From the IMG/VR virus record IMGVR_UViG_3300034410_000474, positions 17,575 to 81,574 of that record: a stretch of DNA of 64,000 nt. The stretch is one strand, 5' to 3'. The notes beneath the pieces were generated by a model that was not told where the DNA came from, made no database searches, and worked only from the letters and a program-made list of their open reading frames with translations. Within the stretch, counting starts at the first letter, position 1; each line of letters starts with the position of its first letter. Positions 1 through 64,000 of this stretch are shown here, in pieces. This DNA is from a virus. Taxonomy: Duplodnaviria > Caudoviricetes. Both the position numbers and the translations under genes were made by a program.

Positions 1-129
1 CAATTTAAACATGTACCCAAAACAGGAGATTTTATGATCTTTCCAAGTTTTACTTACCATCACGTAAATCCTTACCTTTCCTCACTACGGATGTGTATAC
101 CGGTAGATCTCTTTCTACACAGAGGATAA
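1..129 (+). CDS. C-terminal fragment of probable 2OG-Fe(II) oxygenase-like protein (partial at window edge)
   Basis: Frame 1 reads QFKHVPKTGDFMIFPSFTYHHVNPYLSSLRMCIPVDLFLHRG*; GDxxIFPS..H.V.P..R pattern of the DSBH oxygenase C-terminus. Confidence 0.6.
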   Translation, partial: QFKHVPKTGDFMIFPSFTYHHVNPYLSSLRMCIPVDLFLHRG

Positions 130-133
130 AACA

Positions 134-141
134 TATAAATA
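134..141 (+). promoter_or_regulatory. T4-type late promoter TATAAATA
   Basis: Exact consensus upstream of ORF 218 (SD GGAGA). Confidence 0.8.
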
Positions 142-217
142 GAACTAATAAAGATAAAGTTCAAACAAAATAAATAACCTAACTATTATAGTTATATTAA
201 CAATTGGAGAATAAAAA

Positions 218-634
218 ATGGCTCTTACATTAGAATACTCAATTACTAGTCTTAAAGTAAAAGATGAAGTAAACGCAGATGGCGAAACGCTGCCAAACGC
301 AGTTGTTCAGACATATTGGAAAGTTGTTGGCACCGATAATGGTGGTAATACTTCTGATTGGGCTGGTGCAACTCCTTTCACAGCTGCTAACGTTCCTGCT
401 GGTTCATTTACTGCTTTCGAAGACTTAGAAGAAGCAACAGTAGTTGGATGGGTTCAAGCAATCGTTGATGGCGATGCTGGTTACAAACAGCATATCACTG
501 ATCAACTACAACGTCAGATTGATGAAGATCTTGTCGAAGAACGCGCCATGCCTTGGGCTGAGGATGTTACACCACCTCTACCTGATGACGCACCTGGAGC
601 AGAAGATCCCGCTCCTGCAGAAGGCGGCGAGTAA
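218..634 (+). CDS. Small phage protein, likely tail-fibre-associated
   Basis: SD GGAGA; W-K...TD..G...G.T.F...F..FEDL.E..V..W pattern typical of small marine phage fibre-associated proteins; acidic Pro-rich tail. Confidence 0.55.
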   Translation: MALTLEYSITSLKVKDEVNADGETLPNAVVQTYWKVVGTDNGGNTSDWAGATPFTAANVPAGSFTAFEDLEEATVVGWVQAIVDGDAGYKQHITDQLQRQIDEDLVEERAMPWAEDVTPPLPDDAPGAEDPAPAEGGE

Positions 635-653
635 TTAGATAAAGGAATCTATC

Positions 654-980
654 GTGAATTATACTTGGAAAATTTCAAAGCTTGGATTAACTGATCAAAT
701 GAGTACAGACGACGTCTTACTCGAAAATGCGATCGTTAATGTTAAGTGGAAAAGAATTGCGACAGATACTGATGGATTAAAAGCGAGTTACCTCGGTAGT
801 ACTGATTTGAATGCCGCTATTTTGGCGGCAGACTTTGTTGCATTAAACGATGTAACAGCTGAAAACGTTACTAGTTGGCTCGAGGCTGCAATAACAGCAA
901 ATGGAATTGCAAAAATCGATGCTAAATTAGCAACAAAAATTGAACGAAAAAGATTGCGTAGTATCTCACCTTCCTGGTAG
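654..980 (+). CDS. Paralog of 218..634, likely tail-fibre-associated (GTG start)
   Basis: Shares WK..TD.DG..G.T..F.AL.DVT.E.V..WL pattern; SD AAGGA. Confidence 0.55.
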   Translation: MNYTWKISKLGLTDQMSTDDVLLENAIVNVKWKRIATDTDGLKASYLGSTDLNAAILAADFVALNDVTAENVTSWLEAAITANGIAKIDAKLATKIERKRLRSISPSW

Positions 981-981
981 A

Positions 982-989
982 TATAAATA
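982..989 (+). promoter_or_regulatory. T4-type late promoter TATAAATA
   Basis: Exact consensus ahead of the 1026-4065 sugar-modification genes. Confidence 0.8.
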
Positions 990-1025
990 AACTAAACAAT
1001 CAATCTTTTATATTATGGAGGTGAC

Positions 1026-2072
1026 ATGCACGATTTGCATATGGGTGGCTTAGCGGCTTGGGCTTTGAAAAGAGGCGGGTCGCTCCATCCAATACTATTA
1101 CCAAAATCGGTAACCGGTAATGAAACCGGAATTATGAATCCGTCGATCTATTCCCACAAGGGAAAGCTTCTTCTTAACATAAGACATATCAACTATATTC
1201 TCTATCATTCAGAGGGTAAGCGGTTTCCACATCAATGGGGACCATTAGTCTATATTCATCCCGAAAACGACGTAACTTTAACAACTCATAACGTAATGTG
1301 TGAGCTTGACAATAACCTGAATCTTGCATCTGCTCAAAGAGTAGATATGGCTTTAGATACTGGCAAGCCTACGTGGAACTTTATTGGTTTAGAAGATGCT
1401 CGTTTATTTGAGTGGGATGATAAATTATATCTTTGTGGCGTACGAAGAGATTGTTATGATGATAAAGGTACAGGTCGTATGGAACTATGCCATATTGATC
1501 AAGTAGATGGTAAATGGACAGAGATTTCTCGACATCCTATTCCAGCTCCTGGTGATGATGGTTCTTTCTGCGAAAAGAATTGGATGCCTGTTTTAGATGA
1601 ACCTTATACTTTCGTTAAATGGTGTAACCCAACTCAAGTCGTTAAGTTTAATATTGAAGAAGGTACAACTGAAGTTGTATATGAAGATACTTCAGAACGT
1701 GCACCATTTGAAAAAGATTTCCGTGGTGGTTCACAAGTATTAAGATTAAACGATGACCAGCGCATGGCATTCGTACACGAAACAAATCTATTAAGAGATC
1801 CCTTTGGTCGTAAAGATGGTGACTATTCTCATCGCATATTGGTATGGGATAATGATTGGAACTTAATCCATGCATCTCGTAAATTTCATTTTATGGGTAC
1901 GTTCTTTGATCATGTAACAGGTATTGATTACAATATTGAGTTTGTTACTGGAATGTGCGTACATCCTGAAACTGGAGATATTCTGGTATCTTATGGATTC
2001 CAAGATAATGCTACGTTTATTTTAAGACTTCCTCATAAGTTGTTCTTAGACTTTTTGAATAGTAAGGTATAA
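1026..2072 (+). CDS. Beta-propeller glycoside hydrolase/phosphorylase-like protein (GH130-like)
   Basis: NPSI, GLEDARL, EKNWMP, RGGS, SYGFQD motifs; SD GGAGG. Confidence 0.6.
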   Translation: MHDLHMGGLAAWALKRGGSLHPILLPKSVTGNETGIMNPSIYSHKGKLLLNIRHINYILYHSEGKRFPHQWGPLVYIHPENDVTLTTHNVMCELDNNLNLASAQRVDMALDTGKPTWNFIGLEDARLFEWDDKLYLCGVRRDCYDDKGTGRMELCHIDQVDGKWTEISRHPIPAPGDDGSFCEKNWMPVLDEPYTFVKWCNPTQVVKFNIEEGTTEVVYEDTSERAPFEKDFRGGSQVLRLNDDQRMAFVHETNLLRDPFGRKDGDYSHRILVWDNDWNLIHASRKFHFMGTFFDHVTGIDYNIEFVTGMCVHPETGDILVSYGFQDNATFILRLPHKLFLDFLNSKV

Positions 2073-2074
2073 TT

Positions 2075-3307
2075 ATGAAATTTGATATAAAACTTTTAAA
2101 TGATGTAGTATTAGATTACGATAACCCCGATAAAATATACGCATTAGCAAGACAATACGATAAACTCGAACAAGGATCAGGAGCACATAGCTTTTATTTA
2201 AGAGCTGCTGATATGTCGCCAGGTAAAACCTTTGAGGAAAAATGGTTACAATATAAATGTATGATACTTTCTTCGATGATTTATCAAAGAAATGAAAATC
2301 GTAATCAAAGTGTTCAAGGATTATTAAAGATTGCAATTGCAACATTACCAAATAGACCTGAAGCTTATTACTTTATGGCTAAACTTAAAAGAGATCAAGA
2401 AGATTATCGTGAAGCAATAATGTATGCTCAAATAGGTATGCAGTTTGAAGGTCAAGAGTACCTTGATAACGATGTTGGTTATCCTGGTGATAATGCATTA
2501 AAAGTATTATATGCTCGTTGTAGATGGAAAACCGATGGTAGAGATGATTCAAAGAACCTTGCATTTGATTTAAAATATAAGAATAAATTAAACAAAAAAG
2601 ATGAAAAGGCTGTTAATGCTTTATTGGCAGAACACGGGTATCCAAGTACTCTTGCATATGACCCATCATTATTTGGTCAATATAAATTTAAGTTTGATGG
2701 CCAAGAAGATATAAAGACTAACTATTCTCGTCATTTCCAAGATATGTTTGTACTATCTGTATTAGATGGTAAGCGTGACGGTACCTTTATTGAAATCGGT
2801 TCTGGACATCCTGAGCTATTTAATAATACATTATTATTAGAAAGAGACTTTGGATGGCGTGGAATTAACATCGATAGTTCAGAAAGATTTGCTCATATAT
2901 TCTCAAGACATCGAAAAACTAATATGATCCATGCTGATGCAGCTGGTACAGATTATGGTACAGTATTTAAACAACAATGTTTAGAACAACATATAGATTT
3001 TTTAAGAATCAATTGTGAATATGCATCTATTGAAGCTTTAAAGAATATTCCGTTTGCTAAACACGAGTTTGGTATTATTCAGTTCCAGCATAACGCAACT
3101 TGGTGGGGAGATCAATTTAGAAAAGAATCTCGAGAGATACTGCAAAAGATCGGATATATACTATTAGTAAGTGATGTTGCAGTAGATAATACTCAAAACT
3201 ATGAAGATTGGTGGGTACATCCAATGCACGCAAATCGTAAACAAAATATGAAGTCTAGCAATAAGATAAACTTTGCTTGGGACTATATGATGGAGAATGT
3301 TAAATGA
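2075..3307 (+). CDS. TPR-repeat plus FkbM-like SAM methyltransferase fusion
   Basis: N-terminal helical repeats (PNRPEAYYFMAKL); C-terminal QDMFVL..LDGKRDGTFIEIG motif. Confidence 0.65.
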   Translation: MKFDIKLLNDVVLDYDNPDKIYALARQYDKLEQGSGAHSFYLRAADMSPGKTFEEKWLQYKCMILSSMIYQRNENRNQSVQGLLKIAIATLPNRPEAYYFMAKLKRDQEDYREAIMYAQIGMQFEGQEYLDNDVGYPGDNALKVLYARCRWKTDGRDDSKNLAFDLKYKNKLNKKDEKAVNALLAEHGYPSTLAYDPSLFGQYKFKFDGQEDIKTNYSRHFQDMFVLSVLDGKRDGTFIEIGSGHPELFNNTLLLERDFGWRGINIDSSERFAHIFSRHRKTNMIHADAAGTDYGTVFKQQCLEQHIDFLRINCEYASIEALKNIPFAKHEFGIIQFQHNATWWGDQFRKESREILQKIGYILLVSDVAVDNTQNYEDWWVHPMHANRKQNMKSSNKINFAWDYMMENVK

Positions 3308-4065
3308 AACCAGTATTGATAACAGGAGGATTTGATCCTCTACACTCAGGCCATATTGCATATATGAAAGCAGCTAAAGAACTTGGCTCTATTTTATATG
3401 TGGGTGTTAATTCTGATGAATGGTTAACTCGTAAGAAAGGTAGACCATTTATGTCACTCGAAGAAAGAATGGCAATTATTAAAGAGATTGGTTGTGTAGG
3501 ACACGTATTCTCATTTAATGATGATGACGATACTGCTATTAATGCTATCGAATATGTAAAGTATTCTGCTCCTCGTAACGCTGAAATCATTTTTGCAAAT
3601 GGTGGAGATCGTACAAAAGGTAATATCCCTGAAATGTTTAGTGGAGGAGATCAAGTAAAATTCGTATTTGGTGTAGGTGGAGATGATAAAAAGAATAGCT
3701 CATCTTGGATTCTAAACGAATGGGATAAACCTACTACTCAAAGACTCTGGGGTAAATATCGAGATCTTGATTCTAACGGTCATTGGAAAGTTAAAGAACT
3801 CTCTATTGATGTAACTAAATCTCTATCTGATCAACGACATTTTAAACGTTCAGAACATTGGCATATTGTTGATGGAGAGTTAAGAATGGAACTTGCGTTT
3901 GGAAATGGTTACTCAACTAATAAGATCTATAAAACTGGTGACAGTATCGATATTCCGATAAATACTTGGCATAAAGCAACTAATGTTGGAGACCGACCTG
4001 TCAAGGTTATTGAAGTTTGGATGGGTTCAGAACTATCTGAAGATGATATAGAAAGAAGATCTTAG
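3304..4065 (+). CDS. Cytidylyltransferase-like domain fused to cupin (mannose-6-P isomerase type II C-terminal-like)
   Basis: ITGGFDPLHSGH (HxGH), GVNSDEWL.RKKG, FANGGDR; C-terminal RLWG.Y, QRHFKRSEHW, IDIP..WH. Confidence 0.8.
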   Translation: MKPVLITGGFDPLHSGHIAYMKAAKELGSILYVGVNSDEWLTRKKGRPFMSLEERMAIIKEIGCVGHVFSFNDDDDTAINAIEYVKYSAPRNAEIIFANGGDRTKGNIPEMFSGGDQVKFVFGVGGDDKKNSSSWILNEWDKPTTQRLWGKYRDLDSNGHWKVKELSIDVTKSLSDQRHFKRSEHWHIVDGELRMELAFGNGYSTNKIYKTGDSIDIPINTWHKATNVGDRPVKVIEVWMGSELSEDDIERRS

Positions 4066-4089
4066 TAGTGTTTTAAGGATGATAATCCT

Positions 4090-4118
4090 ATTATACCATA
4101 GTTCATCGCGGGTGTCAA
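4090..4118 (-). promoter_or_regulatory. Sigma70-type promoter firing antisense into 3304..4065
   Basis: Minus strand TTGACA-CCCGCGATGAACTATGG(17)-TATAAT with extended -10 TG. Confidence 0.75.
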
Positions 4119-4127
4119 CTGTTATTT

Positions 4128-4135
4128 TATAAATA
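4128..4135 (+). promoter_or_regulatory. T4-type late promoter TATAAATA
   Basis: Exact consensus before ORF 4167. Confidence 0.8.
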
Positions 4136-4166
4136 TGTATAAATTAATCTATAAACAAAGGAGACG

Positions 4167-4577
4167 ATGATGGCTTTTCAGTTATCAGTAGCCGCAAGAA
4201 ACGCTACTTTAGCCGCGATCGAAACAGAAGTTGGTATTAACCCTATTTTAACCATCAATACTGGTACAAAACCTGCCGACGCAGCTACTGCAAACACAGG
4301 TTCAGTTCTAGCAACTATGGTTCTACCAAGTGATTGGTTGGGTGATGCTACTGCTGGATCTATTGCATTATCAGGTACTTGGCAAGATTTATCAGCCGAT
4401 GATTCTGGTACTGCTGGATATTTCAGATTGCATAATAACGCTGGCACAGTATGCCATATGCAAGGTACTATTACTGCCACAGGCGCTGGCGGAGATATGC
4501 AGTTGGATAATACTAACATTGCAACAGGTCAGCAAATTAATATTACCACGTTCACAATCACAGCTGGTGGGGCTTAA
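4167..4577 (+). CDS. Virion structural protein (Ala/Thr/Gly-rich)
   Basis: Late context, SD GGAG; ARNA.L...TG..P...SGTA.YFR pattern of small phage structural proteins. Confidence 0.55.
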   Translation: MMAFQLSVAARNATLAAIETEVGINPILTINTGTKPADAATANTGSVLATMVLPSDWLGDATAGSIALSGTWQDLSADDSGTAGYFRLHNNAGTVCHMQGTITATGAGGDMQLDNTNIATGQQINITTFTITAGGA

Positions 4578-4599
4578 CTTTAACATAAGGTAAAGCCAC

Positions 4600-5190
4600 A
4601 TGTCTGCAAATGGTGCTGTTACTACAACATTAGATTTTGAATACTTTGGCGGCGGCGTCATTCAAGTATCAGGAGAAGTATCAGGTTTAATTGATAATTC
4701 TTTTGTGTTTGATGGCCGCGTACCTGTTTTTGGTCACATCGAACCAGTTACTATTGACTTTGGATTTAGTGCTGGTATTGAAACACCTACAATTTATGGC
4801 ACCGTTGAAAATGCAAGCTTTGATTTTACCTCATATAGTTTTGTAGAGTTTGGTGTACAACGATATCTTTCAGTAGCAAATAACACATTATTTGATTATA
4901 GTGCTACTTCCGAAGGTTATGTTACAACTCACGTAAACTTTAATCCCACTTTAGACTTTAACATTGATACACACATCTATGTATTCTCATTAGGTGATGG
5001 TGAAGGCACGTATTCTTTCAGTGTTGAAGGATTAGGTTTAAATGTATCTACAAGAGAATATTCAAAAACTGGCGGAAACTATGTTACTTTTGATGGAATC
5101 GACAATAATGACTATAGAATAGTTGATTCAAAGAATGGAATTAAATTAATTAGCAACGGAATATCACAAGCTGATATCATACAGACATAG
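4600..5190 (+). CDS. Hypothetical virion protein, beta-rich
   Basis: ORF in late structural cluster. Confidence 0.5.
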   Translation: MSANGAVTTTLDFEYFGGGVIQVSGEVSGLIDNSFVFDGRVPVFGHIEPVTIDFGFSAGIETPTIYGTVENASFDFTSYSFVEFGVQRYLSVANNTLFDYSATSEGYVTTHVNFNPTLDFNIDTHIYVFSLGDGEGTYSFSVEGLGLNVSTREYSKTGGNYVTFDGIDNNDYRIVDSKNGIKLISNGISQADIIQT

Positions 5191-5242
5191 TTTGCTTTTA
5201 ATAAATATCTAATAAATAAAAGTAAAACTCGGAGATAAACAA

Positions 5243-5575
5243 ATGGCGGCTAGCTTTTACATAAAACAAAACGACACTGCACCGTCTATTGAGGCTGGCC
5301 TTACAGATTCTAACGGTAGAACTAAATCTATGGCCAATGCTTCTGCAGTTAAGTTTCATATGAAAGACGAGAATGGAAACATTCTTATCGAAAACGGTCT
5401 TGGAACTATTAAGAGTCCTACAAAAGGAATCGTTGCTTATGAATGGCAGACAGGAGATACTGCAAATTCTGGTATCCATAGTGCAGAATTCCAAGTAACG
5501 TATAATAACGGTCAAATCGAAACTTTCCCTAACACTGGTTATATTAAAGTAATCGTTAAAGACGAATTGGCTTAA
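5243..5575 (+). CDS. BppU-like (baseplate upper protein N-terminal domain) protein
   Basis: FYIKQNDTAP...VAYEWQTGDT...AEFQVTY.NG.IETFPN.GY. Confidence 0.65.
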   Translation: MAASFYIKQNDTAPSIEAGLTDSNGRTKSMANASAVKFHMKDENGNILIENGLGTIKSPTKGIVAYEWQTGDTANSGIHSAEFQVTYNNGQIETFPNTGYIKVIVKDELA

Positions 5576-5587
5576 AAGGAAAAACAA

Positions 5588-6331
5588 ATGGCACAACCAC
5601 AATCAAGAGAAGAATTTAAAGATTATATTTTAAGAAAAATCGGTGCACCAGTTATCGATATTAATGTGTCTGAGGAACAAGTTGAAGATCGTGTAGATGA
5701 AGCCGTTTCTTTTTGGAGAGATTATCACTATAACGGTAGTCAACAAGTATATCTTAAGCATCAACTTACAGCTCAAGATGTAGAGAATGGATATATTAAC
5801 TTACCGGCAGGATTGCTTGGTATTTCATCTATCTTTCCATTAGATACTTCTATTTCTACCGGTAGCGGAATATTTAACGTAAACTACCAATTCGTTTTAA
5901 ATAATCTTAATGATCTTACAGGTTATACAATTCAAAATTATTATATGACTATGTCGCACTTATCATTCTTACAAGAATGGTTAGTAGGCTTAGCTCCTAT
6001 TCGTTACAACAAACATGTAAACAAACTTTATATCGATGCTGGTAAAGCATCTTTCAGAGAAGGTAAGTATATCATCGTTGAAGCATATGATGTTATTGAT
6101 GAAGATGCTTATCCTGACGTGTGGGGAGATCGTTGGTTACAAAACTATTCATCAGTTCTTGTAAGAGAACAATGGGGTCTTAACCTTACTAAGTTCACTA
6201 ACATGCAGTTAGTTGGTGGCGTTAGCTTTAATGGCGAACAAATTCTGCAAGAAGCAAGAGCTGAAAGGGAAAAAATGGAAGAAGAAGCAATCCGGACTCT
6301 TCAACCTCTCGCCCACAATTTTATTGGATAA
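5588..6331 (+). CDS. gp13: Neck protein gp13
   Basis: PQSREEFKDYILRKIGAPVIDINV, WGLNLTKF, GGVSFNG; synteny. Confidence 0.92.
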   Translation: MAQPQSREEFKDYILRKIGAPVIDINVSEEQVEDRVDEAVSFWRDYHYNGSQQVYLKHQLTAQDVENGYINLPAGLLGISSIFPLDTSISTGSGIFNVNYQFVLNNLNDLTGYTIQNYYMTMSHLSFLQEWLVGLAPIRYNKHVNKLYIDAGKASFREGKYIIVEAYDVIDEDAYPDVWGDRWLQNYSSVLVREQWGLNLTKFTNMQLVGGVSFNGEQILQEARAEREKMEEEAIRTLQPLAHNFIG

Positions 6332-6334
6332 AAA

Positions 6335-7015
6335 ATGGCAACGAATTCGTACTTCAGAAATTACGACAATTTCAACGAGCAGAATCTAATTGACGACCTT
6401 GTAATCGAATCAATTAAAATCTATGGCGTTGATGTTAAATACCTGAGTGGTCAATTTAACAATGTTGATAAAATCTTTAATGAAGATGATACACCTCTTT
6501 ATGATGAGATGTATGGCTTTGAAGTATATGTGAAAAATGTCGATGGCTTCGAAGGTGAAGGAGATTTCTTATCTAAGTTTGGTTTACAAATAAGAGATCA
6601 AGTTACATTTACAGTCGCTATCAGAACATTTGAAAGATATGTTACTCGTAAAGATGCAGAAAAAGTACGACCAAGAGAAAACGATGTTATTTGGTTACCA
6701 CTTAATCAGAAAATGTATAGAATTACTTATGTAGAACATGAAAGCGTATTCTATCAATCTGGTAAGTTACAAGTTTACGATATTAAATGTGAACTTATGG
6801 AATACTCAAACGAAAGATTCGATACAGGCCGATACGAAATCGATCATTACTTTGATGATATTAAATCCACAACTGATGTTGTACAAACTCTTGAAGATGT
6901 TGCTAACAACGATCCAATTGCTCAGAACTTTGAATTCGAAAAATTAGCCGATGATATATTAGACTTTTCTGAAGTTGATCCATTCAGTGAAAACATTAGC
7001 ATAGAGGATTCATAA
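6335..7015 (+). CDS. gp14: Neck protein gp14
   Basis: EQNLIDDLVIESIKIYG, FLSKFGL, RPRENDVIW, DFSEVDPF. Confidence 0.92.
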   Translation: MATNSYFRNYDNFNEQNLIDDLVIESIKIYGVDVKYLSGQFNNVDKIFNEDDTPLYDEMYGFEVYVKNVDGFEGEGDFLSKFGLQIRDQVTFTVAIRTFERYVTRKDAEKVRPRENDVIWLPLNQKMYRITYVEHESVFYQSGKLQVYDIKCELMEYSNERFDTGRYEIDHYFDDIKSTTDVVQTLEDVANNDPIAQNFEFEKLADDILDFSEVDPFSENISIEDS

Positions 7016-9102
7016 TGGCTATTGCAAATTACTTTTATAATGAAACTACAAGACGATATGTAGCTTTATTCGGTACATTGTTTAATCAATTAAAGATTGA
7101 AAGAAACGATAATGCCGGTAACTTAGTACAGTCAATGATTGTACCATTGTCCTATGCACCATTCCAAAAAGTTATTTCAAGACTTAGAGAAGATCCTGAT
7201 CTATTAAACAGTACAAGACCTGCAATAAGCTTACCTCGTATGTCTTTTGAGATTACAAGCTTAAACTACGATCCACAACGTAAAATTGGATCTACTCAAA
7301 AGATGACAAAGAGACAAAAGCCAGAGTCTGAATCATCTCGTAATTTTGTACATGCTTCAGTACCATACAATATAGAATTTTCTTTGTACATTATGACTAA
7401 GTATTCAGAAGATGCTACAAAGATTATGGAACAAATTATTCCATTCTTTACTCCTGATTGGACTGTTACTGCTAAGATGGTTAACGATCTAGATCCAATC
7501 GATATTCCAATTATATTGAACTCAGTAACAACCGAAGACTTATATGAAGGTGACTACGAGTCACGTCAAACCATACTGTACACACTCACGTTTACTTTAA
7601 AAGGTTGGTACTTTGGACCAGAGAAGAAACAAAAAGTAATTAAGTTTATCGATATTGATATGATGACTGACACAGCATCAAATGCTCCTCGTCAAGAAGG
7701 CATTACTATTAAGCCAGGTTTAGATTCAAACGGTAATCCACTTACAGAAGATGGTATAGGCGTAACTGCGGTTGCAAACACTACGAATGGTACTATATCT
7801 GGTATTACAATTACAAATGACGGTGAAAACTATAATCCTAATAATGATATATCAGTAACTATTGCTGCACCTGATACATTAGATGCTAGCATTTCTCCAA
7901 ATATAGTAGACACTGAGATCACCTCGTTCACCATAAATGAAGGTGGAGGGTACTACTCTAGCCTGCCAAGTATTACTATAAGCGAGCCAGATATGCCTGT
8001 AACCAATGCTACGGCTTCACAGCAACTATCTGGAAGCACCATTGGATCAATCACAATAGATGAAGGTGGTACATATTATAACTCAGCAGGTATTACGATA
8101 TCAGAACCACCTGCAAAATCTCCCTATGTTAAATTTGGAGATGACGCTTTATATCACGCTAATCATACTGACACTACAACCTTACATACAACTGGAATCA
8201 ACTTCGTAACTGCTGGTAGTGGTTATGCTATCGAGTTTTGGATATATCCAACAGAATTCCACGCAAACGATAATGTTATTCTGCATATGCAAGGTAATAA
8301 TATGAGAATCGAAATTGAAAACGGAACTCTTGCATTATTCTATGCGACAGGTGGAGCACCTTGTAGATCTACACCAGAAGTAATAGTCCTTAATCAATGG
8401 AATCATTGTCGTGTTGAACACTTTGGTGCAACGGCAAGATGGTTAGTAAACGGTGTAGCAGATGATGGTACTTCAGGACCACAAGGATTCTTACTTGGTG
8501 GTGGAGCAACTGTTGTTGCCGGTGAACGTTCTGCAAATGAAAGATCTTTCCTAGGTGCTTTGGATAATATTACTATCGGTACAATTAGTTCATTAACACC
8601 TGCAGGAACATATACAATACCAACAACTCCACAAAGTGGTGGAGACTATACTGGTAACTTTGATAAAGATATCGCAACTGCCGATGTTGTAGTTACAAAT
8701 GGAGAAGTAGTTTCTGCTACTATAACTAATCCTGGCTCAAACTATGATGCCAATACAGTAATTACAATTACAGCACCAGATTCTACTCCTGCTAATTTCC
8801 AAGCATCAGTTACTCCAGTTCTTACCGACGGAACAGTAAGTGGAATAACGATAAATAACAGTGGTAGGTTCTATGCTACGGCTAATGTTTCAATATCATC
8901 TGCTGTTGCTAATACTGCTACTGCAGAAATAGTAATAGACGGAACAGGACAAGCAAGTGCGATTAACGTAACAAATGCTGGTTCTGGATATAGAACACCT
9001 CCTGTAGTTACAATCGGCGGACCTGCTGCAACATCAGTTCCATATACACAAATTGAATTTGATGACGACTGGGGTATTATTACGATATTTGAGGATGCAT
9101 AA
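7015..9102 (+). CDS. gp15: Tail terminator/sheath stabiliser gp15 with about 425-aa internal insertion (repeats + LamG-like domain)
   Basis: YFYNETTRRYVALFGTLFN, VPLSYAP, LPRMSFEI, QIIPFFTP; conserved DDDWG tail retained at C-terminus. Confidence 0.9.
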   Translation: MAIANYFYNETTRRYVALFGTLFNQLKIERNDNAGNLVQSMIVPLSYAPFQKVISRLREDPDLLNSTRPAISLPRMSFEITSLNYDPQRKIGSTQKMTKRQKPESESSRNFVHASVPYNIEFSLYIMTKYSEDATKIMEQIIPFFTPDWTVTAKMVNDLDPIDIPIILNSVTTEDLYEGDYESRQTILYTLTFTLKGWYFGPEKKQKVIKFIDIDMMTDTASNAPRQEGITIKPGLDSNGNPLTEDGIGVTAVANTTNGTISGITITNDGENYNPNNDISVTIAAPDTLDASISPNIVDTEITSFTINEGGGYYSSLPSITISEPDMPVTNATASQQLSGSTIGSITIDEGGTYYNSAGITISEPPAKSPYVKFGDDALYHANHTDTTTLHTTGINFVTAGSGYAIEFWIYPTEFHANDNVILHMQGNNMRIEIENGTLALFYATGGAPCRSTPEVIVLNQWNHCRVEHFGATARWLVNGVADDGTSGPQGFLLGGGATVVAGERSANERSFLGALDNITIGTISSLTPAGTYTIPTTPQSGGDYTGNFDKDIATADVVVTNGEVVSATITNPGSNYDANTVITITAPDSTPANFQASVTPVLTDGTVSGITINNSGRFYATANVSISSAVANTATAEIVIDGTGQASAINVTNAGSGYRTPPVVTIGGPAATSVPYTQIEFDDDWGIITIFEDA

Positions 9103-9575
9103 TGAGCGACGAAAAGATTTCTTCTGCACTTGGGATTAGGCCAATGTCAGAAATAGATGAAGATGAAAAGAATGTTCCAGTAGTAGCAAAGGCTACTGAA
9201 GACAAAGCATTACCTGCTGTTGTCTCTGAGCAAGATGATGAGAACTTAGAAGATATCGAAGCTGTAAGAAAAAATGTTGCAGACGTTATTGAAACAGGTA
9301 AAGATGCAATGATGGAAATGCTAGAAATTGCAAAACAATCTGAACAACCTCGAGCATTCGAAGTAGTTTCTACTTTAATGAAAACTCTTCTCGACGCCAA
9401 CAAAGATTATGCAGACATATCAACTAAAAAGAAGTTTGCTAAAGAAGAAATAAACGCTCCCAAAGAAGCAGCCCAAACAAACACTGTAAATAATAATCTA
9501 ATCGTATCGACAGCAGATTTACTTAAGATGCTGAAAGATCAGAAACCGGACGATGATGGTGTAATAGATGGGTGA
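9102..9575 (+). CDS. gp16: Terminase small subunit gp16
   Basis: PRAFEVVSTLMK, NNNLIVSTADLLKML; synteny. Confidence 0.88.
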   Translation: MSDEKISSALGIRPMSEIDEDEKNVPVVAKATEDKALPAVVSEQDDENLEDIEAVRKNVADVIETGKDAMMEMLEIAKQSEQPRAFEVVSTLMKTLLDANKDYADISTKKKFAKEEINAPKEAAQTNTVNNNLIVSTADLLKMLKDQKPDDDGVIDG

Positions 9576-11163
9576 TGGATATTTAGGAAACACTCACCTT
9601 AAAAAGGTTCAAGAACAAATTGAATGGACGCCAGATCTTGTTCAAGAATATATGAAGTGTGCTGAAGATCCTATTTACTTTGCAAAAGAATATATTAAAA
9701 TTGTACATGTGGATCGAGGATTAGTTCCCTTTGATATGTACGATTATCAAAAAGAGATTTGTGATAAGATTTTTAAAGAAAGAAGAGTTGCAGTTTTAAC
9801 AGCTCGTCAGTCAGGTAAGACCACAACAGCAGTGGCAGTTATTCTACATTATATCTTATTCAATGAATTTAAAACTGTAGCTATCCTTGCGAATAAAGGA
9901 GATGCCTCTAGAGAGGTTATGGCTAGAGTTAAGTTAGCATATGAAGCATTGCCAAAATGGTTACAGCAGGGCATCGAGGAGTGGAATAAAGGTAACATAG
10001 CACTCGAGAATGGATGCCAAGTACTAGCAGGAACAACATCTTCCAGCGCTATTCGTGGTAAATCAGTTAACTTTCTATACCTAGATGAGGTTGCCTTTAT
10101 TGAAGGATACGATGAGTTTTTCGCATCAGTATATCCAACTATTTCATCTGGTGAGAGCACTAAGCTATTAATGACTTCTACACCTAATGGATTAAATCAT
10201 TTTTGGAAAACCTGTAAAGGAGCCAAAGAAGGTACAAACGGTTATGAATATCAAGAAGTAATGTGGTATGATGTTCCTGGTCGAGATGATAAATGGAAAC
10301 GAGAAACACTTGAAGCTTTAGATCACGATGAACAAAAGTTTAACCAAGAATATTGTTGTGAGTTTCTTGGTTCTTCGGGTACACTTGTTTCAGGAGCTAA
10401 GCTCAAAGAACTTTATGCTGAAAAACCTATTGCTCAAAGCGAAGGGTTTATTCAATATGAAAAACCTGAAAAAGATAAAAATTATGTAATAACTGCAGAC
10501 GTTGCAAGAGGTAAAGGTTTAGATTATTCAACTTTTACTGTTTTTGATATTACTGATATGCCATATAGACAGGTCGCTGTTTATAGAGATAATTATATCG
10601 GTCCAATAGATTTTGCATCTGTATTGAATAGATGTGGTAAACTATATAATGAAGCAGGTGTATTAGTAGAAATTAACGATATCGGCGGGCAAGTTGTCGA
10701 TGTTTTACACATAGACTATGGTTATGAGAATTTACTTTATACGCAAAACTCTGGGCGGAGTGGTAAAGTACTTAGTGGCGGATTCGGAAAAAACGTAGAA
10801 AATGGTATAAGAACAACAAAACTTGTAAAGGGAACTGGTTGTTCTATGTTAAAAATGCTCGTTGAACAAAACCAATTGTTTATACGAGACCATGAAACAA
10901 TACAAGAATTGAGCAGGTTTTCTAGAAAAGCTAACTCATTCGAAGCAGAATCCGGTTTTCATGATGATTTAGTAATGAATTTAGTATTGTTTGCTTGGAT
11001 GACCGAGCAGGCCTACTTTAAAGATATGACTGACATAAATACATTAAAGAAGCTCAGAGAAAAAACAGAAGAGCAAATTGAAGAAGAAATGCTACCGTTT
11101 GGTTTTATCGATGATGGAGACAATGATGATGGATTCTATCACGATGATGGCCTTCGACTATGA
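9568..11163 (+). CDS. gp17: Terminase large subunit gp17
   Basis: ARQSGKTT Walker A, LDEVAF, STPNG, HDDLVM nuclease motif. Confidence 0.97.
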   Translation: MGDGYLGNTHLKKVQEQIEWTPDLVQEYMKCAEDPIYFAKEYIKIVHVDRGLVPFDMYDYQKEICDKIFKERRVAVLTARQSGKTTTAVAVILHYILFNEFKTVAILANKGDASREVMARVKLAYEALPKWLQQGIEEWNKGNIALENGCQVLAGTTSSSAIRGKSVNFLYLDEVAFIEGYDEFFASVYPTISSGESTKLLMTSTPNGLNHFWKTCKGAKEGTNGYEYQEVMWYDVPGRDDKWKRETLEALDHDEQKFNQEYCCEFLGSSGTLVSGAKLKELYAEKPIAQSEGFIQYEKPEKDKNYVITADVARGKGLDYSTFTVFDITDMPYRQVAVYRDNYIGPIDFASVLNRCGKLYNEAGVLVEINDIGGQVVDVLHIDYGYENLLYTQNSGRSGKVLSGGFGKNVENGIRTTKLVKGTGCSMLKMLVEQNQLFIRDHETIQELSRFSRKANSFEAESGFHDDLVMNLVLFAWMTEQAYFKDMTDINTLKKLREKTEEQIEEEMLPFGFIDDGDNDDGFYHDDGLRL

Positions 11164-11171
11164 AAAGCTCA

Positions 11172-11202
11172 TATAAATAGCAAATCGAGTAATTTATAAA
11201 TA
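11172..11202 (+). promoter_or_regulatory. Two tandem late promoters TATAAATA (11172-11179, 11195-11202)
   Basis: Exact consensus twice before gp18. Confidence 0.8.
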
Positions 11203-11259
11203 GAAACAGTTATAACAATTAAATTAAAACGCGTTTCTAATTAAATAAAGGAGAAAAAC

Positions 11260-13209
11260 ATGGCTTTTTCCGTAAGTCCTTCCGTCATTGTTCGTGAAGT
11301 GGATGCGAGTCAGGCAGTACCAGGCGTTGCAACAGCTCCAGCGGCAATAGCTGGCATATTCAAGTGGGGTCCAACTAATGATCCTATTTTAATTACTTCC
11401 GAAAATCAATTAGTAGATCGCTTTGGTACACCAACCGACGACAACTACGAGACATTTTTCACAGCAACAGACTACCTCTCATATTCAAATGCCCTTTACG
11501 TGGCACGAGCAGATGATGGATCATTAACCGCCTCAGGTACTACCGAAGTACTTGATGCAAATAACAACGTAATTGCAGAAGACAGTACATATGCAGCTTT
11601 TGACGCTAAATACGCTGGTGCTTTAGGTAACTCAATTGAGGTATCTTGGGCCACGGCAGGTTCCTTCACGGATACCGTAGCAGCTGTAGGTGATATTGAA
11701 AATAATGGAATTTCTAACAACTCAGTAACACAGACAATTGATTTTAATGCTTCAGCGTTAACCTTTGAAACTGCAAATACAGTAGCAGCCCCATCAGTAT
11801 ATGTTGGCGATGTTCTTGTAATTGGTAATTCAAGTGTTGGATTCCAAGAGATGACCGTAGCTACAGTAGAGTCTACTGATATCGATGAAGAATTCGGTTC
11901 TGGTAACACTGCAGTAACTGTAACAGTTGGTACTACAACTGCTCTTACATTCACTACAAGATATACACTCGCTGAAACAGCCTTAACTAAAGTTTCTATT
12001 GTTAAGAAATGGCAACATAACTCGTTGTTTGGTAAATCACCATCAGCTGGAAATGTTCACATTGCTGTTATCGATAAAGATGGTTTGATTTCTGGAACAC
12101 CAAACACAGTACTAGAAGTATTTGAAAACTTATCTTCAACAGTAGGTTCAGTTGATCCACAAGGTGCATCTAACTATTATCCTAATGTTATTGAAAACAG
12201 ATCATCTTGGGTTAAAGTGGCTAACACCGCTGTAGTCGATGCTGGAATTGCTCAAAGCGCAGTAAATTCTGTTAATGCATATGAAAGAATGTCAGCCGGT
12301 ACAGACGCTTCAACTGAAAGTAATGCAACTTTAAGTGCATTAGCGTTTGCTTGGGATACATTTAAAAATACAAACGAACTGGATATCGCTTTCGCCCTAC
12401 AAGGCAAGGGTGATGATGATGCAGTTAGAGCTAACTATATTGTTTCTAACATTGCTGATTACAGAAGAGATTGTGTTGCTTTCCTATCGCCTTCAAAAGA
12501 AGCTGTAGTTGACGAATTAAAAACCAACGAAAAAATGACCAAAGCGATTGCATATCGTAATAAGGTTCAGAACTCTTCTTACGCATTCATTGACAGTGGT
12601 TATAAATATAGGTATGATAAGTATAACGATTCATATCGTTGGACACCACTAAACGGTGATATGGCTGGTTTAGCTTCAAGGGTAGATCCTTGGGAATCTC
12701 CAGCTGGTTACAGAAAAGGTATTATTAAGAATATTGTTAAATTAGCATTTAACCCAAGTAAGCCTCAAAGAGATCAACTATATAGCTCGGATGTTAATCC
12801 AGTTATGTCTCAGGCAGGTCGTGGAATTGTTCTATTTGGTGACAAAACAGGTCTTGGACTACAAAGTGCATTCGACAGATTAAATGTTCGTAGATTGTTC
12901 ATCTCAGTTGAGAAATCAATCGCAACAGCAGCAGAAAGCTTCTTATTCGAGTTTAATGATGATTTCACACAAACTCAATTCAAGAACATAGTCGATCCAT
13001 TCTTAAGGGATATACAAGGTCGTCGTGGTATTATTGATTATAGAGTCGTTTCTGATTCTACAGTTAATACCCCCGAAGTTGTAGATGCAAATAAGTTCCG
13101 TGCAAGCATATTCATTAAACCAGCACGTTCTATCAACGTAATCGAATTAACATTCGTTGCAACTAGAACCGGCGTTGAGTTTGACGAAATTGTTGGTCAG
13201 ATCGCATAA
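11260..13209 (+). CDS. gp18: Tail sheath protein gp18
   Basis: SPSVIVREVD, FKWGP, WESPAG, GDKT, RLNVRRLF, IKPARSIN. Confidence 0.97.
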   Translation: MAFSVSPSVIVREVDASQAVPGVATAPAAIAGIFKWGPTNDPILITSENQLVDRFGTPTDDNYETFFTATDYLSYSNALYVARADDGSLTASGTTEVLDANNNVIAEDSTYAAFDAKYAGALGNSIEVSWATAGSFTDTVAAVGDIENNGISNNSVTQTIDFNASALTFETANTVAAPSVYVGDVLVIGNSSVGFQEMTVATVESTDIDEEFGSGNTAVTVTVGTTTALTFTTRYTLAETALTKVSIVKKWQHNSLFGKSPSAGNVHIAVIDKDGLISGTPNTVLEVFENLSSTVGSVDPQGASNYYPNVIENRSSWVKVANTAVVDAGIAQSAVNSVNAYERMSAGTDASTESNATLSALAFAWDTFKNTNELDIAFALQGKGDDDAVRANYIVSNIADYRRDCVAFLSPSKEAVVDELKTNEKMTKAIAYRNKVQNSSYAFIDSGYKYRYDKYNDSYRWTPLNGDMAGLASRVDPWESPAGYRKGIIKNIVKLAFNPSKPQRDQLYSSDVNPVMSQAGRGIVLFGDKTGLGLQSAFDRLNVRRLFISVEKSIATAAESFLFEFNDDFTQTQFKNIVDPFLRDIQGRRGIIDYRVVSDSTVNTPEVVDANKFRASIFIKPARSINVIELTFVATRTGVEFDEIVGQIA

Positions 13210-13236
13210 TAAATATATTTAAAAGGAGAAAGCAAC

Positions 13237-13770
13237 ATGGCATTTAACATCAATCAGTTCAAATCAGAACTTGTCGGTGGCGGTGCACGTCCTACGCTCT
13301 TCCAATGTCAGATCACCAACCCAGTTAATACAGCTGCCGATATTAAAGTGCCATTTATGGTACGGGCAGCTGGAATTCCTGAGTCCACAGTAGGTCAATA
13401 CACCGTACCTTACTTTGGACGTCAGGTTAAGTATGCTGGCGATAGAACATTTGCAGACTGGACAGTAACCGTAATCAACGACGAAGACTTCGCTATAAGA
13501 AACGCAATGGAAGAGTGGATGAACTTCATTAACTCTCATGATTCAAACGCAAGAGGTTTACCTCAACAGTACAAATCTAACGGGCAAATTACCCAGTTTA
13601 GTAAAGATGGTTCGCCATTACGTACTTATGTTTTTGAAGGCATGTTCCCTATTGCTATCGATGGCATTCAGATGGATTGGTCCGCCACCGATTCTATCGA
13701 AGAATTTAGTATTACATTCCAATATGATTTATGGAGAGTTGAAGGTAATACTGGCGTACCAACTACATAA
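13237..13770 (+). CDS. gp19: Tail tube protein gp19
   Basis: GGARPTLF, YFGRQVKYAGDRTFADW, IEEFSITFQY. Confidence 0.96.
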   Translation: MAFNINQFKSELVGGGARPTLFQCQITNPVNTAADIKVPFMVRAAGIPESTVGQYTVPYFGRQVKYAGDRTFADWTVTVINDEDFAIRNAMEEWMNFINSHDSNARGLPQQYKSNGQITQFSKDGSPLRTYVFEGMFPIAIDGIQMDWSATDSIEEFSITFQYDLWRVEGNTGVPTT

Positions 13771-13797
13771 TTTATTATATAATGTGAGGAATGAAAA

Positions 13798-15375
13798 TTG
13801 AGATTATTTGGATTTGAAATAAATCGTGATTCTGGCGAAGAGATCGTAGCTCCGGTCTCCTTCGCTGAACCACAAAATGATGACGGTGCAATTACCGTCG
13901 GTAACGCTGTGGGAGGTTTCTACAGTACTATTCTAGATTTAGAAGGTACTGCAAAAACTGAATCAGAGCTTGTGACAAAATATCGTGGCTTAGCTATGAA
14001 CCCAGAAATTACTCAGGCGGTGGATGAAATCGTTAATGAAGCAATTTCTGTGGATCTAGAAGATAAAGTTGTAGATATTATTATGGACGATTCAGATCTT
14101 CCAGATAAAGTTAAAGAAAAAGTATCAGAAACATTCCAAGAAGTTCTTACCTTATTAGATTTTACTAATAAAGGCTATGATACATTTTCAAAATTCTATG
14201 TCGATGGTAGAGTAAACTATCACTGTATCATCGATAACGACAATTTAAAAGACGGTATTAAGGAACTACGATATGTAGATCCACGCAAACTTAAACTTAT
14301 TCGTGAAATGGATAAGAAAGGTACCGATCAACATTCAGGAATTCCAGTCAAAAAAGTTAAAGCTGAGTACTATATGTATTCAGAAAACGGTTTTGGTAGT
14401 GAAAAAGGTTCAGGAACATCAGGCTCTCAAGGCTATAAAATCGCAAAAGATTCTATTGCTAGGATAACGTCAGGTCAAATGAGTGAGAATAACGCTCTTG
14501 TTCTTAGCCATTTGCATGCTGCTATTAAGCCTATCAATCAGTTAAGGATGCTCGAAGATGCAACAATCATTTATACTCTTACTCGAGCTCCTGAGAGAAG
14601 AATCTTCTATATTGATGTCGGCAACTTACCTAAGTCGAAAGCTGAACAATATCTAAGAGATATGATGGTTCGTCATAAGAACAAGCTACAGTACAATTCA
14701 TCTACTGGTGAAATTACAGATGCTCGTAAAATGATGACTATGACTGAAGATTTCTGGTTCCCACGTAGAGGTGGTGAAAGAACTACTGAAGTAGATACAC
14801 TAGCCGGTGGTAATGCAGCAGGTTTAACTAACGATGAAAACCTACAGTACTTCCAACGCAAATTATACAAATCACTTAAAGTTCCGTTATCACGTTTAGA
14901 GCCAGAAACAATGTACTCATTCGGTCGTGTTTCTGAAATTACTCGTGACGAACTTAAATTTAGCAAATTCATTCAACGTTTAAGAAATAGATTTTCTGGA
15001 TTGTTTACACAAGTCTTAGAAAAGCAACTTATTCTTAAAGGTATTATGACACCAGAAGAATTTGCAGAAGTTAAAAATCAACTTAGATATGACTTTATTC
15101 AGGATAACTATTTTTCTGAATTAAAAGAAGCTGAAATTGCTCGTGAAAGATTAACAACTCTAAGAGAAGTTGATGAGCATATTGGTACTTACTATTCTAG
15201 AGAATGGGTTCGTAAGAATGTTCTTAGAATGTCAGACGACGATATTAAGTCTATGGATAAACAAATTGCAGCTGAAGCGGCAGCGGCTGAACCTGAAGAA
15301 GACGAACAAGATGATCAGGACAACCAATTCCAAAGTAACAGCGCAAGTACAGATTCAAAAACAGTTAATGGATAA
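13798..15375 (+). CDS. gp20: Portal protein gp20 (TTG start)
   Basis: YVDGR, ELRYVDPRK, RAPERRIFYIDVGNLP, EDFWFPRRGG. Confidence 0.97.
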   Translation: MRLFGFEINRDSGEEIVAPVSFAEPQNDDGAITVGNAVGGFYSTILDLEGTAKTESELVTKYRGLAMNPEITQAVDEIVNEAISVDLEDKVVDIIMDDSDLPDKVKEKVSETFQEVLTLLDFTNKGYDTFSKFYVDGRVNYHCIIDNDNLKDGIKELRYVDPRKLKLIREMDKKGTDQHSGIPVKKVKAEYYMYSENGFGSEKGSGTSGSQGYKIAKDSIARITSGQMSENNALVLSHLHAAIKPINQLRMLEDATIIYTLTRAPERRIFYIDVGNLPKSKAEQYLRDMMVRHKNKLQYNSSTGEITDARKMMTMTEDFWFPRRGGERTTEVDTLAGGNAAGLTNDENLQYFQRKLYKSLKVPLSRLEPETMYSFGRVSEITRDELKFSKFIQRLRNRFSGLFTQVLEKQLILKGIMTPEEFAEVKNQLRYDFIQDNYFSELKEAEIARERLTTLREVDEHIGTYYSREWVRKNVLRMSDDDIKSMDKQIAAEAAAAEPEEDEQDDQDNQFQSNSASTDSKTVNG

Positions 15376-15411
15376 ATATAATCAAATTAAACCAAATTTA
15401 GGAGATTCCCA

Positions 15412-16524
15412 ATGAGGTCCTTTAAAAAATATATAGCAGAAGTTGCTCAGCCAAGAGAAAAGGGCGCTCACGAAGAGCAGGCTTTTAAAGATCAACACGT
15501 ATACGAAGTTGTTCCGCATCCAGTTGCATTAGATACACAATTCACTGGTGACATTCAACAAGCAACCCGCCCTGCAGATCAAAAAGGCGATGCTGCTTAC
15601 GACCAAGCTTATTCAAAAGGCGTATTCGAAGAAAGCGCTGAAGAAGCTGTATCTGAAGCTTTATCACCAAAGCAAAAAGAACTTGATCACGACAAAGATG
15701 GCGACATCGATGGTAAAGATCTTGCAGCTTTAAGAGCTAAAAAGAAAAAGAAAACTGAAGAAGTAGAAGCTGATCTAGAAGAAAAAGTAAAGCATTCTGA
15801 TAAGCATATTAAAATGGCCATTGGTATTGCATCTGATAAAAGATACAAAGGTGGTAATATGACTGGCGCTGTTAAGGCTATGAACAAAATGAAGCCTGGT
15901 ATTTCAGATCATCCACAAGTTGCAGCAGTTCTTAAAAGACAAAACGAAGAGTTTGTTGCATTAGAAGAAGATATGAATAAGGTTCATACTGTTGATATCG
16001 ATCATACTGGCGAACATGATTCAGCTGCTAAAAAGCATAACATTACTATTAAGAAATCTAAAGGTACTGCTGATTCACACTCTGCTACTGGTAAGAAAAA
16101 AGATCTTCAAAAGTATTTAGCACACCATTATGATTCAGCTGAAGATGCAAAAGATATTCATCCTGAAGTACATGAAACAACTATGTCTGCCGTTAAAAAG
16201 CCAGTAACAATGACTGGTCCAGATGGTAAGACTCGTACAGTTATGAAAACTACTAAAGTAAAAAATACTGACGATCACGGACAAGATAAAATCAAAACAA
16301 ACGAATCTATTATCCAAGAGTTAGAAGAAAATATCAAGTTTAAAGTTGGTATGCTGAGACTTAAAAATGGTAAATCAGTAGTTCTTAAGAAGCAAGACTC
16401 AGACTTATTAACTCAAATGTTTAAAGATCTTTCACCTACAAACCGTAGAAAACTTGGTGCAGTAGCTATGAAAGACGAAGCTGGATTTAAAGAAATCCTT
16501 GGATTTGCAAGAGAAGCGTTGTAA
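15412..16524 (+). CDS. Prohead core/internal head protein (gp68-position), highly charged
   Basis: Lies between gp20 and gp21; many L/V-x-E motifs (gp21 cleavage-type); EF-hand-like DHDKDGDIDGKD. Confidence 0.6.
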   Translation: MRSFKKYIAEVAQPREKGAHEEQAFKDQHVYEVVPHPVALDTQFTGDIQQATRPADQKGDAAYDQAYSKGVFEESAEEAVSEALSPKQKELDHDKDGDIDGKDLAALRAKKKKKTEEVEADLEEKVKHSDKHIKMAIGIASDKRYKGGNMTGAVKAMNKMKPGISDHPQVAAVLKRQNEEFVALEEDMNKVHTVDIDHTGEHDSAAKKHNITIKKSKGTADSHSATGKKKDLQKYLAHHYDSAEDAKDIHPEVHETTMSAVKKPVTMTGPDGKTRTVMKTTKVKNTDDHGQDKIKTNESIIQELEENIKFKVGMLRLKNGKSVVLKKQDSDLLTQMFKDLSPTNRRKLGAVAMKDEAGFKEILGFAREAL

Positions 16525-16526
16525 AA

Positions 16527-16769
16527 ATGGCCTGGGTAGAAGTTCCTGGATCATACCACGCTGTTAGCAATACTCATATTTGGGAGTATGATAACGCCGC
16601 CACAGCAGCAAGTACATATGTAGATGCTAATGGAACAACGGCAAATGGCATAAGAAGTTTTACACCACCGGGTGGAACCGCACAAGAAATATACGTAAAG
16701 GTGCGTAAAACAGGTGAAACCGCAGAACGCGGCGAGTTAAGTAAAACATATTATGACGCAAGAGTATAA
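16527..16769 (+). CDS. Hypothetical head-cluster protein
   Basis: ORF between core and protease genes. Confidence 0.5.
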   Translation: MAWVEVPGSYHAVSNTHIWEYDNAATAASTYVDANGTTANGIRSFTPPGGTAQEIYVKVRKTGETAERGELSKTYYDARV

Positions 16770-16776
16770 AAAGAAT

Positions 16777-16784
16777 TATAAATA
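16777..16784 (+). promoter_or_regulatory. Late promoter TATAAATA
   Basis: Exact consensus before gp21. Confidence 0.8.
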
Positions 16785-16815
16785 TAACTGAATAGTATAA
16801 AGATAGAGGCACAAA

Positions 16816-17508
16816 ATGAAACTTATTACAGAAGTTGTAGAAGAATGTAATGTTATTACAGATCTCAATGAAGAAACTGGCGAAAAGTCGTACTTCATTG
16901 AAGGTATCTTCATGCAAGGAGATATCAAGAATCGTAACGGGCGCATTTATCCTTCTGCGGTTCTAGAAAAAGAAATGAATCGTTATAATAAAGATTTCAT
17001 TGGTACTAAAAGAGCACTTGGTGAGTTGGGACACCCCGATGGACCAGCTATTAACGGAGATAGAGTATCACACCTTATCACCGAAATGTCAAAAGATGGC
17101 TCTAATTTTACCGGCAAAGCAAAGATTTTAGGTACTCCGATGGGTAACATCGTCAAAACATTAATGGACGAAGGTGTTCTTATTGGTGTATCTACAAGAG
17201 GACTTGGTTCTGTTAAGCAAGGCAAAGACGGAATCATGGAAGTACAAAACGATTTCCATTTAGCTACTGTTGATATTGTAACAGATCCATCTGGACCGAA
17301 TTGTTTCGTAAATGGCATTATGGAAAATGCGGAATATTTCTACGATATTGCTTCAGGTAACTGGCTTCCTCAGGACGTTTCGGTTGAAGAAGTAATTGAA
17401 GAAATCCAGCAAACAGTAGAGAAAGAAGTTAGAAGAACAGTTCGTCGAGTAGATGAAAGCACAGCCGCTGCGTTATTCGAGCGATTTGTGTCTGGTCTTA
17501 GAAAATAA
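16816..17508 (+). CDS. gp21: Prohead protease gp21
   Basis: IEGIFMQGDIKNRNGRIYP, GELGHP, GVSTRGLGS, DIVTDPS. Confidence 0.97.
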   Translation: MKLITEVVEECNVITDLNEETGEKSYFIEGIFMQGDIKNRNGRIYPSAVLEKEMNRYNKDFIGTKRALGELGHPDGPAINGDRVSHLITEMSKDGSNFTGKAKILGTPMGNIVKTLMDEGVLIGVSTRGLGSVKQGKDGIMEVQNDFHLATVDIVTDPSGPNCFVNGIMENAEYFYDIASGNWLPQDVSVEEVIEEIQQTVEKEVRRTVRRVDESTAAALFERFVSGLRK

Positions 17509-17566
17509 CTTTTTAATAAATAGTAAACATATAGAATAACCAATTAAGTTAAAAGGAGTAGAACAT

Positions 17567-18547
17567 ATGTCAAATGAGTTAGACGAAAAGTTCGTTGAGA
17601 AATCTGGTGGCGACGTTGTTCCTGCAGCAGAAGTGCAGGATACCGTATCTCCAGAAGGCGGCGAAATCAAGAAGAAAAAGGCAGATGTCAAAAAATCAGT
17701 AGATCCAAAAGCTGACAAAGTAGACAAAGTCACTCCAGGCCAAGGCGCTGTTGCAGAAGAAGCTGAAGAAGCTGATGCTGAAGCGGTTGTTGAAGAAGTA
17801 GTTGAAATTGAGGAATCAATCCAAGCTATGTTCGAAGGCGTGGACCTCTCAGAAGAATTCAAATCAAAAGTAACATTAGTCTTTGAAGCAGCTGTTCATG
17901 AAGCAGCAACTGCAAAAGCTGAAGTTGTAATTGCAGAGAAAACTGAAGCTCTAGAAGTAGAGATGAAAGAATCAGTAGATACTGCAGTTGAAAAAATCGT
18001 TGAAAATCTTGATTCTTATCTCGACTACGTAGTAGAAGAGTGGATGAAAGAGAACGAGCTTGCTATTGAAACCGGCGTTAAGGTAGAAATGGCAGAGTCA
18101 TTAATGACTGGTCTTAAAGGATTATTCGAAGAGCACAACATCGAAGTCGATGATGAAACTATCGACGTAGTTGCTGGCTTGGAAGAAGAAGTTCAAGAAC
18201 TTAAGACTACTGCTAATGAAAAGATCAGTGAAAACGTTGAACTACATAAGCAGATTGCATCACTTAATGCAGATAGAGTATTTGACGAAATGACCGAAGA
18301 CTTGACTATCACCCAGCGTGAGAGACTTAAAGTTCTTTCTGAGAAACTCGACGTACAAGATATTGCGGAATACAAAACCGATCTTTCAACACTTAAGGAA
18401 TCTTTCTTTGCTAAGAAAGCTACTGTAGTTGAGGAAGTTGAGGAAGAGCAAGAAATCATTACTGAAGAAACAGCGGTTAAGAGACCAGTCTCTGATCACT
18501 CTTCAATTAATGCTCTCGTTGAGTCTCTAAACGCAAGAAACAAATAA
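17567..18547 (+). CDS. gp22: Prohead scaffold gp22
   Basis: LSEEFKSK..VFEAAV, LDSYLDYVVEEW..EN.LAIETG; acidic coiled coil. Confidence 0.93.
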   Translation: MSNELDEKFVEKSGGDVVPAAEVQDTVSPEGGEIKKKKADVKKSVDPKADKVDKVTPGQGAVAEEAEEADAEAVVEEVVEIEESIQAMFEGVDLSEEFKSKVTLVFEAAVHEAATAKAEVVIAEKTEALEVEMKESVDTAVEKIVENLDSYLDYVVEEWMKENELAIETGVKVEMAESLMTGLKGLFEEHNIEVDDETIDVVAGLEEEVQELKTTANEKISENVELHKQIASLNADRVFDEMTEDLTITQRERLKVLSEKLDVQDIAEYKTDLSTLKESFFAKKATVVEEVEEEQEIITEETAVKRPVSDHSSINALVESLNARNK

Positions 18548-18563
18548 CCCAAAACAATAATAT

Positions 18564-18571
18564 TATAAATA
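18564..18571 (+). promoter_or_regulatory. Late promoter TATAAATA
   Basis: Exact consensus before gp23. Confidence 0.85.
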
Positions 18572-18611
18572 GATCCAGATAGAACTTATTTAAACAAGGA
18601 GATAGACAATT

Positions 18612-19955
18612 ATGGCACAGTCAAACTATCAAGCTCTTGTGGAGAAGTGGGGCCCCATTTTGGAGCACGACTCTTTTTCACCAATTGCAGATCAACACAA
18701 GAAATCTGTCACTGCGACAATTCTTGAAAACACAGAAAAGGCTCTCGTAGAATCAGGTGATATCTCTGCTTCTATGACTGGTCTTCTTAGCGAAACTACA
18801 GTAACAGGCGATGGCGGCTTCGGTTCAGCTTCAACTGCTGCTGGTCCAACTGCTGGTTACGATCCAGTATTAATCTCATTAGTACGTCGTGCAATGCCTA
18901 ATCTTATGGCATACGACATTGCTGGTGTACAGCCAATGACAGGTCCAACAGGACTTATCTTTGCAATGCGTTCAACTTACACTAACCAAGCTGGCGGCGA
19001 AGCTTTCTACAACGAAGCTGATACTGACTTCTCTGGTACAGGTGCTCATAGCGCGAAACTAGGCGAAGGTTCAGAAACTACTGGTGTAGGCCTTGACACT
19101 GACGATGCTGAAGCATTGGGAACTCTCCCAATCGTAGGCGGAACCGGTGCTGCTGGTGACCCAGTTGCTCCAACTACTTCATTCGGCGAAATGGCCTTCT
19201 CAATCGAGAAAGTTACGGTTGCTGCGAAGTCAAGAGCTCTGAAAGCTGAATACACTACTGAGCTTGCTCAGGACCTTAAAGCAGTTCACGGCTTAGATGC
19301 TGAAACTGAATTAGCCAACATTCTCCAGTCTGAAATCTTAGTTGAGATCAACAGAGAATTGGTTCGTACAATCTACTCAAATGCTGTTGCTGGTGCAACT
19401 GCTACCGCCGCTCCGGGTACATTCGACTTAGACGTTGATGCAAACGGTCGTTGGTCAGTAGAGAAGTTCAAAGGTTTAATGTTCCAAATCGAGCAAGAAG
19501 CTAACGCTATTGCAAAAGGAACCAGACGTGGTAAAGGTAACATCGTAATTTGTTCTTCAGACGTAGCTTCTGCATTACAAATGGCTGGTGTTCTTGATTA
19601 CACTCCTGCTCTTAACTCTAACAGCTTATCAGTAGATGATACAGGTAATACTTTTGCTGGTGTTCTTAACGGACGTTACAAAGTATATATCGATCCATAT
19701 GCTGGTTCAAACTACTTAGTAGTTGGTTATAAAGGTTCTAGCGCATTCGATGCTGGTATCTTCTATTGCCCATATGTTCCATTACAAATGGTTCGCGCAG
19801 TTGGCGAGAATTCATTCCAACCAAAAATCGGGTTCAAAACTCGTTACGGTATGGTATCGAATCCTTATGCTAAAGGCATTACTCAAGGTTCAGGCGCATT
19901 GGATGCAAATTCAAACGTTTACTACCGTAGAGTGGGTATCGCAAACTTATTCTAA
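18612..19955 (+). CDS. gp23: Major capsid protein gp23
   Basis: DPVLISLVRRAMPNL, GVQPMTGPTGLIFAMR, SRALKAEY, YCPYVPL, GFKTRYG. Confidence 0.98.
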   Translation: MAQSNYQALVEKWGPILEHDSFSPIADQHKKSVTATILENTEKALVESGDISASMTGLLSETTVTGDGGFGSASTAAGPTAGYDPVLISLVRRAMPNLMAYDIAGVQPMTGPTGLIFAMRSTYTNQAGGEAFYNEADTDFSGTGAHSAKLGEGSETTGVGLDTDDAEALGTLPIVGGTGAAGDPVAPTTSFGEMAFSIEKVTVAAKSRALKAEYTTELAQDLKAVHGLDAETELANILQSEILVEINRELVRTIYSNAVAGATATAAPGTFDLDVDANGRWSVEKFKGLMFQIEQEANAIAKGTRRGKGNIVICSSDVASALQMAGVLDYTPALNSNSLSVDDTGNTFAGVLNGRYKVYIDPYAGSNYLVVGYKGSSAFDAGIFYCPYVPLQMVRAVGENSFQPKIGFKTRYGMVSNPYAKGITQGSGALDANSNVYYRRVGIANLF

Positions 19956-20014
19956 GTTAAGATACAATAATAAGAAGGGTGGGTTAAACCACCCCCACTA
20001 TTATAATAAGAATT

Positions 20015-20040
20015 AGAGAGACTTCGGTCTCTCTTTTTTT
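20015..20040 (+). terminator. Intrinsic terminator after gp23
   Basis: AGAGAGAC-TTCG-GTCTCTCT-TTTTTT, cUUCGg tetraloop; a second hairpin GGGTGG/CCACCC lies just upstream (about 19977-19994). Confidence 0.92.
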
Positions 20041-20791
20041 ATGCGAGATAATCGCTAAGTTTGTGGACTTTATTGAGGAAGTCATTATAAGCGCTCGTGA
20101 CTTTATAATGATTGTAGAAGAAATACTTATGGATTCTTTCCCACAATGATTTTTCTACCATAGGATAACCAAACGAGAATACAATACACTCGTAATGTTT
20201 ATAGTTGCGCCACATCTGAATGTTCCAGAACTTAGTAAGTTCCTCATCAGTATATGGCTTTTCGCGTCTTTCCATTTGCGAAACGTTATCAAAGTTATGA
20301 TCATCGTATACTATATGCAAAGTAATACCACCCTCAGACCACCACGGAACCTCGCTGCAGGGTCTTTCTACTGAGTTAATGGTATTATCATACCAATGAA
20401 TATCACATCTGAGGTCTTTCATATCCCTTATAAACTGACCTTTCTGTGCTTTATTATTGAATACTACGCCAATATATCGATGCTTAGAATCAGCATGACC
20501 TTGGCAGCTGGTAAATGTTAGATACCCTTTTTGTTGAAGAGCAAGGACTGCATCTTTAACTCCTGGCTCGAGATTCTTTTCCATAATATCAGAATACTGA
20601 CTTACGAATGTAGATACATATTTACCAAACTCGTCTTTAAACACGTACGTACGACCATTATCAAAATGCTCATTACCTTTAACGAACATAGCATAATGGT
20701 GACAATCTTCGGGAGTATTTAAAGCTGGTATAGTTTCTTCTTGAACGTATTGTTGTTCGTACTGAACTCTATACTCATACTGAGTTTTCAT
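20039..20791 (-). CDS. Hypothetical protein with T..SCQGH motif
   Basis: 250-aa ORF, SD GGAG. Confidence 0.65.
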   Translation of the reverse strand: MKTQYEYRVQYEQQYVQEETIPALNTPEDCHHYAMFVKGNEHFDNGRTYVFKDEFGKYVSTFVSQYSDIMEKNLEPGVKDAVLALQQKGYLTFTSCQGHADSKHRYIGVVFNNKAQKGQFIRDMKDLRCDIHWYDNTINSVERPCSEVPWWSEGGITLHIVYDDHNFDNVSQMERREKPYTDEELTKFWNIQMWRNYKHYECIVFSFGYPMVEKSLWERIHKYFFYNHYKVTSAYNDFLNKVHKLSDYLA

Positions 20792-20810
20792 TGTGGTGCT
20801 CCATAACTAT

Positions 20811-20834
20811 AAAAAAGGAGAGCCTTAGCTCTCC
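20811..20834 (-). terminator. Intrinsic terminator
   Basis: GGAGAGC-TAAG-GCTCTCC-TTTTTT on minus strand. Confidence 0.85.
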
Positions 20835-20844
20835 TCTTTATTTA

Positions 20845-20979
20845 TTACAGTCCTAAGATACCAAATAGATTAAACCATCCCATCGAAGTTCCAATAATGA
20901 CTGGTAATCCAATCATTGTAAAAACGATAATAAGAAAAGCTAATCCGACACCTTTATTATGATACGGTTCCTGATCCAT
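20845..20979 (-). CDS. 44-aa membrane protein (below ORF-track cutoff)
   Basis: MDQEPYHNKGVGLAFLIIVFTMIGLPVIIGTSMGWFNLFGILGL*, overlaps end of upstream gene. Confidence 0.6.
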   Translation of the reverse strand: MDQEPYHNKGVGLAFLIIVFTMIGLPVIIGTSMGWFNLFGILGL

Positions 20980-21268
20980 CTGAATCCTTTCCGAGCTGTA
21001 ATGGCTCCATAACTGCTTCAGCAAATTGTAAGAACTCTTCGCTTTTAGCTGCTTCTTGTGCTAAATTAGACGCATGATAGATACGTGCTAACTTATTAAA
21101 GTCTTTCTTTGGCACTAAACAATCTTCGAGAATTTTCTCTGCAATTGCTTTCATATGATCTTTTTCAGCTTCTACTCTTACCATTGAATTCGACATTTCT
21201 TTCAGAGCATTCTGAATTTGTTGCCTATTCTTTTCGGTAATTATAGTTGGTAGTGTTTCATCACTCAT
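20957..21268 (-). CDS. T4 DsbA-like dsDNA-binding protein
   Basis: I..A.KE.SNS..R.EAE.D....I...FNKLARIYH..N pattern; SD GGAG. Confidence 0.7.
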   Translation of the reverse strand: MSDETLPTIITEKNRQQIQNALKEMSNSMVRVEAEKDHMKAIAEKILEDCLVPKKDFNKLARIYHASNLAQEAAKSEEFLQFAEAVMEPLQLGKDSDGSGTVS

Positions 21269-21279
21269 TGTATACTCCT

Positions 21280-21426
21280 TTAAGATACACTTATAACATA
21301 ATTAATTAAAGCCATTGCACCAAACATAAAAGCTAATACAACGAATTGTACTATTGAAGCATATGCTGCTTGCCTTATTGGATGTACATCAGCCAGTTTT
21401 TCTATTACTGATTCTTGTTCTTTCAT
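21280..21426 (-). CDS. 48-aa single-TM protein (below ORF-track cutoff)
   Basis: MKEQESVIEKLADVHPIRQAAYASIVQFVVLAFMFGAMALINYVISVS*. Confidence 0.55.
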   Translation of the reverse strand: MKEQESVIEKLADVHPIRQAAYASIVQFVVLAFMFGAMALINYVISVS

Positions 21427-21495
21427 TGACACAAGTCCTCGTAAATGCCAGAATACTTTCGATGATGACTTTGATCAGCATCGTGTATTTTGATT

Positions 21496-21918
21496 TTATA
21501 GTTTCCCATCTTCTCTAAGTTGGGCCCTGATTTTTGTTGCTGAGATTTCATGAATCTCTTTTCCAAGATCGTGCTCGGTAAAAGTATAGCCGACACCTCG
21601 ACCATAGCTAATATCCACAATGTTAGGAACGCAAATAATAATATACTCGTGACCATTATAATAACCCTCCGCCGCTAGTCCGGCTTCAATTTGTTCGATT
21701 ACTTTTATTTCACCAAAGGGATTATCAGACTGATCAACGGTACGTCCACCGCCTGCATCTTTATCTGTTATCCCGCCTACGTCTCTGACCATAATTGCAA
21801 CTTGTCCAGTGACTTCTAAGGCCCTTTTAAAAAGAGCTGTATGTCCATCGTGCCAAGGTTGCCAACGCCCTAGCATTTGAGCTGTGGGCTTCTGATAGTC
21901 AAAATATTCTTTCATCAT
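21496..21918 (-). CDS. Small HxGH nucleotidyltransferase (cytidylyltransferase-like), APS-kinase-associated
   Basis: LGRWQPWHDGH, VPNIVDISYGRGVGY, ISATKIR. Confidence 0.8.
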   Translation of the reverse strand: MMKEYFDYQKPTAQMLGRWQPWHDGHTALFKRALEVTGQVAIMVRDVGGITDKDAGGGRTVDQSDNPFGEIKVIEQIEAGLAAEGYYNGHEYIIICVPNIVDISYGRGVGYTFTEHDLGKEIHEISATKIRAQLREDGKL

Positions 21919-22142
21919 GATTCATCTTTCCTCCTTAAACCAATTTTGATGTACTTATACCACAATCTTTCGTGACCATAATACAAGACGAATTTAATGA
22001 TAAGATCAGCAACAAATACAAGTCCGATTGCTTTTGGCGGTAAACCAAAGTACCACGCTATTAAAACTGTTGTTACACTAGCTATTATACGCCAAGTTAT
22101 TGCTTTTGTCAAATGACGAATTGGTCTTACTGATTCAGTCAT
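21915..22142 (-). CDS. DUF2061-type small membrane protein
   Basis: RHL.KAITWRI...K.VLYY.HER.W signature. Confidence 0.8.
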   Translation of the reverse strand: MTESVRPIRHLTKAITWRIIASVTTVLIAWYFGLPPKAIGLVFVADLIIKFVLYYGHERLWYKYIKIGLRRKDES

Positions 22143-22582
22143 TTTTGATCTCGTTTTTCGCTGTGCTTTCTTTGCATGAATACTGATATAACCTGCATCA
22201 AAGTTTGATGAGTATCATCGAACCATTCTGAAACTTTGTAATCACATTGAGTAGGAGGTACGAACATTTTATTTGTATCTTCGTAACGTCCCTCTTCAAT
22301 AGTATCCATCCACACAGTAAAATCTGGATTGAAAGCTAATCTCGCTTCCTCGGTTGGACAAACAAAATCTGTAACTGCAATTGCTCCGGCTTTAACTGCA
22401 CCGTCGCTTAAATGTCTCATACGATTTGCTTGTCTCATACGACCTTCAGGAGTAAAATCCCAGTCGTTATATTCTTCGCGAACTTCGTCTGCATTAATGT
22501 GAACTGCACCTAGCAATTCAGCAAGAGGTTTTGCCAGTGTCGTCTTACCTGAACCTGGCAATCCAAATATCAAGATTTTCAT
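22139..22582 (-). CDS. cysC: Adenylyl-sulfate (APS) kinase-like protein
   Basis: GLPGSGKTTLA P-loop, NADEVR, DWDFTPEGRMRQA.RM, DFVCP; short form. Confidence 0.8.
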   Translation of the reverse strand: MKILIFGLPGSGKTTLAKPLAELLGAVHINADEVREEYNDWDFTPEGRMRQANRMRHLSDGAVKAGAIAVTDFVCPTEEARLAFNPDFTVWMDTIEEGRYEDTNKMFVPPTQCDYKVSEWFDDTHQTLMQVISVFMQRKHSEKRDQK

Positions 22583-22602
22583 TTCTTCTCCTTTAGAACA
22601 TG

Positions 22603-22633
22603 AAAATGAGGAGCAGGGCGAACCATACTCCTC
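22603..22633 (-). terminator. Probable terminator with UUCG loop
   Basis: GAGGAGTATGG-TTCG-CCCTGCTCCTC-ATTTT. Confidence 0.7.
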
Positions 22634-22643
22634 GATTGTTTCA

Positions 22644-23603
22644 CTAGGCTGCTTCTGCCATTTCCAAAGCGATGTCTAATGCATCTACTTTTTTCTTGGC
22701 GTTTCCACCAAACCATGCGGCATGCATTCTAGCATCTGCTGTACGGCATAGCTCGTGGTCAGTCATATAAGTTACTGCGTTATATGCATTCCACCAAGAG
22801 CCAGGACGGAAGTGATCACCAGGTTGGTTCTCAACAAACTGCATCGCCTGTTCTGCTGTACGTGATAGAGTCTTATCTTCTCTTGAAGATGTGCCAAACA
22901 CTTTAGCCATAAAGCGTTCCAGTGCTGCTTGGTCTTTGTATTGCTTAGAACCAAGAAACTCTGCAGCTTCTTTGAATTTCTCAACTTTGTTGTGAGATAA
23001 GCCAAGTGCTTGCTTAACGACTTCAGCGTCAAACTTTGAACGGTGGTTGATACGAATAGATGGTTGGTTCTTTTCGTTAAGAGCCACTGCCAAAGTGTTA
23101 TTGCAAACAACACGTTCCATTACGAACTTAACATCGATTGCTTTACCATATTGGTGCGGATTAGAAAAGAGCATGTAACCACGAACTTCATCACCATTGA
23201 ATAGAGAGAAGCCGTCTTTTACGTCAGCCAACGCCCATACAATTTGTCCGTCTTTAAGAGAACCAGCTGTATCCATTACCATATCGCCAGCTTTTACGAA
23301 ATCTGTAAAGAAGTCGAAAGCTTCGGAGTTTTGTACTGGATTCCAACCTGGACCAACTTGTGTAAGGACTTTGCTGTCACTAGAGCGGACTAGAGCTTGC
23401 TGGCCGCTTAGGTGGTTATCACCTTTGTGCCTGAAGATAGTGTCGATTTTCTCGACTTCCCAGTCTAGACCTGCAGCAATTTGCATTTCACGTGGAGTCA
23501 TATCGTCTGATACTGGAGTACCAAGACCGTGCCAAGGGAGACCCTTGCTTTCGCGATAAGCCATTTGAGCTTCGCCGTTAATCATTTCTAATTCATGTGC
23601 CAT
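22644..23603 (-). CDS. DUF932-family (phage/plasmid TIGR03299-like) protein
   Basis: PWHGLG, AGLDWEV, VQNSEAFDFF, TAGSL..G..VW.LA, RVVCNNTL, W.AYNAVT. Confidence 0.85.
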   Translation of the reverse strand: MAHELEMINGEAQMAYRESKGLPWHGLGTPVSDDMTPREMQIAAGLDWEVEKIDTIFRHKGDNHLSGQQALVRSSDSKVLTQVGPGWNPVQNSEAFDFFTDFVKAGDMVMDTAGSLKDGQIVWALADVKDGFSLFNGDEVRGYMLFSNPHQYGKAIDVKFVMERVVCNNTLAVALNEKNQPSIRINHRSKFDAEVVKQALGLSHNKVEKFKEAAEFLGSKQYKDQAALERFMAKVFGTSSREDKTLSRTAEQAMQFVENQPGDHFRPGSWWNAYNAVTYMTDHELCRTADARMHAAWFGGNAKKKVDALDIALEMAEAA

Positions 23604-23639
23604 AATATAGTTTCCTCAGTTTTTTCAATTTGTACGAAC

Positions 23640-23668
23640 ATTATATATCTTTTAAGATTAAATGTCAA
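23640..23668 (-). promoter_or_regulatory. Early sigma70-type promoter
   Basis: TTGACA-N17-TATAAT. Confidence 0.88.
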
Positions 23669-23686
23669 CTGTTTTTTGCAATTAAT

Positions 23687-23896
23687 TTAAAAAGAAATTG
23701 CTGGTTGAGATAACGGATCTTGAGCATCGAGGATGTCCATTAGATCTACTTTCAATTGAGCAATAAGCACTTTAGTTTCTTGTGGTATTGCGTTTGGTTT
23801 AATGCTTTCGATTGTAGCGAAAGCGTTTTGTGCAGCTGATAGAGCCTGCATTTTTTCAGAAATTTTAGCGATTTGCATTTTGTAATCCTTTATCAA
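23687..23896 (-). CDS. Hypothetical early protein
   Basis: Follows promoter at 23908; SD AAGGA. Confidence 0.55.
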   Translation of the reverse strand: MIKDYKMQIAKISEKMQALSAAQNAFATIESIKPNAIPQETKVLIAQLKVDLMDILDAQDPLSQPAISF

Positions 23897-23907
23897 TTTA
23901 CTAGATA

Positions 23908-23936
23908 ATTATATATCGTTTTAAAACGATTGTCAA
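23908..23936 (-). promoter_or_regulatory. Early sigma70-type promoter
   Basis: TTGACA-N17-TATAAT. Confidence 0.88.
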
Positions 23937-23944
23937 CAACTTTT

Positions 23945-24307
23945 TTAAGAAATTGTTAATTTATCAAAACTTTTTTCACCTGAAAGATTGCATACATTCC
24001 ACTCGATGCCGTCCCACAAGTACAAGAAATCAGCCCAACATTCGGTACCAGCATCGATAAAATCTCGATATGAGTCGAATGTTTCTGCAGGATCTGAATT
24101 TACTGCTGAGCTTTTAGACTCTGCGTAATCGTTACTTAAAGAAGAAAGATAACCACCCTTTGCAACTAGATCTGCAGAGTCGCTATCATTGTAGCTTTCG
24201 AGTAGAGTTTTGCCAACACCAGAGATATAGCCATCATAGTGGCAGTAACTTGCTGTGACGTTTCTTGTTTCTTTATCGAAGCTTCCAATCAGTGAACGTG
24301 TACCCAT
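23945..24307 (-). CDS. Conserved hypothetical early protein
   Basis: MGTRSLIG..YCHYDGY..GVG..L; own promoter and SD. Confidence 0.7.
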   Translation of the reverse strand: MGTRSLIGSFDKETRNVTASYCHYDGYISGVGKTLLESYNDSDSADLVAKGGYLSSLSNDYAESKSSAVNSDPAETFDSYRDFIDAGTECWADFLYLWDGIEWNVCNLSGEKSFDKLTIS

Positions 24308-24338
24308 AATTTGATTCCTTTATTTAATTTATGAGACT

Positions 24339-24367
24339 ATTATATATCTTCTAAGAACAAATGTCAA
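24339..24367 (-). promoter_or_regulatory. Early sigma70-type promoter
   Basis: TTGACA-N17-TATAAT. Confidence 0.88.
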
Positions 24368-24812
24368 CTGTTTTTTTGATTTTATTTGATAAAAATTCAA
24401 ATTTATTTTCGACATCGATATCAGGAATAGGGTCGAAACCCCAGTGAAGAAGAGCTTGTCGTTGTTTACGACGCTTAGAAAGATCGCCATTACCGTTCTT
24501 TTTTACTTGAGCTCCGTGCCTTGCACCAAACGATTTCCAACGTTTAATCTGATGAGCATCTAGAGCCTCTATTCGACGTCCTTGGTAATACCTTAGATAC
24601 CATTGAAACCAACCCATCGGATCTTCAGGGGTGATCCAGCCCTTCTCTTGCCACATCTCGAGTGGTTGAGAAGCACCTTCCATAAACAAATTTTCTTTGG
24701 TAATTGTGGGTCTCACAAGGAAATCTGGATTAGTATCTTTGTAGTATGAACCATCAAAGATACCAAGTTCCAGCATTTCATAGGGAGTAAAAGTAGGGTT
24801 AAACTCGTTCAT
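24351..24812 (-). CDS. Conserved hypothetical protein
   Basis: TPYEMLELGIFDG, DPMGWFQWY.RYY.GRR, RQALLHW. Confidence 0.7.
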   Translation of the reverse strand: MNEFNPTFTPYEMLELGIFDGSYYKDTNPDFLVRPTITKENLFMEGASQPLEMWQEKGWITPEDPMGWFQWYLRYYQGRRIEALDAHQIKRWKSFGARHGAQVKKNGNGDLSKRRKQRQALLHWGFDPIPDIDVENKFEFLSNKIKKTVDICS

Positions 24813-24915
24813 AAGTTGTCCATACTACGTTGATGTAATGAGCGTCGAGATGTTCGCGATATTCCATTGCGTCAAATATGCAAGTAAATATCGCACCATT
24901 AATATCGTAAATCAT
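24799..24915 (-). CDS. 38-aa hypothetical protein (below cutoff)
   Basis: MIYDINGAIFTCIFDAMEYREHLDAHYINVVWTTYERV*, start coupled to upstream stop. Confidence 0.45.
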   Translation of the reverse strand: MIYDINGAIFTCIFDAMEYREHLDAHYINVVWTTYERV

Positions 24916-25217
24916 TACGAACGAAGCTCATAGCCAAGAGTTAACTCAATGAATTGAGTGCCAAGATCTTTAGCAAATGCAACTACAAGCTCTTCTCTAG
25001 GAGAAGTATCCATGTAATCAACGTGTTGAGAAAGAGCTTCAGCATCTGACTGTCTGAATAAAGCAACTGCTTTTTTGAAATCGTCACGATCTTCTCTGTA
25101 CATCTCAGCAAAATCGTCGTGACCTTGATCAGCGTACTGATCGTATTTGTTGATAAGTTGTTCAACGTTAGAAAGATTTGATTCGATCCAGAAAGCTACA
25201 GTGTTCATTTTTATCAT
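24915..25217 (-). CDS. Hypothetical early protein
   Basis: Own promoter and SD AAGGA. Confidence 0.65.
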   Translation of the reverse strand: MIKMNTVAFWIESNLSNVEQLINKYDQYADQGHDDFAEMYREDRDDFKKAVALFRQSDAEALSQHVDYMDTSPREELVVAFAKDLGTQFIELTLGYELRS

Positions 25218-25238
25218 CCTTTATCAATTTATATATAC

Positions 25239-25267
25239 ATTATAAATCATCTTAAAAGAAATGTCAA
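25239..25267 (-). promoter_or_regulatory. Early sigma70-type promoter
   Basis: TTGACA-N17-TATAAT. Confidence 0.88.
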
Positions 25268-25307
25268 CGATTAATTTCACTTTTTTTCAATTTATTTTGA
25301 ATTATTT

Positions 25308-25673
25308 TTAGTGATCTACTTGCGATTGCATTGGTAGAGCATCGATCATATCCCAAGCATATTTGCCATAGCCAGATTTTACGATGTTTACTACGTCAGC
25401 ATAAGGACCTTTTGTGTCGTCACTAATTTCAGCTACGAAACAATTTGCGCATCTTCGTTTGAGATAGATACGAGCATATTCTTCAGCGTCTTCTCTATCG
25501 AAAAAGCCAACAGCTTTGGTAATATCTAAAACATTATTTGTTGAGAATAGAGCAACTAACCGTGGATCTGATGGAGATCTATCCATAAAAGACATATCGT
25601 CGTTCTTTGCAGTACCGAGGAATATGCCTTCTTCTGGATCGATGATGATATATTTTTTAACCATCTCATTCAT
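25308..25673 (-). CDS. Hypothetical protein
   Basis: ORF in coupled early operon. Confidence 0.6.
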   Translation of the reverse strand: MNEMVKKYIIIDPEEGIFLGTAKNDDMSFMDRSPSDPRLVALFSTNNVLDITKAVGFFDREDAEEYARIYLKRRCANCFVAEISDDTKGPYADVVNIVKSGYGKYAWDMIDALPMQSQVDH

Positions 25674-25860
25674 AATATTTGATAAGCTCTATTTCGCCAT
25701 TCTCATCTCGGCTTGTTTTAATGTAACCGTCTGCAATAAGGCGATCGATGGTCGATTCTATGATAAGAGTTGTATTATCACGTTCGTTATTTCTTTGCAT
25801 CCACATTCCAACCAGTGTAAAAATAACTGCTGTAATTAATATCCATACTTCTGTGATCAT
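25666..25860 (-). CDS. Small N-terminal-TM protein
   Basis: MITEVWILITAVIFTLVGMW; ATGA overlap with upstream gene. Confidence 0.6.
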   Translation of the reverse strand: MITEVWILITAVIFTLVGMWMQRNNERDNTTLIIESTIDRLIADGYIKTSRDENGEIELIKYYE

Positions 25861-26429
25861 GCTATTATTTCTCCTTGATAGCCTTGCCACCACGATGGAG
25901 CTGATCTTCCTTTAACCCATTTAGCAAAAGGTTTAGCTTCGTGATAATAGTTTCGATATGCTTCGACAGCGTCGCCTTTAACAACACATTGAGGATATTG
26001 AGACATTGCTTGAGCGAACTCAGTTAGTCCAATATCAGGTATGTTGTTCGGCGCCTCGGATAGAAGCTCGTTTAGTTTTATATATGTCAGATGTTCTTTC
26101 TTAAAACGAAATCTGAATTCATCACAAAGAGCAAGAAAATGCTTAAAGTGCCAATCATAGTTACCTTTAGACTCCATTGTCCACTTAGTACAAGGATGTC
26201 CAGCATGAACTGATTTGTACATAACAGCTTCTCGATTAGAGTCTGGTAACAAGTAATGTTTCACCATTGTCTTGCCAGACTTTGAAGGTGCTTTGTACAC
26301 TTCGCCATCAAGCATACGATGAGCAGTGGAGAGCATTTGAGCTGACTCCACGATCATTTTTGGAATGTGTTTGTCACACATCATTTTTGCCGATTCAACA
26401 GGGCATTCTGATAATACGAATACGTTCAT
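25857..26429 (-). CDS. Pyrimidine-dimer DNA glycosylase (DenV/Pyr_excise)-like protein
   Basis: MNVFVL...P...A...CDKH..KM..ESAQMLSTAH, HPCTKW, AYRNYY. Confidence 0.75.
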   Translation of the reverse strand: MNVFVLSECPVESAKMMCDKHIPKMIVESAQMLSTAHRMLDGEVYKAPSKSGKTMVKHYLLPDSNREAVMYKSVHAGHPCTKWTMESKGNYDWHFKHFLALCDEFRFRFKKEHLTYIKLNELLSEAPNNIPDIGLTEFAQAMSQYPQCVVKGDAVEAYRNYYHEAKPFAKWVKGRSAPSWWQGYQGEIIA

Positions 26430-26656
26430 TACTTAACCCAGATGTGGTTATACTTTGGAGGTAAATCGCTGCACGTATATGCATCACCTTCAGCATAATT
26501 AGTTACGCCAATACATTCATTGGTCGAATAGCTTACTTTAACATCAGGAATAGATAACATGCTATTGACTGAGTTTGCCAAGAAGCAAACACCAATAATG
26601 CAAAGAGTACCAATAATAAGAGTTGATTTTGAAATTTTCATAGCGTTTACCTTCAT
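26429..26656 (-). CDS. Small exported/membrane-anchored protein
   Basis: N-terminal hydrophobic helix; two Cys. Confidence 0.55.
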   Translation of the reverse strand: MKVNAMKISKSTLIIGTLCIIGVCFLANSVNSMLSIPDVKVSYSTNECIGVTNYAEGDAYTCSDLPPKYNHIWVK

Positions 26657-26659
26657 TTT

Positions 26660-26800
26660 TTATTTATTTGATTGATCTAATTCAGGTTGAGGAGATTCGA
26701 AATCAAGATCAGTCATTGGCTCAGACGAACCATCGTTTGCCATTCCATCGAATTCAGTATCGATAAGTTCTTGAGATACGTCTTCATATTTGATTTGCAT
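26660..26800 (-). CDS. 46-aa acidic protein (below cutoff)
   Basis: MQIKYEDVSQELIDTEFDGMANDGSSEPMTDLDFESPQPELDQSNK*, SD AAGGA. Confidence 0.5.
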   Translation of the reverse strand: MQIKYEDVSQELIDTEFDGMANDGSSEPMTDLDFESPQPELDQSNK

Positions 26801-26814
26801 TGCGCAGATCCTTT

Positions 26815-27033
26815 CTATTGAGCTAAGAATTCGTCAGCAGATTTATCAAACTGCTCACATATTTCGTCAAGTGGTATTGCACCACTTTCAGTTTCAAGAT
26901 TAAGAAACACATCGGCTTCTACAAAATTCCAATTGATACTGCCGTCTGAATTGATGTTCTCGTCAGACTTAACCGCAGCGGCGAATACGTCGTTAAACAT
27001 TGGTAGCCAGAGGCTTTTAGATTGAATTTGCAT
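26815..27033 (-). CDS. Hypothetical early protein (acidic)
   Basis: Own promoter and SD. Confidence 0.65.
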   Translation of the reverse strand: MQIQSKSLWLPMFNDVFAAAVKSDENINSDGSINWNFVEADVFLNLETESGAIPLDEICEQFDKSADEFLAQ

Positions 27034-27062
27034 ATTTGGTTCCTTAATTAATTTATAGGTTT

Positions 27063-27091
27063 ATTATACATCATCTAAAAAGAAATGTCAA
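27063..27091 (-). promoter_or_regulatory. Early sigma70-type promoter
   Basis: TTGACA-TTTCTTTTTAGATGATG-TATAAT. Confidence 0.9.
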
Positions 27092-27099
27092 CGGTTATT

Positions 27100-27330
27100 T
27101 TAAATTACTTTCATATAATCTGAAAAGAATTCAGAATGACCGCTATGCTCGAAGTATATAGTGTCTTCGTAGTTATCAGTATACTTGAAGTGTTTGTACT
27201 GATAAGTCTCAAAATTAAGCTTACAAAATTCGATTGCTTGAGATCTCCAATCAGAGTGGAATTTGACTGGATTGTTCTCTCCACTCATCATCCACTTCTG
27301 TTTGTACTCGAAGATCTCTACCGGAGTCAT
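27100..27330 (-). CDS. Hypothetical protein
   Basis: ATGA-coupled ORF. Confidence 0.6.
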   Translation of the reverse strand: MTPVEIFEYKQKWMMSGENNPVKFHSDWRSQAIEFCKLNFETYQYKHFKYTDNYEDTIYFEHSGHSEFFSDYMKVI

Positions 27331-27641
27331 TCTATTAGACCTTTTCCTTTAGCAACCTTGAGGATCACTTCATCCATTCGTGGTTCAGTGATTTCTTCGA
27401 CTGCATCCCAGTCAATATTGCGGTATTTGAGTTGAGACATAACACCAGGAAAGTGCCTTGCAACTTGACGACTGACTGAATTACAACCAGCGTTGTTGTA
27501 AATATCGTAGTAGGCATTAACCATTTTACGCAAACGTTCAATGTACCTATCGTCTGCTTCGCCCATCATAGGGATCTGGCCAGTCAGTTTATCAGCCAGA
27601 TCTTGATATTTACCTTTGTTGTTCCAATAAGTATTGCTCAT
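27327..27641 (-). CDS. Hypothetical protein
   Basis: YWNNKGKYQ..AD.L...IP..G; YYDIYNN. Confidence 0.65.
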   Translation of the reverse strand: MSNTYWNNKGKYQDLADKLTGQIPMMGEADDRYIERLRKMVNAYYDIYNNAGCNSVSRQVARHFPGVMSQLKYRNIDWDAVEEITEPRMDEVILKVAKGKGLIE

Positions 27642-27943
27642 TATGCAACCCTCCTTTTACGTGGTTTAAAACCAAGTTGTTCCATTGCTCCTACTGGAGA
27701 ATCGTTTTGCTGAAGTTCAATATACTTCTCAACAGTACAATTCTTTACCAAGAAGTTGACCCAAGATTTCCAAGGCTTCGAACCATACTTGAAACGAGCA
27801 ATAAATGTAGGCTGTGGTTTGCCAATCCAAGATGGGTGACAGTCAGGACGAGCCACTTCCATATTTACAGATAACTCGTGGCGTCCACGATACATTAGAT
27901 ACATACCATCCCAAGTGAATTCGTCTTTGATAAATGCAGTCAT
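27641..27943 (-). CDS. Hypothetical early protein
   Basis: Own promoter and SD. Confidence 0.65.
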   Translation of the reverse strand: MTAFIKDEFTWDGMYLMYRGRHELSVNMEVARPDCHPSWIGKPQPTFIARFKYGSKPWKSWVNFLVKNCTVEKYIELQQNDSPVGAMEQLGFKPRKRRVA

Positions 27944-27973
27944 ATTTTGGTTCCTTATTTAATTTATATAGAT

Positions 27974-28002
27974 ATTATACATCATCTAAAAGCAAATGTC
28001 AA
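27974..28002 (-). promoter_or_regulatory. Early sigma70-type promoter
   Basis: TTGACA-TTTGCTTTTAGATGATG-TATAAT. Confidence 0.9.
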
Positions 28003-28015
28003 CTGTTTTTTTCAT

Positions 28016-28195
28016 TTAATTTGATTTATTTTTAAAATAATACAATAATTGTGCACAAAAGACTGCTGCGACGGGAGTTCCGATAAGATATAGCACAATC
28101 AGGAGCATATCAGCATGGCCGTAGTATATTCTCTCATAAGCCATCATACAGACAAGCGCCACATACCAGATAAGAGTAAGTATCTTAATCTTCAT
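28016..28195 (-). CDS. Small two-TM membrane protein
   Basis: MKIKILTLIWYVALVCMMA...LLIVLYLIGTPVAAVF. Confidence 0.55.
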   Translation of the reverse strand: MKIKILTLIWYVALVCMMAYERIYYGHADMLLIVLYLIGTPVAAVFCAQLLYYFKNKSN

Positions 28196-28328
28196 TTTCT
28201 TTCTTCGCTGGTATCTCAATTACCGTGTTTCCACGATTATCTTTAGTATCAGACATAAAGCATTCAACATCTTCTTTACGAGTAGCAATTGCCAATACGT
28301 TGCCAGATTCACTTTTAACTATATACAT
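28185..28328 (-). CDS. 47-aa hypothetical protein (below cutoff)
   Basis: MYIVKSESGNVLAIATRKEDVECFMSDTKDNRGNTVIEIPAKKENED*. Confidence 0.5.
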   Translation of the reverse strand: MYIVKSESGNVLAIATRKEDVECFMSDTKDNRGNTVIEIPAKKENED

Positions 28329-28332
28329 AATG

Positions 28333-28566
28333 TTATGACTCCCAGATTGAGGTTTTGATAAATTCCATGTCAGTGTTGACGCCCAAGACTTGAGATGCTA
28401 ATTCGTCGAGGTAGTCGAACTTTTGAGATTGGAATAAGTAAACAGGATTGCCGCCAGCAGGACCGTTGGCATTAACTAAAGTGGCTGTACAGCCGTGATC
28501 TTTTGCGAATTGAGAAACTTCTGATTGAGTTGGCTCGTGAGATACGTCAAGTTCTATATTATACAT
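28333..28566 (-). CDS. Hypothetical early protein
   Basis: GPAGGNPVY.F motif; own promoter. Confidence 0.65.
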   Translation of the reverse strand: MYNIELDVSHEPTQSEVSQFAKDHGCTATLVNANGPAGGNPVYLFQSQKFDYLDELASQVLGVNTDMEFIKTSIWES

Positions 28567-28592
28567 TTTTATTCCTTTGATTTGATATATAC

Positions 28593-28621
28593 ATTATACA
28601 TCATTTAAAAGCAAATGTCAA
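28593..28621 (-). promoter_or_regulatory. Early sigma70-type promoter
   Basis: TTGACA-TTTGCTTTTAAATGATG-TATAAT. Confidence 0.9.
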
Positions 28622-29290
28622 CTAAATTTTATATATTTCTTTGTATTTTTTTCGAACAGATAAGAAGTGCTCGAGATAGTCAAAGGTATTTACCTTAAAG
28701 ACTTGAGCTTCGTGACCATCTACAGCAATGAGAATTACTGCTTGTTTGATTGCCACGCCTGTTCTTTCTAGGAAAGCTGCAGCGTAAAAGCATGCTTGGA
28801 TAAAGTAACCTTCAATCCATTCTTCCTTTTTAGGTTTACGTGAGGTTTTAAAATCGATGATAGATAACGTACCATCGTATTCAGCTATACAGTCGACCTG
28901 ACCAGCTGTTTTAAGTTTATCGCTATAGAGAAAAACTTCTTGCATCCATACATTATCTAAACGACCGTCTATGACTTGTCGTAAATCATTAAATGTATTG
29001 AGATTAGCAGGCATTTGTTTGCCTCTCCAATCTTCTTTGTTATCGATGTAATCTTCAGCAAGTTTGTGAACTGCTGTTCCACGACCAGCTGCTTGACGAG
29101 AGATCTTATTAGCTTCTTCTTCGCCAACTCGAGCTCGCCATGCCATAATACCTTCTTTTGAAAGTATTCCTAGAACTGTTGTGATTGATGGATATGCGTT
29201 ACCTTCAGGAGTAAAGTATCTCCGGCCTGCTTCAGTAGTTTTCCGAGTTAGAGCCGGTAACTCTATGCCGTGTTCGACGTGTGTAAACAT
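28622..29290 (-). CDS. PD-(D/E)XK exonuclease (Cas4-like fold, T4-like phage type)
   Basis: YPSITTVL, RGTAVH, AGQVDCIAEYDG..IIDFKTS. Confidence 0.88.
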   Translation of the reverse strand: MFTHVEHGIELPALTRKTTEAGRRYFTPEGNAYPSITTVLGILSKEGIMAWRARVGEEEANKISRQAAGRGTAVHKLAEDYIDNKEDWRGKQMPANLNTFNDLRQVIDGRLDNVWMQEVFLYSDKLKTAGQVDCIAEYDGTLSIIDFKTSRKPKKEEWIEGYFIQACFYAAAFLERTGVAIKQAVILIAVDGHEAQVFKVNTFDYLEHFLSVRKKYKEIYKI

Positions 29291-29313
29291 AGTATAGCCT
29301 CATTTTGTATCAT

Positions 29314-29355
29314 ATAGTTGACATTATATCACATAAGAAGCGAAATGTCAACTAT
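29314..29355 (-). promoter_or_regulatory. Early promoter embedded in 12-bp perfect inverted repeat
   Basis: ATAGTTGACATT-N18-AATGTCAACTAT; minus strand TTGACA(29351-29346)-N17-TATAAT(29328-29323). Confidence 0.85.
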
Positions 29356-29358
29356 TTT

Positions 29359-31335
29359 TTAATTCAACGATTCCCACGCGAAACCAGTATATACTTCGAG
29401 CTTTTGGTTACTAGTATTCCAAAGAACCATACCTGCCACTGCTGTAAGCGCGTTACGTTCAGTAGTTGTAAATTGACCAAACTGAACTGGTAATTCATCT
29501 ACAATAACTGCTCTGTTAGTACCTTGGTTATCTGCAAAAACACTAATACCATAAGTACCAGCCGAAGCTCCGCTTACCATCAGGTCAATTCTATCTTCGT
29601 ATGAATTATTTGTACCACCGACTCGTATGGTAGATCTTGTTGTAGTTCCAGCAACGTAACTAATTTCCATTGGCACCGCGCCGTCAGTATTTTCAATTGC
29701 GTATCCAGCTGGATCTAAATCTGCAGAAAGAGTACTTAAATCTGCTGGTTCAAATGTAAATTCAGAAGTTACATCAGAATATGTTAACGTACCACCTGCG
29801 TTTGGAGAACCAGTAGTTACTGAGAAGTCAGAAGCAGAAATTCCGTTATCTGGTCCTTGAAGACCTTGAACAGATTGAATACCTTGGAAACCTTGAACAC
29901 CTTGAGTAGCAATTGGACCGATTAGACCTTGAGTACCTTGGAAACCTTCATTACCTTGAATACCTTGTGCACCAACTCCGTCAGTACCAGTCGCGCCTTG
30001 AAAACCACCTGCTCCTTGTAAACCATTTGGCCCTGGAACAGCTTCACCTTGAATACCTTGTATGCTTAAACCTTGTGTACCCTGAACTCCTTGTGGTCCA
30101 ATATCTCCAACTAAACCTTGAGCACCTGAACCTGTTAAACCCTGAACGCCCGGATCACCAATACCGGTAACACCTTGGATACCTTGAACAGAACCTGCTG
30201 GTCCTTGAACACCTTGAGGTCCATCTGGTCCATCTCCACCATCTCCACCAAGTAATCCTTGAATACCAGTTGTACCTTGGATGCCTTGAGCACCTTCGCC
30301 TTCAGGACCTTCTTCTCCAGGTCCACCTTGAATACCCTGAATACCCTGCAATCCGAATCCTGCTGGACCGTCTGCACCTTGAACACCTTGAGCTCCTGCA
30401 GCGTCTGTACCTTGCATACCTTGGAAACCAGGTTGTCCATCATTACCTAATGAACCTTGAACACCTTGTGTACCTTGGACTGTAGCACCCGCTGGAGCAG
30501 ATGGTCCTTGGATACCTTGAGCACCAGATCCGCCATCGTTACCAGTAGTTCCTTGACTACCGTCTGCACCTTGAATACCTTGAGAACCAAAACCAGTTAA
30601 ACCTCTTTCGCCTTGAAGGCCTTGAACGCCTTGGTTACCAGCGCCTCCGCCACCTCCGCCTTCAGGTCCTTGAATACCTTGGTTACCAGATAATCCAATA
30701 CCGTTTGTACCTTGAGCTCCAGTAAAACCTTGAAGACCGTTTCCGCCAGTTTGACCAGTGAAACCTTGAACACCTTGTGCTCCGCCTCCACCACCACCGC
30801 CATCGGTAATTCCGTAACCTGCTAATGTAGTTGGTGTATTTGTAATTGTGCTCCAATCTTGGTTATGTCCAGATGGAGGAAAAGATGATGGTACGCCAGT
30901 TAAACTTGAATATGCAAAATCTTGAGTAAGACCTGAAGCTGCAATTGTAATACTGTCGTTTGTTGAATTTGTTGTAAGAGTAATATTTGAACCAGCAATG
31001 AACTCTACGGTATCTGTTGCTGTATCTGCGGAAACACTTGCTTGACCTGAAACTGATAAAATACTGAAAGCGTTTTGGTTAACGTCACCGCCACCGCCTC
31101 CGCCGCCAGAACCTAGGTTACCCCAAGCACCGTTTTGATATCCTTCAAAGGAATTAAGACTTGTGTTGTATCTTAAGTAACCATCTGATGGTGAACCGTC
31201 TCTTGCGCTCGTATCGCCGGCTGGAATTTGAATAGATCCTGTTGCACTTGTACGTGGAGCAATAGCATCAAAGTTATCGTCCATTTCGTCATAAGTTAAG
31301 GCTGAGCCTTTATCATTTCTTTTTGTAATTGACAT
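29359..31335 (-). CDS. Collagen-like fibre protein
   Basis: N-terminal KGSALTYDEMDDNF virion-attachment motif; about 320-aa interrupted G-X-Y repeat; C-terminal TTERNAL..GMVLWNT...KLEVY. Confidence 0.85.
   Translation of the reverse strand: MSITKRNDKGSALTYDEMDDNFDAIAPRTSATGSIQIPAGDTSARDGSPSDGYLRYNTSLNSFEGYQNGAWGNLGSGGGGGGGDVNQNAFSILSVSGQASVSADTATDTVEFIAGSNITLTTNSTNDSITIAASGLTQDFAYSSLTGVPSSFPPSGHNQDWSTITNTPTTLAGYGITDGGGGGGGAQGVQGFTGQTGGNGLQGFTGAQGTNGIGLSGNQGIQGPEGGGGGGAGNQGVQGLQGERGLTGFGSQGIQGADGSQGTTGNDGGSGAQGIQGPSAPAGATVQGTQGVQGSLGNDGQPGFQGMQGTDAAGAQGVQGADGPAGFGLQGIQGIQGGPGEEGPEGEGAQGIQGTTGIQGLLGGDGGDGPDGPQGVQGPAGSVQGIQGVTGIGDPGVQGLTGSGAQGLVGDIGPQGVQGTQGLSIQGIQGEAVPGPNGLQGAGGFQGATGTDGVGAQGIQGNEGFQGTQGLIGPIATQGVQGFQGIQSVQGLQGPDNGISASDFSVTTGSPNAGGTLTYSDVTSEFTFEPADLSTLSADLDPAGYAIENTDGAVPMEISYVAGTTTRSTIRVGGTNNSYEDRIDLMVSGASAGTYGISVFADNQGTNRAVIVDELPVQFGQFTTTERNALTAVAGMVLWNTSNQKLEVYTGFAWESLN
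29838..30790 (-). repeat. Gln-rich collagen G-X-Y repeat (QG.QG)
   Basis: Repeated GIQG/GVQG/GAQG/GLQG; DNA motif accttg recurring on + strand. Confidence 0.9.
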
Positions 31336-31760
31336 TACGTTGTTTCCCCTAGATCATTGTAGTATTGGCCCACGTACGAACTAAAACCACTGCTGATTGA
31401 TGTATCTGTTAATTCTAAATAACCTTCTTGTACATATCCGGCAGCAGCATACAATCCACTGTCTGGATATTCTATATTTATATAACCGCTGACAACGTAA
31501 TCTGGGAATGTATAAGCAAGGGTAACTTGACCTGCTGGGCTTACATATCCTGGGTTATCTACAATATAGTCGTCTGCCATATAGGCAAAGAATTCTTTTT
31601 CTGTTGGTGTAAGTAAATAATCATCGATAGTCTCACCTTCAGGTAATGGAGAAGGTGGAGTAAAATTATAAACTAAAGCGTTTAGCGCAGCTCGTGTTGG
31701 TGAACCTGGCGCTGAGTTTTCTATGTCAGCAAATATCTGCGCGTAGTTTAACTTAGGCAT
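31335..31760 (-). CDS. Probable virion protein with YV..GY repeats
   Basis: DYIVDNPGYV, DYVVSGYI, GYVQEGYL; coupled to fibre gene. Confidence 0.55.
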   Translation of the reverse strand: MPKLNYAQIFADIENSAPGSPTRAALNALVYNFTPPSPLPEGETIDDYLLTPTEKEFFAYMADDYIVDNPGYVSPAGQVTLAYTFPDYVVSGYINIEYPDSGLYAAAGYVQEGYLELTDTSISSGFSSYVGQYYNDLGETT

Positions 31761-31763
31761 TTC

Positions 31764-32060
31764 TTATTTCCAAGCAATAACGGTTGAAGATCCGCCGGCT
31801 GATACATTTGGTGGAAATGATCCGTGACCACTTGTAGCATCAAACATTCTATGGACTGGAATACCTTGTGCAGTTACAAAGGCTGAACCGCCAACTGCAA
31901 AGTCGCCGCATGCAGTTGCTCCACCGACAACAACTACAGGAATACCATTAGCTGTTACTCTTGAGTTGGGCGAAGCCACATATGGCGTTGCGTGAAATGG
32001 ATTAGGTGTTGGACTTGCATGTCCAAAGTGTCTATCCACAAATAATCTTGTTACAAACAT
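31764..32060 (-). CDS. PAAR-domain spike-tip protein (gp5.4-like)
   Basis: RVTANGIPVV..G...ACG...GGS..V.AQGIPVHR..D...HG. Confidence 0.85.
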   Translation of the reverse strand: MFVTRLFVDRHFGHASPTPNPFHATPYVASPNSRVTANGIPVVVVGGATACGDFAVGGSAFVTAQGIPVHRMFDATSGHGSFPPNVSAGGSSTVIAWK

Positions 32061-32081
32061 TTTTATATCCTATTAAAGTAA

Positions 32082-32101
32082 GAATGCCCCGAAGGGCATC
32101 C
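32082..32101 (-). terminator. cUUCGg hairpin after phoH (possible leaky terminator)
   Basis: GGATGCCC-TTCG-GGGCATTC followed by weak TTACTTT. Confidence 0.6.
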
Positions 32102-32114
32102 TTGTTTTTGGCTG

Positions 32115-32867
32115 TTAAGCCGCGACTTGTAATCTTTCCTTTGCTAATATATATTCTTTTACGAGTCCTGACCGAACGATATCATCCGGTGTAAACTGAA
32201 TAGTGTCGAAGCTATCCACTCTTTTGATAACGCGTAAAAATTCTTTAAGTCCGGAAACTTCTGCTCGATTCCTAGATGTCGCTAAGTCATCTTGCCTTGT
32301 GTCTCCGCAAAATACAATCTTGGACGATTCTCCTACTCGTGTGATAATTGTATCTAATTCGTGGTATGTCATAGATTGACATTCGTCTACAATAATAATT
32401 GCGTTATCGAATGTTAATCCTCTGACGAATGAGGACGTCATAAACTTAACCATGCCTTTTTGTTGAAGTATTTGATATGCATCTCCACGACCGAATAAGT
32501 CGTTGACGATATCTGAGTAGGGTACTGAATATAGTGCCTCTTTTTGCTCTTTGCTTCCTGGCATGAAGCCTTGTTCGCGTGTCTGAACTGCAGATCTAAC
32601 TACGATGATTTGTTCATATCCTCCTTTCTTAAGTACGTCGTTCAGTGCTAAATACATAGCACACATCGTTTTACCTGTACCTGCTGTCCCGATGGCCGCG
32701 ATATTGTATCCTGAATTATAAGATTTAAACATATCTCCCTGAGTTGGTGTTAATGGTTTAATTTGTCTCATACCAAAGTTTTGATTTAAGATACTTACCA
32801 TGTGCTCCTGATCTCTTGATTGACGTTGTTTTTCTCTTCTGGATAATCTTCGCTGTTTAGCTGCCAT
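32115..32867 (-). CDS. phoH: PhoH-family ATPase
   Basis: GTAGTGKT, GFMPG, SFVRGLTF, IIVDECQ, GDTRQDD, IVRSGLVK. Confidence 0.95.
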   Translation of the reverse strand: MAAKQRRLSRREKQRQSRDQEHMVSILNQNFGMRQIKPLTPTQGDMFKSYNSGYNIAAIGTAGTGKTMCAMYLALNDVLKKGGYEQIIVVRSAVQTREQGFMPGSKEQKEALYSVPYSDIVNDLFGRGDAYQILQQKGMVKFMTSSFVRGLTFDNAIIIVDECQSMTYHELDTIITRVGESSKIVFCGDTRQDDLATSRNRAEVSGLKEFLRVIKRVDSFDTIQFTPDDIVRSGLVKEYILAKERLQVAA

Positions 32868-32910
32868 TGAACTCTCCTAGTTGTTATAGGATACATCATT
32901 CAAATTCAAA

Positions 32911-33147
32911 TTACCAAGTATTGATGTTATTCCTTTTGTGGTGGTGTTTTACGTTTCTGAGAACATCACGAAATCCGTCATCAGGCTTTTTAAGCCCAAG
33001 ACGGTGCGCATCTCCAAGTGATGGAGGGCGTACAATTCTTTGTGATAAGTGCGGGTTATCTAGCTTGAACTGATCAAGCTCTGCGATCTTCATTGTGACT
33101 TCAACAAGATCGTTAGTGTTAGTGTTTTCAAATGTATATGTAGGCAT
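32911..33147 (-). CDS. FmdB-like protein lacking zinc-ligand cysteines
   Basis: MPTYTFEN...; KPDDGFRDVL; SD GGAG favours start at 33147. Confidence 0.7.
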   Translation of the reverse strand: MPTYTFENTNTNDLVEVTMKIAELDQFKLDNPHLSQRIVRPPSLGDAHRLGLKKPDDGFRDVLRNVKHHHKRNNINTW

Positions 33148-33169
33148 ACATTCTCCTATGTTATAATAT

Positions 33170-33201
33170 AAAAAAAGCCAACCCATAATACAAGGTTAGC
33201 T
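33170..33201 (-). terminator. Intrinsic terminator downstream of a late promoter
   Basis: AGCTAACCT-TGTATTAT-GGGTTGGCT-TTTTTT. Confidence 0.7.
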
Positions 33202-33237
33202 TAACGAATTTTTATGTTAGGCTTGTATTACTGATTA

Positions 33238-33245
33238 TATTTATA
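33238..33245 (-). promoter_or_regulatory. Late promoter TATAAATA
   Basis: Exact consensus on minus strand. Confidence 0.75.
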
Positions 33246-33265
33246 ATCGAGCCAAGCTGGAAACC

Positions 33266-33865
33266 CTATTCTCCGGTGATTTTTTGATAAATTTCTTTCC
33301 AGTTTTTAGCTCGAGTTAGACCATCATTCTTAGGATCACGATTAAAAGTGTGATCTACAAGGATTGAGTCTAGTCCAAGTTCGTTACCAAGCCATGCATT
33401 TTCTGGTTTATCTTCGATCCACCAACATCCACTACCACGATACTGTTCCAATGCATCATCTTTATCAGCACCTGTATCTAAGTAGACAAATGTATCGAAA
33501 ACACTTGGTCCAAACATTTCGATTAGATTTTTAGTACGTAAATGCTGAGCATAATAGTCGTTACTTAAAGAACTGATAACACGGAATACGTATCCATGTT
33601 CTTCGTGTAGCTTTTTAACGTACTTGATAGTATCACGTAAAGGTGGTAAACAACGTATCCAAGCTGACTCGTTGAACATTCGAACTAGACGTTCTTTTTC
33701 AACTTCTTCTAGACCATAACGTATTGTAACGTCGTAGCTATTTTCGCCACCTTCGACTGTTTTATAGCCGTGTTTTTCCATCCATTGCGTAAATGAGAAG
33801 AGCCAATCAAGAAGGACTCCATCTACGTCTGTTAAGATTACTTTTTCATTTAGATTCATATTCAT
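33266..33865 (-). CDS. HAD-superfamily 5'(3')-nucleotidase-like phosphatase
   Basis: DVDGVLLDW motif I; WIEDKPEN motif IV. Confidence 0.85.
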   Translation of the reverse strand: MNMNLNEKVILTDVDGVLLDWLFSFTQWMEKHGYKTVEGGENSYDVTIRYGLEEVEKERLVRMFNESAWIRCLPPLRDTIKYVKKLHEEHGYVFRVISSLSNDYYAQHLRTKNLIEMFGPSVFDTFVYLDTGADKDDALEQYRGSGCWWIEDKPENAWLGNELGLDSILVDHTFNRDPKNDGLTRAKNWKEIYQKITGE

Positions 33866-33894
33866 ACTTTCTGTTTAATTTAATTTATATTACT

Positions 33895-33931
33895 ATTATA
33901 ACAAAAAAGGGATTGAATGTCAACCCCTTTT
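33895..33931 (-). promoter_or_regulatory. Early promoter whose -35 lies inside a terminator-like hairpin
   Basis: AAAAAGGGGTTGA-CAT-TCAATCCCTTTTTT then TATAAT at 17-bp spacing. Confidence 0.8.
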
Positions 33932-33952
33932 TCACTTTAATTTGAAATTAAA

Positions 33953-34315
33953 TTATGAAGCGAACTTCATTTTAGCTTGAGTTGGCGAACATTTGTAACG
34001 CTTTCCTGTAGTACCGCATGTGTACTGGTAAGGATAAGCTTTTGCTCTTGAGTTATAACCAGTTAAGGTATCACCATTCGAGTTAGTCATTTTAAGACCA
34101 GCTGATTTTGCCATAGCTTCAAGCATCATATCAGACCTAGTAACACCACCTTTGATTTTAGCTTCTACCTTGATAGTAACTTCAGCATCTGAGAACCGCA
34201 TGTTACCAACGTTAATATCCAAGTTAGCTTTAACAGCGTACTTGTTCATTACTTCTTGCATTTCTGAACGAAGAGCTTTAAGAGTAGATTTGTCAAATTT
34301 AGCATATTTAGTCAT
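33953..34315 (-). CDS. Hypothetical early protein
   Basis: L.GYN.RA..YP motif; own promoter. Confidence 0.7.
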   Translation of the reverse strand: MTKYAKFDKSTLKALRSEMQEVMNKYAVKANLDINVGNMRFSDAEVTIKVEAKIKGGVTRSDMMLEAMAKSAGLKMTNSNGDTLTGYNSRAKAYPYQYTCGTTGKRYKCSPTQAKMKFAS

Positions 34316-34347
34316 AGTATATTTCCTTTTTGATTGATTATGTATAC

Positions 34348-34376
34348 ATTATAAACTAGTTCGAAGCGATTGTCAA
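34348..34376 (-). promoter_or_regulatory. Early sigma70-type promoter
   Basis: TTGACA-N17-TATAAT. Confidence 0.88.
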
Positions 34377-34447
34377 CTGTTATTTCACTTTTATTTGAAA
34401 TTAATTTGAATCGTTTCTAGTAGTCCTTTTCCTCATTTGTTATATAC

Positions 34448-34476
34448 ATTATAAGTCATTTAAAAGGAAATGTCAA
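34448..34476 (-). promoter_or_regulatory. Second early promoter exactly 100 bp upstream, no obvious own gene
   Basis: TTGACA-TTTCCTTTTAAATGACT-TATAAT. Confidence 0.85.
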
Positions 34477-34500
34477 CTGTTTATTTCACTTTAAAGTGAA

Positions 34501-34698
34501 TTATTTTGACTTTTTTGGCTTTCTTTTGATGTTATTGTTGTCATCATACCAACGATCTGAGAACTTTTGACGACGAGCCTCTTTTACTGCTCGCTGCTTG
34601 CCACTTTTGTTCTTACCATTCGTTTTGTAATCTTCGTCAGTACCCCACTCATCATCTTCCCAAGCGTCGCGGAATTTCTTGATGCGCTTCTTACTCAT
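34501..34698 (-). CDS. Small basic hypothetical protein
   Basis: K/R-rich ORF downstream of rnh operon. Confidence 0.55.
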   Translation of the reverse strand: MSKKRIKKFRDAWEDDEWGTDEDYKTNGKNKSGKQRAVKEARRQKFSDRWYDDNNNIKRKPKKSK

Positions 34699-34715
34699 GT
34701 TGATTTACCCTTATA

Positions 34716-35141
34716 TCATTCTTTTATTAAGTTTGGAAATGCTTCTGTTATAACTTTCTTAGATAACCCTTTAAATGGCTTCTTAGATATCATCTGAACC
34801 AGCGTTTTAGCATCGTCATTGTCTACATCTTCTAATAAACTAATGAATAGCTGCTCACGCTTAATTTGCTTCAAATTATCATATCCGCCACCTTCAACAA
34901 AAATTCTTAGACGACGAGCCTCTGAATATAACAGTGCTTTTGCTTCGTCTTCATATTCATTTTCATTCCACGGTGGTGGAGTATCAGGTACTAAGAATTT
35001 AATATTACTGTCATATGTATAAGATATGATAGTTCTCAAAGGCTGATTGTCATGCTTTTGAAGGAATGCTACCTTCGCCTTAGCTGATTTCTCTGCACCT
35101 GCTCCAGCGAGTATTTCGCTGATTGATATTCGTACCGCCAT
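34716..35141 (-). CDS. Conserved T4-like phage hypothetical protein
   Basis: ISEIL, PPP, E.RRL..F..GG, RE..FI.LLE, EAFP. Confidence 0.8.
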   Translation of the reverse strand: MAVRISISEILAGAGAEKSAKAKVAFLQKHDNQPLRTIISYTYDSNIKFLVPDTPPPWNENEYEDEAKALLYSEARRLRIFVEGGGYDNLKQIKREQLFISLLEDVDNDDAKTLVQMISKKPFKGLSKKVITEAFPNLIKE

Positions 35142-35142
35142 G

Positions 35143-36003
35143 TTAAAAGTCCTGTATGTCTGTGATCAAGTGCTTTAATTTCTTTTCTACAAAGAAGTTG
35201 AATAGGCGTTCCCTGCCAACACTTGATTCTTTATTATATGATTCAAGAACTAAATCTTGATACTTTTGTGGAATCTGAGAAAGGTCGATCATCATTTTAT
35301 TACGATGGAATCGACGAAGAGTTTCTTCATCCATAACCTCTGGGCCTTGTGAATAAAGTGCTAGACGCTTTTTAGTCATAGGACTTTGACGTTCACCAAC
35401 AGCCAAGCAATTATCTGGGGATAAGATGTTTGGAACACCATCACCGGTATCACCCTTTAGAATATGCTCATTGAGATAGTTAACGGGCTGATCATTACGA
35501 ATCCAGCGTTTGCGGATAGGATCATACTGATCGACGTTAGCATATTTTTGCAACTGGATAAAATCCTTATCAGCTGAAAGAATCAAGAACTTTTCAGAAC
35601 CAATGTTCAATTCAGATCCATATTCATTAATAACTGCACCGATAATATCGTCAGCTTCACAATGTTCAATATGGATTACTTTATAAGGAAAGTACTCATC
35701 CATTTCAGAACGCACGTTATTCATAATTTGAAATAGTGCATTCCAATCCATGCCTGATTTATCCCTACCAGCTTTACGATTTGCCTTGTAGTAAGGATAT
35801 GCCTCTTTGCGCCACGTATTTTTACCGTCGCAACAAACTACGATTTCACCATACTCTTCTGAGAATTTTTTACGGTTTGATCGTATTGAGTTTAAAAACA
35901 TGTGGCGAATGATATTTTCATCTGCTGCCACATCTGTGTGGTTACCAATGCTTGCAAACAGCGAAGCCAGGATAACCTGATTGTAGTCTACTAATATAGC
36001 CAT
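35143..36003 (-). CDS. rnh: T4-type RNase H / 5'-3' exonuclease
   Basis: ILVDYNQ, YKANRK, EADDIIG, SADKDF.QL, GDTGDGVPN. Confidence 0.95.
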   Translation of the reverse strand: MAILVDYNQVILASLFASIGNHTDVAADENIIRHMFLNSIRSNRKKFSEEYGEIVVCCDGKNTWRKEAYPYYKANRKAGRDKSGMDWNALFQIMNNVRSEMDEYFPYKVIHIEHCEADDIIGAVINEYGSELNIGSEKFLILSADKDFIQLQKYANVDQYDPIRKRWIRNDQPVNYLNEHILKGDTGDGVPNILSPDNCLAVGERQSPMTKKRLALYSQGPEVMDEETLRRFHRNKMMIDLSQIPQKYQDLVLESYNKESSVGRERLFNFFVEKKLKHLITDIQDF

Positions 36004-36037
36004 AATATTTTCCGTTTTAATTTAATCTACATAATCT

Positions 36038-36066
36038 ATAATAAACTATGTAGATGTAATTGTCAA
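36038..36066 (-). promoter_or_regulatory. Promoter of rnh overlapped by 9-bp inverted repeat
   Basis: TTGACA-N17-TATTAT; ATCTACATA(36025-36033)/TATGTAGAT(36047-36055). Confidence 0.7.
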
Positions 36067-37028
36067 CCCTTATTTTCAGCGACAGCCTTTTCTCTTAGGA
36101 GTTTAGTCCATAGATGACCGAAGGTGTCGATGTCGTTAGGGACAAGACCAAATTTGTCTGATCTTGTAAACCGGTTAAAGAATTGAGGATCGTTCTTCTG
36201 AGCCTCGAGTATACTTTTACCGACTGCATAAGCCATTGAAGCATGAGCTGTTGGATCTTCGGTATAGTCATACATAATTGTAGCATTACTTGCTGTTTCA
36301 GCGAGTGCGCCATAATTTGGATGAATACATATCAATCCAGATCGTATTGCTTCAATCAACGCGATACACGATGTTTCTTTCCATATGTTAGGATATAAGA
36401 ATACGTGCGAGTTATCTAATGCTTTAAGTACCTGATCGTTAGGAACAGAACCGTGATACGTCATCTTTGGATGATTGTGTATCTCTGTAAACAATTTAAC
36501 GTATGGATCGTCTCTTTGAGGCCAACCATAGATAGCAAATGATGAATACACGTCGAGATGAATATTATCATATTCTTTTGTGAGTGCGTCAAATGCTGGT
36601 ACTAAAAGTTCTAAACCACGATGTGGAGTAGTGTGATAGATAAATCTAATTGTTTCCGTATTCTTTTCTTCTGCTTCATAACGCTTTTCAATAGCATTAG
36701 GAATAACCGAACATTTAGAATATGGAATTTGAAAGTACGTAATGTACTGATCACGTTGCCATGCTGTAACAAAAACAAAGTGATCGAATTTCTTCCATCC
36801 ACCGTCTTGTAAGATCGCATTTTCAGGATCTTCAGCAAGGTCGTGACAATACATTATATTAAGAACGTCTTCAGGAATATCCCTTGGACGCGAAAAATGA
36901 ATTGCAAACCCATTTAGCAATTCTGGTTGAACGGTGTCGAGAAGACGCTTTCGCATCATCTCGGTACCACCCTTTGAATTTTTAGATAGTTCGGTCTCTA
37001 CGACGTCACCATTGTAAATCATGCTCAT
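36063..37028 (-). CDS. Glycosyltransferase, GT-B fold (GT4-like)
   Basis: GGTE, IPNAI, YHTTPHRGL..L, ETSCIALIEA, GALAET. Confidence 0.88.
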   Translation of the reverse strand: MSMIYNGDVVETELSKNSKGGTEMMRKRLLDTVQPELLNGFAIHFSRPRDIPEDVLNIMYCHDLAEDPENAILQDGGWKKFDHFVFVTAWQRDQYITYFQIPYSKCSVIPNAIEKRYEAEEKNTETIRFIYHTTPHRGLELLVPAFDALTKEYDNIHLDVYSSFAIYGWPQRDDPYVKLFTEIHNHPKMTYHGSVPNDQVLKALDNSHVFLYPNIWKETSCIALIEAIRSGLICIHPNYGALAETASNATIMYDYTEDPTAHASMAYAVGKSILEAQKNDPQFFNRFTRSDKFGLVPNDIDTFGHLWTKLLREKAVAENKG

Positions 37029-37031
37029 TTA

Positions 37032-37298
37032 TTACTCCACTTGAAAGCTTTTCAAAGAGTCCCAGCGGAATGAGCGCCATCCAGGTGCATTTACATCATA
37101 CACAGCTAGAACACTTGGGTTAGGTTTTTTAGGTGCCGGTGGCGTTTCACCTTCGGCAAGTACTTTTTCTACTACTGCTGGCAGAAGATCTGCTTTAAGT
37201 GTAGCCTGCATTACACGCTCATCGCCATTTACTTTTGTAAAGGTAATTGAACAAACTCCGTTATGGAGGGCAGTTTTGATTTCATCTTGATTTAACAT
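37032..37298 (-). CDS. SH3/WYL-like beta-barrel protein (DUF2693-type)
   Basis: ITFTKVNGDER.M.ATL, VYDV...WRSFR.DS. Confidence 0.8.
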   Translation of the reverse strand: MLNQDEIKTALHNGVCSITFTKVNGDERVMQATLKADLLPAVVEKVLAEGETPPAPKKPNPSVLAVYDVNAPGWRSFRWDSLKSFQVE

Positions 37299-37308
37299 AG
37301 TATAGCTC

Positions 37309-37935
37309 CTATTTCACATTAATATTTATTTCATTTTCATAGATCTCTTCTAGAGCTTCATTGAAGTCTTTAAGAGTTGAGTTATTGTGTACTCTATATG
37401 ATATTACATCAAACTTATGAGGAAGTACATACTTTTTTTCAACTTGTGTTGGTTTATTTAGTATATATTCTTTAGTTATGTTACCATCAAAGTATCTACG
37501 AGAGTCAGACGAGAAGTCGTGACCTTCACGGGTAAGTTGTACTAGGCGAAAGTTTTTATTGCCAACTTTTTCAACTACCGGTAATAACTCATCGATAAAG
37601 CCGCCATCAGAAATTGCATAGTCTTTCGATAAATCAATTTCATCTGCTACGAGTTTACCAAAGTAATCTAAACCCATACGAGGTTTGATCTTTTCTTCTG
37701 AAACATAGATCATTGCCTCGCGACAGGACATGTTTCCAAGCCAATACGTTGGAACTTCTTTTAAAGAACGATCATTATATCGTTCCATAAACCATTCCGA
37801 TCCAACATTAAAGTACTTAATTGTTTCTTTAAATAGCTGATACTTGAACGAAAGGTGTTTATATCCTTTAGCTTTAAAGTAATCAGCAGCGTGGTCTTTT
37901 CCACAGGCCGGTGGCCCATTAAACAGTACAATCAA
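37309..37935 (-). CDS. Deoxynucleoside monophosphate kinase-like protein (gp1-like)
   Basis: NGPPACGKD, SFK..L, REA.I..SE..KP..G..YFG, ISDGGF..E. Confidence 0.75.
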   Translation of the reverse strand: MIVLFNGPPACGKDHAADYFKAKGYKHLSFKYQLFKETIKYFNVGSEWFMERYNDRSLKEVPTYWLGNMSCREAMIYVSEEKIKPRMGLDYFGKLVADEIDLSKDYAISDGGFIDELLPVVEKVGNKNFRLVQLTREGHDFSSDSRRYFDGNITKEYILNKPTQVEKKYVLPHKFDVISYRVHNNSTLKDFNEALEEIYENEININVK

Positions 37936-37937
37936 AC

Positions 37938-38183
37938 TTAGGCTCCAAACTTATCATTAACTATTGCTTGCAATTCAGTTGAAAAAGCATTTTTGAGCTC
38001 AGAGTCAGTTATACCAACCATAATAAAGTCTCGATCAGAGGAGGTTAGATAAGGCATAGCATCAGCCATAGAACATGCACCACTTTCATATAGTGCTAGA
38101 TCTTTTGGATCAACTGAAATGTTTCTTGTACGGGATTTACCGGTAAGAACGCTTTTACGAGTTACAATCATAATATTCTCCAT
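37938..38183 (-). CDS. Hypothetical protein
   Basis: R.S.LTGK...AMP.L....R.FI..GIT pattern; promoter at 38210-38238. Confidence 0.65.
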   Translation of the reverse strand: MENIMIVTRKSVLTGKSRTRNISVDPKDLALYESGACSMADAMPYLTSSDRDFIMVGITDSELKNAFSTELQAIVNDKFGA

Positions 38184-38241
38184 TGAAAGATAATAAATTT
38201 ATATTATCTAATATAACATACATTCAGCAAAATGTCAACTG

Positions 38242-38652
38242 TTATTTTAAACTTTTTACGTGGTTCCTATGTATTTTACATTGGATGATACCGTTGTAAT
38301 AGTCGTCTCTTAACAAAACATCGTGCTCAAATTGATACTTGGCTTCTAAATAACCAAGTTCACCTTTACTTTTACATAAGGTTAAGATTTCACGGTGAAA
38401 ATTATCTGCACCTTTTTCCTCAACCATCAATTTAACTTCTTCAGAAGACCCATAGTATTTTTGCCAATCGGTTTCTTTTACTACAGTTCTTCGTCTTTTC
38501 TTACCTTTAAGCGGTGGTAACTTTCTTTTTGATGTAAGTAATTTCTTACCCACATATTTCATGTCGTTTGATCGATCAGTGATAAGGTAAACAAACCCTA
38601 CCCAATCTTCAATCATTTCAGAGGTGAATTCCTCACCTTGGTACAACCACAT
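38242..38652 (-). CDS. GIY-YIG-family endonuclease (single domain)
   Basis: GFVYLIT...KYVGKK, DWQKYYGSS, REIL, E..YQF, YYNG. Confidence 0.8.
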   Translation of the reverse strand: MWLYQGEEFTSEMIEDWVGFVYLITDRSNDMKYVGKKLLTSKRKLPPLKGKKRRRTVVKETDWQKYYGSSEEVKLMVEEKGADNFHREILTLCKSKGELGYLEAKYQFEHDVLLRDDYYNGIIQCKIHRNHVKSLK

Positions 38653-38655
38653 AGC

Positions 38656-38689
38656 AACTCCATAGTTTATTCATATAGAGTTATTTATA
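38656..38689 (-). promoter_or_regulatory. Late promoter overlapping an SD-sequestering hairpin
   Basis: TATAAATA then AACTCTATA-TGAATAAAC-TATGGAGTT with GGAG in the 3' arm. Confidence 0.8.
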
Positions 38690-38690
38690 G

Positions 38691-38879
38691 TCAGTAACCA
38701 CCGCTCTTAAACCAGCCTTTCCCTTTGAGTGCAAACCCACCGCTTTCGGAAGGTTTAATTACTTTCTTTAATTCCTTTGCCTTACATTCTGGACAATCTT
38801 TAAGTGGATCATCGCTGATCCTTTGAAGTATATCAAATTCATGTCCGCACTTTTTACATTCATATGAATATGTTGGCAT
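38691..38879 (-). CDS. FmdB-family zinc-ribbon protein
   Basis: MPTYSYECKKCGHEF...CPEC...LKG.GWF. Confidence 0.9.
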   Translation of the reverse strand: MPTYSYECKKCGHEFDILQRISDDPLKDCPECKAKELKKVIKPSESGGFALKGKGWFKSGGY

Positions 38880-38886
38880 AAGTCTC

Positions 38887-40026
38887 CTATTGCAGTACGT
38901 CTACAATTACTTGAGCGATTTCTTTAAATCGTGCTTCATCATATCCACGAGTAGTTTCAGCTGCAGTTCCGATACGAATACCACTTGTTTCCATAAAGGA
39001 ACGAGGATCGTCTGGTACTCCGTTTTTATTTACTGTAATACCAACTGCTTCCAATCTATCTGCAGCTTCACGACCACTATATTTGCTTTCACTTAAATCC
39101 ATTAAGATGATATGACTATCAGTACCACCAGTTAAAACTTTGAAACCGTATTTATTGAATACATCACACATTGCTTGAGCGTTCTTAACTACTTGGGCTG
39201 CATAATTATTAAAATCTAAATTAGAAGCTTCGATAAAACACTGAGCCTTTGCTGCAATGATATGCATCAATGGACCGCCTTGCGTGCCTGGGAAAATAGC
39301 ACTATTAATTTTACGTGTATAGTCTTTATTGTTCCACAGAATGATCCCACCACGAGGGCCTCGCAGTGTTTTATGTGTAGTTGATGTAACAACATCTGCA
39401 TAAGGAATTGGACTATCATATACTCCACCGGCAATAAGACCAGAATAGTGAGCCATATCGACGAGTAGCATTGCGCCTACTTCATCAGCAATTTCTCTAA
39501 ACTTTGCCCAATCAATTTGTCGAGGATATGCACTTGCTCCAGCAATAATCATTTTAGGTTCAAGCTCAATAGCTTCTTCTCTAATTTCATCATAGTCAAG
39601 ATAGCCGTTTGCATCTACTCCATATGTGTATGAACTAAACCAAGCACCTGATACATTTACTTCAGCACCATGCGATAAGTGTCCACCACTTGCAAGATCC
39701 ATACCGAGTACTTTATCGCCAGGATTCAAAAATGCTTTAAATACAGCAAGATTAGCGTTTGCTCCAGAGTGTGGTTGTACATTTGCATAATTGCATCCAA
39801 ACAATTCGCATACTGTATCGATTGCTAATGTTTCAATACTATCTGTATTTTCACATCCATTATAGTACCTACGTCCAGGATAGCCTTCAGCGTATTTGTT
39901 AGTAAAGATACTACCAGACAATTCCATAACAGCTTCACTTGCAAAGTTTTCACTTGCAATAAGCTCTACAGTTTCTGATTGTCTAGCAGATTCTTTTGCT
40001 AGAATTTCTAGAATTCTATTATCCAT
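38887..40026 (-). CDS. glyA: Serine hydroxymethyltransferase
   Basis: ELIASENF, NKYAEGYPGRRYY, NVQPHSG, GGHLSHG, TTHKTLRGPRGG, FPGTQGGP, GIRIGT. Confidence 0.97.
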   Translation of the reverse strand: MDNRILEILAKESARQSETVELIASENFASEAVMELSGSIFTNKYAEGYPGRRYYNGCENTDSIETLAIDTVCELFGCNYANVQPHSGANANLAVFKAFLNPGDKVLGMDLASGGHLSHGAEVNVSGAWFSSYTYGVDANGYLDYDEIREEAIELEPKMIIAGASAYPRQIDWAKFREIADEVGAMLLVDMAHYSGLIAGGVYDSPIPYADVVTSTTHKTLRGPRGGIILWNNKDYTRKINSAIFPGTQGGPLMHIIAAKAQCFIEASNLDFNNYAAQVVKNAQAMCDVFNKYGFKVLTGGTDSHIILMDLSESKYSGREAADRLEAVGITVNKNGVPDDPRSFMETSGIRIGTAAETTRGYDEARFKEIAQVIVDVLQ

Positions 40027-40031
40027 TATTA

Positions 40032-41153
40032 TTAATCCTCTCGTTGTCCGAAACCCCAGTCAATAACAACTGGGAACCTTGGTATGCCATCAGGCGTTAA
40101 TTGAAAGTAACGTAATGTTGCCCAATCAGGCGATACACCTGACTCGAATAATGACGCCATTACAGTTTGATTGCCTCTTACGCCAGCTCCAAACTCTTCG
40201 CCATCTTTTTCTAAGACGAATCGTTTGATATGACCGGCCCAATTGCCTTTTCCTTCTTCTACCCTTAGAACATTAAATTCTTCAGTGATAAATTCTTTTC
40301 GTTTTAAAAGAGTTTTTGATCTTTTATTTTGTTGATACGGATCGTTAGTACGTATCATTTGACCTTCATATCCATCTTCAGTATATTCACCGTATAACTC
40401 GTCCATTTGTTCTTGATTTGAAATAGAACGGGTTGATACACAATGGATATGATCGAGATCACCCACAGATCTTATAGAACTAATACGCTTTTTAAATACA
40501 GCTTTTTCTGTAACAAGATCATATACGTGATATTCAACTAAACCTTTAGCCTCGATAATATCTTCTGGCTTTGGTTTACTCTTACGAACTAATGATGTGA
40601 TCTTATTAAAATTATCTTTAAGATCATGATTGTATAATTCACCATCAAGTATTGCGCCTGGATTGCGATAAAAATAAGGCTTTAAAGCTTCGTGGATATG
40701 TGGTACGCCAAGTATCTCTTTACCTGAACGAGACCATAATCCATCAGCTCTTGCAATACAACGAATGCCATCAAGTTTTGGTTGAGAAAAATATTCATTG
40801 TTATCCCAATCAAACTTAGCATCTTCGTATTTTGCTGCCAACATTGGCTTAACTTTTTCGAAGTTATCAATTTCTTCTATATTACGAAAATAACCACGTT
40901 CAAGTTTCTTTTTAAAGTCTGCCAACATTTCAAGTTCGGCTTGTTGTTGCAAAGATGTTTCATTGGCTTTACCAATATTCTTTTGCTCTACAATTTTCCA
41001 ACCGGACTCAACCTGTTTGCCTTCTTGTAAACCAGCAATGGCTCTCCAATAGTAGTTACCTTCACTTTCACTTACTTCACCACGCCACATTCGAACTCCA
41101 CCTTTAGAGTCTCGTTTGTAGAGTGGCGCTGTTCCTGCAATAATATTATTCAT
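40032..41153 (-). CDS. lig: ATP-dependent DNA ligase
   Basis: KPMLA, QPKLDGIRC, LDGELY, YEGQMIR, LLKRKEF, GIPRFP. Confidence 0.93.
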   Translation of the reverse strand: MNNIIAGTAPLYKRDSKGGVRMWRGEVSESEGNYYWRAIAGLQEGKQVESGWKIVEQKNIGKANETSLQQQAELEMLADFKKKLERGYFRNIEEIDNFEKVKPMLAAKYEDAKFDWDNNEYFSQPKLDGIRCIARADGLWSRSGKEILGVPHIHEALKPYFYRNPGAILDGELYNHDLKDNFNKITSLVRKSKPKPEDIIEAKGLVEYHVYDLVTEKAVFKKRISSIRSVGDLDHIHCVSTRSISNQEQMDELYGEYTEDGYEGQMIRTNDPYQQNKRSKTLLKRKEFITEEFNVLRVEEGKGNWAGHIKRFVLEKDGEEFGAGVRGNQTVMASLFESGVSPDWATLRYFQLTPDGIPRFPVVIDWGFGQRED

Positions 41154-41596
41154 TAGCGCCTCATATTTGCTATGTCTTTTGCTTGTTCTGTTCCTCGCAT
41201 GATTGGAACTGCGTTTGATTTGTGCATTGTTCCGATTCCGACAATAAGATCTCCGGTATATTTTGGGTTTTCTTTGAGTCTTCCAGAACCTGGAACTGTA
41301 TCCGACGTCTTGAGCGTTGGTGCGCTTGGATACTGCGTCGTGTTGCGGACATACGATTGTGGCGGGACATAGGGTTTAAATTCCTTCTTTTTGGGTTTAT
41401 ATTCTCCAAAGACGTATGACATATAGTCACTAAATTCTTTGAACTGTAAATCGTGCATATGCTTTCTTCGCATAGCTTTATTATGTTGACGCCACTTAAC
41501 TTCCATATCGGACAGTTGCTTCTGGGTAAGCTTACGCCTACCTTTCTTCGTCGATTTTCCGTGTATTTGTACACCTTTAATCATATGCATTGACAT
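41153..41596 (-). CDS. Conserved T4-like phage hypothetical protein
   Basis: YTG..I.GIGTMHKSNAVPI. Confidence 0.75.
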   Translation of the reverse strand: MSMHMIKGVQIHGKSTKKGRRKLTQKQLSDMEVKWRQHNKAMRRKHMHDLQFKEFSDYMSYVFGEYKPKKKEFKPYVPPQSYVRNTTQYPSAPTLKTSDTVPGSGRLKENPKYTGDLIVGIGTMHKSNAVPIMRGTEQAKDIANMRR

Positions 41597-41631
41597 GATA
41601 AAGACCTCGCTTTCTTCATAATATAGATACC

Positions 41632-41660
41632 ATTATACAACAAAGGCTGACAAATGTCAA
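41632..41660 (-). promoter_or_regulatory. Early sigma70-type promoter
   Basis: TTGACA-N17-TATAAT. Confidence 0.88.
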
Positions 41661-41669
41661 CCTTTATTT

Positions 41670-41927
41670 TTACAAACTGTAACCAGTTCCGGTATATCCC
41701 GTGTCTTCAACATATTTGATGAGTTCATTATATCCACCAATATGTTCAGAGTTAACGAATATCTGAGGTACACTTCTTACTGTACCTGTTGCTCTATCCA
41801 TTAGCTCATTTAAAGTATCTTGACTGATACCAACATCTTTATATTCGAACTTTAATTGTCGTTCTTTTGCAAACGCTTTTGCTTTTGTGCAAAAACCACA
41901 GTTTGCTTTACCGTAAATTGTAATCAT
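41670..41927 (-). CDS. nrdC: Glutaredoxin (NrdC-like)
   Basis: CGFC, SVPQIF, IGGYNEL. Confidence 0.92.
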   Translation of the reverse strand: MITIYGKANCGFCTKAKAFAKERQLKFEYKDVGISQDTLNELMDRATGTVRSVPQIFVNSEHIGGYNELIKYVEDTGYTGTGYSL

Positions 41928-42154
41928 TCTTTATCTCCTAAAATATATGCTCCCTCTGGTAGTTTAAAGGAAGTCAAAAACATGTGCATCATTTGTGGCG
42001 ACATGACTATGTAGTGATGTCTATCGAGATCGTGATCCCATTGTCTTAAATAGACAACATCATCGTACATAATACATTGAAAATCTTCATATTCCGCCGT
42101 GGGATCTAAAACGGTTATAGCAGTTTCGTCCCACTCCATCTCTACTGTAAACAA
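41924..42154 (-). CDS. Hypothetical protein
   Basis: Coupled ORF. Confidence 0.6.
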   Translation of the reverse strand: MFTVEMEWDETAITVLDPTAEYEDFQCIMYDDVVYLRQWDHDLDRHHYIVMSPQMMHMFLTSFKLPEGAYILGDKE

Positions 42155-42349
42155 TCAAATCCATCCTAACTTTGTTGCGTTGTGGATTATGATCATAAAG
42201 CATGTTGCAATATGTACTGTCCACCAAAACGTTCTTATTATTGCGACAACATCAGCTTGCCTATCAGATTCTCCTACTTTTTCTCCTAAGCTCTGTGCCC
42301 ATATACGCCACCATTTATTCAGTCTCTTCTTAATCCCAAAGTCCTTCAT
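42155..42349 (-). CDS. Small membrane protein
   Basis: WRIWAQSLGEK...AD.VA.IRT pattern. Confidence 0.6.
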   Translation of the reverse strand: MKDFGIKKRLNKWWRIWAQSLGEKVGESDRQADVVAIIRTFWWTVHIATCFMIIIHNATKLGWI

Positions 42350-42944
42350 AGTATTTTCCAAACAATTTAAAACCATTTGACATTCTTTTTTGATGAGCTT
42401 TTCTGCCTTTCTCGTCAGCTCTAATCAGCCTCAAACCAAATGCCCCCGTCTCGTCTTCGCCGTAATCGTAGTAATCTTCTAACCAATCATCTCTACATTT
42501 TTGTTCAAACGCCCAGATCATTTCATCAAGTACATATTCCCACCTATCATGATGAAACTCATCAGTATCGTTTGCGTTTTCTATTGCTTTAGCACTTGTT
42601 GATTTAAGTCTTTTTGGAACATCAACATCGTCCACATGTGGAGAACCATGCTTAGTTTCTTTTAATTGAATTAACATTGGTAGTATAATATGAGATAAAG
42701 TACTGTCCATACTCCAAGTATCTTGTGGATCAATTGTTACACTAACCTTCTGTTTTCTTCTATCAAACCATATACGATTAAAGAAATTATATACATCTTG
42801 ATAGAGTTTGTCAACGGCTTCCATATAATAATCTGCAAAGTCACCTTTGTCAGGCCATTGATTAAAACCATATTTATTATTCATATGCTTTTCATACATT
42901 GTGCTAGTTAATCTACTAGGATATTTACCAATCTTAATTTTCAT
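42330..42944 (-). CDS. Conserved phage hypothetical protein
   Basis: DTWSMDSTLSHII.PML..L, W.YVLDEMIWAFE, LFGKYY.GLWD. Confidence 0.8.
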   Translation of the reverse strand: MKIKIGKYPSRLTSTMYEKHMNNKYGFNQWPDKGDFADYYMEAVDKLYQDVYNFFNRIWFDRRKQKVSVTIDPQDTWSMDSTLSHIILPMLIQLKETKHGSPHVDDVDVPKRLKSTSAKAIENANDTDEFHHDRWEYVLDEMIWAFEQKCRDDWLEDYYDYGEDETGAFGLRLIRADEKGRKAHQKRMSNGFKLFGKYYEGLWD

Positions 42945-42946
42945 TT

Positions 42947-43654
42947 TTACCCTGCCGTGTCGGCCATTTGTGTAAGTTTATTATATGTGTCACGCCAATC
43001 TTTTACGTGATAATTCTTTCCACGTTTGTTTGCTTTTGCCAGTGGATAGTCATTACCGCCTGGCTCCATTTTGTCTCCAAAGAAACGAATATCATCGTCT
43101 TCATTAAAGTCTTCTAAAATTTGTCTTTTGTCGCCGCCAGTTCTACCGATATCTATACCAGTTTCACCACCAACAGTTGCGGTAATATTTTCGAATTCAG
43201 AATTAATTTGATATGCAATACTCTCGCGTTCACGGTTTAATTCATCATACTTAACATATTCAGCTCTTTCATCCATAGTCGCATTACGACCAACTATAGA
43301 AAAGTTCCACATACCTCTTCTTTTTTCGATATGATTACCTGTTCTAAGAGGAAATAAACTTGCTTGCAACCAACCAAGTAATAAATTCTCTAAGTCTTTT
43401 GGTGCAGTAAACGACTTAGTGTTAACCCGTTTACCGCGATGCCATACGTCATTACCTTGACAGTTATAGCAAGTTACTACGTTTTCGCATATCTCTGGAC
43501 CAAGCTGCTCGAGTGTTTTATCGTAGTCACTACCAGTAACTAACCAAACACTATTTTTGCTTATAAAGTCTACAAACCATAATCTAAATTCTTCGTCAAT
43601 TCTACTTCTGCTTGGTGTAAGTGTTCCATCGACGTCGAAAACGTATCTTATCAT
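42947..43654 (-). CDS. HAD-IIB (eukaryote-type) phosphomannomutase-like enzyme
   Basis: FDVDGTLTPSR, LVTGSD, HIEKR.GM.NFSI.GRN, GGETGIDI, FFGDKMEPGGNDYPL. Confidence 0.88.
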   Translation of the reverse strand: MIRYVFDVDGTLTPSRSRIDEEFRLWFVDFISKNSVWLVTGSDYDKTLEQLGPEICENVVTCYNCQGNDVWHRGKRVNTKSFTAPKDLENLLLGWLQASLFPLRTGNHIEKRRGMWNFSIVGRNATMDERAEYVKYDELNRERESIAYQINSEFENITATVGGETGIDIGRTGGDKRQILEDFNEDDDIRFFGDKMEPGGNDYPLAKANKRGKNYHVKDWRDTYNKLTQMADTAG

Positions 43655-43845
43655 ATTTCATCCGTTCTAATACACATCATTCCTACACCAGGTGTTGGTG
43701 GAGTATATTCTTGCATAATCAAGTAACCTGCAAATTCGCACGCTTCTCTAGACTCAAAAGCCTTTATTTTAGAATAGTGCATTGAGTCGTCGCCGCCTGA
43801 ATTAGACTGCAGAACGACTACTAAGAATAAAGTAAAATAACTCAT
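43651..43845 (-). CDS. Small exported protein
   Basis: N-terminal hydrophobic segment; F...E.C motif. Confidence 0.5.
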   Translation of the reverse strand: MSYFTLFLVVVLQSNSGGDDSMHYSKIKAFESREACEFAGYLIMQEYTPPTPGVGMMCIRTDEI

Positions 43846-44021
43846 TATTCATGTCCTGTCCAATGCTTTCTATCATGTGCTTTGCGAGCAAGTTGAGAAA
43901 ACCTTTCAGCCACACGACTGATAAGTTCATTGTTTTCCCTTGCTGCTAAGTTATGCAAGAAGCTTTCGAGTTCACCATCTTTTTTACGGATTTCAGTGGT
44001 ATCATAAATATCATTTTTCAT
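43845..44021 (-). CDS. 58-aa hypothetical protein (below cutoff)
   Basis: MKNDIYDTTEIRKKDGELESFLHNLAARENNELISRVAERFSQLARKAHDRKHWTGHE*, overlapping both neighbours. Confidence 0.55.
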   Translation of the reverse strand: MKNDIYDTTEIRKKDGELESFLHNLAARENNELISRVAERFSQLARKAHDRKHWTGHE

Positions 44022-44304
44022 AATTGATTCCTAACCAGTTTCCTATTTTTGTTTTTAACCAACCAGATTCTTGTTTAAGTACAAGACCATAATCAGTTAC
44101 TTTTAAAATCTCTTCACCAGCAACATTTATTGAAACATCATTATATGTTATATCGTCAATAGCATACGTATTAAGAGTTCCAATTTGCATGTTCATATTA
44201 TATGAGTAAGTAAGGCCGTTTTCGGTTCCTGAATAGTCTAAAGGTAATTCGATCTGCTCAGGATAGAGATCGTAAAATTTAAATTCCATTTGTTTATTAA
44301 ACAT
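44011..44304 (-). CDS. Hypothetical protein
   Basis: Start at 44304 preferred (short overlap with upstream stop). Confidence 0.5.
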   Translation of the reverse strand: MFNKQMEFKFYDLYPEQIELPLDYSGTENGLTYSYNMNMQIGTLNTYAIDDITYNDVSINVAGEEILKVTDYGLVLKQESGWLKTKIGNWLGINYEK

Positions 44305-44707
44305 GTTCGCATACCCTTTGTCTGAGATCGCTTGAACTAAATCTATGATCTCGTTTATTGAAATAGAGATCAATATCGCGTTTGCGGCAAATATCTTTAC
44401 CAGTAAACTCTTTATCTCTATACTCTTCTCCTAATATTCTAACATCAATATCGAGCATTGTCAATATGTCTTCGACATCTTTTTCACAATTATATGGAAT
44501 AATTTCATCAACATAACGAACACCATTAAGTTGTGTATAGCGTTCTACAATTGTTTGAACAGGAGCTTTTTTATCATCACGATCTTGACTTGGATCCATT
44601 TGTAATCCACAGATAAGATAATCACATTGAGATTTTGCTTCTCTTAACATCGATACATGTCCAGCATGTAATAGATCAAAGGTACTAAATGTAATCCCTA
44701 CAATCAT
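44297..44707 (-). CDS. Glycerol-3-phosphate cytidylyltransferase-like (TagD-like)
   Basis: TFSTFDLLHAGH, ERY.QL...YVDEIIPY, GEEY, FSSSDLR. Confidence 0.88.
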   Translation of the reverse strand: MIVGITFSTFDLLHAGHVSMLREAKSQCDYLICGLQMDPSQDRDDKKAPVQTIVERYTQLNGVRYVDEIIPYNCEKDVEDILTMLDIDVRILGEEYRDKEFTGKDICRKRDIDLYFNKRDHRFSSSDLRQRVCEHV

Positions 44708-45438
44708 GATTGAATCCTCTTATTATAATCTATTGCCTCACTAATAATAGACAAATCGCAACTTATTCTTTTTGCAGATTCGACTATGGCCGCAGTATCT
44801 TTTGGAAAGCAATGCCCACCAAAACCACGTTCATCGGTAACTTTACTGTGGCTGTCACCAATGCGCCTATCTTTAGTTATAAAACGAGCAACTTCGTGAT
44901 AGCTAATATCAGACTTTTCGCATAAATCATAAACTTGATTAAAGAAAGCAACTTTAGTAGCTAAGAAACTATTGCGCATATACTTAGCAACAATCAAAGC
45001 TTCAGGAGTTCCAACCTCTACATCTACATTAAGACGTTCAGCTAAAAGTGTACTCCAAAAAGAAATGTTACCACCACCAATATAAACAACGTCTTGATTC
45101 TTAAAATCTTCCAATGCATTTTGAGCACGTAAGAACTCAGGTGAAAATGTAATTGATCTATCAGGAAACATTCTTTGTATTTCAGACCAGCCTTCGAGAG
45201 ATATAGTACTTTTGATTAGAATAGGAGCATCAGGAGACATTTGTATTGCATCATAAACGTTCTCCATATAACATGCTCCGGTTCTACTTTCTGGAGTACT
45301 TACTGCAATAATTACAGCATCTGCATATTGATTAATATCTTTAGAACCTAATGCAGGATCATACACATGATAATCGTCCGAGAATGCTAATGCATGTGCT
45401 CTACCTACGAAACCATATCCAAAAATCTGTACCTTCAC
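44704..45438 (-). CDS. Short UDP-glucose/GDP-mannose dehydrogenase-family protein (probable GTG start)
   Basis: GYGFVG, IKST, SPEFLR, KY..NSFLATKV.FFN, GFGGHCFPKD; lacks usual C-terminal domain. Confidence 0.85.
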   Translation of the reverse strand: MKVQIFGYGFVGRAHALAFSDDYHVYDPALGSKDINQYADAVIIAVSTPESRTGACYMENVYDAIQMSPDAPILIKSTISLEGWSEIQRMFPDRSITFSPEFLRAQNALEDFKNQDVVYIGGGNISFWSTLLAERLNVDVEVGTPEALIVAKYMRNSFLATKVAFFNQVYDLCEKSDISYHEVARFITKDRRIGDSHSKVTDERGFGGHCFPKDTAAIVESAKRISCDLSIISEAIDYNKRIQS

Positions 45439-45758
45439 GTGATAATCCAATCAATATCCATAATATTCTTTGGTTGTTCATCCATAGGAATAAAAAGATC
45501 ATGCTCATAATTCTTTATTACAGCCCACCCATACGATGTTGCGCCATAAGAATCTTTCCAACACTCATAGGTTGAGCCTGAATGACCATCAAAGTAATAC
45601 TTTTCATCGTCTTCAGTTACTTTTACGACACCAGAGTTTAATCTCCAGTCGTCGCCATTAAAGGGATTACCTTTTATCCAAGTACCAAACACTCTATAAT
45701 GAGGATCAGTTCCTTCGATCTTTACAAGCATCCATTTGTCTGGTCTGTATTTACTCAT
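45435..45758 (-). CDS. Conserved phage hypothetical protein
   Basis: PDKWMLVKI, WRLNSG, GHSGSTYEC. Confidence 0.7.
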   Translation of the reverse strand: MSKYRPDKWMLVKIEGTDPHYRVFGTWIKGNPFNGDDWRLNSGVVKVTEDDEKYYFDGHSGSTYECWKDSYGATSYGWAVIKNYEHDLFIPMDEQPKNIMDIDWIIT

Positions 45759-46098
45759 CTTTGTCTTGCCAAGCGTTAATAAATTCGAGCTTTTGTTGAC
45801 GAGTCCAATCTTTCAGATAATCGTTGTCTCTATCCCAGATGTTTATAATGCGTTCTTCATCAAGTAGGAATGTATCAACAATTTGTTCGCCAATCCATTT
45901 TTGAGAAAACTCTCGTACGTTTTCACATGTAACACTATCGTTAGCCCATTCAATTGGTTTACCCATTGGACCTTCACTCATAATATCTACATCTGGATTT
46001 GTTTTTTGTAATTCAGATACGGGTACAACATACCTTTGCCTGAATTGGCTTACAGTTGTTACAACCACGTAGAGTTCGTTGGGATCAATTTTCGACAT
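45751..46098 (-). CDS. Hypothetical protein
   Basis: VSQFR.RY.V, EFSQKW.GE.I. Confidence 0.65.
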   Translation of the reverse strand: MSKIDPNELYVVVTTVSQFRQRYVVPVSELQKTNPDVDIMSEGPMGKPIEWANDSVTCENVREFSQKWIGEQIVDTFLLDEERIINIWDRDNDYLKDWTRQQKLEFINAWQDKDE

Positions 46099-46492
46099 TT
46101 ATAAATTCTCCATTTTTTATTTTAAAGACGCCATCAAGACCTGTAGACCTGATATAGACTCTACCACCATCAATCATTTTACCGTCTATAAAGAGGCAAT
46201 CATGATGGCAAGAAGAGTAATACCAGTTATTATCTTTATCTTGAATCATACCAAACTCAAAGTCTTCAACAGAATCAGCATCTGTAATCATCAAGCTATC
46301 TTTTGATTTGTATAGACCAAAGTATTTATTGCCAAACTCTGGATGTGGTGTTTCCCTATAGAAAATGTCCAAAGGTTGGTCACTATTCTTTAAATCAGTA
46401 GTAACTACATACTTTACTGGTACTCCATCCTTTTTAGAATAGAGTTCTTCGATCTTATCAGTATCAAATATTTTCGGATGTTTTATATCCAT
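46085..46492 (-). CDS. Hypothetical protein
   Basis: HPEFGNKYFG, YS..HHD, IDGGR.Y.R. Confidence 0.7.
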   Translation of the reverse strand: MDIKHPKIFDTDKIEELYSKKDGVPVKYVVTTDLKNSDQPLDIFYRETPHPEFGNKYFGLYKSKDSLMITDADSVEDFEFGMIQDKDNNWYYSSCHHDCLFIDGKMIDGGRVYIRSTGLDGVFKIKNGEFINVEN

Positions 46493-46520
46493 AGATCACC
46501 TTTTGCATAATTTAGTTAGT

Positions 46521-46549
46521 ATTATATCACAGTTAGTCGTCAGTGTCAA
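46521..46549 (-). promoter_or_regulatory. Early promoter encoded within the last codons of the ClpP-like gene
   Basis: TTGACA-CTGACGACTAACTGTGA-TATAAT. Confidence 0.8.
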
Positions 46550-47156
46550 CTGATTCTTTTTCTGCCTTTTTGAACTTCCTATCCATTACTTTAACTTTCT
46601 TCTTTAAACGTTTAATGACTTCGTCACCATCCATCCAGATGTCTTTGTTATCAAGAATAGAGGTAATCTCTTTTTCAGTCAAGAAATCAGAATAAACTTC
46701 TCGTAATAGCCTTTCAGCCCAATCTTTTTCGTGAGCTAGACGATCATACATTTCACCACCTTTACCAACTACACCGCTCGAATAGTTATGAAACATAAAC
46801 ATAGAGTGCGGTGATACTTCGAATTGATGGCCGTGTAAGAAGATTAAAGTTGCTGCACTCATACATGCACCTTCAACTGAGACAACAATATTTGCCGCTG
46901 TCTCAGAAAGTACTCGCATAAACTGAATGGCTGTAAAGAGATCGCCACCAGATGAGTTAATGTAAAACTTTAAAATATCGTTTTCATTCGCAGAACGAAT
47001 CGTATCGAACCAATCTATATAATCTTCGGATGATTCGATGTCACCACTAAGATAAAACTCGTGTATGTTAACACACTGTTTAGATATGATGCGATTGCCT
47101 TGGGCTACTGGTGGCTTTATTAAATCCATCAGATCTATTTGTTTAGCTTTTTTCAA
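46533..47156 (-). CDS. ClpP-like peptidase
   Basis: YINSSGG, GACMSAATLIF (Ser), MFMFHN (His). Confidence 0.85.
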   Translation of the reverse strand: MKKAKQIDLMDLIKPPVAQGNRIISKQCVNIHEFYLSGDIESSEDYIDWFDTIRSANENDILKFYINSSGGDLFTAIQFMRVLSETAANIVVSVEGACMSAATLIFLHGHQFEVSPHSMFMFHNYSSGVVGKGGEMYDRLAHEKDWAERLLREVYSDFLTEKEITSILDNKDIWMDGDEVIKRLKKKVKVMDRKFKKAEKESVDTDD

Positions 47157-47157
47157 G

Positions 47158-47673
47158 TTAATTTCCTTTTATTAATTCTATATTCAGTGGAGTAAAGTTT
47201 ATCTGTTCTACACATGCACAAAAATAAGGACCTTCAGGAGAAGGATTTGTATGTATGTGTCCGTGAACATTTATCTTTGGTTCTTTAAATCTGTGCTTCT
47301 CAGCAAGTGTGCTTCCATGCAATGGCGTATGAGTAAATATGAACCCTTCCATATCTATCCATAACTGCATATCTTTAAAGAATGGTGCAAGATGCTTTAC
47401 GTTATCGTGGTTACCGATCGCAAGTCTTTTCTTACCTGGCAACTTAGCAAAGTTTGCTTCCATCCATTCTACTTTGTTGTGACCAAATAACACATCACCA
47501 CAATGTATCACAGTATCATTAGGACCAACAACACTAACCCAATTATCCATCATGCATTCGTTCATTTGCTCAACAGAGTCAAACTCACGGCATGGTTTAT
47601 TAAGATAGTCTTTAAATTCTAATATATTTGCATGATTAAAGTGTGTGTCACTTATAACAAATATGTTGCTCAT
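47158..47673 (-). CDS. Calcineurin-like metallophosphoesterase
   Basis: SDTHF.H, CGD, GNHD, THTP, HGHIH. Confidence 0.92.
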   Translation of the reverse strand: MSNIFVISDTHFNHANILEFKDYLNKPCREFDSVEQMNECMMDNWVSVVGPNDTVIHCGDVLFGHNKVEWMEANFAKLPGKKRLAIGNHDNVKHLAPFFKDMQLWIDMEGFIFTHTPLHGSTLAEKHRFKEPKINVHGHIHTNPSPEGPYFCACVEQINFTPLNIELIKGN

Positions 47674-48203
47674 TTCTGCTCCCAGCGATAATAAATGTGT
47701 GCTCCAATGCGTCCAACCATCTGAAGACTTGAAGCCCAGAATGGATCTACATATGTAGCGTGATAGTGCGTTGCACCTTCTGTAATTCCGCGATAATCTC
47801 CAAAGTTAATCATTGAGAAAGCAATTGATTGTGCTTCCATCCATTTATCTTGATCTACTGGAGTATCGCTTTTTCCGTCGCAATACCAAGAGAATTGGCA
47901 AACTCTTTTTCCTGGGATGTAGCCATCTTTTACTACACCACAAATTGAGCTAGGGTATCTACGATCTAATGTTCTATTTATTACTACGTCAGCAACTGCT
48001 ACTTTATCTGCGAAGTTACTTCCACGTGCTTCATAATATACATTAAGAGCTAAACAATGCATTTCTTCAGACTGAGCCTGTTCCAATGCTGCTAATACTG
48101 CTTCTGATTCTGCTTGAGATTTTGCGTATATCGGTGTTATAATGGTCCCTACTAAAATAGAGAAAGTGATTAAACCGGATACTAGGTTCTTATATTTGAT
48201 CAT
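47670..48203 (-). CDS. SleB-like cell wall hydrolase (Hydrolase_2)
   Basis: CLALNVYYEARG, AVA.VVINR, CQFSWYCDG, GATHYHA.YV.P.W, IGAHIYY. Confidence 0.92.
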   Translation of the reverse strand: MIKYKNLVSGLITFSILVGTIITPIYAKSQAESEAVLAALEQAQSEEMHCLALNVYYEARGSNFADKVAVADVVINRTLDRRYPSSICGVVKDGYIPGKRVCQFSWYCDGKSDTPVDQDKWMEAQSIAFSMINFGDYRGITEGATHYHATYVDPFWASSLQMVGRIGAHIYYRWEQK

Positions 48204-48232
48204 TTTATATCTGCCTCAATTTTTATAATATC

Positions 48233-48261
48233 ATTATAAAACATTGAAAAGCAAATGTCAA
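48233..48261 (-). promoter_or_regulatory. Early sigma70-type promoter
   Basis: TTGACA-N17-TATAAT. Confidence 0.88.
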
Positions 48262-48264
48262 CGA

Positions 48265-48498
48265 TTAATTTAAGTTATTTAACATATTTTTTAGGCGCCA
48301 AAGAAGGGTTTTTGTCTCTACAGTGTCATTCCAACACTCATCTCGTGACGTTATATCAGTTAAAAGTTCTTTTAACATCATATTTTCCTGCCTCAGAGCA
48401 TCATTATCTCTGAGAGCAGATTGTTTATCTTTCTTATGATGGTCTATTTCGAGCTGTAGACCTTCAACCGTTCTTTCGTTTATTTTTACCTTTGCCAT
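48265..48498 (-). CDS. Small coiled-coil protein
   Basis: Heptad-like ORF overlapping upstream gene end. Confidence 0.55.
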   Translation of the reverse strand: MAKVKINERTVEGLQLEIDHHKKDKQSALRDNDALRQENMMLKELLTDITSRDECWNDTVETKTLLWRLKNMLNNLN

Positions 48499-50059
48499 TT
48501 GGCTTCACCACTCCATACTTCTTAAAGAATGCGTAATCACTTGCGTATGCGCGTTTAATAAATTCGATTTGTTCTTCTGAAAAGTCATCAGCAGTAATCT
48601 CTTTATTAGTAACGTTATGAGCTACATCGATATCAAAGAACTCATTAACATCTTCACGTTTTACTACTTCAAATTCATCAAAGTTTTCAGTATCAACAAA
48701 TCTGCATTGTGGATGGAAATGATGTACTTGATGTCCACCAGTAATCTTATTTAAATTACGGAAGAACAAATCAATCTTTTCTTCTTTTGAGAGTAAAGTT
48801 AAATCCTTATCGAAAGAAGAGAAGATGTCTCTACCATAATCATAATAACGTTGTTTTGGAGTTAAGTAAACATTTATTAATGAGATGAAACGATCGATTG
48901 GATCAGTAAAAATCATAATAGGTTTTTTGTTTTCTTTAATCAATGTATTATAGAGTCTTGTTCCACGCATTACTTGAATACGCTTTGGATAACTTTCTTT
49001 AATAGTTACTGAACAAGATCGTGGGACTTCAAACCAAAGCTTTTCGTGATTGTTTTCAAGATCATACATTAACGGCCATTCTAACTTTTGGCACCAATAA
49101 CAATTACAATCGTTAAATGCATATGTTGAATTAATATCTACTTCAGGTAATAAGAAATCTTTTACAAACGGTGTATCAAAAATAAGATCAGGTAATAGGC
49201 TATGCGGATAGCGTTTAAGTATATGGTCAGTATTACTATCAGGAGCAATATTACCTTCAACAGGTTCTGTAGTATCTACGAATTGTTTATAATCTGCATA
49301 TCCACCTTCACTATGCCATTTAAAGCTATCGAATGCATGAGCAAACGAATCAGCTTTTGTTTGGCGTTGTTGTGACGATCCCATCCATGCAAAGTGCCAA
49401 CCCATATCTTCTTGAATAATACCTTGATTTGTTGGAAACCGAATTGGAATGCTAATGTTACCACATCGAATATTACTTAGTTTGCAATGTAACAATTGTT
49501 CTTTTGTTGCAAAGAACATAGCACGTTTCCATATAACCGGTACATCATTTCTATGGTGGATACGTAAATCAGCACGACCTTGTAGATATACTAATGGAAT
49601 TTTAATTATAATGTTTGGATGATTGTGGCATTGTTGTGCTACCCATTTAATATGCTTTGGATCGATAATCTCATCTGCATCTCCATAAATGAATACGTCA
49701 CGCTTATCAAAATCACGTAAGGCATTCATTACAGCATCTTTTTGCAAACGTTCTCTTACTCTAGCATATAGAGATTCTTTGTTATTAGCATTTACACCTG
49801 CGTTTCTTCGATCAATTTCGAGTATTTCGAGATCTTCTGTTTCAGGAATATCATGCTCTACATAGATAATCTTTTCAATCGGTAGTCCAAGTTTACGAGC
49901 AACTTCAGGAAATTTGCGATCTACATCTTTACCAGCATGTGTCTTATTTGACTCAACGATAATAAACTTATCTACATGTTCTTTTAATAAGTTAACACGT
50001 AAATAGAGTAGCTCTTCTCCATAGGGAGCAAACCAAGGAAAACAATCTACAATCTTCAT
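48464..50059 (-). CDS. GT17 (GnT-III-like) glycosyltransferase fused to a sulfotransferase-family-2 domain
   Basis: N-terminal VDCF..ELL.LR..L..VDKFIIVES, DADEI, GWHFAWMG; C-terminal VPRSCSVTIK, FTDPIDRFIS, HFHPQ, Y.SDY.FF. Confidence 0.78.
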   Translation of the reverse strand: MKIVDCFPWFAPYGEELLYLRVNLLKEHVDKFIIVESNKTHAGKDVDRKFPEVARKLGLPIEKIIYVEHDIPETEDLEILEIDRRNAGVNANNKESLYARVRERLQKDAVMNALRDFDKRDVFIYGDADEIIDPKHIKWVAQQCHNHPNIIIKIPLVYLQGRADLRIHHRNDVPVIWKRAMFFATKEQLLHCKLSNIRCGNISIPIRFPTNQGIIQEDMGWHFAWMGSSQQRQTKADSFAHAFDSFKWHSEGGYADYKQFVDTTEPVEGNIAPDSNTDHILKRYPHSLLPDLIFDTPFVKDFLLPEVDINSTYAFNDCNCYWCQKLEWPLMYDLENNHEKLWFEVPRSCSVTIKESYPKRIQVMRGTRLYNTLIKENKKPIMIFTDPIDRFISLINVYLTPKQRYYDYGRDIFSSFDKDLTLLSKEEKIDLFFRNLNKITGGHQVHHFHPQCRFVDTENFDEFEVVKREDVNEFFDIDVAHNVTNKEITADDFSEEQIEFIKRAYASDYAFFKKYGVVKPNGKGKNKRKNG

Positions 50060-50062
50060 TAC

Positions 50063-50662
50063 TTACTTCCTTCTTTCTAGTATAGTTAAACCATTACAAT
50101 TTTGTTTGTGCTTTCTAAATTTCCATTGAGGATTAGCGATAATGAACTCAATAATAGCAGGTAATAATCCTTGATTATCCATTGCTTTACGATTAGGATT
50201 TGCAGCCCAATCAACTTGCTCATCACGTACTCCATATGTATGAGTATCGTGAAATGCTAGATATTTACGAGCAGCATTACCGTGCAATTTAAGTTCTTCT
50301 CTTAATTGCTGTTGGCTGTGCCAAGTATCAATAAAGATTAAGTCGGTTGGCTCAATAAGAATACTCAGCGTATTTGCTTTAACATATTCTACATCTTTAC
50401 CAACCTTCTTAGCAATTTTGAATAGATTCATTAGAGGATCGTGTATTTCAAGATCATATGCTCTTAATGATACAGGCGCTTTAAGAAATGCTTTTGTACT
50501 TGCACCAAAACGACTGCCAAACTCAGTAACGTGAGTACAATCTTCTGCAAGAGTTAATAAGTCGTGAAGATGTTCATCAATATCTGACTTAGTACTCTTT
50601 TCTTTTTGATACTCATTTTCTATGAGTTCGTTCCATTCACTTAAATTCATACGTCTAACCAC
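50063..50662 (-). CDS. Class I SAM-dependent methyltransferase (Methyltransf_24-like)
   Basis: VTEFGSRFGAST, DLIFIDTWHS, FHDT. Confidence 0.85.
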   Translation of the reverse strand: MVRRMNLSEWNELIENEYQKEKSTKSDIDEHLHDLLTLAEDCTHVTEFGSRFGASTKAFLKAPVSLRAYDLEIHDPLMNLFKIAKKVGKDVEYVKANTLSILIEPTDLIFIDTWHSQQQLREELKLHGNAARKYLAFHDTHTYGVRDEQVDWAANPNRKAMDNQGLLPAIIEFIIANPQWKFRKHKQNCNGLTILERRK

Positions 50663-51672
50663 CTTCTATTTTCTAATGTCCAAGTTACAACTTCAGCGAT
50701 ACGTTGATCAACTGGTCTCGGGGTCCATCCCATCTTTGCCATTCGTTCACCAGAGAGAGCATAACGAAGGTCGTGACCAGGGCGACTACTGTGGAAATCC
50801 ATGAATTCATACTTTAACTCCTTGCCTTGTGCATCGGCAATCATTTGTGCGAGTTCTAAATTGTTCAATTCAGTCGCACCACAGATATTGAACTTAGGAC
50901 ATTTAACACCGGTATTATTTTCAATGTTAAGAGTATCAGTATGTTCTAATAAGAACAGTGTAGCATCAGCAACATCTTCGGCATGAATATAATGTCGTGA
51001 TCCTGGTATTGTTTTTGTTTCATCACTGTGAATAGTTACCGTACCACCATCTCGTACATTACGAATAGTCATAGGGATAAACTTTTCTGGATGCTGTCGT
51101 TCACCAAATACGTTCATTGTATGCGTAATATAAATTGGCATATCATAAGTATTTTGGTAAGCTACTGCTAATTCCTCTCCACCAGCTTTAGATGCTGAGT
51201 AAGGATTAGTTGAATTATAACGATCATATTCGTCGTACTTAATACCTTCAGGAGCAGGACCAAAGACTTCATCAGTTGAGAAGTATAGGAAGCGTTCCAA
51301 GTTAGGTTGTTTACGAGCAAATTCTAGAATGTTACATGTACCAACAACGTTATCCATTACGAATTCCATTGGATGGTCAATTGAACGATCTACGTGAGAG
51401 CCTGCTGCCAAATGAGCAACAATATCAACGTCACCAATATCTGCTAAGAGCATTGGATTAAATTCTGCTTTTAAATCGTGAAAGATTGTACGAAGACGTG
51501 AACGTTCTTCAGGGGTGCGATCTTGTAAAAGATCATGTAATCTGTTTAGGTTACCACTATAATCTAAACGATCTACAGTAACGATATCCCAATCAGTTCT
51601 TTTGAGTACCTGGTTGATTAAGTGATGGGCAATAAAGCCACCGCCACCAGTAATAAGTATTTTCTTAGCCAT
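50647..51672 (-). CDS. NDP-sugar 4,6-dehydratase (RmlB-like extended SDR)
   Basis: ITGGGGFIAHH, HLAAGSHVDRS, STDEVFG, YSASK, RPGHDLRY. Confidence 0.92.
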   Translation of the reverse strand: MAKKILITGGGGFIAHHLINQVLKRTDWDIVTVDRLDYSGNLNRLHDLLQDRTPEERSRLRTIFHDLKAEFNPMLLADIGDVDIVAHLAAGSHVDRSIDHPMEFVMDNVVGTCNILEFARKQPNLERFLYFSTDEVFGPAPEGIKYDEYDRYNSTNPYSASKAGGEELAVAYQNTYDMPIYITHTMNVFGERQHPEKFIPMTIRNVRDGGTVTIHSDETKTIPGSRHYIHAEDVADATLFLLEHTDTLNIENNTGVKCPKFNICGATELNNLELAQMIADAQGKELKYEFMDFHSSRPGHDLRYALSGERMAKMGWTPRPVDQRIAEVVTWTLENRRWLDV

Positions 51673-51706
51673 TATATCTCCGTCATCAATAACATTTTGT
51701 AAAAGT

Positions 51707-51734
51707 ACTCCATAGATCCGAAAACCTATGGAGT
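51707..51734 (-). other. 12-bp UUCG hairpin between late promoter and epimerase gene
   Basis: ACTCCATAGGTT-TTCG-GATCTATGGAGT followed by ACTTTT. Confidence 0.75.
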
Positions 51735-51745
51735 GTTGTTAACTT

Positions 51746-51753
51746 TATTTATA
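51746..51753 (-). promoter_or_regulatory. Late promoter TATAAATA
   Basis: Exact consensus immediately after porin stop. Confidence 0.75.
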
Positions 51754-51754
51754 A

Positions 51755-52702
51755 TCAGAAATTGTATTTGATCGTAGCTTTAAAGCTATCATCATAATTG
51801 CGGTTTCCGTATGGACCCACCATTCCTTTGTCGTGATGTAAGTATACTCCATACTCCATCGGACCTTGATTATAAACTGCACCAAAGTAGTTAAAAGTAA
51901 AGCCGATATCATCGTCTTCTACTCTATGTGCTGAAAGAATTACGTCTTTAATTCCATAGTACATAACACCGTAGTCTTTACGGACATTACCACCATCGTC
52001 AAATTGTTCGTAACCTAATCCAATCGGTAATCCTACTGGATACAATGATGTTCCAATTGAATAACCACGTTGGGTTGTTTTATCTTCAGCACTAATTTGT
52101 AAGTATGATACATCAAAGATTGCTAAACGTGCTGTTGCACCTGCGTACATTGATTTGGTTTCTGGTTCATAACCTACAATACCACCAATTGGTAATTTCT
52201 TTCTTTGAAGTTTATATTGATTGAATTTAAATTCATCGTTATTAACCCAATCACCAAACGTAACAACTACTTTTTCTTTATGGTCGATACGTGAGTTTGG
52301 TTCAATGACAATTACTGGAGCTCCAATTTTAGATGTTTTTGCAAAACCTAAACGTTGAGCATCAGTTTCACCAATATATACTCTTGTATTTCCGATACCA
52401 AAGCCCATTTGTTTTTCTTGGACCGTGTTATCTAATGTACGATCTAACGAATAGTTAGTATCATACCGTGCTCCAGCACCTGCCCAGTTAAATGGACCAT
52501 CGTTTAGTTCAGTCTGAAACCCTGCGAAAACTTCCGCTCTTGAACTCATGTCACCTTCTGGCCATTCGCCATCGATATACATTTCAACATTACCATTATA
52601 ATATAGACCGGATTTTTCTTCTTCTTTTTGTTCATGTCCGTCTGCATAAACGTTTGTCGCAAATAGCGATAAGCACATCATTGTGCTAGTTATTAGTTTC
52701 AT
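51755..52702 (-). CDS. Outer-membrane beta-barrel (porin-like) protein
   Basis: Signal peptide MKLITSTMMCLSLFATNVYA; alternating beta-strand pattern; C-terminal ATIKYNF beta-signal. Confidence 0.7.
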   Translation of the reverse strand: MKLITSTMMCLSLFATNVYADGHEQKEEEKSGLYYNGNVEMYIDGEWPEGDMSSRAEVFAGFQTELNDGPFNWAGAGARYDTNYSLDRTLDNTVQEKQMGFGIGNTRVYIGETDAQRLGFAKTSKIGAPVIVIEPNSRIDHKEKVVVTFGDWVNNDEFKFNQYKLQRKKLPIGGIVGYEPETKSMYAGATARLAIFDVSYLQISAEDKTTQRGYSIGTSLYPVGLPIGLGYEQFDDGGNVRKDYGVMYYGIKDVILSAHRVEDDDIGFTFNYFGAVYNQGPMEYGVYLHHDKGMVGPYGNRNYDDSFKATIKYNF

Positions 52703-52775
52703 TTTTGAACCTTTCATATGTGGCGCATGTCCTTAAACGCCGGTTAACCGAATCTTCCCAGATTCATGTGAAGTA

Positions 52776-53195
52776 TTACTTCAGCCAGCCTATCTTTTCG
52801 CCAGCTGCGATTCTTCGCTCTGCTTCTGCCTTTGTACCAGGATATCTTGTTGCCCAAAGGATGATCAGCCCAAATGTAACGGCCATATAAATTGTGGCTT
52901 TTATATTTGCGACTGTTAGGAAAAATACTACTAATGAAGTTGACATTACGAAAACCATTAGGTATTTTGCTTTGGTTGGGTATACTCTATAAGTCCCCCA
53001 TTCTTTAATAAAAGGACCAAAACGCGAGTGGTTTAGAATCCAGTTATGGAATCTTTCGTTTGATTTTGCGAAGCAGAAAGTCGCTCCTAAGATTGGTGTA
53101 CTCCAAGGAAGACCTGGAAGAAGAACGCCTAGATATGCGACTCCTAATAAGATAATCCCTAACGTAAACCAAAATGCTTTTTTGATTTTATTCAT
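52776..53195 (-). CDS. YbaN/DUF454-family inner-membrane protein
   Basis: LG...GV.LPGLP..TP.L.A.FCFAKS.ERFHNW.L....FGP.I..W...K.K. Confidence 0.88.
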   Translation of the reverse strand: MNKIKKAFWFTLGIILLGVAYLGVLLPGLPWSTPILGATFCFAKSNERFHNWILNHSRFGPFIKEWGTYRVYPTKAKYLMVFVMSTSLVVFFLTVANIKATIYMAVTFGLIILWATRYPGTKAEAERRIAAGEKIGWLK

Positions 53196-53222
53196 AGTGT
53201 TTCCTTTCAAACTAAAGCGAAA

Positions 53223-54413
53223 TTACTTTAGTACTTCTTTTAACGCTTGCACCAATTGTATCATCATCACATCATCGTGATAAGGAGTTGGCGCAATTCT
53301 TAACCGCTCTGTTCCAGCCTGAACAGTCGGACTATTTATAGGCTGAATGTAAATACCAAATTCGTTAAGTAAACGATCACTTGCTTCTTTACATTTAAAA
53401 GCGTCATTAATCATTACTGGTACAATATGAGTACAGGAGTTTTCGTGTACTGGTATATTTGCATCAGCAAGCATTTCTTTTAATTTTGCGGCTCGCTCTT
53501 GATGTTGAGCCCTTAATCTAGGATTGTCACGGAGATATCTGATGGAGGCGAGAGCTCCTGCACAAATGACTGGAGAGGTTGATGTAGTAAATATAAAACC
53601 ACTAGCAACACACCTAATTCCATCAATAATACTAGAGTCAGAAACAATATAACCACCTTGTACACCAAACGCTTTACCAAGTGTACCATTGATTATATCT
53701 ACCCTGTCTGATAATCCTAGCTTCTGACAATAACCACCGCCTGTTTCGCCGTATAAACCTACCGCGTGAACTTCGTCGATATATGTCATCGCCTTATATT
53801 TATCTGCTAAATCAAGTATCTCTTCGATAGGACTAATGTCTCCATCCATAGAGTATACTGATTCAAAAACAATAATTGGAGTTTGATTACTCATTTGACA
53901 TGTTTGCAATGCCAATTCTAATTCTTCCATATTGTTATGTTCGAATACTGTTTTATCTGCTTTTGAATGATTAATACCAACAATTAATGATGCATGATTT
54001 TTAGAATCTGATACAAAACAAACGTTTGGAATAATTCGATTTAAAGCAATAAGAGTCCATTCATTAGCAACATATGCGCTTGTAAATAATAAAGCATTTT
54101 CTTTTTGGTGTAGAGTTGCAAGCTCTTTCTCTAATGTGACGTGATAATGAGTGTTACCACCAATATTACGAGTACCACCAGAACCAGATCCTGTTTGATC
54201 TAATGCGCTATGCATAGCACTTACGACATAATCATTTTGACCTTGGCCAAGATAATCATTTGAGCACCAATTTATAATATTCTTTGGAGCATATTTACCA
54301 TACCAAATAGAGCGAGGAAAGTCTCCCCGCTCTCTTAGTATATCATTAAATACTCTATATCGACCATCATCTTTATATTGATCTATAACCTGATCGAAGT
54401 ATTTGTTAAACAT
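53223..54413 (-). CDS. hemA: 5-aminolevulinate synthase (C4/Shemin pathway)
   Basis: [72 protein letters not shown]. Confidence 0.93.
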
Positions 54414-55540
54414 TAGAGACTGAATCCAGAAAATGTATCTTTATCAACATCTTGTTTAGTTCCACCTTGTACATATGAAGTAATCTCTGTTTCTTGTGGA
54501 GCAACTTGTACATCAGCTCCTGAGATCCATTTTTGAGTCCAAGGTAATGGATTGTTCTTAATAGAATACGGTGACTGTAATTTTACATTAGTCATACGAC
54601 GAGTAGCAATAAACTCGATATATTGATGTAGCAATTCAGCATTAAGACCGATCATAGAACCATCTCTAAACAAGTAATTAGCCCACTCTTTTTCTTGATC
54701 TACTGCGTCAACAAACATTTGAATACATTCAGCTTCTGTTTCTTCAGAGATCTTTACAAAATCTTTATCTTCTTTCTTTAAAAGTTTAAGCATCATTTGA
54801 GTAGAGGCAAGGTGCAAGTTTTCATCACGAGCAATAAGCTTAATAATTTTAGCGTTACCTTCCATCTTCTTTAATTCTGCAAAAGCCCAAGAACAAGCAA
54901 ATGATACGTAGAAACGAACACCTTCAAGAATGTTAACACTCATTAATGTAAGATATAATAGTTTCTTTAATTCGTACATATCAACTTTTACTTTTTTACC
55001 GTTGACAGTATGTGTGCCTTCACCTAATAGATTATAGTAACCAGTCATTTCAATAAGACGATCATAGTAACCTGAAATAGAATCTGCGCAATCAACAATT
55101 TCTTTTACATTCAACATCTCATCAAAAATCTTAGATGGATTAGAATAAATGTTACGAATAATATGTGTATATGAACGACTATGGATCGTTTCAGAGAACG
55201 TCCAAGTAATAATCCAGTTTTCGAGTTCTGGTAAAGAAACAATAGATCCAAAACTTTCAGCAGGTGCACGACCTTGTACTGAGTCTAATAGAATCTGTCG
55301 TTTAAGGTTAGACGTAAAAATATGCTGCTCATGCGCAGTTAATGCTTTAAAATCTTTTGCATCTTGATAGATGTCAACTTCTTCTGGTCGCCAGAAGAAA
55401 CCAAGTTGCTTATCAGTCAACTGATCAAACTGCTTGTACTTAAGTGTGTCGTAACGTTGAATTGTTGGTCCACCGGTTGGATCTAAAAAAGAACTAACGG
55501 ATGTATGGTCAACGCGGTTATTTACGTCAAAAACGCTCAT
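54413..55540 (-). CDS. nrdB: Ribonucleotide reductase class Ia beta subunit
   Basis: [42 protein letters not shown]. Confidence 0.98.
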
Positions 55541-55607
55541 TTATTTTATTCCTTTGTATGAGATACTATTACTTCTATATTATCATATAAATTAAAAATG
55601 TCAATCA

Positions 55608-57917
55608 TTAAATTTTGCAAGATTCGCAATCTTCATCATCTATTTCGCCTTGCGCGAGTTCGTCATCACCGGACATTTTATCGACATCGATTTCGCCTTG
55701 ACCATCGAACGTATTAAAATAATACAATTGCTTACCACCGTACTTATAGAACATAAGTAAGTGTTGCAATAATACGCTCATTGGTATCTTTTCGTCTTCA
55801 AAGAATTGTGGGTTATAACTTGTATTTACAGAAATTCCTTGGTCAATATATTTCTGTAGAACAGCCATAATTTTTAAGTAACCTTCAGGAGATTTTTGAT
55901 CCCACAACAGATCATATTTATTCTTTAAACGTCTGTACTCTGGAACTACTTGCTTCAGAACACCGTGTTTACTTTGTTTTACACTAATTAAACTGCGTGG
56001 TGGTTCAATACCGTTGGTAGCGTTTGCGATTTGAGCTGACGTTTCAGATGGCATAAGAGCCATTAATGTAGAGTTACGAATACCTGTTTCTTTTAATTGC
56101 TTACGCAATCCTTTCCAATCTTGACGTTCTTTATGTTTTACTAATTCATCAAGATCTTTCTTATATGTTTGGTTGGGTGTAATGCCTTGGCCATACTTAG
56201 TTTCATCAATACCAGAGATGTTACCCATTTCAATTGCAAGATCAGCAGAAGCTTTGGTAAGATAATATGCCCAAGCTTCAGCGTACTCATCGACCAATTC
56301 TAGTCCCTTAGAATCAATATCTTGATAACTTAAATCGTTCTTTGCCATCCAATATGCAAAGTTAATAATTCCAATACCGATAGGGCGACGTTTTTCTGTT
56401 GATAATTGAGCAGCAACAATTGGATAATTTTGATAACTTAACAAAGCATCTAATCCACGAACTGCAAGGTCACATGCCTTTTTAAAATCTGATGTACAGC
56501 GTATGTTACCCCAGTTAATAGCTGATAAAGTACAAAGACTGATTTCTCCTTCTTTATCATTAACATCGTTTAATGGTTTAGTTGGTAGATCAATTTCTGC
56601 ACAGAGATTTGATTGGCGAATAGGAGCAACTTCTGGTAAGAATGAACCATGCTCATTTGCATTATCAACATTTTGTAGATAGATACGACCTGTGTTTTTA
56701 CGTTCTTCCATAAACATACTGAATAGAGAAGCGGCAGGAATAGTTTTCTTACGTAATCTTGTATTGCGTTCTGCAGTTTCATATAATCTTTTAAATTCAT
56801 CTTGATCAGCATAGAATGCATCATACAAACCAGGAACATCACTTGGTGAGAACAAAGTAATATCTCCACCAGTTACTAGACGCTCATACATTAACTTATT
56901 AAACTGTACTCCATAATCCATATGACGAACACGATTATCTTCAGTACCTTTATTGTTTTTCAATACAAGAAGATCTTCTGCTTCATAGTGCCAAATAGGA
57001 TAATAGATTGTAGCTGCTCCACCACGTACGCCACCTTGAGAACAAGATTTAGTAGCAGCTTGGAACATTTTATAGAAAGGAATTATTCCTGTATGAAAGG
57101 CGTCACCTTTACGAATAGGGGTTCCAATAGCTCGTATTGAACCTCCTCCAATGCCGATTCCGGCCTTTTGTGAAACGTACTTAACAATACTTGAGCTAGT
57201 AGCATTAATACTATCAAGACTATCGTCAGTCTCAATAAGGACGCAAGAAGAGAATTGTCTTTGCGGTGTTCTAACACCAGCCATAACAGGAGTAGGCAAA
57301 CTAATATCGTGTAAACTAATAGCATCATAATAATCCTTTACATATGATAAGCGAGTTTCTTCGGGATAATTATGAAATAGCGTTGCAGCAATAAGAATGT
57401 AACACATCTGTGGAGTCTCAAAGATCTCACCAGTAACTCTATTCTGGCATAGATATTTACCACGTAATTGTTCCATTGCAACATAAGTAAGACTTTCATC
57501 TCTATCATGTTTAATAAAGCCATTGATCTTTTCCCACTCATCATCGTTATAATAATTAATGAGTTCAGGATCATAAAAGCCGTTTTCAATATTTCTTTCA
57601 ACCAATTCTTTAACAGCACAAGGTTCGTATCCACCATAAACTTCTTTACGAAGACCATAGTTGATTAAACGTCCACCTACGAACTGATAATTTGGAGTTT
57701 CTTCGCTGATGAGATCAGCTGCTGCTTTAATAAGAGTTTCTTGTATTTCTTTAGAACTAATTCCAGTGAAAAATTGTATCTGGCTTTTTATTTCTACTTC
57801 TGATGGGGAAACACCTGTAATATCGTTACACGCGTGAAAAACTACCTTATGGAGCTTTTCGACATTTAATGGCTCCTTTGATCCATCACGCTTTGCAACT
57901 TGTATAGTTTGTATCAT
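55608..57917 (-). CDS. nrdA: Ribonucleotide reductase class Ia alpha subunit with ATP cone
   Basis: KRDG, PTPVMAG, SSCVL, SNLCAEI, CTLSA, C-terminal CESCKI. Confidence 0.98.
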   Translation of the reverse strand: MIQTIQVAKRDGSKEPLNVEKLHKVVFHACNDITGVSPSEVEIKSQIQFFTGISSKEIQETLIKAAADLISEETPNYQFVGGRLINYGLRKEVYGGYEPCAVKELVERNIENGFYDPELINYYNDDEWEKINGFIKHDRDESLTYVAMEQLRGKYLCQNRVTGEIFETPQMCYILIAATLFHNYPEETRLSYVKDYYDAISLHDISLPTPVMAGVRTPQRQFSSCVLIETDDSLDSINATSSSIVKYVSQKAGIGIGGGSIRAIGTPIRKGDAFHTGIIPFYKMFQAATKSCSQGGVRGGAATIYYPIWHYEAEDLLVLKNNKGTEDNRVRHMDYGVQFNKLMYERLVTGGDITLFSPSDVPGLYDAFYADQDEFKRLYETAERNTRLRKKTIPAASLFSMFMEERKNTGRIYLQNVDNANEHGSFLPEVAPIRQSNLCAEIDLPTKPLNDVNDKEGEISLCTLSAINWGNIRCTSDFKKACDLAVRGLDALLSYQNYPIVAAQLSTEKRRPIGIGIINFAYWMAKNDLSYQDIDSKGLELVDEYAEAWAYYLTKASADLAIEMGNISGIDETKYGQGITPNQTYKKDLDELVKHKERQDWKGLRKQLKETGIRNSTLMALMPSETSAQIANATNGIEPPRSLISVKQSKHGVLKQVVPEYRRLKNKYDLLWDQKSPEGYLKIMAVLQKYIDQGISVNTSYNPQFFEDEKIPMSVLLQHLLMFYKYGGKQLYYFNTFDGQGEIDVDKMSGDDELAQGEIDDEDCESCKI

Positions 57918-57958
57918 ACTTCTTCCTTTAATAATATACTTTGATCTATCTGGTCTAC

Positions 57959-57966
57959 TATTTATA
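57959..57966 (-). promoter_or_regulatory. Late promoter-like TATAAATA before nrdA (overlaps thyA stop)
   Basis: Exact consensus; AT-rich context so chance match possible. Confidence 0.55.
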
Positions 57967-58825
57967 TTGCCATATTAGCTTTAATAGTATCATGGTGTAA
58001 ATAATTTGTCAATCTAAAAGATTTATATTCATCAATTCTATATTGACCGTTTAATTTTAATTCGAACATTCTATTAATGTCTAATGTTGGTAAGTCATAA
58101 TGATCACGTTCGAGTTGTTGTTTTACTTGTTTGAAGTGATCGTTGTAAATATGAGCATCACCAATTGTATGTACATAATCGCCTACTTCAAGTCCGCAAT
58201 GATGAGCTAGGATATGAGTTAATAAAGCATATGATGCAATATTAAATGGTACTCCTAGAAATGCATCAGCACTTCTCTGATACATTTGACAATTAAGCTT
58301 ACCGTTGTATACCCTAAACTGAGATAAGGTATGACAGGGAGGTAAAGCCATCTTATCAATTTCTGGTGGGTTCCAAGCTGAAAGAATAATACGTCTGCTA
58401 TCAGGGTTGTTCTTTAATTGATCGATAATCGTTTTGATTTGATCTGTACCACCAAAGCTACGCCATTGAGAACCATATACTGGTCCAAGCTCTTTATACA
58501 TTGAACCATTATGATATCCAAGATCTTTAGCTTGAGAATCAGCGTTTGCAGTCCATATAGTAGTTTTACCATCAAGGCTTAATCTGTTTATGCCATATGT
58601 AAGTTCAGCAAGTCTACGTTCATCGGTACTTCCTTCAAGAAACCATAGTAGTTCTGCAACTACTGATTTCCATGCAAGTTTCTTAGTAGTAACTGCAGGA
58701 AATCCTTTTTGAAGATCGAATCGCATTTGATAACCAAATATAGATCTTGTACCAACTTTGGTTCGATCACTTACATCTTCGCCTTTGTCCATAATGTCTC
58801 TGAGTAACTTATGATATACTTCCAT
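57962..58825 (-). CDS. thyA: Thymidylate synthase
   Basis: ELLWFL.G, GPVYGSQWR, ALPPCH, YQRSAD..LGVPFNIASY, GDAHIY. Confidence 0.98.
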   Translation of the reverse strand: MEVYHKLLRDIMDKGEDVSDRTKVGTRSIFGYQMRFDLQKGFPAVTTKKLAWKSVVAELLWFLEGSTDERRLAELTYGINRLSLDGKTTIWTANADSQAKDLGYHNGSMYKELGPVYGSQWRSFGGTDQIKTIIDQLKNNPDSRRIILSAWNPPEIDKMALPPCHTLSQFRVYNGKLNCQMYQRSADAFLGVPFNIASYALLTHILAHHCGLEVGDYVHTIGDAHIYNDHFKQVKQQLERDHYDLPTLDINRMFELKLNGQYRIDEYKSFRLTNYLHHDTIKANMAI

Positions 58826-59289
58826 TAATCTTTAATCCATTTTGTTATTGTTCCGAAACTTTTAATCTCCGTGCTCTCAGCACTATAGTATTCTGTAATC
58901 TTTTCTTTATCTAAGAATGTATCACATTTATAATAACCAGTCACTTCATTCAACCATAGTTCATCTATATAATATAACATAGATTCTACTAATTGAGCTC
59001 CACCGATAATCCAAACATCGTTTTTAATTTGTGGTAAGATCTTTAATATAGATTTTAAATCACCAACAACATCTGCACCTATTGGACCATTACCTGAAGT
59101 CACTACAACGTTATCTCTATTGGGTAATTTGAACGGTAAGCTTTCCCAAGTTTTGCGTCCCATAATAACTGTTGAATGTTCAGTACATTCTTTAAACCAT
59201 TTTAAATCTTCACTATTCTTTGGCCAAGGTAATCCACCGTCTTTGCCAATGCCCCATTCCTGATCGTGAGCAAGTATTCCTCTTATCAT
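58825..59289 (-). CDS. folA: Dihydrofolate reductase
   Basis: GIGKDGGLPW, DL.WFK, MGRKTWESLP, LPNR, WIIGG. Confidence 0.96.
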   Translation of the reverse strand: MIRGILAHDQEWGIGKDGGLPWPKNSEDLKWFKECTEHSTVIMGRKTWESLPFKLPNRDNVVVTSGNGPIGADVVGDLKSILKILPQIKNDVWIIGGAQLVESMLYYIDELWLNEVTGYYKCDTFLDKEKITEYYSAESTEIKSFGTITKWIKD

Positions 59290-60284
59290 GTTTTTCTCCA
59301 AGCTTGAAACTTCAACTCTGCTTGTAATCCTTTATGCGTATTATCTTCGATTAGTTTCTCGACGTTAACACCTTTGAGATGCATATCATTAATATCTTTT
59401 GCCACAACATTATCAGGCCATATACATATCTTGTAACCATTCTTGATTACACGTTCCATACGTTTATGAATCTCTTTATTACGTGGCTCAGCATCGAATA
59501 CATATATCGCATTTTCATTTGCAGAATTACCGTTACCTTCAGCGCCATTCATAGAGATAGCGTTTTCAAGGAACATACTGTCAAGTGCGCCTTCGACGAT
59601 ATAGTAAGGATGATCGAAATTAACTTTGTCGAGACCAAAGATTTTTGGTCTATCATCAAACATTATAGTTATATATCTAATTCCATCAGGGTTGAATCCA
59701 CGAGCTGATACGCCAAAACAATTGCCGTGTTCATCAACAAATGGTATAACAAGCCTTGGTTCATCTTTGCCAATATAATCAAACTTATCAGGAATAATCG
59801 TATTAATCCAAGTTTTAAACTTAGGAGCAAAGAACATTCTATAATGATGTTGAGGAGGTATTTGCCGCTTGACTACATATTTCTTAACTGGATGATCGTG
59901 ACTGAGTTGGCTAATTTTCTTTAATTCTTTAAGAGGATTTTTCTTAAATACGGGAGCTTTTGTTTTAAAATCAGTTTCTTTTTTAGTATCATCGGCGTGA
60001 GTATTTGCCACAAATTTTTCAGCAATGTAGTCATTATATAACAATGGATCGACGGTCTTCAGAAAATAATTAAAGCCCATCGAGGCACCACAGTTATGAC
60101 AATAATAGTTAAATTTGTTATCCCTTTCTAGAAGCCAACCACGGGCCTTAGAGCGGTTCTTCTGTGAATCACCACAGATAGGACATCTGAAGTTTATTTT
60201 ATAGGGATTAGTATGCTTGATCTTAAAATTATCCAGTCGACCAGATAACATCTGGGAGTACTGAATATCAACAAATTCTGCCAT
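59286..60284 (-). CDS. gp61: DNA primase gp61
   Basis: RCPICGDS...KARG..Y.CHNCG, EPRLVIP, VEGALDS, FDAEPRN. Confidence 0.95.
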   Translation of the reverse strand: MAEFVDIQYSQMLSGRLDNFKIKHTNPYKINFRCPICGDSQKNRSKARGWLLERDNKFNYYCHNCGASMGFNYFLKTVDPLLYNDYIAEKFVANTHADDTKKETDFKTKAPVFKKNPLKELKKISQLSHDHPVKKYVVKRQIPPQHHYRMFFAPKFKTWINTIIPDKFDYIGKDEPRLVIPFVDEHGNCFGVSARGFNPDGIRYITIMFDDRPKIFGLDKVNFDHPYYIVEGALDSMFLENAISMNGAEGNGNSANENAIYVFDAEPRNKEIHKRMERVIKNGYKICIWPDNVVAKDINDMHLKGVNVEKLIEDNTHKGLQAELKFQAWRKT

Positions 60285-60317
60285 AATATACACATTCCAT
60301 AGGATTACAATAATATA

Positions 60318-60353
60318 GTTGACATTATACCACAAAAGCAGCGTAATGTCAAC
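60318..60353 (-). promoter_or_regulatory. Primase promoter embedded in 10-bp inverted repeat (near copy of 29314-29355)
   Basis: GTTGACATTA-N16-TAATGTCAAC; minus TTGACA-N17-TATAAT. Confidence 0.85.
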
Positions 60354-60377
60354 GTATATTTACTTTTACTTTAGATT

Positions 60378-60406
60378 ATTATATATTAGTATTGATCAAA
60401 TGTCAA
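60378..60406 (-). promoter_or_regulatory. Second, tandem early promoter upstream of primase
   Basis: TTGACA-N17-TATAAT. Confidence 0.8.
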
Positions 60407-60900
60407 CCACCAATTAAGGCAGTCCAGTTAACTTCTGCAAACAACATAAGCACTACAAATCCGATACCCATAATATACCAACGCCACTGTTCTAATATTT
60501 TAATACGGTCATCGATTTTTGTCAACCGTACTTCAAGGGCGCCATTCATTTTACCGAGTTGAAGCATAATTTCGTCATTACGCTGTTTGCGATCAACTTG
60601 TGTTGCATTTGCTAGCTTTTCGTGATCTTGTCGAGAAGATTTACGATGGTCTTCGAGGCGACGGTGGAGAACTTCCGTGCGAGCCTTATCTTCTTCTTTA
60701 TGTTCTGCTATTCTCTGTTCTAGATCTTCGAGTTTATCGGCCGTGTTCTTTAATATTTCACCTTGAACGGCAACTTTTTGAGATACCTCAGTCATCGCTT
60801 CCAAAGCTGTGTCGAATCTTCCGAAGAACTTTTCGATCTGCTTAATATCCTTTTTGATCAGTTGGACATCTGTGTTTAAACTCGTATCTTTGTCTGACAT
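60403..60900 (-). CDS. Coiled-coil protein with C-terminal TM helix, holin candidate
   Basis: LEQWRWYIMGIGFVVLMLF; adjacent to spanins. Confidence 0.5.
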   Translation of the reverse strand: MSDKDTSLNTDVQLIKKDIKQIEKFFGRFDTALEAMTEVSQKVAVQGEILKNTADKLEDLEQRIAEHKEEDKARTEVLHRRLEDHRKSSRQDHEKLANATQVDRKQRNDEIMLQLGKMNGALEVRLTKIDDRIKILEQWRWYIMGIGFVVLMLFAEVNWTALIGG

Positions 60901-60988
60901 AACTAGAATTTATTCCTCGTTTAAAATAGAAAAAGCCCCGGAATTACTATTAATCACAGGGCCCACAACATTCTATATTCAGTTCTAT

Positions 60989-61345
60989 TTATTCATCAAA
61001 CGCATTCTCATACAATATAATAATACTTTTTTGTTGACTAATATAGGCTCTTAAATCAGAAAGATTCAATGCTATTTTTTCGTAGTCTTTTGCGGTTAAA
61101 GCAAATAAAACTTTATCATCTTTTAACTTATCAAATACTTCATCAATGTTATCTTTTGTTACAATAACAAATTCGACGTCTCTTAAATCAAGAGCATCAG
61201 GATTTGATACGATTGGTTTTGGTGGGGTTACGTATTCAGTTTCAGTTATTATCTTCGCTGGTGGCGCCACTGGAGTCGATGAGCACGCCGCTAGCAATAA
61301 GATCATCGTACAACCAAGGACACTCGCTGTTAAATGCTTTACCAT
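60989..61345 (-). CDS. Outer-membrane lipoprotein spanin (o-spanin, Rz1-like)
   Basis: Lipobox LLAA|C, Pro-rich segment, overlaps i-spanin end. Confidence 0.75.
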   Translation of the reverse strand: MVKHLTASVLGCTMILLLAACSSTPVAPPAKIITETEYVTPPKPIVSNPDALDLRDVEFVIVTKDNIDEVFDKLKDDKVLFALTAKDYEKIALNLSDLRAYISQQKSIIILYENAFDE

Positions 61346-61763
61346 TTTTTGCGTTCCTCTCTTTTTCCGTCAATAGAGCACCAGATACAATTTCAAAACA
61401 ACGATTTACTTTCGCTGATGCATTGTTAACAACTCTTTCAACTAGTCCAGGTTTAGCAGCAGCTAATGCTCCTAAATCATGTTTACCTAATCTATCTTTG
61501 AGTTGATTGTTCTGAGAACGAATTTTACTGAAACTTTCTTGAAGTTGTGTATATTGTTCTCGTTGACGCTCGAAGTTAGACTCCATCTTAGCAATGGTAT
61601 CTATATTTTTAAGATTTACTTCTTCGAGTTTGTCAACATTAGCCGTTAACGTAGCATTATATGCAGTTAACGTTTCGATTTTAGTTTGAGTGACGTCATA
61701 GTACCACGCACCGACGCCACCCATTACTAATATGATCAGACCTGTATACATGAACGAAGGCAT
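61242..61763 (-). CDS. Inner-membrane spanin (i-spanin, Rz-like)
   Basis: N-terminal TM, long coiled coil, two C-terminal Cys. Confidence 0.75.
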   Translation of the reverse strand: MPSFMYTGLIILVMGGVGAWYYDVTQTKIETLTAYNATLTANVDKLEEVNLKNIDTIAKMESNFERQREQYTQLQESFSKIRSQNNQLKDRLGKHDLGALAAAKPGLVERVVNNASAKVNRCFEIVSGALLTEKERNAKNGKAFNSECPWLYDDLIASGVLIDSSGATSEDNN

Positions 61764-61771
61764 AGTTTAAA

Positions 61772-62140
61772 TTATCCGCAATAAGAAGCGTATAATCCTT
61801 CAGCTTTAGAGCCAGCACAACCGTACTTCTCTTTCATAGCTTTTAGTACTTCAGCTTTTGAAGAACCTTTATCGTTCATAGCCTTCATTGCTTTGCCTAC
61901 TTTTTCATCATCTTCGTCATCGTCATCGTCGTCGTCATCAGATTCGTCTTCACTAGACTCATCTTCATCATCGTCGTCGTCTTCATCTTCGTCATCATCT
62001 TTGCTTTTAGCTTCCATCATTTCGACGTACTTTTCTTCAAGCTTAGTAGTGATGCGAGTCTGAATTTCTTCTTCGAATGCCTCTTTCATTTCGAGAGGGC
62101 GACCTGCCATTGCTTCTGCAACTATTTTTTCTAAAGACAT
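61772..62140 (-). CDS. Acidic late protein, gp67-like N-terminus with poly-Asp/Glu tract
   Basis: MSLEKIVAEAMAG.P.EMKEAF...I..KLEEK; long D/E run; late promoter 62175. Confidence 0.6.
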   Translation of the reverse strand: MSLEKIVAEAMAGRPLEMKEAFEEEIQTRITTKLEEKYVEMMEAKSKDDDEDEDDDDDEDESSEDESDDDDDDDDEDDEKVGKAMKAMNDKGSSKAEVLKAMKEKYGCAGSKAEGLYASYCG

Positions 62141-62174
62141 GTTAATCTCCTTTGTTTAATCTTGTATTGTTATC

Positions 62175-62182
62175 TATTTATA
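62175..62182 (-). promoter_or_regulatory. Late promoter TATAAATA
   Basis: Exact consensus ahead of 62140 and the spanins. Confidence 0.78.
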
Positions 62183-62183
62183 A

Positions 62184-63044
62184 TTATCCGAACATCTTGG
62201 CTTGAGTCGCAGGGCCTACTATACCATCGGCTACTAGTCCATTGAGTTTCTGCCACTTTTTAACTGCTGTTAATGTACCAAAGCCAAAGTCTCCATCAGC
62301 TCCAATACCCAACGCTTTTTGCATTGCTGCAACGTCATCACCTTTCATTCCCTTACGTAATGTTCGAGAACTAGATGTTGTTTTCTTTTTACCGCTTGAG
62401 CTACCGGTCTTACATTTACCTGCAAGAATAGCTTTAGCATCTTTGTATCGCTTATCCCGATCTTCTAATCCAATAGTACCACCATTAATTTTCTTGGTAA
62501 GTCCTAGGTTATCGTCATTATCGGCATAACGCTCTAATTTGTTTGTTTTCCAGAACCAACATGCTGATTCAATAGCACCTTTAGGAGTTGCTACGTATTC
62601 TGCTGCTTCTTCTGCTGTGATTCCAATTGACTTTGCGAATGCTGTATAATTATTTCTGCCTGTAAGTTGCTTAATGCCACGGCCCCTAAATCTCCAACCG
62701 TCCCCAGGTTCTGTATTACCCAAGGCACCTCGTTTAGACCGGAATTCATCTTGGTAGACGTAGTTTGCAATCTCTTTAGGATTGCGAGCATAATCTTTCG
62801 CATTTCGTTTTCCTTTTCCAAAATAACGACCAAACACAGAATTAAGTGCTTTTTCGCTATAGTTTAAGTTTTCTTCAAGGCGCGTAAAGTCAGCCGACTC
62901 ATGTGCGCATTGTGCCATAAACCCTGCAACACGAAGATCTGTATTGATCTCATATTCTTCAAATAAAACGGTGGCAGCATCGTACCACTCTTCTGGATTT
63001 TTATTACGAGGAATCATAGCGCTAAATTGTTCTAGTGTAATCAT
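62184..63044 (-). CDS. GH19 (chitinase-like) endolysin with C-terminal peptidoglycan-binding domain
   Basis: AGFMAQCAHES, LEENLNYS, GDGWRFRGRG..QLTGRNNY, SACWFW, INGG..GL.DR; LRKGMKG.DV..Q..LG..DG.FG..T. Confidence 0.92.
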   Translation of the reverse strand: MITLEQFSAMIPRNKNPEEWYDAATVLFEEYEINTDLRVAGFMAQCAHESADFTRLEENLNYSEKALNSVFGRYFGKGKRNAKDYARNPKEIANYVYQDEFRSKRGALGNTEPGDGWRFRGRGIKQLTGRNNYTAFAKSIGITAEEAAEYVATPKGAIESACWFWKTNKLERYADNDDNLGLTKKINGGTIGLEDRDKRYKDAKAILAGKCKTGSSSGKKKTTSSSRTLRKGMKGDDVAAMQKALGIGADGDFGFGTLTAVKKWQKLNGLVADGIVGPATQAKMFG

Positions 63045-63637
63045 TTTGTAGGTGCTCCCATTATATCTCTAAGTCTTTTCTTCTTATCTGATTTATTAGA
63101 CTTAGTCCATTTCTTTTGTGCTTGTTTAGACATATGACCAGCGTCCATGCCTGCTATTCCACCAGCGCCTACTGAGTTAGCGGCTGGTTCTTCTTCAAGT
63201 TCAGGTTTAGTGTTAATTTTTTCAAATAAAGTTTCAACTTCTTCATTTAAAGCCTTGACATCTGCGTCTTCTTTGATATAATTGACATATCGGTCATTAA
63301 ACAACAGTAATGATTCTTTTAGCTGTTCATCAGTAAGGTCTTCGTTAAGTAATGATTCATCGCTGAAATGATTATATTCTTTGATTAAGAATAAGGCAGC
63401 AGCATAAGATGCAAGCTTAGAACCGCCACCAGGAACTTTAGCTAACAATCTTTTCATGTTTCGTACCATCACATCAAAAACACCGAATGCCTTCTTTTGT
63501 TTAGGATCTCGGTCTTTCTTTTTGATTAATACGTTACCATCAGCGTCTATAACGCCTTGCTTAAAGCCTTCCCACTTATTAAATGGAGTAGCTAAACGTC
63601 TTACAAATTGATAAACTAAAAATAGATCTACGACCAT
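63041..63637 (-). CDS. Conserved T4-like phage protein
   Basis: VDLFLVYQF.RRL.TPF..W..G.ID..GN; LEEEPAANSVGAGGIAG. Confidence 0.75.
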   Translation of the reverse strand: MVVDLFLVYQFVRRLATPFNKWEGFKQGVIDADGNVLIKKKDRDPKQKKAFGVFDVMVRNMKRLLAKVPGGGSKLASYAAALFLIKEYNHFSDESLLNEDLTDEQLKESLLLFNDRYVNYIKEDADVKALNEEVETLFEKINTKPELEEEPAANSVGAGGIAGMDAGHMSKQAQKKWTKSNKSDKKKRLRDIMGAPTK

Positions 63638-63638
63638 T

Positions 63639-64000
63639 TCATATTCCCTTAAGTGTTTCTGATATTGAGTTATCAGAAGCAATGTTATCAGCAGCAAGAC
63701 TTACATCATCGTACTGAATAATACCTGGCATAAAGTTCAAATATTCTACGAACGGTTTTAAACAATCATGAAACTCGTGGAGCTTCATAAAAAGCATGTT
63801 AGTTGCTTCCGGTCCAAATACATTATAAATTATGATCAGGTGATTCAGAATCAACCTTTCCTTTAAGTCGTCATCTTGTCTATATCTACCAAATAGTTTA
63901 CGTAGATATTGAAATCGCTTTAGGTCCTCTTCGAACTCAGAAACGTCTGAGCATTGAGGGTTATCATAATGTTTTGATGCAAACAACAGAAAAGTTGATT
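63639..64000 (-). CDS. Conserved T4-like phage protein (open at window edge)
   Basis: STFLLFASKHYDNPQC..EFEEDLKRFQYL, ERLILNHLII.YNVFG; frame open to 64000. Confidence 0.8.
   Translation of the reverse strand, partial: STFLLFASKHYDNPQCSDVSEFEEDLKRFQYLRKLFGRYRQDDDLKERLILNHLIIIYNVFGPEATNMLFMKLHEFHDCLKPFVEYLNFMPGIIQYDDVSLAADNIASDNSISETLKGI

Follow-up and report, generated by a model that had tools for sequence, protein, structure and literature searches.

Candidate genes for building, methylating and sulfating a glycan, under early- and late-type promoters, in an uncultured marine T4-like phage

Pelagimyophages and large cyanomyophages carry sets of LPS or 'cell-wall synthesis and modification' genes, which have been read, without timing data, as modifying the host surface (O-chain or cell wall) (Zaragoza-Solas et al., 2020, PMC7029224; S-SCSM2R, PMC12801897). 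In mycobacteriophages, C-terminal glycans on capsid and tail-tube proteins have reportedly been shown by experiment (Freeman et al., 2023, PMC10527164, as cited in later papers). Here, we analysed 64,000 nucleotides (the window) from an uncultured marine T4-like myophage (IMG/VR record IMGVR_UViG_3300034410_000474, positions 17,575 to 81,574), which encodes conserved enzymes predicted to build, methylate and sulfate sugars. It resembles the pelagimyophage and cyanomyophage sets in its marine T4-like lineage, in gene content (glycosyltransferases, rfaE-like, UGD, TagD, GH130 'MGP' and epimerases) and in placement, by fibre and host-recognition genes and in scattered clusters of two to three genes; the 348-aa protein and TPR-methyltransferase described below even have direct homologues, as a pair, in S-SCSM2R (ORF194/195) and DSL-LC02. 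Sulfotransferases are not mentioned in PMC7029224 or PMC12801897, and we found no paper on the kinase/nucleotidyltransferase pair, the late promoters or the fusions linking the blocks. The likeness to the mycobacteriophage system lies in phage glycosyltransferases encoded near structural genes, with particle proteins as their presumed cytoplasmic substrates; here, however, the acceptor is putative, the enzymes belong to other, unrelated families (GT17, GH130-like), and there are methylation and sulfation arms as well.

All gene blocks named in a preliminary description of this DNA lie where it placed them. The families it had assigned to nucleotide-sugar supply were confirmed by HMM searches (phosphomannomutase (PMM), a truncated UDP-glucose/GDP-mannose dehydrogenase-like (UGD-like) protein, TagD-like, cytidylyltransferase-cupin and RmlB-like), as were GT4 and GT17. 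Its two SAM methyltransferases and GH130-like propeller exist as genes, but their family matches (GH130, FkbM and Methyltransf_24) are all sub-threshold.

One of the two tailoring operons, operon (b), lies on the minus strand and starts with an RmlB-like NDP-hexose 4,6-dehydratase (50647..51672), which scores 243 bits against TIGR01181, under the equivalog cut-off of 365. The next gene (50063..50662) encodes a 199-aa class I SAM methyltransferase resembling Methyltransf_24 and rhamnosyl O-methyltransferase/CmcI enzymes; these models matched 15 and 3 scanned members of its family, respectively, always below threshold (best E 3e-4). It is followed by a fusion gene (48464..50059), in which a CxCxxC linker joins a GT17 (GT-A) glycosyltransferase to a Sulfotransfer_2-like domain at residues of about 330-520. 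A 77-aa protein of unknown family (48265..48498) overlaps the end of the fusion gene and is found 3' of it in 61 of 77 loci.

Both transferases previously proposed, GT4 and the GT17-sulfotransferase fusion, are present, and motifs, Pfam matches of homologues and the predicted fold show that the GT17 protein ends in a divergent domain of the Sulfotransfer_2 type, which makes up its C-terminal half. The motifs PRSCSVT, DPxxRFxS and HHFHPQ are invariant across 21 sequences, and Pfam Sulfotransfer_2 was matched in 8/20 homologues (best E 5e-5), the copy in the window falling below the Pfam threshold. For the predicted model (pLDDT 85), the 17 best VIA-align matches are all sulfotransferases, headed by heparan-sulfate 2-O-sulfotransferase (PDB 3f5f; Z 7.3, rmsd 6.0, 174 residues aligned). 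The domain shares with such Sulfotransfer_2 carbohydrate sulfotransferases the fold and two PAPS-binding motifs, a 5'-PSB with Arg and a 3'-PB of the form DPxxRFxS, but is only ~200 residues long and fused behind GT17 via the CxCxxC linker. Arg in the 5'-PSB also occurs in PRSGTT-type tyrosylprotein sulfotransferases. The domain family is small (107 representatives at E<=1e-3 among 1.84 billion proteins), and most of its members stand alone, at about 200 aa. The fusion is all but confined to phages: a motif-level search of 185,579 prokaryote genomes gave one match, which lies on a MAG contig of 10 kb. Because it is essentially absent from prokaryote genomes, recent capture of a host O-antigen gene does not account for it.

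Operon (a), on the plus strand, is preceded by a unit of two small paralogous proteins of 138 and 108 aa (218..980; phrog_7802, a family of unknown function), which invariably stand ahead of the tailoring trio in close relatives. The trio starts with a 348-aa protein (1026..2072) that is GH130-like or beta-mannosyltransferase-like, an assignment we treat as a lead only: GH130 is carried by 32-37% of members among its Atlas neighbours, a homologue matched PF04041 at a sub-threshold E of 0.004, the protein had no sequence match in the PDB, and homologues in cultured phages are annotated as MGP or beta-mannosyltransferase. Next comes a 410-aa protein (2075..3307) with TPR and a sub-threshold FkbM-like methyltransferase (motifs IEIGSG and IDFLRINCE), and then a cytidylyltransferase-like domain fused to a mannose-6-phosphate-isomerase-type cupin (3304..4065; PF01467 at 4.6e-15, PF01050 at 5.1e-22, partial matches to TIGR02199 and TIGR01479). 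As had been noted, this operon sits within the virion module, with a phrog_3758 'virion structural protein' (4167-4577) on one side and neck genes on the other, and virion genes flank the trio in more than 55 loci.

We consider the two late operons to be one pathway because of gene fusions and merged operons in more distant phages. Relatives have GT17 fusions with the cytidylyltransferase-cupin, methyltransferases, TPR and DUF6445; a complete 218-kb phage has GH130-like, methyltransferase, GT17 and cytidylyltransferase-cupin genes in one late operon, flanked by a 1972-aa collagen fibre and a 1718-aa protein; and in distant phages, genes of both operons are merged into a single late operon, with fibre genes on one side and neck genes on the other. 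About 9 further loci have the 348-aa and 410-aa genes side by side with GT17.

Other sugar genes lie on the minus strand in early-type operons, including GT4 (36063..37028), an eukaryotic-type phosphomannomutase (42947..43654; PF03332, E 5.5e-32), the TagD-like cytidylyltransferase (44297..44707; PF01467, E 1.3e-13) and the UGD-like protein (44704..45450), whose gene end overlaps the TagD-like start. The latter has the N-terminal and central domains only, lacking the C-terminal domain, and retains the Cys motif GGHCFPKD.

Exact copies of TATAAATA, the T4-type late promoter, head both tailoring operons as previously claimed: one at 982-989 (plus strand), 44 nt 5' of the start at 1026, and one at 51746-51753 (minus strand), 81 nt 5' of the start at 51672. 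The motif occurs 15 times in the window (8.1 +/- 2.9 expected from shuffling); seven of the eight plus-strand copies are intergenic, 39-65 nt 5' of a gene start, with the copy at 134..141, which precedes the small paralogue pair opening the first late unit, at 84 nt. The distance of the operon (b) promoter, together with a terminator-like 12-bp hairpin (51708..51733, minus strand) between it and the dehydratase start, counts against our preferred explanation; hairpins of differing sequence occupy the equivalent position in relatives. Among distinct relatives, 35 of 37 regions 5' of the RmlB gene contain the core ATAAATA and none of the 37 a sigma70-like promoter, whereas neighbouring genes retain sigma70-like promoters (cell-wall hydrolase 22/38, primase 19/27). 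The proposal of late-timed synthesis applies to the two tailoring operons only: the operons of PMM, UGD-like, TagD-like, GT4 and the kinase cassette are headed by early-type TTGACA-N17-TATAAT promoters. Nor does late timing imply a virion function, as had been argued, because the late motif is equally conserved before nrdA (11/20) and a SegE-like homing endonuclease (22/22).

The cassette described as a sulfate-activation block lies on the minus strand and comprises an APS-kinase-like P-loop kinase of 147 aa whose C-terminal third is shortened (22139..22582), a small DUF2061 membrane protein (21915..22142; E 6.5e-12), missing from this position in one relative (G001), and a 140-aa HxGH nucleotidyltransferase (21496..21918; motifs GRWQPWHDGH and ISATKIR). 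These genes are all present, but the nucleotidyltransferase is NadM-like: in a profile search, NMN adenylyltransferases of the NadM type came out as its nearest solved relatives (E 1.6e-8), whereas ATP sulfurylases gave no match at E<=1. For the kinase, the best extended match is APS kinase (PF01583, 34 bits against a cut-off of 21). The order, an APS-kinase-type domain and then a nucleotidyltransferase of the HxxH superfamily, which are coupled in this phage and form fusions in others, mirrors bifunctional PAPS synthase (animal PAPSS1/2; Sat-CysC fusions). Unlike there, the phage nucleotidyltransferase has 120-140 aa and is not Sat-like, the kinase lacks the usual lid region, and the activity is putative; PAPS synthesis by the pair is plausible.

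Our main reading, to which we give a rough probability of 0.4 for pathway and acceptor jointly, is that the glycan-tailoring genes form one coherent pathway across several transcription units, with a virion protein as acceptor. Early-type operons would supply precursors through the phosphomannomutase, the truncated UGD-like and TagD-like proteins and GT4, and the kinase and its partner, likewise early-type, may make APS/PAPS. Transfer and tailoring would fall to the two late-promoter operons: (a), in the fibre/neck module, with the two small proteins, the GH130-like protein, the TPR-FkbM-like methyltransferase and the cytidylyltransferase-cupin; and (b), with the RmlB-like 4,6-dehydratase, the CmcI/Methyltransf_24-like methyltransferase, GT17 with its minimal Sulfotransfer_2-like domain and the 77-aa protein. 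The glycan, probably made late in infection in the cytoplasm, may contain an O-methylated 6-deoxyhexose and/or mannose-type sugar plus a hexosamine, which one and the same polypeptide would add and then sulfate. The acceptor could be a phage-made particle protein such as a fibre, neck or decoration protein, comparable to mycobacteriophage virion glycosylation. Such an acceptor is our leading guess, at well under even odds, and is favoured because of the recurrent fibre/neck placement, the TPR fusions and the absence of an export gene from the window. The TPR-GT17 and TPR-methyltransferase architectures suggest a protein partner.

It is also quite possible, if short of an even chance, that the blocks are not one system, the kinase pair serving nucleotide or NAD-type metabolism and the sulfotransferase, if active, using host PAPS. 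The NadM-like profile of the nucleotidyltransferase fits this, as do the position of the pair in an early operon 26 kb from the fusion and the size of the kinase family (>7,900 clusters vs 179 for the fusion family). However, motifs of APS kinases (D..R, F[ST]...R..Q..R and FVxP) are retained in the kinase. A profile of its family matched 25 or more APS kinases of solved structure, with E from 1.7e-12 to 1e-5, along positions 3-84 and thus well past the P-loop. Kinase and fusion occur together in five genomes (G000, G001, G006, G008 and G009), and Stenotrophomonas phage DLP6 carries both a fused pair and a Sulfotransfer_2 gene, but Xylella phage Sano has a fused pair and no match to Sulfotransfer_1, _2 or _3, and in a 77%-complete relative two sulfotransferase genes were found and the kinase was not. 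The one complete relative whose GT17 lacks the sulfotransferase domain also lacks the kinase, though it has one weak stand-alone Sulfotransfer_2 match.

The genes are real, and from sequence their product could either coat the virion or alter the host surface. In the latter case, lipid-linked glycan intermediates of the host (for O-chain, capsule or glycoprotein) would be the substrates of the enzymes, masking receptors late so that progeny are spared adsorption to debris or competing phages are blocked. This is the published reading for glycosyltransferases of host-recognition clusters in pelagimyophages and cyanomyophages (PMC7029224, PMC12801897), and the position by the fibres fits receptor-linked roles as well as fibre modification. 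The precursor genes are early, and a porin-like outer-membrane protein with a signal peptide is encoded directly 5' of the late operon here and in 14/77 loci. The exclusion functions known to us, such as T4 imm and sp, however, are early, whereas the late promoter of the transfer and tailoring genes is conserved and a sigma70-type promoter is never seen there. Moreover, the fusion has no prokaryotic counterpart beyond the single MAG contig, and a simple hydropathy scan of the window found no multi-pass membrane protein that could be a flippase, polymerase or transporter, nor was an initiating transferase seen there, although the sequenced portion is 38% of the genome and export genes or a DNA-modification route could sit in the remainder. 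We consider host-envelope remodelling less likely than not, but a strong rival. Less probable still is an unattached product, such as an oligosaccharide or glycoconjugate, methylated and sulfated, that is soluble or stays inside the cell, akin to mycobacterial polymethylated polysaccharides or sulfated metabolites, or a modified non-structural phage or host protein. All enzymes are predicted to be soluble, and, given the chemistry of GH130 phosphorylases, mannosides could be made from mannose-1-phosphate by the GH130-like protein and phosphomannomutase with no need for a lipid carrier. Gene placement also varies in distant phages, the 348-aa/410-aa pair being surrounded in several of them (L154-L162) by phoH, nrd and exonuclease genes instead of virion genes; in S-SCSM2R it comes after nrdAB and ligase. 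Both placements also speak against a particle acceptor. Yet fibre/neck adjacency recurs, the late promoter is conserved, and we know of no phage precedent for such a product. Transfer of the sugars to phage DNA is very improbable, although phage glycosyltransferases are known from reviewed literature to decorate DNA. The transferases are late, once replication is under way, and no hydroxymethylase-type gene was recognised in 81 kb. SHMT, DHFR and a thymidylate-synthase-family gene are present, but the order DHFR, thymidylate-synthase-family, nrdA, nrdB matches T4 frd-td-nrdA-nrdB. To our knowledge, neither sulfation nor O-methylation of DNA-linked sugars occurs.

Returning to a virion-protein acceptor, a collagen-repeat tail-fibre protein (29359..31335, minus strand) is a candidate, its membership of the system being putative. 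Collagen fibres adjoin the glycan operon in another locus (L066) and in the cultured cyanophage DSL-LC02, where collagen-like and tail-fibre genes flank the 348-aa/410-aa pair. Among eukaryotic giant viruses, mimiviruses and chloroviruses encode their own glycosylation, including a mimivirus collagen hydroxylase-glycosyltransferase. The enzymes are unrelated, but the phages likewise have their own nucleotide-sugar and transferase genes, and in relatives collagen-like fibres adjoin a GT-A enzyme fused to a DUF6445 domain.

The 531-aa protein encoded at 48464-50059 on the minus strand had been proposed to join a GT17 glycosyltransferase to a sulfotransferase, and this holds up for both halves, for the second as a prediction from motifs and a modelled fold. 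Pfam detects GT17 alone in this protein (PF04724, 30.3 bits against a cut-off of 26, residues 16-151). The GT17 half carries a DADE motif, with D127 and D129 invariant among 21 sequences, and has a GT-A fold (VIA-align matches up to Z 11.8; Foldseek E 3.5e-6); HMM, fold and DxD motif together place it in the family. Sulfotransfer_2 (PF03567) gave no match for the window copy at E<=10 and none in a search of the phage's own genome at E<=0.01, and was matched by eight of 20 isolated homologous domains (best E 5.1e-5). Within the C-terminal 200 residues, WFExPRSCSVT, DPxxRFxS and HQxHHFHPQ are invariant among 21 full-length homologues (55-92% identical). Read against the reference PAPS motifs (5'-phosphosulfate loop PKxxxT or PRSGxT; 3'-phosphate motif RDPxxRxxS), the window copy has WFEVPRSCSVT and DPxDRFIS, with Arg replacing Lys and Thr replacing the first Arg; P346, R347, S348, T352, P387, R390 and S393 are invariant in the 21 fusion sequences and the 20 domain sequences alike.

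Because Foldseek and VIA-align searches with the whole fusion returned only GT-A enzymes (a PDB sequence-profile search gave nothing), the C-terminal domain was modelled alone (pLDDT 85). The 17 best of 48,161 chains in VIA-align were all sulfotransferases, led by the heparan-sulfate 2-O-sulfotransferase 3f5f (Z 7.3, rmsd 6.0, 174 aligned), a match we regard as moderate since Z is below 8. Most matches listed by Foldseek were also sulfotransferases, but with a best E of 0.04 this agreement is weak. We accept the C-terminus as a minimal and divergent domain of sulfotransferase fold that keeps both PAPS motifs, and as a predicted sulfotransferase.

The sulfotransferase-domain family is small, with 107 representatives among 1.84 billion proteins, mostly stand-alone proteins of ~200 aa. 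Relatives of the fusion are encoded by 118 IMG/VR stretches, and no record in a collection of 50,697 phages held the sulfotransferase domain or the full fusion. Among 185,579 prokaryote genomes, the fusion occurred on one 10-kb MAG contig; on this distribution it appears essentially phage-only. Between the two domains lies an invariant CxCxxC (residues 318-323; 49093-49108, minus strand), and a further invariant Cys sits inside the PRSCS loop; these could form a metal or redox site. Many GT17 homologues (the proteins P0089-P0122) have DUF6445 in place of the sulfotransferase domain, as in the related phage locus L066 (9998-11569), where the GT17-DUF6445 fusion is one operon away from a 1972-aa collagen fibre.

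The window's viral contig is 81.6 kb long, with a completeness rating of 38%. At 61-65% identity, its capsid protein resembles the capsid proteins of Sinorhizobium phiM12-like phages, Methylophilales phage Melnitz, Pelagibacter phage HTVC008M and cyanomyophages. The plus strand of the window (1-19955) carries T4-type late genes (neck gp13/14, gp15, terminase, sheath, tube, portal, prohead protease, scaffold and gp23), and the minus strand (20039-64000) carries replication and auxiliary genes (RNase H, ligase, SHMT, PhoH, nrdAB, an aminotransferase-family gene, thymidylate synthase and DHFR), most of them headed by near-consensus TTGACA-N17-TATAAT promoters. The tail sheath stabiliser gp15 (7015-9102, plus strand; 695 aa) continues beyond its gp15 domain with a LamG/ConA-like lectin domain (residues 396-521) and a stretch that matches sheath domain I weakly, under the threshold. 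A collagen-repeat tail-fibre gene (in the stretch 29359-31760, minus strand) lies on the 'early' strand behind phoH, with copies of the T4-type late promoter motif TATAAATA at 33238-33245 and, within the preceding ORF, at 31475-31482. Convergent with gp23 is the gene for a 250-aa protein of no known family (20039-20791, minus strand), with ATAAATA 54 nt upstream; in the related loci L008, L010 and L051 it directly follows the GT17-sulfotransferase and 77-aa protein genes.

The window contains 15 copies of TATAAATA, where 8.1 +/- 2.9 would be expected. Seven of the eight plus-strand copies lie in short gaps before structural genes, as do 13 of the 17 copies of its ATAAATA core within 1-20 kb, and the motif therefore behaves as this phage's late promoter. 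As the preliminary description stated, it precedes both tailoring operons. One copy (982-989, plus strand) lies 44 nt before the start at 1026 of the trio encoding the 348-aa GH130-like protein, the 410-aa TPR-FkbM-like protein and the cytidylyltransferase-cupin. The other (51746-51753, minus strand) lies 81 nt before the start at 51672 of the operon encoding the RmlB-like dehydratase, a 199-aa methyltransferase, the GT17-sulfotransferase fusion and a 77-aa protein, with a 12-bp hairpin between; relatives without the hairpin have the late motif at about -40. Upstream of RmlB homologues, ATAAATA is found in 35/37 distinct regions, 14 of which have the exact TATAAATA, and none of the 37 has a sigma70-like promoter. 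This conservation is distinct from that of early promoters: among control genes of the same loci, sigma70-type promoters precede the cell-wall hydrolase in 22/38 cases and primase in 19/27, and operon-internal control genes have neither kind of signal. Together these counts are good evidence for a predicted conserved late unit comprising the dehydratase, methyltransferase, GT17-sulfotransferase and 77-aa protein. The explanation of TATAAATA before the dehydratase as a mere stop-rich AT stretch was rejected, as the core is so widely kept there (35/37) and is absent from other intergenic regions of the same loci.

The late-promoter core is likewise kept upstream of the genes for a SegE-like GIY-YIG endonuclease (22/22 relatives) and a 165-aa protein (14/18) and of nrdA (11/20); the window stretches concerned are 38242-38652, 57917-57966 and 60900-60992, all on the minus strand. 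'Late' is therefore not equal to 'virion'. The proposal of late timing holds as a prediction for the two tailoring operons and does not extend to the phosphomannomutase (PMM), UGD-like, TagD-like and GT4 genes or to the kinase cassette, all of which lie in early-type operons. The nrdA copy of the core overlaps the end of the thymidylate-synthase-family gene in the window. In many relatives (loci L001-L060; 51673-51745, minus strand, in the window), hairpins of varied sequence occupy the same place between late promoter and dehydratase start. The hairpin of the window has a predicted folding energy of -16.5 kcal/mol (z -2.4). Before RmlB homologues, relatives share a highly conserved leader, ACAATGTTATTGATGACGGAGATAT(A/T)ATG, which could be translated as a mini-ORF whose end falls on the start codon. 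A structured 5' leader and a partial terminator are both possible readings of this region.

The two late operons are also tied together by gene fusions and by merged gene orders in distant phages. Fusion partners of GT17 in relatives are the cytidylyltransferase-cupin, SAM methyltransferases, TPR repeats and DUF6445. Twelve loci of a distant lineage carry, in order, the 348-aa homologues, methyltransferase, GT17, cytidylyltransferase-cupin, gp13 and gp14, and in about nine further loci the 348-aa gene, GT17 and the 410-aa gene are adjacent. In a complete 218-kb member of the distant lineage, the five-gene operon begins at ATAAATA just after the 1972-aa collagen fibre gene, and its end precedes another ATAAATA and a 1718-aa gene. 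The order of the first operon of the window (218-4065, plus strand), consisting of two small paralogues and the trio, is kept together with virion proteins and gp13-gp15 in more than 55 loci. The neighbourhood of the dehydratase operon is kept in 50-60/77 loci, with nrdA, an ALA-synthase-like gene and DUF454 upstream and a hydrolase, the UGD-like and TagD-like genes and PMM downstream. This may be no more than shared ancestry, and the tie of the early genes is therefore weaker than that between the two late operons.

Pfam and NCBIfam bear out most of the families named in the preliminary description. Sugar identities are inferences from family names only. The phosphomannomutase matches PF03332 (5.5e-32), GT4 is confirmed by HMM, and one gene joins a cytidylyltransferase-like domain to a mannose-6-phosphate-isomerase cupin. 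The RmlB-like dehydratase scores 242.8 bits with TIGR01181, under the equivalog cut-off of 365, as well as 161 bits with PF16363 and 168 bits with PF01370, and clearly belongs to the extended SDR dehydratase/epimerase families. The UGD-like protein consists of N-terminal and central domains only, lacking the C-terminal nucleotide-sugar-binding domain and keeping GGHCFPKD. Directly after its gene, with a 4-nt overlap, comes that of the TagD-like cytidylyltransferase (136 aa; the pair spans 44297-45450, minus strand). The two genes recur in 51/77 and 61/77 related loci, usually adjacent, and their products may form a two-protein enzyme. The 199-aa family is Methyltransf_24/CmcI-like, with matches in 15 scanned members (all sub-threshold, best E 3e-4) and additional matches to rhamnosyl O-methyltransferase in three, and the 410-aa protein is TPR plus FkbM-like on sub-threshold matches only. 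For the 348-aa protein, the Pfam search of the window copy gave no GH130 (PF04041) match and a PDB profile search with the family gave neither GH130 nor any other meaningful match; one homologue matched GH130 under the cut-off (E 0.004), and in Atlas neighbours 32-37% of members carry GH130. The depositors of the cultured cyanophages S-SCSM2R and DSL-LC02 annotated the 348-aa and 410-aa homologues likewise.

In the putative sulfate-activation cassette (21496-22582, minus strand), the 147-aa APS-kinase-like protein matches PF01583 at 34.2 bits (cut-off 21.1) over residues 3-82 only and scores 27 bits against the equivalog TIGR00455 (cut-off 138.7). Over positions 3-84, from the P-loop through FVxP, the profile of its family aligns with at least 25 solved APS kinases (E 1.7e-12 to 1e-5); other kinases are matched at the P-loop only. 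D32, R35, F43, R48, Q51, R54, F73, V74 and P76 are invariant in nine sequences down to 48% identity, and we take these to be the residues lining the APS site of solved enzymes. The C-terminal lid region is missing, with no match past about residue 94. Of the CysC assignment, the P-loop and APS-site motifs thus stand and the full-length lid domain does not. The 140-aa HxGH nucleotidyltransferase does not resemble ATP sulfurylase in sequence: it reaches 17.5 bits with Sat PF01747 (cut-off 24.3) over the HxxH stretch only, and its profile search returned NadM-type NMN adenylyltransferases (E 1.6e-8) and no ATP sulfurylase at E<=1. This NadM-like protein may nevertheless work like a sulfurylase.

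In relatives, the kinase and nucleotidyltransferase genes are adjacent without DUF2061 between them, and in Xylella phages Sano, Salvo and Bacata they are one fused gene of ~245 aa, also found in Xanthomonas and Stenotrophomonas phages and Clavibacter phage 33. The fused gene (3992-4729 in locus L079; 4001-4732 in L080) corresponds to PHROG 10255 and was named 'kinase' by depositors. The predicted kinase and nucleotidyltransferase act together. Among longer proteins containing DUF2061, there were only two matches, one an RgpF fusion, and no APS-kinase fusion. Co-occurrence with sulfotransferases, counted mostly on fragment contigs 15-77% complete, gives a mixed picture: the kinase is also present on five contigs that bear the GT17-sulfotransferase fusion, and phage DLP6 combines the fused pair with a Sulfotransfer_2 gene, whereas Sano has the fused pair and no Sulfotransfer_1, _2 or _3 match, and a 77%-complete relative has two sulfotransferase genes and no kinase that we could find. 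We put the odds that the cassette makes PAPS or APS at about even.

Where would such a glycan be attached? We favour a phage protein as acceptor, at a probability of roughly 40%. Published work reads comparable gene sets as modifying the host O-chain or cell wall (PMC7029224, PMC12801897), and we consider a host-envelope acceptor a strong, somewhat less likely rival. A particle protein is favoured by the conserved late promoter and by repeated embedding among fibre and neck genes in three lineages. The TPR fusions suggest a protein partner, all the enzymes are predicted to be soluble, and the window contains no candidate flippase, polymerase or transporter. The essentially phage-only nature of the GT17-sulfotransferase family, judged against the 185,579 prokaryote genomes, also counts for a particle protein. 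That reading is made less certain by the published interpretation, by the use of the late motif for non-structural genes and by some distant phages in which the 348-aa/410-aa pair is surrounded by phoH and nrd genes; moreover, 62% of the genome lies outside the sequence analysed. Other acceptors take the remaining probability. The most novel scenario is that in an abundant group of marine T4-like phages the fibre or neck proteins of the particle bear a glycan that the phage itself makes, O-methylated and sulfated, and that is added late by the GT17-sulfotransferase fusion and its partners, with the sulfate donor coming from a miniature phage PAPS synthase whose sulfurylase step would be performed by an undescribed type of 140-aa NadM-like enzyme. 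We think this full scenario improbable.

We know of no earlier case of a sulfated glycan on a tailed phage, and this would be the first, if true. Glycan-gene sets in marine myophages have already been described (PMC7029224, PMC12801897). Such genes tend to be classed as host-surface 'auxiliary' genes with no evidence behind the label. Virion glycosylation is known in mycobacteriophages (PMC10527164, as cited by other work); for the window phage, by comparison, the evidence is gene context, with virion genes as neighbours. Phage sulfotransferases have been catalogued with 'function unclear' (PMC10580990), and our search of the literature on phage-encoded sulfotransferases found nothing relevant beyond that listing. 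Nor did we find the GT17-sulfotransferase fusion, the kinase pair, the late-promoter organisation or the block-linking fusions described anywhere. What is added here is a conserved late promoter, fusions that connect scattered genes in a single pathway, a glycosyltransferase-sulfotransferase fusion that is essentially phage-only and repeated placement beside fibre and neck genes. Together these make the role of such genes a question that can be tested, with a decorated virion and a remodelled host as the two options. Sulfated or methyl-glycosylated particles, if they exist, would matter for adsorption, grazing and aggregation and for what becomes of viral carbon and sulfur in the sea. The GH130-like and TPR-methyltransferase pair is present in the cultured cyanophages S-SCSM2R and DSL-LC02, which offer a direct experimental entry for that part of the system, though not for the sulfotransferase.

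Directly upstream of the dehydratase operon is a gene (51755-52717, minus strand) whose 320-aa product has a signal peptide and ends in ...YNF. This protein gave no Pfam or PHROG match, looks from its sequence like an outer-membrane beta-barrel or porin, and is present in 14/77 related loci.

What the first reader, a model, noticed from the sequence alone, without database searches (positions are those of the whole stretch)
21496..22582. Minimal three-gene sulfate-activation cassette: is the HxGH protein a tiny ATP sulfurylase?
SEEN: APS-kinase-like, DUF2061 and a 140-aa HxGH nucleotidyltransferase are coupled by ATGA-type overlaps. KNOWN: Sat-type ATP sulfurylase belongs to the same HxxH nucleotidyltransferase superfamily, and DUF2061 genes often neighbour cys genes. 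INFERENCE: the small protein could supply APS, giving a complete sulfate-to-PAPS route for the sulfotransferase at 48464. Phage cysC-like genes are known, but this role for the partner is not established as far as I know.
Basis: partly seen in the sequence, partly recalled or inferred. Interest (0 to 1): 0.7.

Follow-up and report, generated by a model that had tools for sequence, protein, structure and literature searches.

The report
Phage PAPS module, candidate mini-sulfurylase
An uncultured marine T4-like phage carries three overlapping early genes: a trimmed APS kinase, a small membrane protein that in bacteria sits in sulfate-activation operons, and a 140-residue enzyme derived from an NAD-making enzyme. 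Gene context in phages and bacteria suggests this enzyme is an undescribed, very small ATP sulfurylase, but nobody has assayed it.

Summary
Three minus-strand genes at 22139-22582, 21915-22142 and 21496-21918 are joined by ATGA overlaps behind a perfect sigma-70 promoter.

- **Kinase:** it belongs to the APS-kinase lineage (profile E 1e-18; Z 16-18 to 23 solved APS kinases). It keeps the APS-site residues but lacks 18 lid residues.
- **Middle gene:** it is DUF2061. In 30 of 66 cellular loci a DUF2061 gene lies within 3 kb of cysC, usually as cysQ-DUF2061-cysC-cysD-cysN.
- **HxGH protein:** it is not a Sat relative (hhalign probability 1.8%). It derives from NadM/archaeal NMN adenylyltransferases (98%) and keeps only the ATP motifs.
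- **Context:** the kinase and this enzyme are adjacent in 72 of 80 viral relatives and fused in cultured phages. In Alphaproteobacteria they occur as cysI-cysH-DUF2061-kinase-NT, or fused next to a sulfotransferase. No Sat or CysD was found in 6 of those 9 genomes.
- **Sulfotransferases and NAD salvage:** phages with the pair carry sulfotransferases. Phage DLP_6 also has its own NadV/NMNAT pair.

Best reading (0.6): a sulfate-to-PAPS module whose small enzyme acts as an ATP sulfurylase. This rests on context only. This scan has reached the same reading many times on other DNA. I found no paper describing it.

The parts
22139..22582 (-). Trimmed APS-kinase-type P-loop kinase (147 aa)
   Evidence: Pfam APS_kinase 34.2 bits, above cut-off 21.1. 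Family profile versus PDB: all APS kinases at E 1e-18 to 1e-12, next kinase type at 7e-5. AF2 model pLDDT 95. VIA Z 16.3-18.3, 139-144 of 147 residues aligned, to 23 APS-kinase entries before the first other kinase. D32, R35, F43 and R48 are conserved and aligned to the DGDN Asp, Arg, Phe and Arg of real CysC; 18 lid residues are deleted.
21915..22142 (-). DUF2061 two-helix membrane protein (75 aa), an optional third member of the module
   Evidence: PF09834 46.1 bits. Nearest cellular relatives are mostly Bacteroidota. There it lies beside cysC/cysD/cysN/cysQ in about half of 66 loci. It is present between kinase and NT in 24 of 80 viral relatives.
21496..21918 (-). 140-aa HxGH/ISxTxxR nucleotidyltransferase, candidate minimal ATP sulfurylase
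   Evidence: Family of 966 clusters at 50% identity. Profile versus PDB: NadM/archaeal NMNAT at E 2e-11, no Sat. AF2 pLDDT 92. VIA Z 10.4 to both NMNAT and PPAT. hhalign 98% to NMNAT and 1.8% to Sat. The family's own invariant motif is YGR(D)VGY.
23640..23668 (-). Perfect sigma-70-type promoter (TTGACA-17-TATAAT) upstream of DUF932 and the trio
   Evidence: 12 of 12 match. No TATAAATA late-promoter motif lies between 18571 and 31475.
22084..22112 (-). Second perfect sigma-70-type promoter, inside the DUF2061 ORF, about 165 nt upstream of the NT start
   Evidence: 12 of 12 match. Function not tested.
48464..50059 (-). GT17 glycosyltransferase with a divergent sulfotransferase-like C-terminal half: possible PAPS consumer
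   Evidence: Pfam finds only Glyco_transf_17, residues 16-151. Motifs read in the C-terminal half are VPRSCSVT, TDPIDRFIS and HFHPQ. There is no PDB sequence hit. A 61% identical copy lies in the MAG that also holds a trio contig.

Best explanation
The three genes form an early-expressed phage module that makes PAPS (3'-phosphoadenosine 5'-phosphosulfate) from sulfate and ATP.

- The 140-aa enzyme is an HxGH adenylyltransferase that evolved from NadM-type NMN adenylyltransferases. It has lost their NMN-site motifs. Inferred: it transfers AMP from ATP to sulfate to give APS, acting as a third, miniature kind of ATP sulfurylase.
- The trimmed APS kinase then phosphorylates the 3'-OH of APS. Homology and site residues are shown; activity is inferred. 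This step pulls the unfavourable first reaction forward, as in PAPS synthases, which is why the two are so often fused or overlapping.
- DUF2061 is an accessory membrane partner of APS kinases. It may be a sulfate entry route or a membrane tether; its role is unknown.
- PAPS would feed phage or host sulfotransferases, probably for glycan sulfation given the phage's sugar genes, and/or host PAPS reductase.
For: 1. The kinase is of the APS-kinase lineage, with APS-site residues kept.
2. The kinase and NT are functionally tied. They are fused in phrog_10255 and in 12 cultured-phage records, fused in many of the 966 clusters, and adjacent in 72 of 80 IMG/VR relatives.
3. DUF2061 is a PAPS-cassette gene in cells. 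Of 66 cellular loci, 30 have CysC within 3 kb, 31 CysD and 24 CysQ. One example is cysQ-DUF2061x2-cysC-cysD-cysN inside a polysaccharide locus.
4. The phage-type pair occurs in 10 of 401 sampled Alphaproteobacteria. L224 reads sulfite reductase - PAPS reductase - DUF2061 - kinase - NT, between RNase E/G and a PBP. L223 shows the same with a PAPS_reduct-family match. In L225 a kinase-NT fusion is immediately followed by a Sulfotransfer_3 gene of 68 bits. In these operons the only missing step is sulfate adenylylation.
5. In 6 of those 9 genomes neither Sat nor CysD was found.
6. Phages with the pair carry sulfotransferases. The complete relative G008 has Sulfotransfer_2 (33.7 bits) and Sulfotransfer_3 (58.4 bits). 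DLP_6 has Sulfotransfer_2 (36.8 bits). PF03567 matches none of the 14 control genomes.
7. DLP_6 already has NadV plus a NadM-Nudix NMNAT, so its kinase-NT fusion is unlikely to be a second NMNAT.
8. The NT keeps the ATP motifs (GRxQPxHxGH, ISxTxxR) but not the archaeal NMNAT motifs GSAQxSHT, AGER, DxxR...W and NNP, and it lacks about 27 residues there.
Against: - There is no assay. All functional evidence is contextual.
- By sequence and fold, the closest relatives of the NT are NMNAT and PPAT, not Sat. The GRD-loop resemblance appears only in a statistically unsupported greedy alignment.
- Three of the 9 alphaproteobacterial genomes also have Sat or CysD, and these are incomplete genomes, so 'not found' is weak.
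- Salvo-type phages showed no sulfotransferase or CysH in the families searched.
- The window's own sulfotransferase-like domain is too divergent for Pfam.
- The kinase has lost the lid that carries the second adenine-stacking Phe.
- Sulfate adenylylation is very unfavourable, and no pyrophosphatase or GTPase partner is present in the module.
Confidence: 0.6

Rival explanations
1. The pair makes a different PAPS-like group donor. The NT joins an NMP to some phosphorylated or other anionic small molecule, and the APS-kinase homologue adds the 3'-phosphate. This would mirror Campylobacter jejuni, where Cj1415-Cj1418 make CDP-phosphoramidate 3'-phosphate for capsule decoration.
For: - That pathway exists (PMC11800397). 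That Cj1415 is an APS-kinase homologue and Cj1416 an HxGH-type transferase is from my own knowledge and was not tested here.
- The window is rich in sugar-nucleotide and glycosyltransferase genes.
- The kinase lid is remodelled.
- The NT co-substrate pocket differs from every characterised relative.
Against: - No PPDK_N-type glutamine-kinase homologue was found in 7 phage records.
- DUF2061 is tied specifically to cysC/cysDN/cysQ.
- The cellular operons pair the module with PAPS reductase, sulfite reductase or PAPS-type sulfotransferases, which use sulfate chemistry.
Confidence: 0.13
2. This is an NAD+ salvage pair like the two enzymatic domains of NadR. The P-loop kinase phosphorylates nicotinamide riboside and the NadM-like enzyme converts NMN to NAD+, with DUF2061 as an uptake protein. 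It could offset NAD-depleting defences.
For: - The nearest homologues of the NT are NMN adenylyltransferases (E 2e-11, hhalign 98%, 23-24% identity in structural alignment).
- NCBIfam's best hit is NMNAT.
- The kinase-plus-NT logic matches NadR.
- The segment VPNI..I.Y loosely resembles NMNAT's P.eD...R...W.
Against: - The kinase is specifically of the APS-kinase lineage, not NadR-RNK (AAA_28 23 bits, below cut-off).
- The NMNAT-specific motifs are lost.
- DLP_6 has a separate NadV + NadM-Nudix pair.
- No NAPRTase-family gene was found in the window record, G008, G013 or Salvo.
- The gene neighbours are cys genes and sulfotransferases, never NAD genes.
Confidence: 0.08
3. Only the kinase acts in sulfate activation, converting host-made APS to PAPS. 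The NT does something else linked to it, such as nucleotide recycling, regulation or adenylylation of another target, and is not a sulfurylase.
For: - Bacteroidota and many other hosts have CysDN or Sat that could supply APS.
- Three of 9 cellular genomes with the pair also have Sat or CysD.
- Ralstonia phage RsoM2USA has the kinase without a detectable NT, and in phiRSL1 the kinase is fused to an unrelated small domain.
Against: - Fusion and tight coupling of the two enzymes across phages and bacteria point to consecutive steps.
- The catalytic HxGH and ISxTxxR residues are invariant.
- In L224, L223 and L225 no other candidate for the first step lies within 8 kb either side of the pair, and none was found in 6 of the 9 genomes.
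Confidence: 0.14

Closest known systems
Bifunctional PAPS synthases and Sat-CysC pairs (human PAPSS1/2, e.g. 1x6v; Aquifex Sat/APS kinase 2gks)
   Same: - An APS-kinase-type domain is coupled or fused to an HxxH-superfamily adenylyltransferase.
- In the fused phage and bacterial forms the kinase is N-terminal, as in metazoan PAPSS.
- The kinase fold and APS-site residues are shared.
   Different: - The transferase is 110-140 aa rather than about 390 aa.
- It has no PUA-like domain.
- It is not homologous to PF01747 beyond the superfamily motif (hhalign 1.8%).
- The kinase lacks 18 lid residues.
- An optional DUF2061 membrane protein is inserted between the two genes.
NadM / archaeal NMN adenylyltransferase (TIGR01527; PDB 1f9a, 1ej2, 2qjt, 2qjo)
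   Same: - It is the closest relative by sequence profile (E 2e-11; hhalign 98%) and by fold (Z 10.4, 114 residues, 24% identity).
- It shares the GRFQPxHxGH, NPF and S.T..R motifs.
   Different: - The phage enzyme scores 16.6 bits against a cut-off of 181.
- About 27 residues are deleted.
- The motifs GSAQxSHT, AGER, DxxR...W and NNP are lost.
- It has its own invariant YGR(D)VGY motif.
- It is always found with an APS-kinase homologue, never with NAD genes.
CysDN-CysC-CysQ PAPS cassettes of Bacteroidota that include DUF2061
   Same: DUF2061 lies directly beside an APS kinase, in a context of sulfated-glycan or assimilatory genes.
   Different: There the activating enzyme is the GTPase-coupled CysDN. 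The small NT was not found in 301 sampled Bacteroidota genomes or in the 66 cellular DUF2061 loci.
Campylobacter jejuni Cj1415/Cj1416 (cytidine diphosphoramidate kinase and its cytidylyltransferase)
   Same: A nucleotidyltransferase followed by a 3'-kinase makes a PAPS-like donor for glycan decoration (PMC11800397). Homology of the kinase to APS kinase is from my own knowledge.
   Different: It needs a glutamine kinase and a hydrolase. No PPDK_N-type (glutamine-kinase-like) gene was found in 7 phage records; the hydrolase was not searched for. The donor carries phosphoramidate, not sulfate.
Viral 'cysC' auxiliary metabolic genes reported in metagenomic surveys
   Same: JGI names this kinase family adenylylsulfate kinase. 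Phage cysC genes are reported as widespread and transcribed (PMC10914622).
   Different: In the papers I could search, those reports do not mention the coupled small nucleotidyltransferase or DUF2061. They treat cysC as a lone step.

Membership tests
Sat-type ATP sulfurylase (PF01747 / TIGR00339) | Score at or above the curated cut-off | tested here: not met
   PF01747 17.5 bits against cut-off 24.3, covering only residues 20-54. TIGR00339 11 bits against 323.
Sat-type ATP sulfurylase (PF01747 / TIGR00339) | Profile-level homology of the catalytic domain | tested here: not met
   hhalign of the NT family against 18 Sat catalytic domains gives probability 1.8%, with 22 columns around HxxH only. 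No Sat appears among PDB sequence hits at E<=1. Foldseek TM 0.35-0.40 over about 88 residues.
Sat-type ATP sulfurylase (PF01747 / TIGR00339) | FQTRNPxHRAH sulfate/ATP motif | tested here: not met
   The sequence reads GRWQPWHDGH, which is the NadM pattern. The two His residues are present; the QTRN motif is not.
Sat-type ATP sulfurylase (PF01747 / TIGR00339) | GRDHAG loop | tested here: inconclusive
   The family consensus YGRDVGY (window: YGRGVGY) aligns to VGRDHAGVG only in a greedy hhalign run without statistical support.
NadM / archaeal NMN adenylyltransferase (TIGR01527) | Score at or above the curated cut-off | tested here: not met
   TIGR01527 16.6 bits against 181.2; NF002243 21.5 bits against 127.
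NadM / archaeal NMN adenylyltransferase (TIGR01527) | Homology, with the ATP-site motifs GRFQPxHxGH and S.T..R | tested here: met
   hhalign 98%, E 7e-15 over 108 columns. PDB profile hits at E 2e-11. Z 10.4.
NadM / archaeal NMN adenylyltransferase (TIGR01527) | Family-specific motifs outside the ATP site (GSAQxSHT, NPFTAGER, DxxR...W, NNP) | tested here: not met
   Only NPF is retained, and a gap of about 27 residues covers the DxxR...W/NNP segment. That these motifs bind NMN is from my own knowledge and was not tested.
APS kinase (PF01583 / TIGR00455) | Score at or above the curated cut-off | tested here: inconclusive
   PF01583 34.2 bits exceeds 21.1, but only model positions 5-90 are covered. 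TIGR00455 27.3 bits against 138.7.
APS kinase (PF01583 / TIGR00455) | Fold, P-loop and APS-site residues (DGDN Asp, Arg, Phe, Arg) | tested here: met
   Z 16.3-18.3 to 23 APS-kinase entries. GLPGSGKTT is present. D32, R35, F43 and R48 are invariant or nearly so and aligned to real CysC.
APS kinase (PF01583 / TIGR00455) | Lid segment (KGLYKKARAGEIKxFTGIxxPYE) | tested here: not met
   An 18-residue deletion relative to Gaetbulibacter CysC and solved APS kinases.
DUF2061 (PF09834) | Score at or above the curated cut-off | tested here: met
   46.1 bits against 23.1, model positions 2-51 of 52.
ATP sulfurylase activity (function, any family) | Sulfate-dependent APS formation or molybdolysis | not testable with these tools
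   Only context evidence is available.

The most novel reading that the evidence does not exclude
The 110-140-residue HxGH family is a third, evolutionarily independent class of ATP sulfurylase. It was recruited from NMN adenylyltransferases and works as a two-part or fused mini PAPS synthase. It is very abundant in marine and freshwater phages, and it is also the sulfate-activating enzyme of some small-genome Alphaproteobacteria in which neither Sat nor CysD was found. DUF2061 would then be a previously unrecognised membrane component of sulfate activation.
Probability: 0.5. Interest if true: 0.85.

Novelty: new variant of a known kind. Interest (0 to 1): 0.72.

Why it matters
Sulfate activation is thought to be carried out by only two enzyme types, Sat and CysDN. 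A third, miniature type would change several things.

- **Annotation:** genomes and viral 'cysC' auxiliary genes are currently scored as lacking step one of the sulfur pathway. That scoring would need revising.
- **Phage biology:** phages could make the universal sulfate donor on their own, and so sulfate glycans or boost host sulfur assimilation.
- **Bacterial physiology:** it would bear on which planktonic bacteria can really use sulfate.
- **Biotechnology:** it would provide a very small PAPS-generating pair.
- **DUF2061:** it would give this family a first functional context.

The family is large (more than 8000 clusters at 90% identity for each enzyme). The test is simple biochemistry.

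Tried and rejected
- **DNA search:** DNA-level search of the trio against 50,697 phage records found nothing.
- **DUF2061 fusions:** the 'longer' search gave only 2 uninformative fusions.
- **Literature on DUF2061:** six papers mention it, and judging by their titles and abstracts none is about sulfur (full texts not read).
- **Sat membership:** tested by Pfam, PDB profile, Foldseek/VIA and hhalign, and rejected.
- **NAD-salvage reading:** considered seriously because of the NMNAT homology. I ranked it low after finding DLP_6's separate NadV/NadM-Nudix pair, the loss of NMNAT motifs and the absence of NAD neighbours.
- **Phosphoramidate-type donor:** no PPDK_N homologue in 7 phage records.
- **Other sulfur genes in the phage records:** no CysH (PAPS_reduct) or CysQ was found.
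- **The window's sulfotransferase-like domain:** not found in 12 related viral records, so the trio is not tied to that particular gene. Neither Pfam nor PDB sequence search recognises the domain.
- **NT in Bacteroidota:** not found in 301 sampled genomes or in the cellular DUF2061 loci.
- **Protein Atlas:** returned only the protein's own viral clusters.
- **Model coordinates:** not available to scripts, so no pocket analysis or ligand docking was possible.
- **Papers not held:** the Raushel paper on cytidine diphosphoramidate kinase, and any paper giving the NMN-site residues of archaeal NMNAT.
Full report
**What the window is.** The window is part of an 81.6-kb IMG/VR viral record, estimated 38% complete. 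It is a T4-like phage. It carries gp23 at 18612-19955 and T4-type prohead, RNase H, ligase, RNR, thymidylate synthase and PhoH genes. It also has many sugar genes: phosphomannomutase, a canonical 136-aa cytidylyltransferase, a UDP-glucose/GDP-mannose dehydrogenase-like gene, an epimerase/dehydratase, GT1 and GT17.

**Observation.** Three minus-strand ORFs sit exactly at the stated coordinates:
- 22139-22582 (147 aa)
- 21915-22142 (75 aa)
- 21496-21918 (140 aa)

Both junctions are ATGA overlaps, and the kinase has an AAGGAG ribosome-binding site. Pfam calls APS_kinase (34.2 bits, cut-off 21.1, N-terminal 60% of the model) and DUF2061 (46.1 bits). It leaves the third protein below cut-off for both ATP-sulfurylase and CTP_transf_like.

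A perfect TTGACA-17-TATAAT promoter lies upstream of the preceding DUF932 gene, and a second perfect one lies inside DUF2061 upstream of the NT. No T4 late motif is near. The module therefore looks early-expressed.

The trio is syntenic in relatives as DUF932-kinase-DUF2061-NT-dsbA...gp23. Among the 80 closest IMG/VR loci the kinase is next to the NT in 72. DUF2061 lies between them in 24; in the others the two enzyme genes overlap or abut directly. So the enzyme pair is the core and DUF2061 is an accessory.

**The kinase.**
- A profile of the phage clade hits every solved APS kinase at E 1e-18 to 1e-12. The next kinase family (shikimate kinase) is at 7e-5.
- The AF2 model (pLDDT 95) aligns over 139-144 of its 147 residues to 23 APS-kinase entries at Z 16.3-18.3 before the first other kinase, a gluconokinase.
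- In alignment with a real flavobacterial CysC, the P-loop is kept. So are the Asp of DGDN (D32), the following Arg (R35), the Phe of GFS (F43), the Arg after it (R48) and the (S/C)P motif. These are invariant or nearly so in the clade.
- Eighteen lid residues are deleted, including the FTG Phe.
- I read it as a trimmed APS kinase. Activity on APS is inferred.

**The HxGH protein.**
- It belongs to a family of 966 clusters at 50% identity and more than 8000 at 90%. The clusters found in the ESM Atlas are 100% viral.
- Many members are 250-290 aa with an N-terminal kinase of the same clade. PHROGs models the two as one 230-position family, phrog_10255.
- Cultured Xylella, Xanthomonas, Stenotrophomonas and Clavibacter phages encode the fusion.
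- By sequence the family is closest to NadM/archaeal NMN adenylyltransferases (PDB profile E 2e-11, no Sat at E<=1).
- The model (pLDDT 92) matches NMNAT and PPAT equally (Z 10.4, about 113 residues; identity 24% against 13-15%). Sat is not in the top 50 and reaches TM 0.35-0.40 in Foldseek.
- I built profiles of 16 archaeal NMNATs and 18 Sat catalytic domains from genome hits. hhalign gives 98% (E 7e-15, 108 columns) to NMNAT and 1.8% to Sat.
- The NT keeps GRxQPxHxGH, NPF and ISxTxxR. It lacks about 27 residues and the NMNAT-specific GSAQxSHT, AGER, DxxR...W and NNP motifs. It has its own invariant YGR(D)VGY motif.
- A greedy alignment places that motif on Sat's GRDHAG-VG loop. This has no statistical support, and I treat it only as a lead.
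- It is therefore not a tiny Sat. It is a cut-down NMNAT-like adenylyltransferase with a remodelled co-substrate site.

**DUF2061.**
- The nearest cellular relatives are mostly Bacteroidota.
- Using real CysQ, CysC, CysD and CysN from one locus as probes, 30 of 66 cellular loci have CysC within 3 kb, mostly within 250 bp. 31 have CysD and 24 have CysQ. Examples also occur in Clostridia, Aminicenantes and an archaeal MAG.
- In Gaetbulibacter the order is UDP-glucose dehydrogenase, CysQ, a double DUF2061, CysC, CysD, CysN, GDP-mannose dehydratase. That is a PAPS cassette inside a polysaccharide locus.

**Cellular copies of the enzyme pair.** Earlier notes of this scan claimed that the small enzyme sits in bacteria where Sat/CysDN are missing. 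I tested this claim.
- The family was not found in 301 sampled Bacteroidota genomes.
- It gave 185-205-bit matches in 10 of 401 sampled Alphaproteobacteria. One of these (G729) is an unpublished genome.
- In the nine genomes I used, the kinase of the phage clade is adjacent or fused to the NT.
- Locus L224 (88.6-kb contig, between RNase E/G and a class-A PBP) reads sulfite reductase, PAPS reductase, DUF2061, kinase, NT.
- L223 has a PAPS_reduct-family match, then DUF2061, kinase and NT.
- L225 (2.06-Mb contig) has a kinase-NT fusion followed 12 nt later by a Sulfotransfer_3 gene of 68 bits.
- Sat was found in one of the nine genomes and CysD in two. In six, neither was found. These genomes are of unknown completeness, so absence is weak evidence.
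- In these operons the only step without a candidate is sulfate adenylylation.

**Phage co-occurrence.**
- The complete 194.6-kb relative G008 carries Sulfotransfer_2 (33.7 bits) and Sulfotransfer_3 (58.4 bits) genes, plus a weaker third. The complete 342.6-kb G013 has a sub-threshold match.
- Stenotrophomonas phage DLP_6, which has the fusion, carries an annotated sulfotransferase (PF03567, 36.8 bits). Separately it carries NadV next to a CTP_transf_like+NUDIX (NadM-Nudix type) gene. This argues against a redundant NMNAT role for the fusion.
- PF03567 matches none of the 14 control genomes.
- Salvo showed no sulfotransferase in the families tried.
- No phage record searched has CysH, CysQ or a PPDK_N-type glutamine kinase.
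- The window's own candidate consumer at 48464-50059 is GT17 plus a C-terminal half that Pfam and PDB sequence searches do not recognise. It is absent from 12 related records.

**Explanation.** Shown:
- the homology and fold of both enzymes;
- their fusion and coupling;
- the DUF2061-cysC linkage;
- cellular operons with PAPS reductase, sulfite reductase or a sulfotransferase;
- sulfotransferases in phages that carry the pair.

Inferred:
- the NT adenylylates sulfate;
- the kinase makes PAPS;
- DUF2061 aids sulfate entry or membrane localisation;
- PAPS feeds glycan sulfation and/or host assimilation.

I put 0.6 on this reading. The rivals are a different PAPS-like donor, as in C. jejuni Cj1415-1418 (PMC11800397; 0.13), an NT with some other role beside a genuine APS kinase (0.14), and NadR-like NAD salvage (0.08).

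**Novelty.** Viral cysC genes are reported in surveys (PMC10914622). In the library searched I found no paper on the coupled small transferase, on DUF2061 in sulfate activation, or on a third ATP-sulfurylase type. The scan itself has reached the same reading repeatedly on other DNA: 98 notes in at least 86 genomes. This window is therefore one more member, not a first sighting.

Noticed in passing
window 22084-22112 (-) and 23640-23668 (-): Two perfect 12/12 sigma-70 consensus promoters (TTGACA-17-TATAAT) lie 1.5 kb apart. One is inside the DUF2061 reading frame, about 165 nt upstream of the NT start, so the NT may also be transcribed on its own.
   Followed up: partly
window 44297-44707 (-), with 44704-45450 and 42947-43654: A second, canonical small HxGH enzyme (136 aa, CTP_transf_like E 1e-13, full length) overlaps a truncated-looking UDP-glucose/GDP-mannose dehydrogenase-like gene and lies near a eukaryote-type phosphomannomutase. 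This is a sugar-nucleotide cassette distinct from the finding.
   Followed up: partly
L173:3409-3681 (Ralstonia phage phiRSL1 ORF238 C-terminus) and P0154 residues 1-75: An unnamed beta-rich domain of about 75 aa (Y.IR[FY]N...WR) is fused to the kinase in phiRSL1 and to the NT in a metagenomic protein (36% identity, E 9e-9). This is a third recurrent partner of the module. It is not present in the window.
   Followed up: partly
L022:2791-9581 (Gaetbulibacter aestuarii): A PAPS cassette, cysQ - double DUF2061 - cysC - cysD - cysN, is embedded between a UDP-glucose dehydrogenase and a GDP-mannose dehydratase. This suggests sulfated-polysaccharide synthesis rather than cysteine assimilation.
   Followed up: partly
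L224:7992-11542 and L225:7653-9433 (unnamed Alphaproteobacteria): Two chromosomal operons were found: cysI-cysH-DUF2061-kinase-NT, and a kinase-NT fusion followed by Sulfotransfer_3. Three of the carrier genomes are only 0.8-1.3 Mb. Their identity (for example SAR11, as earlier notes claim) was not checked.
   Followed up: partly
L222:2883-12052 (unnamed 1.3-Mb alphaproteobacterium): Here the kinase and NT sit among a Rieske ring-hydroxylating oxygenase, a HalD-like protein, a 3-hydroxyisobutyrate-dehydrogenase-like protein, a class II aldolase and an FrhB-like protein. This context has no obvious sulfate-assimilation genes and I cannot explain it.
   Followed up: no
window 22644-23603 (-): A DUF932 protein (E 1e-38) is the conserved upstream neighbour of the trio in relatives and shares its promoter. 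Its role is unknown.
   Followed up: no
P0128, P0162, P0203 (metagenomic proteins): Some family members are odd. One has an internal tandem duplication of the NT. Two have the NT joined to chorismate synthase or 3-dehydroquinate synthase fragments. These are probably assembly chimeras.
   Followed up: no
L010 / L078 (contigs of a 'Saprospiraceae' MAG): Contigs binned into a bacterial MAG carry the phage trio (73-77% identity) and a copy of the GT17-sulfotransferase-like gene (61% identity, with one in-frame TGA). This is most likely phage DNA binned with, or infecting, that bacterium, and so a possible host hint towards Bacteroidota.
   Followed up: no

Follow-up and report, generated by a model that had tools for sequence, protein, structure and literature searches.

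A soluble GT17-sulfotransferase-like fusion protein in a putative glycan-tailoring gene unit of an uncultured marine T4-like myovirus

In an uncultured T4-like myovirus of marine origin, a single gene encodes a 531-aa protein that is probably a soluble, cytoplasmic, two-domain glycan-tailoring enzyme, in which a glycosyltransferase of family GT17 with a GT-A fold is joined to a sulfotransferase of the PAPS type, and which would contribute to a sulfated glycan late in infection; we put the probability of this reading at about 60%. Its open reading frame occupies 48464..50059 on the minus strand, as do all features of its gene unit described below, in a window of 64,000 nt, the whole stretch of DNA that was analysed. 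The motifs quoted for this ORF in the original prediction were all recovered by translation at the computed coordinates, and the protein is predicted to be soluble from the lack of any hydrophobic segment (maximum Kyte-Doolittle value 1.18 over 19 residues). Full-length homologues form about 80 clusters at 55-95% identity, and 51 fused copies were found in viral contigs, intact wherever complete. All 51 carry PRSCS and CxCxWC, and HHFHPQ is present in each of them save one ORF that ends at a contig edge. Since these motifs are kept across 51 fused homologues at 52-90% identity, they are not due to chance. The prediction of a GT17 plus sulfotransferase protein holds for the architecture, through a Pfam GT17 match, a GT-A model and transitive sulfotransferase homology; the claims made for its product went too far.

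The N-terminal domain (residues 1-310; 49130..50059), as judged from Pfam, an AF2 model and Foldseek, is a GT-A fold glycosyltransferase of the GT17 family with an invariant DxD. A HMMER comparison with Glyco_transf_17 (PF04724), proposed as a check of the prediction, gave 30.3 bits against a gathering score of 26, with residues 16-151 aligned to positions 86-203 of the 348 in the profile, and a precomputed match to the same family is recorded for nearly all full-length fusion homologues. The DxD motif DADEI (D127-A-D129-E130; 49667-49681) and the motif GWHFAWMG (49379-49402) stand out in the translation; across 25 sequences, D127, D129, E130 and GWHF-WMG do not vary. The AF2 model has a pLDDT of 91.3, and Foldseek matched it to the GT-A folds of SpsA, K4CP and chondroitin synthase at E values of 7e-7 to 1e-5; neither a GT17 profile run against PDB sequences nor the fold search found a GT17 structure in the PDB. 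The domain would catalyse metal-dependent transfer of a sugar from a nucleotide sugar. The further statement that GT17 adds beta-1,4-GlcNAc is established for eukaryotic GnT-III only and is not transferable at such distance. GnT-III (MGAT3), a Golgi membrane protein that places the bisecting GlcNAc on N-glycans, shares the DxD and GWH motifs with the phage domain, whose Pfam match is partial, and to our knowledge the N-glycan acceptor of eukaryotes is absent from bacteria and phages. Closer to hand, the stand-alone GT17 proteins of the cyanomyoviruses S-B05, RN05-S and S-H68 are 30% identical to residues 1-138.

Identification of the C-terminal domain (residues 311-531; 48467..49129), which ends in a disordered Lys-rich tail (48467-48505), required a less direct route through profile homology, an AF2 model and fold matches. 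The suggested HMMER check against Sulfotransfer_2 fails: PF03567 (gathering score 22 bits) is not matched by residues 311-531 or residues 264-531 at E values up to 10, nor by the whole protein. Nor did Pfam at the same threshold, NCBIfam or PHROGs yield a useful match for the domain, the sole Pfam row, PhiKZ_gp119 at E 0.12, being of no use. A profile built from 16 homologues of the domain (A1) and searched against 1.84 billion representatives at E values up to 1e-3 retrieved 110 relatives, however, and 54 of the 86 that were scanned match PF03567, with a best E value of 1.1e-14. When this profile and a second one (A2) were searched against PDB sequences nothing significant was found; heparan sulfate sulfotransferases appeared at non-significant E values of 0.04-3.5, aligned on the PB motif, and a match to ARHGEF16 was rejected as limited to the HHFHP string.

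Structure comparison points the same way. With the AF2 model of the domain (pLDDT 85) as query, a search of 48,161 representative chains returned sulfotransferases in all of the top 18 positions (Z 3.8-7.2), led by heparan sulfate (HS) 2-O-sulfotransferase (3f5f; Z 7.2 over 167 residues, rmsd 4.5) and NDST1 (Z 7.1). According to the tool's own warning, Z-scores of 7.2 and below fall in a range that common structural arrangements can reach; since the scores are moderate, the fold assignment rests on the consistency of the list. Foldseek against the PDB likewise returned almost only sulfotransferases, at E values of at least 0.027 and TM scores of 0.2-0.29 that are informative by the composition of the list only. 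Among BFVD models the domain matched the "sulfotransferase family protein" of Prochlorococcus phage P-SSM7 (E 7e-6) and also proteins of ACG-2014f and S-T4. The PF03567 membership of the 54 relatives, the top 18 structures and the cyanophage model matches together identify a divergent relative of Sulfotransfer_2, in agreement with the sulfotransferase-2-like domain originally proposed; on this combination of sequence and model evidence, we place the domain in the Sulfotransfer_2 lineage, as a divergent member confined to phages.

With HS 2-O-sulfotransferase and PF03567 in general, the C-terminal domain has in common a helix with PxxRxxS and the strand-loop-helix whose loop reads P-[KR]-x-G-[ST]. 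In contrast to the carbohydrate sulfotransferases of PF03567, which are Golgi type II membrane proteins, the phage domain is about 210 aa long, soluble and cytoplasmic, and differs further in its PAPS-loop Arg, an extra N-terminal CxCxxC, HHFxPQ and the fusion to a glycosyltransferase. The annotated sulfotransferases of P-SSM7, ACG-2014f, S-T4 and Ralstonia phage phiRSL1 (BFVD E 7e-6 to 6e-4, probability 0.99-1.00) are likewise small (about 190-290 aa) and soluble, come mostly from marine T4-like phages and are known by annotation only; unlike the fusion, they are stand-alone proteins, and they lie beyond the reach of tblastn from the phage domain. A 429-aa Megaviridae protein annotated as "Glycosyltransferase family 25" also matches the sulfotransferase-like model (E 1e-4). 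A parallel in layout is NDST (N-deacetylase/N-sulfotransferase), in which a glycan-processing and a sulfotransferase domain share one polypeptide, although the partner domain and lineage differ and NDST is eukaryotic and membrane-bound.

The fusion gene is the third of a unit, as originally described, following genes for an NDP-sugar dehydratase-like protein and a putative methyltransferase, and synteny of the three is kept at 51 of 55 related viral loci. The first gene (50647..51672) encodes an RmlB-like, NDP-hexose 4,6-dehydratase-like short-chain dehydrogenase with Pfam matches to Epimerase (168 bits) and GDP_Man_Dehyd (161 bits) and a TIGR01181 score of 243 bits, which is under the equivalog cut-off; it is present in 51 of the 55 loci at 68-96% identity. 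The second (50063..50662), whose start overlaps the end of the first, encodes a putative SAM methyltransferase of 199 aa, recognised by a weak Methyltransf_24 match (17 bits, below the cut-off) and by its nearest ESM-Atlas clusters, which are viral and have members with Methyltransf_24 (31%) or RMNT_CmcI (19%). The likely product of the unit would be a sulfated, methylated glycan that contains a 6-deoxyhexose and is made late in infection.

In sister phages the slot after the dehydratase and methyltransferase genes is occupied either by GT17-only genes (319-320 aa; L053-L056) or by genes for the sulfotransferase-like (ST-like) domain alone (198 aa; L057, L058). Two further proteins of about 200 aa that seemed to be stand-alone, P0128 and P0141, match the C-terminal part of the fused ORFs L028 and L021 at full or nearly full identity; they are probably gene-call fragments and were not counted as split forms. 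Elsewhere in metagenomes, the ST-like domain or GT17 is joined to methyltransferases, TPR repeats, DUF6445 or cupin-type domains. The methyltransferase of the window showed no significant pairwise BLAST similarity (E 0.02-0.3) to Methyltransf_24 domains that occur in fusions with GT17 (P0113) or with an ST-like domain (P0152).

These arrangements bear on the order of the two reactions. Since genes for each domain alone share the slot, the proposal that one polypeptide adds and then sulfates the same sugar is plausible rather than established. The two domains could instead be independent tailoring enzymes that act at different positions or on different sugars, joined for economy of co-expression. 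The sharing of one slot by fused and separate forms is what this alternative would lead one to expect, as are the other fusion partners of both domains and the presence in the window of further sugar genes, encoding PMM, UDP-glucose-dehydrogenase-like and TagD-like cytidylyltransferase proteins. Fusion is nevertheless the dominant and stable state, found at 51 of 55 loci across 52-90% identity, and the fused ST-like domains form one clade (SH-aLRT 97); a stable fusion usually joins steps of one pathway, which counts against independence. We hold this alternative to be possible, though on balance not probable, and it departs from the two-step reading in reaction order and site only.

As to whether the C-terminal domain is an active, PAPS-dependent enzyme, the family consensus reads IPKNGS...RDPxxRFxS...HHFxPQ, and translation of the fusion gene gives a PAPS-loop-like VPRSCSVTIK (48998-49027), a 3′-phosphate-site-like TDPIDRFIS (48881-48907) and HHFHPQ (48707-48724). 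The Arg noted in the original prediction at the position of the usual PAPS-loop Lys, which is the family consensus, was read correctly and is invariant in the 51 fused loci; according to a review, PF03567 is defined by a PAPS-loop Lys or Arg together with PxxRxxS (PMC11625862). The latter motif is kept as DPIDRFIS, with P77, R80 and S83 (domain numbering) invariant in profile A1 and P77 and R80 invariant across all 86 family sequences, and a weak alignment puts it on the PxxRxxS of 3-OST-5. H137 of HHFHPQ (domain numbering) is conserved in at least 90% of the family; the catalytic base of HS2ST is His142 (PMC6094399). CNCYWC (49091..49108), first taken for a linker, proves to be part of the domain, as family comparison shows that CxCxxC opens nearly all of the stand-alone members of about 200 aa. 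In the mechanism that we favour, the domain would most likely transfer sulfate from PAPS to a hydroxyl of the same glycan, with Arg347 standing in for the Lys normally found in the PAPS loop, Pro387, Arg390 and Ser393 as the PxxRxxS 3′-phosphate site, and the HHFHPQ histidines as candidate catalytic base.

A second alternative is that the domain has a sulfotransferase fold without PAPS-dependent activity, either as a pseudo-enzyme that has a nucleotide or an anionic glycan as its ligand and serves to position GT17, or as an enzyme whose donor has no 3′-phosphate, such as APS. Both phosphate-contact positions depart from the family norm: besides the change of Lys to Arg, the Arg found eight positions ahead of the conserved Ser, the counterpart of the one in the Sulfotransfer_1 motif RxxxDxxxS, is replaced by Thr or Ser throughout the fused and ST-only clade. 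At least 90% of the family have Arg here, and the sister group has Ser, Asp or Asn; the loss of this Arg came before the change from Lys to Arg and distinguishes a single supported clade (SH-aLRT 97-98). One may speculate that, through loss of this 3′-phosphate Arg, APS has taken the place of PAPS as donor in the fused and ST-only clade, and the missing direct HMM match to any sulfotransferase family also sits well with an altered function. Active sulfotransferases with an Arg in the PAPS loop do exist, however, in Stf0 and in NodH with its RXG motif (PMC11625862). Changes from Lys to Arg have arisen more than once, independently, in the family tree, and PxxRxxS, the HH motif and K354 are invariant, a pattern more in line with a conserved active site than with decay. 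The free-standing gene of ST-only phages argues, moreover, against the domain being a pure accessory to GT17, and we regard loss of PAPS-dependent activity as unlikely.

P-loop nucleotide kinases have a common core with sulfotransferases, and adenylate and guanylate kinases appear lower in the structure list (Z 3-3.8), but a kinase-like phosphotransferase acting on the sugar or acceptor is very improbable, given that Walker A GxxxxGK[ST] is absent and the loop has instead the sulfotransferase form P-[KR]-x-[GAC]-[ST], with PxxRxxS in addition, that sulfotransferases align at Z 5-7.2 over 137-167 residues as against about 90-100 residues for kinases, and that none of the 86 scanned relatives matches a kinase family, compared with the 54 that match PF03567.

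The ST-like domain gave no tblastn match at E values up to 0.01 in 50,697 GenBank phage records, in keeping with the earlier remark that the architecture is unfamiliar from any characterised phage. Among 185,579 prokaryote species genomes searched with profile A1, the fused and ST-only clade occurs on a single contig, whose genes follow the phage order and which was most likely mis-binned. The gene family is common in seawater, with near-identical DNA in the marine metagenomes of at least seven studies.

Sulfated glycans are typical of marine organisms, and we know of no experimental demonstration of sulfation by a bacteriophage. If the fusion protein is active, abundant ocean phages would draw on host sulfate, PAPS and nucleotide sugars to build a sulfated structure, with possible effects on virion charge, on adsorption and on how readily particles stick to marine gels, or else on the infected cell's surface. 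Possible acceptors are a virion protein, for example a collagen-like fibre, and a precursor of a host envelope glycan. Virion glycosylation in mycobacteriophages employs glycosyltransferases and an O-methyltransferase that are expressed late and act on cytoplasmic virion proteins; those cassettes are not known to include a sulfotransferase, use other glycosyltransferase families and lie beside structural genes. The window itself encodes a Gln/Thr/Ser-rich collagen-like fibre at 29359-31335. That the unit decorates this fibre or another part of the virion with a sulfated, methylated deoxyhexose glycan is an idea that we consider doubtful. If true, it would provide the first sulfated glycoconjugate on any phage virion and fulfil a prediction made in 2010, which named bacterial and phage collagen-like or tail-collar proteins as substrates of linked sulfotransferases (PMC2938197). 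Independently of the acceptor, the protein offers a sulfotransferase scaffold that is compact (about 210 aa) and soluble, has a Cys cluster and is unusual in the Arg of its PAPS loop, and the natural fused and split variants provide material on the coupling of glycosyl transfer and sulfation.

The box TATAAATA (51746..51753), which resembles a T4 late promoter, lies 74-81 nt upstream of the dehydratase start and is followed by a hairpin and a conserved leader. Of 35 distinct relatives, 34 have its ATAAATA core in the 120 nt upstream of the dehydratase gene, compared with 3.5% of random 120-nt windows, and the same box also precedes the capsid and sheath genes in the window. The description of the unit as a late operon stands as regards this conserved T4-late-type box; the timing, which rests on the motif, was put too strongly, and we infer late transcription of the three genes on that basis. 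Four RNA-labelled runs contain short contigs of relatives only (90-97% identity), among them one of 232 nt inside the ST-like domain and pieces of the dehydratase gene; DNA carry-over is possible, and neither transcription as such nor its starts or timing can be read from them.

The phage's own candidate for PAPS supply is weak: a 147-aa kinase matches APS_kinase at 34 bits over the P-loop half only, with AAA_33 scoring higher. An APS-kinase-like gene accompanies the fusion in two of 19 related viral records, all of them fragments that are 6-41% complete, which makes this count uninformative. Longest contigs of equal length (156,499 and 54,384) in the kinase and fusion clusters are a hint that the two genes may occur together. 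The dehydratase, methyltransferase and fusion genes are located between nucleotide-metabolism and lysis-type genes. Downstream, a 77-aa coiled-coil-like ORF (48265..48498), for which the domain scan gave no family match, shares 35 nt with the end of the fusion gene; 50 of the 55 loci have it, mostly immediately after the fusion, and it may be the fourth gene of the unit.

The best reading of the 531-aa protein encoded at 48464-50059 (minus strand) is that of a bifunctional tailoring enzyme. As judged from sequence and modelled structure, its N-terminal GT-A domain would add a sugar and a PAPS-type sulfotransferase domain would then sulfate the resulting glycan or a neighbouring residue. Bifunctional enzymes with a sulfotransferase domain exist, NDST being an example. 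New here are the fusion of a GT17 with a sulfotransferase-like (ST) domain, its conserved late-type unit, and a divergent clade, restricted to phages, whose members have a loop of Arg type and a Cys motif. Phage sulfotransferase genes as such have been annotated already, with a function called unclear (PMC10580990). Translation recovered every motif quoted in the original prediction at its expected coordinates, and since hydrophobic segments are lacking (Kyte-Doolittle maximum over 19 residues, 1.18) the protein is predicted to be soluble and cytoplasmic. The IMG/VR record containing the window is 81.6 kb long and an estimated 38% complete. T4-type portal, sheath, major head protein and large terminase are all encoded in the window. 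No cultured phage has a head protein more than 64.5% identical to this one; the closest are those of Sinorhizobium phiM12-like phages, cyanomyoviruses and Melnitz phages.

Assignment of the N-terminal domain to the GT17 family, with a GT-A fold, is confirmed by profile score, invariant motifs and model matches taken together. The Pfam profile Glyco_transf_17 scored 30.3 bits (gathering score 26), in a match restricted to profile positions 86-203 of 348. In an alignment of stand-alone (313-337 aa) and fused homologues at 42-74% identity, the DxD residues D127, D129 and E130 and the GWHF-WMG motif are invariant. A sequence search of the PDB found no GT17 structure; the AlphaFold model built from this alignment (pLDDT 91.3) matched SpsA, chondroitin synthases and the polymerase K4CP, all GT-A, and related nucleotidyltransferases, with E-values of 7e-7 to 1e-5. 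The GlcNAc specificity of eukaryotic GnT-III cannot be transferred to the phage domain.

The C-terminal domain had been predicted to be sulfotransferase-2-like, and this identity stands on profile relatives, fold and viral models but not on a direct HMM match. Pfam, Sulfotransfer_2 included, gave no match to the domain even at E up to 10, NCBIfam and PHROGs scans gave nothing, and profile searches of PDB sequences produced no significant match. Three independent routes nevertheless converge. First, a profile of 16 close homologues, run against 1.84 billion cluster representatives, retrieved 110 relatives, mostly proteins of ~200 aa; Sulfotransfer_2 (PF03567) was the only family to recur among the 86 scanned individually, with 54 matches (best E 1.1e-14). 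Second, when the AlphaFold model (pLDDT 85.4) was compared with 48,161 representative chains, the best 18 matches were sulfotransferases without exception, with heparan sulfate 2-O-sulfotransferase (Z 7.2 over 167 residues, rmsd 4.5) and NDST1 (Z 7.1) at the top; these Z-scores are moderate, so the structural evidence lies in the consistency of the match list. Foldseek on the PDB likewise returned sulfotransferases almost exclusively, with weak E-values. Third, among predicted viral structures the model matched an annotated sulfotransferase family protein of Prochlorococcus phage P-SSM7 (E 7e-6) and others so annotated in Ralstonia phage phiRSL1 and Synechococcus phages ACG-2014f and S-T4, and in the ESM Atlas the domain falls among clusters of ~190 aa whose membership is 96-100% viral; in some of them 20% of members carry PF03567.

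The family consensus reads CxCxYC ... W-x-E-I-P-K-N-G-S ... R-D-P-x-x-R-F-x-S ... H-H-F-x-P-Q ... N-x-S ... Y-x-x-D-Y. A review from 2024 (PMC11625862) takes a Lys in the PAPS loop and a 3′-phosphate motif, PxxRxxS, as the definition of PF03567, and describes an Arg in place of that Lys in mycobacterial Stf0 and an RXG loop in NodH. As originally predicted, the loop of the fusion protein (VPRSCSVTIK) carries Arg. Its PxxRxxS motif is intact (DPIDRFIS), and both are invariant in 51 viral copies. Eight residues before the Ser, where at least 90% of the family have Arg (RDP), the fused and ST-only clade has Thr or Ser. In a quick maximum-likelihood tree the loss of this Arg came first, in a 23-row clade (SH-aLRT 97), and Lys was exchanged for Arg later, within a 20-row clade (SH-aLRT 98) comprising all fused forms and their ST-only relatives, and independently in several further branches. 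Because the RDP Arg is lost, it is possible that the domain is a pseudo-enzyme or uses an altered donor. By analogy with His142, the catalytic base of HS2ST (PMC6094399), the HH motif may supply the base. That the domain is a kinase is unlikely; P-loop kinases appear in the structure list only below Z 3.8. The CNCYWC motif, originally taken for a linker, instead starts most stand-alone family members, and may bind metal or form disulfides. A Lys-rich, disordered C-terminal tail (KPNGKGKNKRKNG; 48467-48505, minus strand; pLDDT below 50) is confined to the closest fusion relatives and missing from more distant fused and stand-alone forms.

The predicted gene order of dehydratase, methyltransferase and fusion held throughout the fused loci (51 of 55 related viral-contig loci), the fused gene always lying 3′ of an RmlB-like 4,6-dehydratase and a putative methyltransferase of ~190 aa; downstream of it there is usually a small coiled-coil ORF as well as a SleB-like hydrolase. 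Four loci (L053-L056) carry a 319-320-aa GT17 gene without the sulfotransferase-like domain. In the same slot, another phage (L057, L058) has a sulfotransferase-like gene alone (198 aa), with no GT17. Dehydratase and methyltransferase thus form a constant core to which the two domains attach as separable modules, and because these occur separately, the two steps may or may not be sequential on one sugar. Cyanomyoviruses have only the GT17 part in common with the fusion protein, and no ST-domain homologue was detectable in GenBank phage records. Scanning 185,579 prokaryotic species genomes with clade-specific peptide patterns gave one relative. The contig that carries it, 10 kb long and part of a metagenome bin, has exactly the gene order of the phage and is most likely mis-binned phage DNA. 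Elsewhere GT17 is fused to DUF6445, methyltransferases, TPR repeats or cupin-type domains, and the ST-like domain to TPR repeats, FkbM or Methyltransf_24 methyltransferases, DUF6445 or DUF2061. Metagenomic proteins (P0087-P0120, P0145-P0152) shuffle GT17, ST-like, DUF6445 (PF20043), FkbM, Methyltransf_24, TPR and cupin-type PF01050 domains, as in MT21-MT24-ST-DUF6445 (843 aa) and GT17-DUF6445 (~525 aa), in what looks like a combinatorial marine toolkit for glycan or peptide tailoring.

The family assignment of the unit's methyltransferase is weak; in its closest Atlas clusters the assigned family is Methyltransf_24 or, for 19% of members, rhamnosyl-O-methyltransferase/CmcI, a relation that would suit a 6-deoxyhexose and is only a lead. 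The 320-aa secreted porin-like gene between DUF454 and the dehydratase (51755-52717, minus strand) matches nothing in Pfam, NCBIfam or PHROG; it is a variable insertion, and only 11 of the 55 related loci have it at this junction. Other sugar-nucleotide genes are found close by (42947-45450, minus strand). One encodes a eukaryote-type phosphomannomutase (PF03332, 112 bits). Two more, which keep synteny with the fusion in ~35 of 55 loci, encode a UDP-glucose/GDP-mannose dehydrogenase-like protein of 248 aa, matching the first two family domains only, and a TagD/RfaE-like cytidylyl- or adenylyltransferase of 136 aa.

Expression signals support a late unit of three or four genes, as far as sequence can indicate. 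A TATAAATA box lies 74-81 nt upstream of the dehydratase start and recurs ahead of capsid, sheath and other structural genes in the window; 34 of 35 distinct relatives have its ATAAATA core no more than 120 nt ahead of the dehydratase gene, irrespective of the upstream gene, against only 3.5% of random windows. The unit's genes overlap or abut. RNA-library contigs of relatives were too few and too short to read timing. In the dehydratase leader (51673-51754, minus strand) the box is followed by an 8-bp hairpin (CTCCATAG...CTATGGAG), usually kept among relatives despite differing sequence, and then by ATGTTATTGATGACGGAG, a highly conserved stretch that can be read as a mini-ORF of 7 codons, its stop codon overlapping the ATG of the dehydratase. 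Directly 3′ of the 77-aa ORF, ahead of the SleB-like cell-wall hydrolase gene, a sigma-70 promoter matching the consensus at 12 of 12 positions (TTGACA, 17 nt, TATAAT; 48233-48261, minus strand) suggests that an early unit begins right after the late glycan unit.

For a putatively soluble, cytoplasmic enzyme behind a late-type promoter, virion proteins awaiting assembly would be a fitting target, and so, just as well, would a host envelope glycan precursor modified in the cytoplasm. The phage has a gene for a collagen-like fibre, and a 2010 study by Iyer and colleagues predicted that linked sulfotransferases act on collagen-like and tail-collar proteins (PMC2938197). PAPS may be supplied by a three-gene set at 21496-22582 (minus strand), a suggestive candidate for a phage sulfate-activation kit. 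Its P-loop kinase (147 aa) scores 34 bits on APS_kinase, over the P-loop half only, and 38 bits on AAA_33. A membrane protein of 75 aa matches DUF2061 (46 bits), and for the HxGH nucleotidyltransferase (140 aa) the best named match is NMN adenylyltransferase (21.5 bits), with ATP-sulfurylase at only 17.5 bits. JGI automatic annotation calls the kinase homologues adenylylsulfate kinase, the kinase and HxGH genes adjoin in two related phages (L060, L061), and in one metagenomic protein (P0234) a sulfotransferase-like domain is fused to DUF2061.
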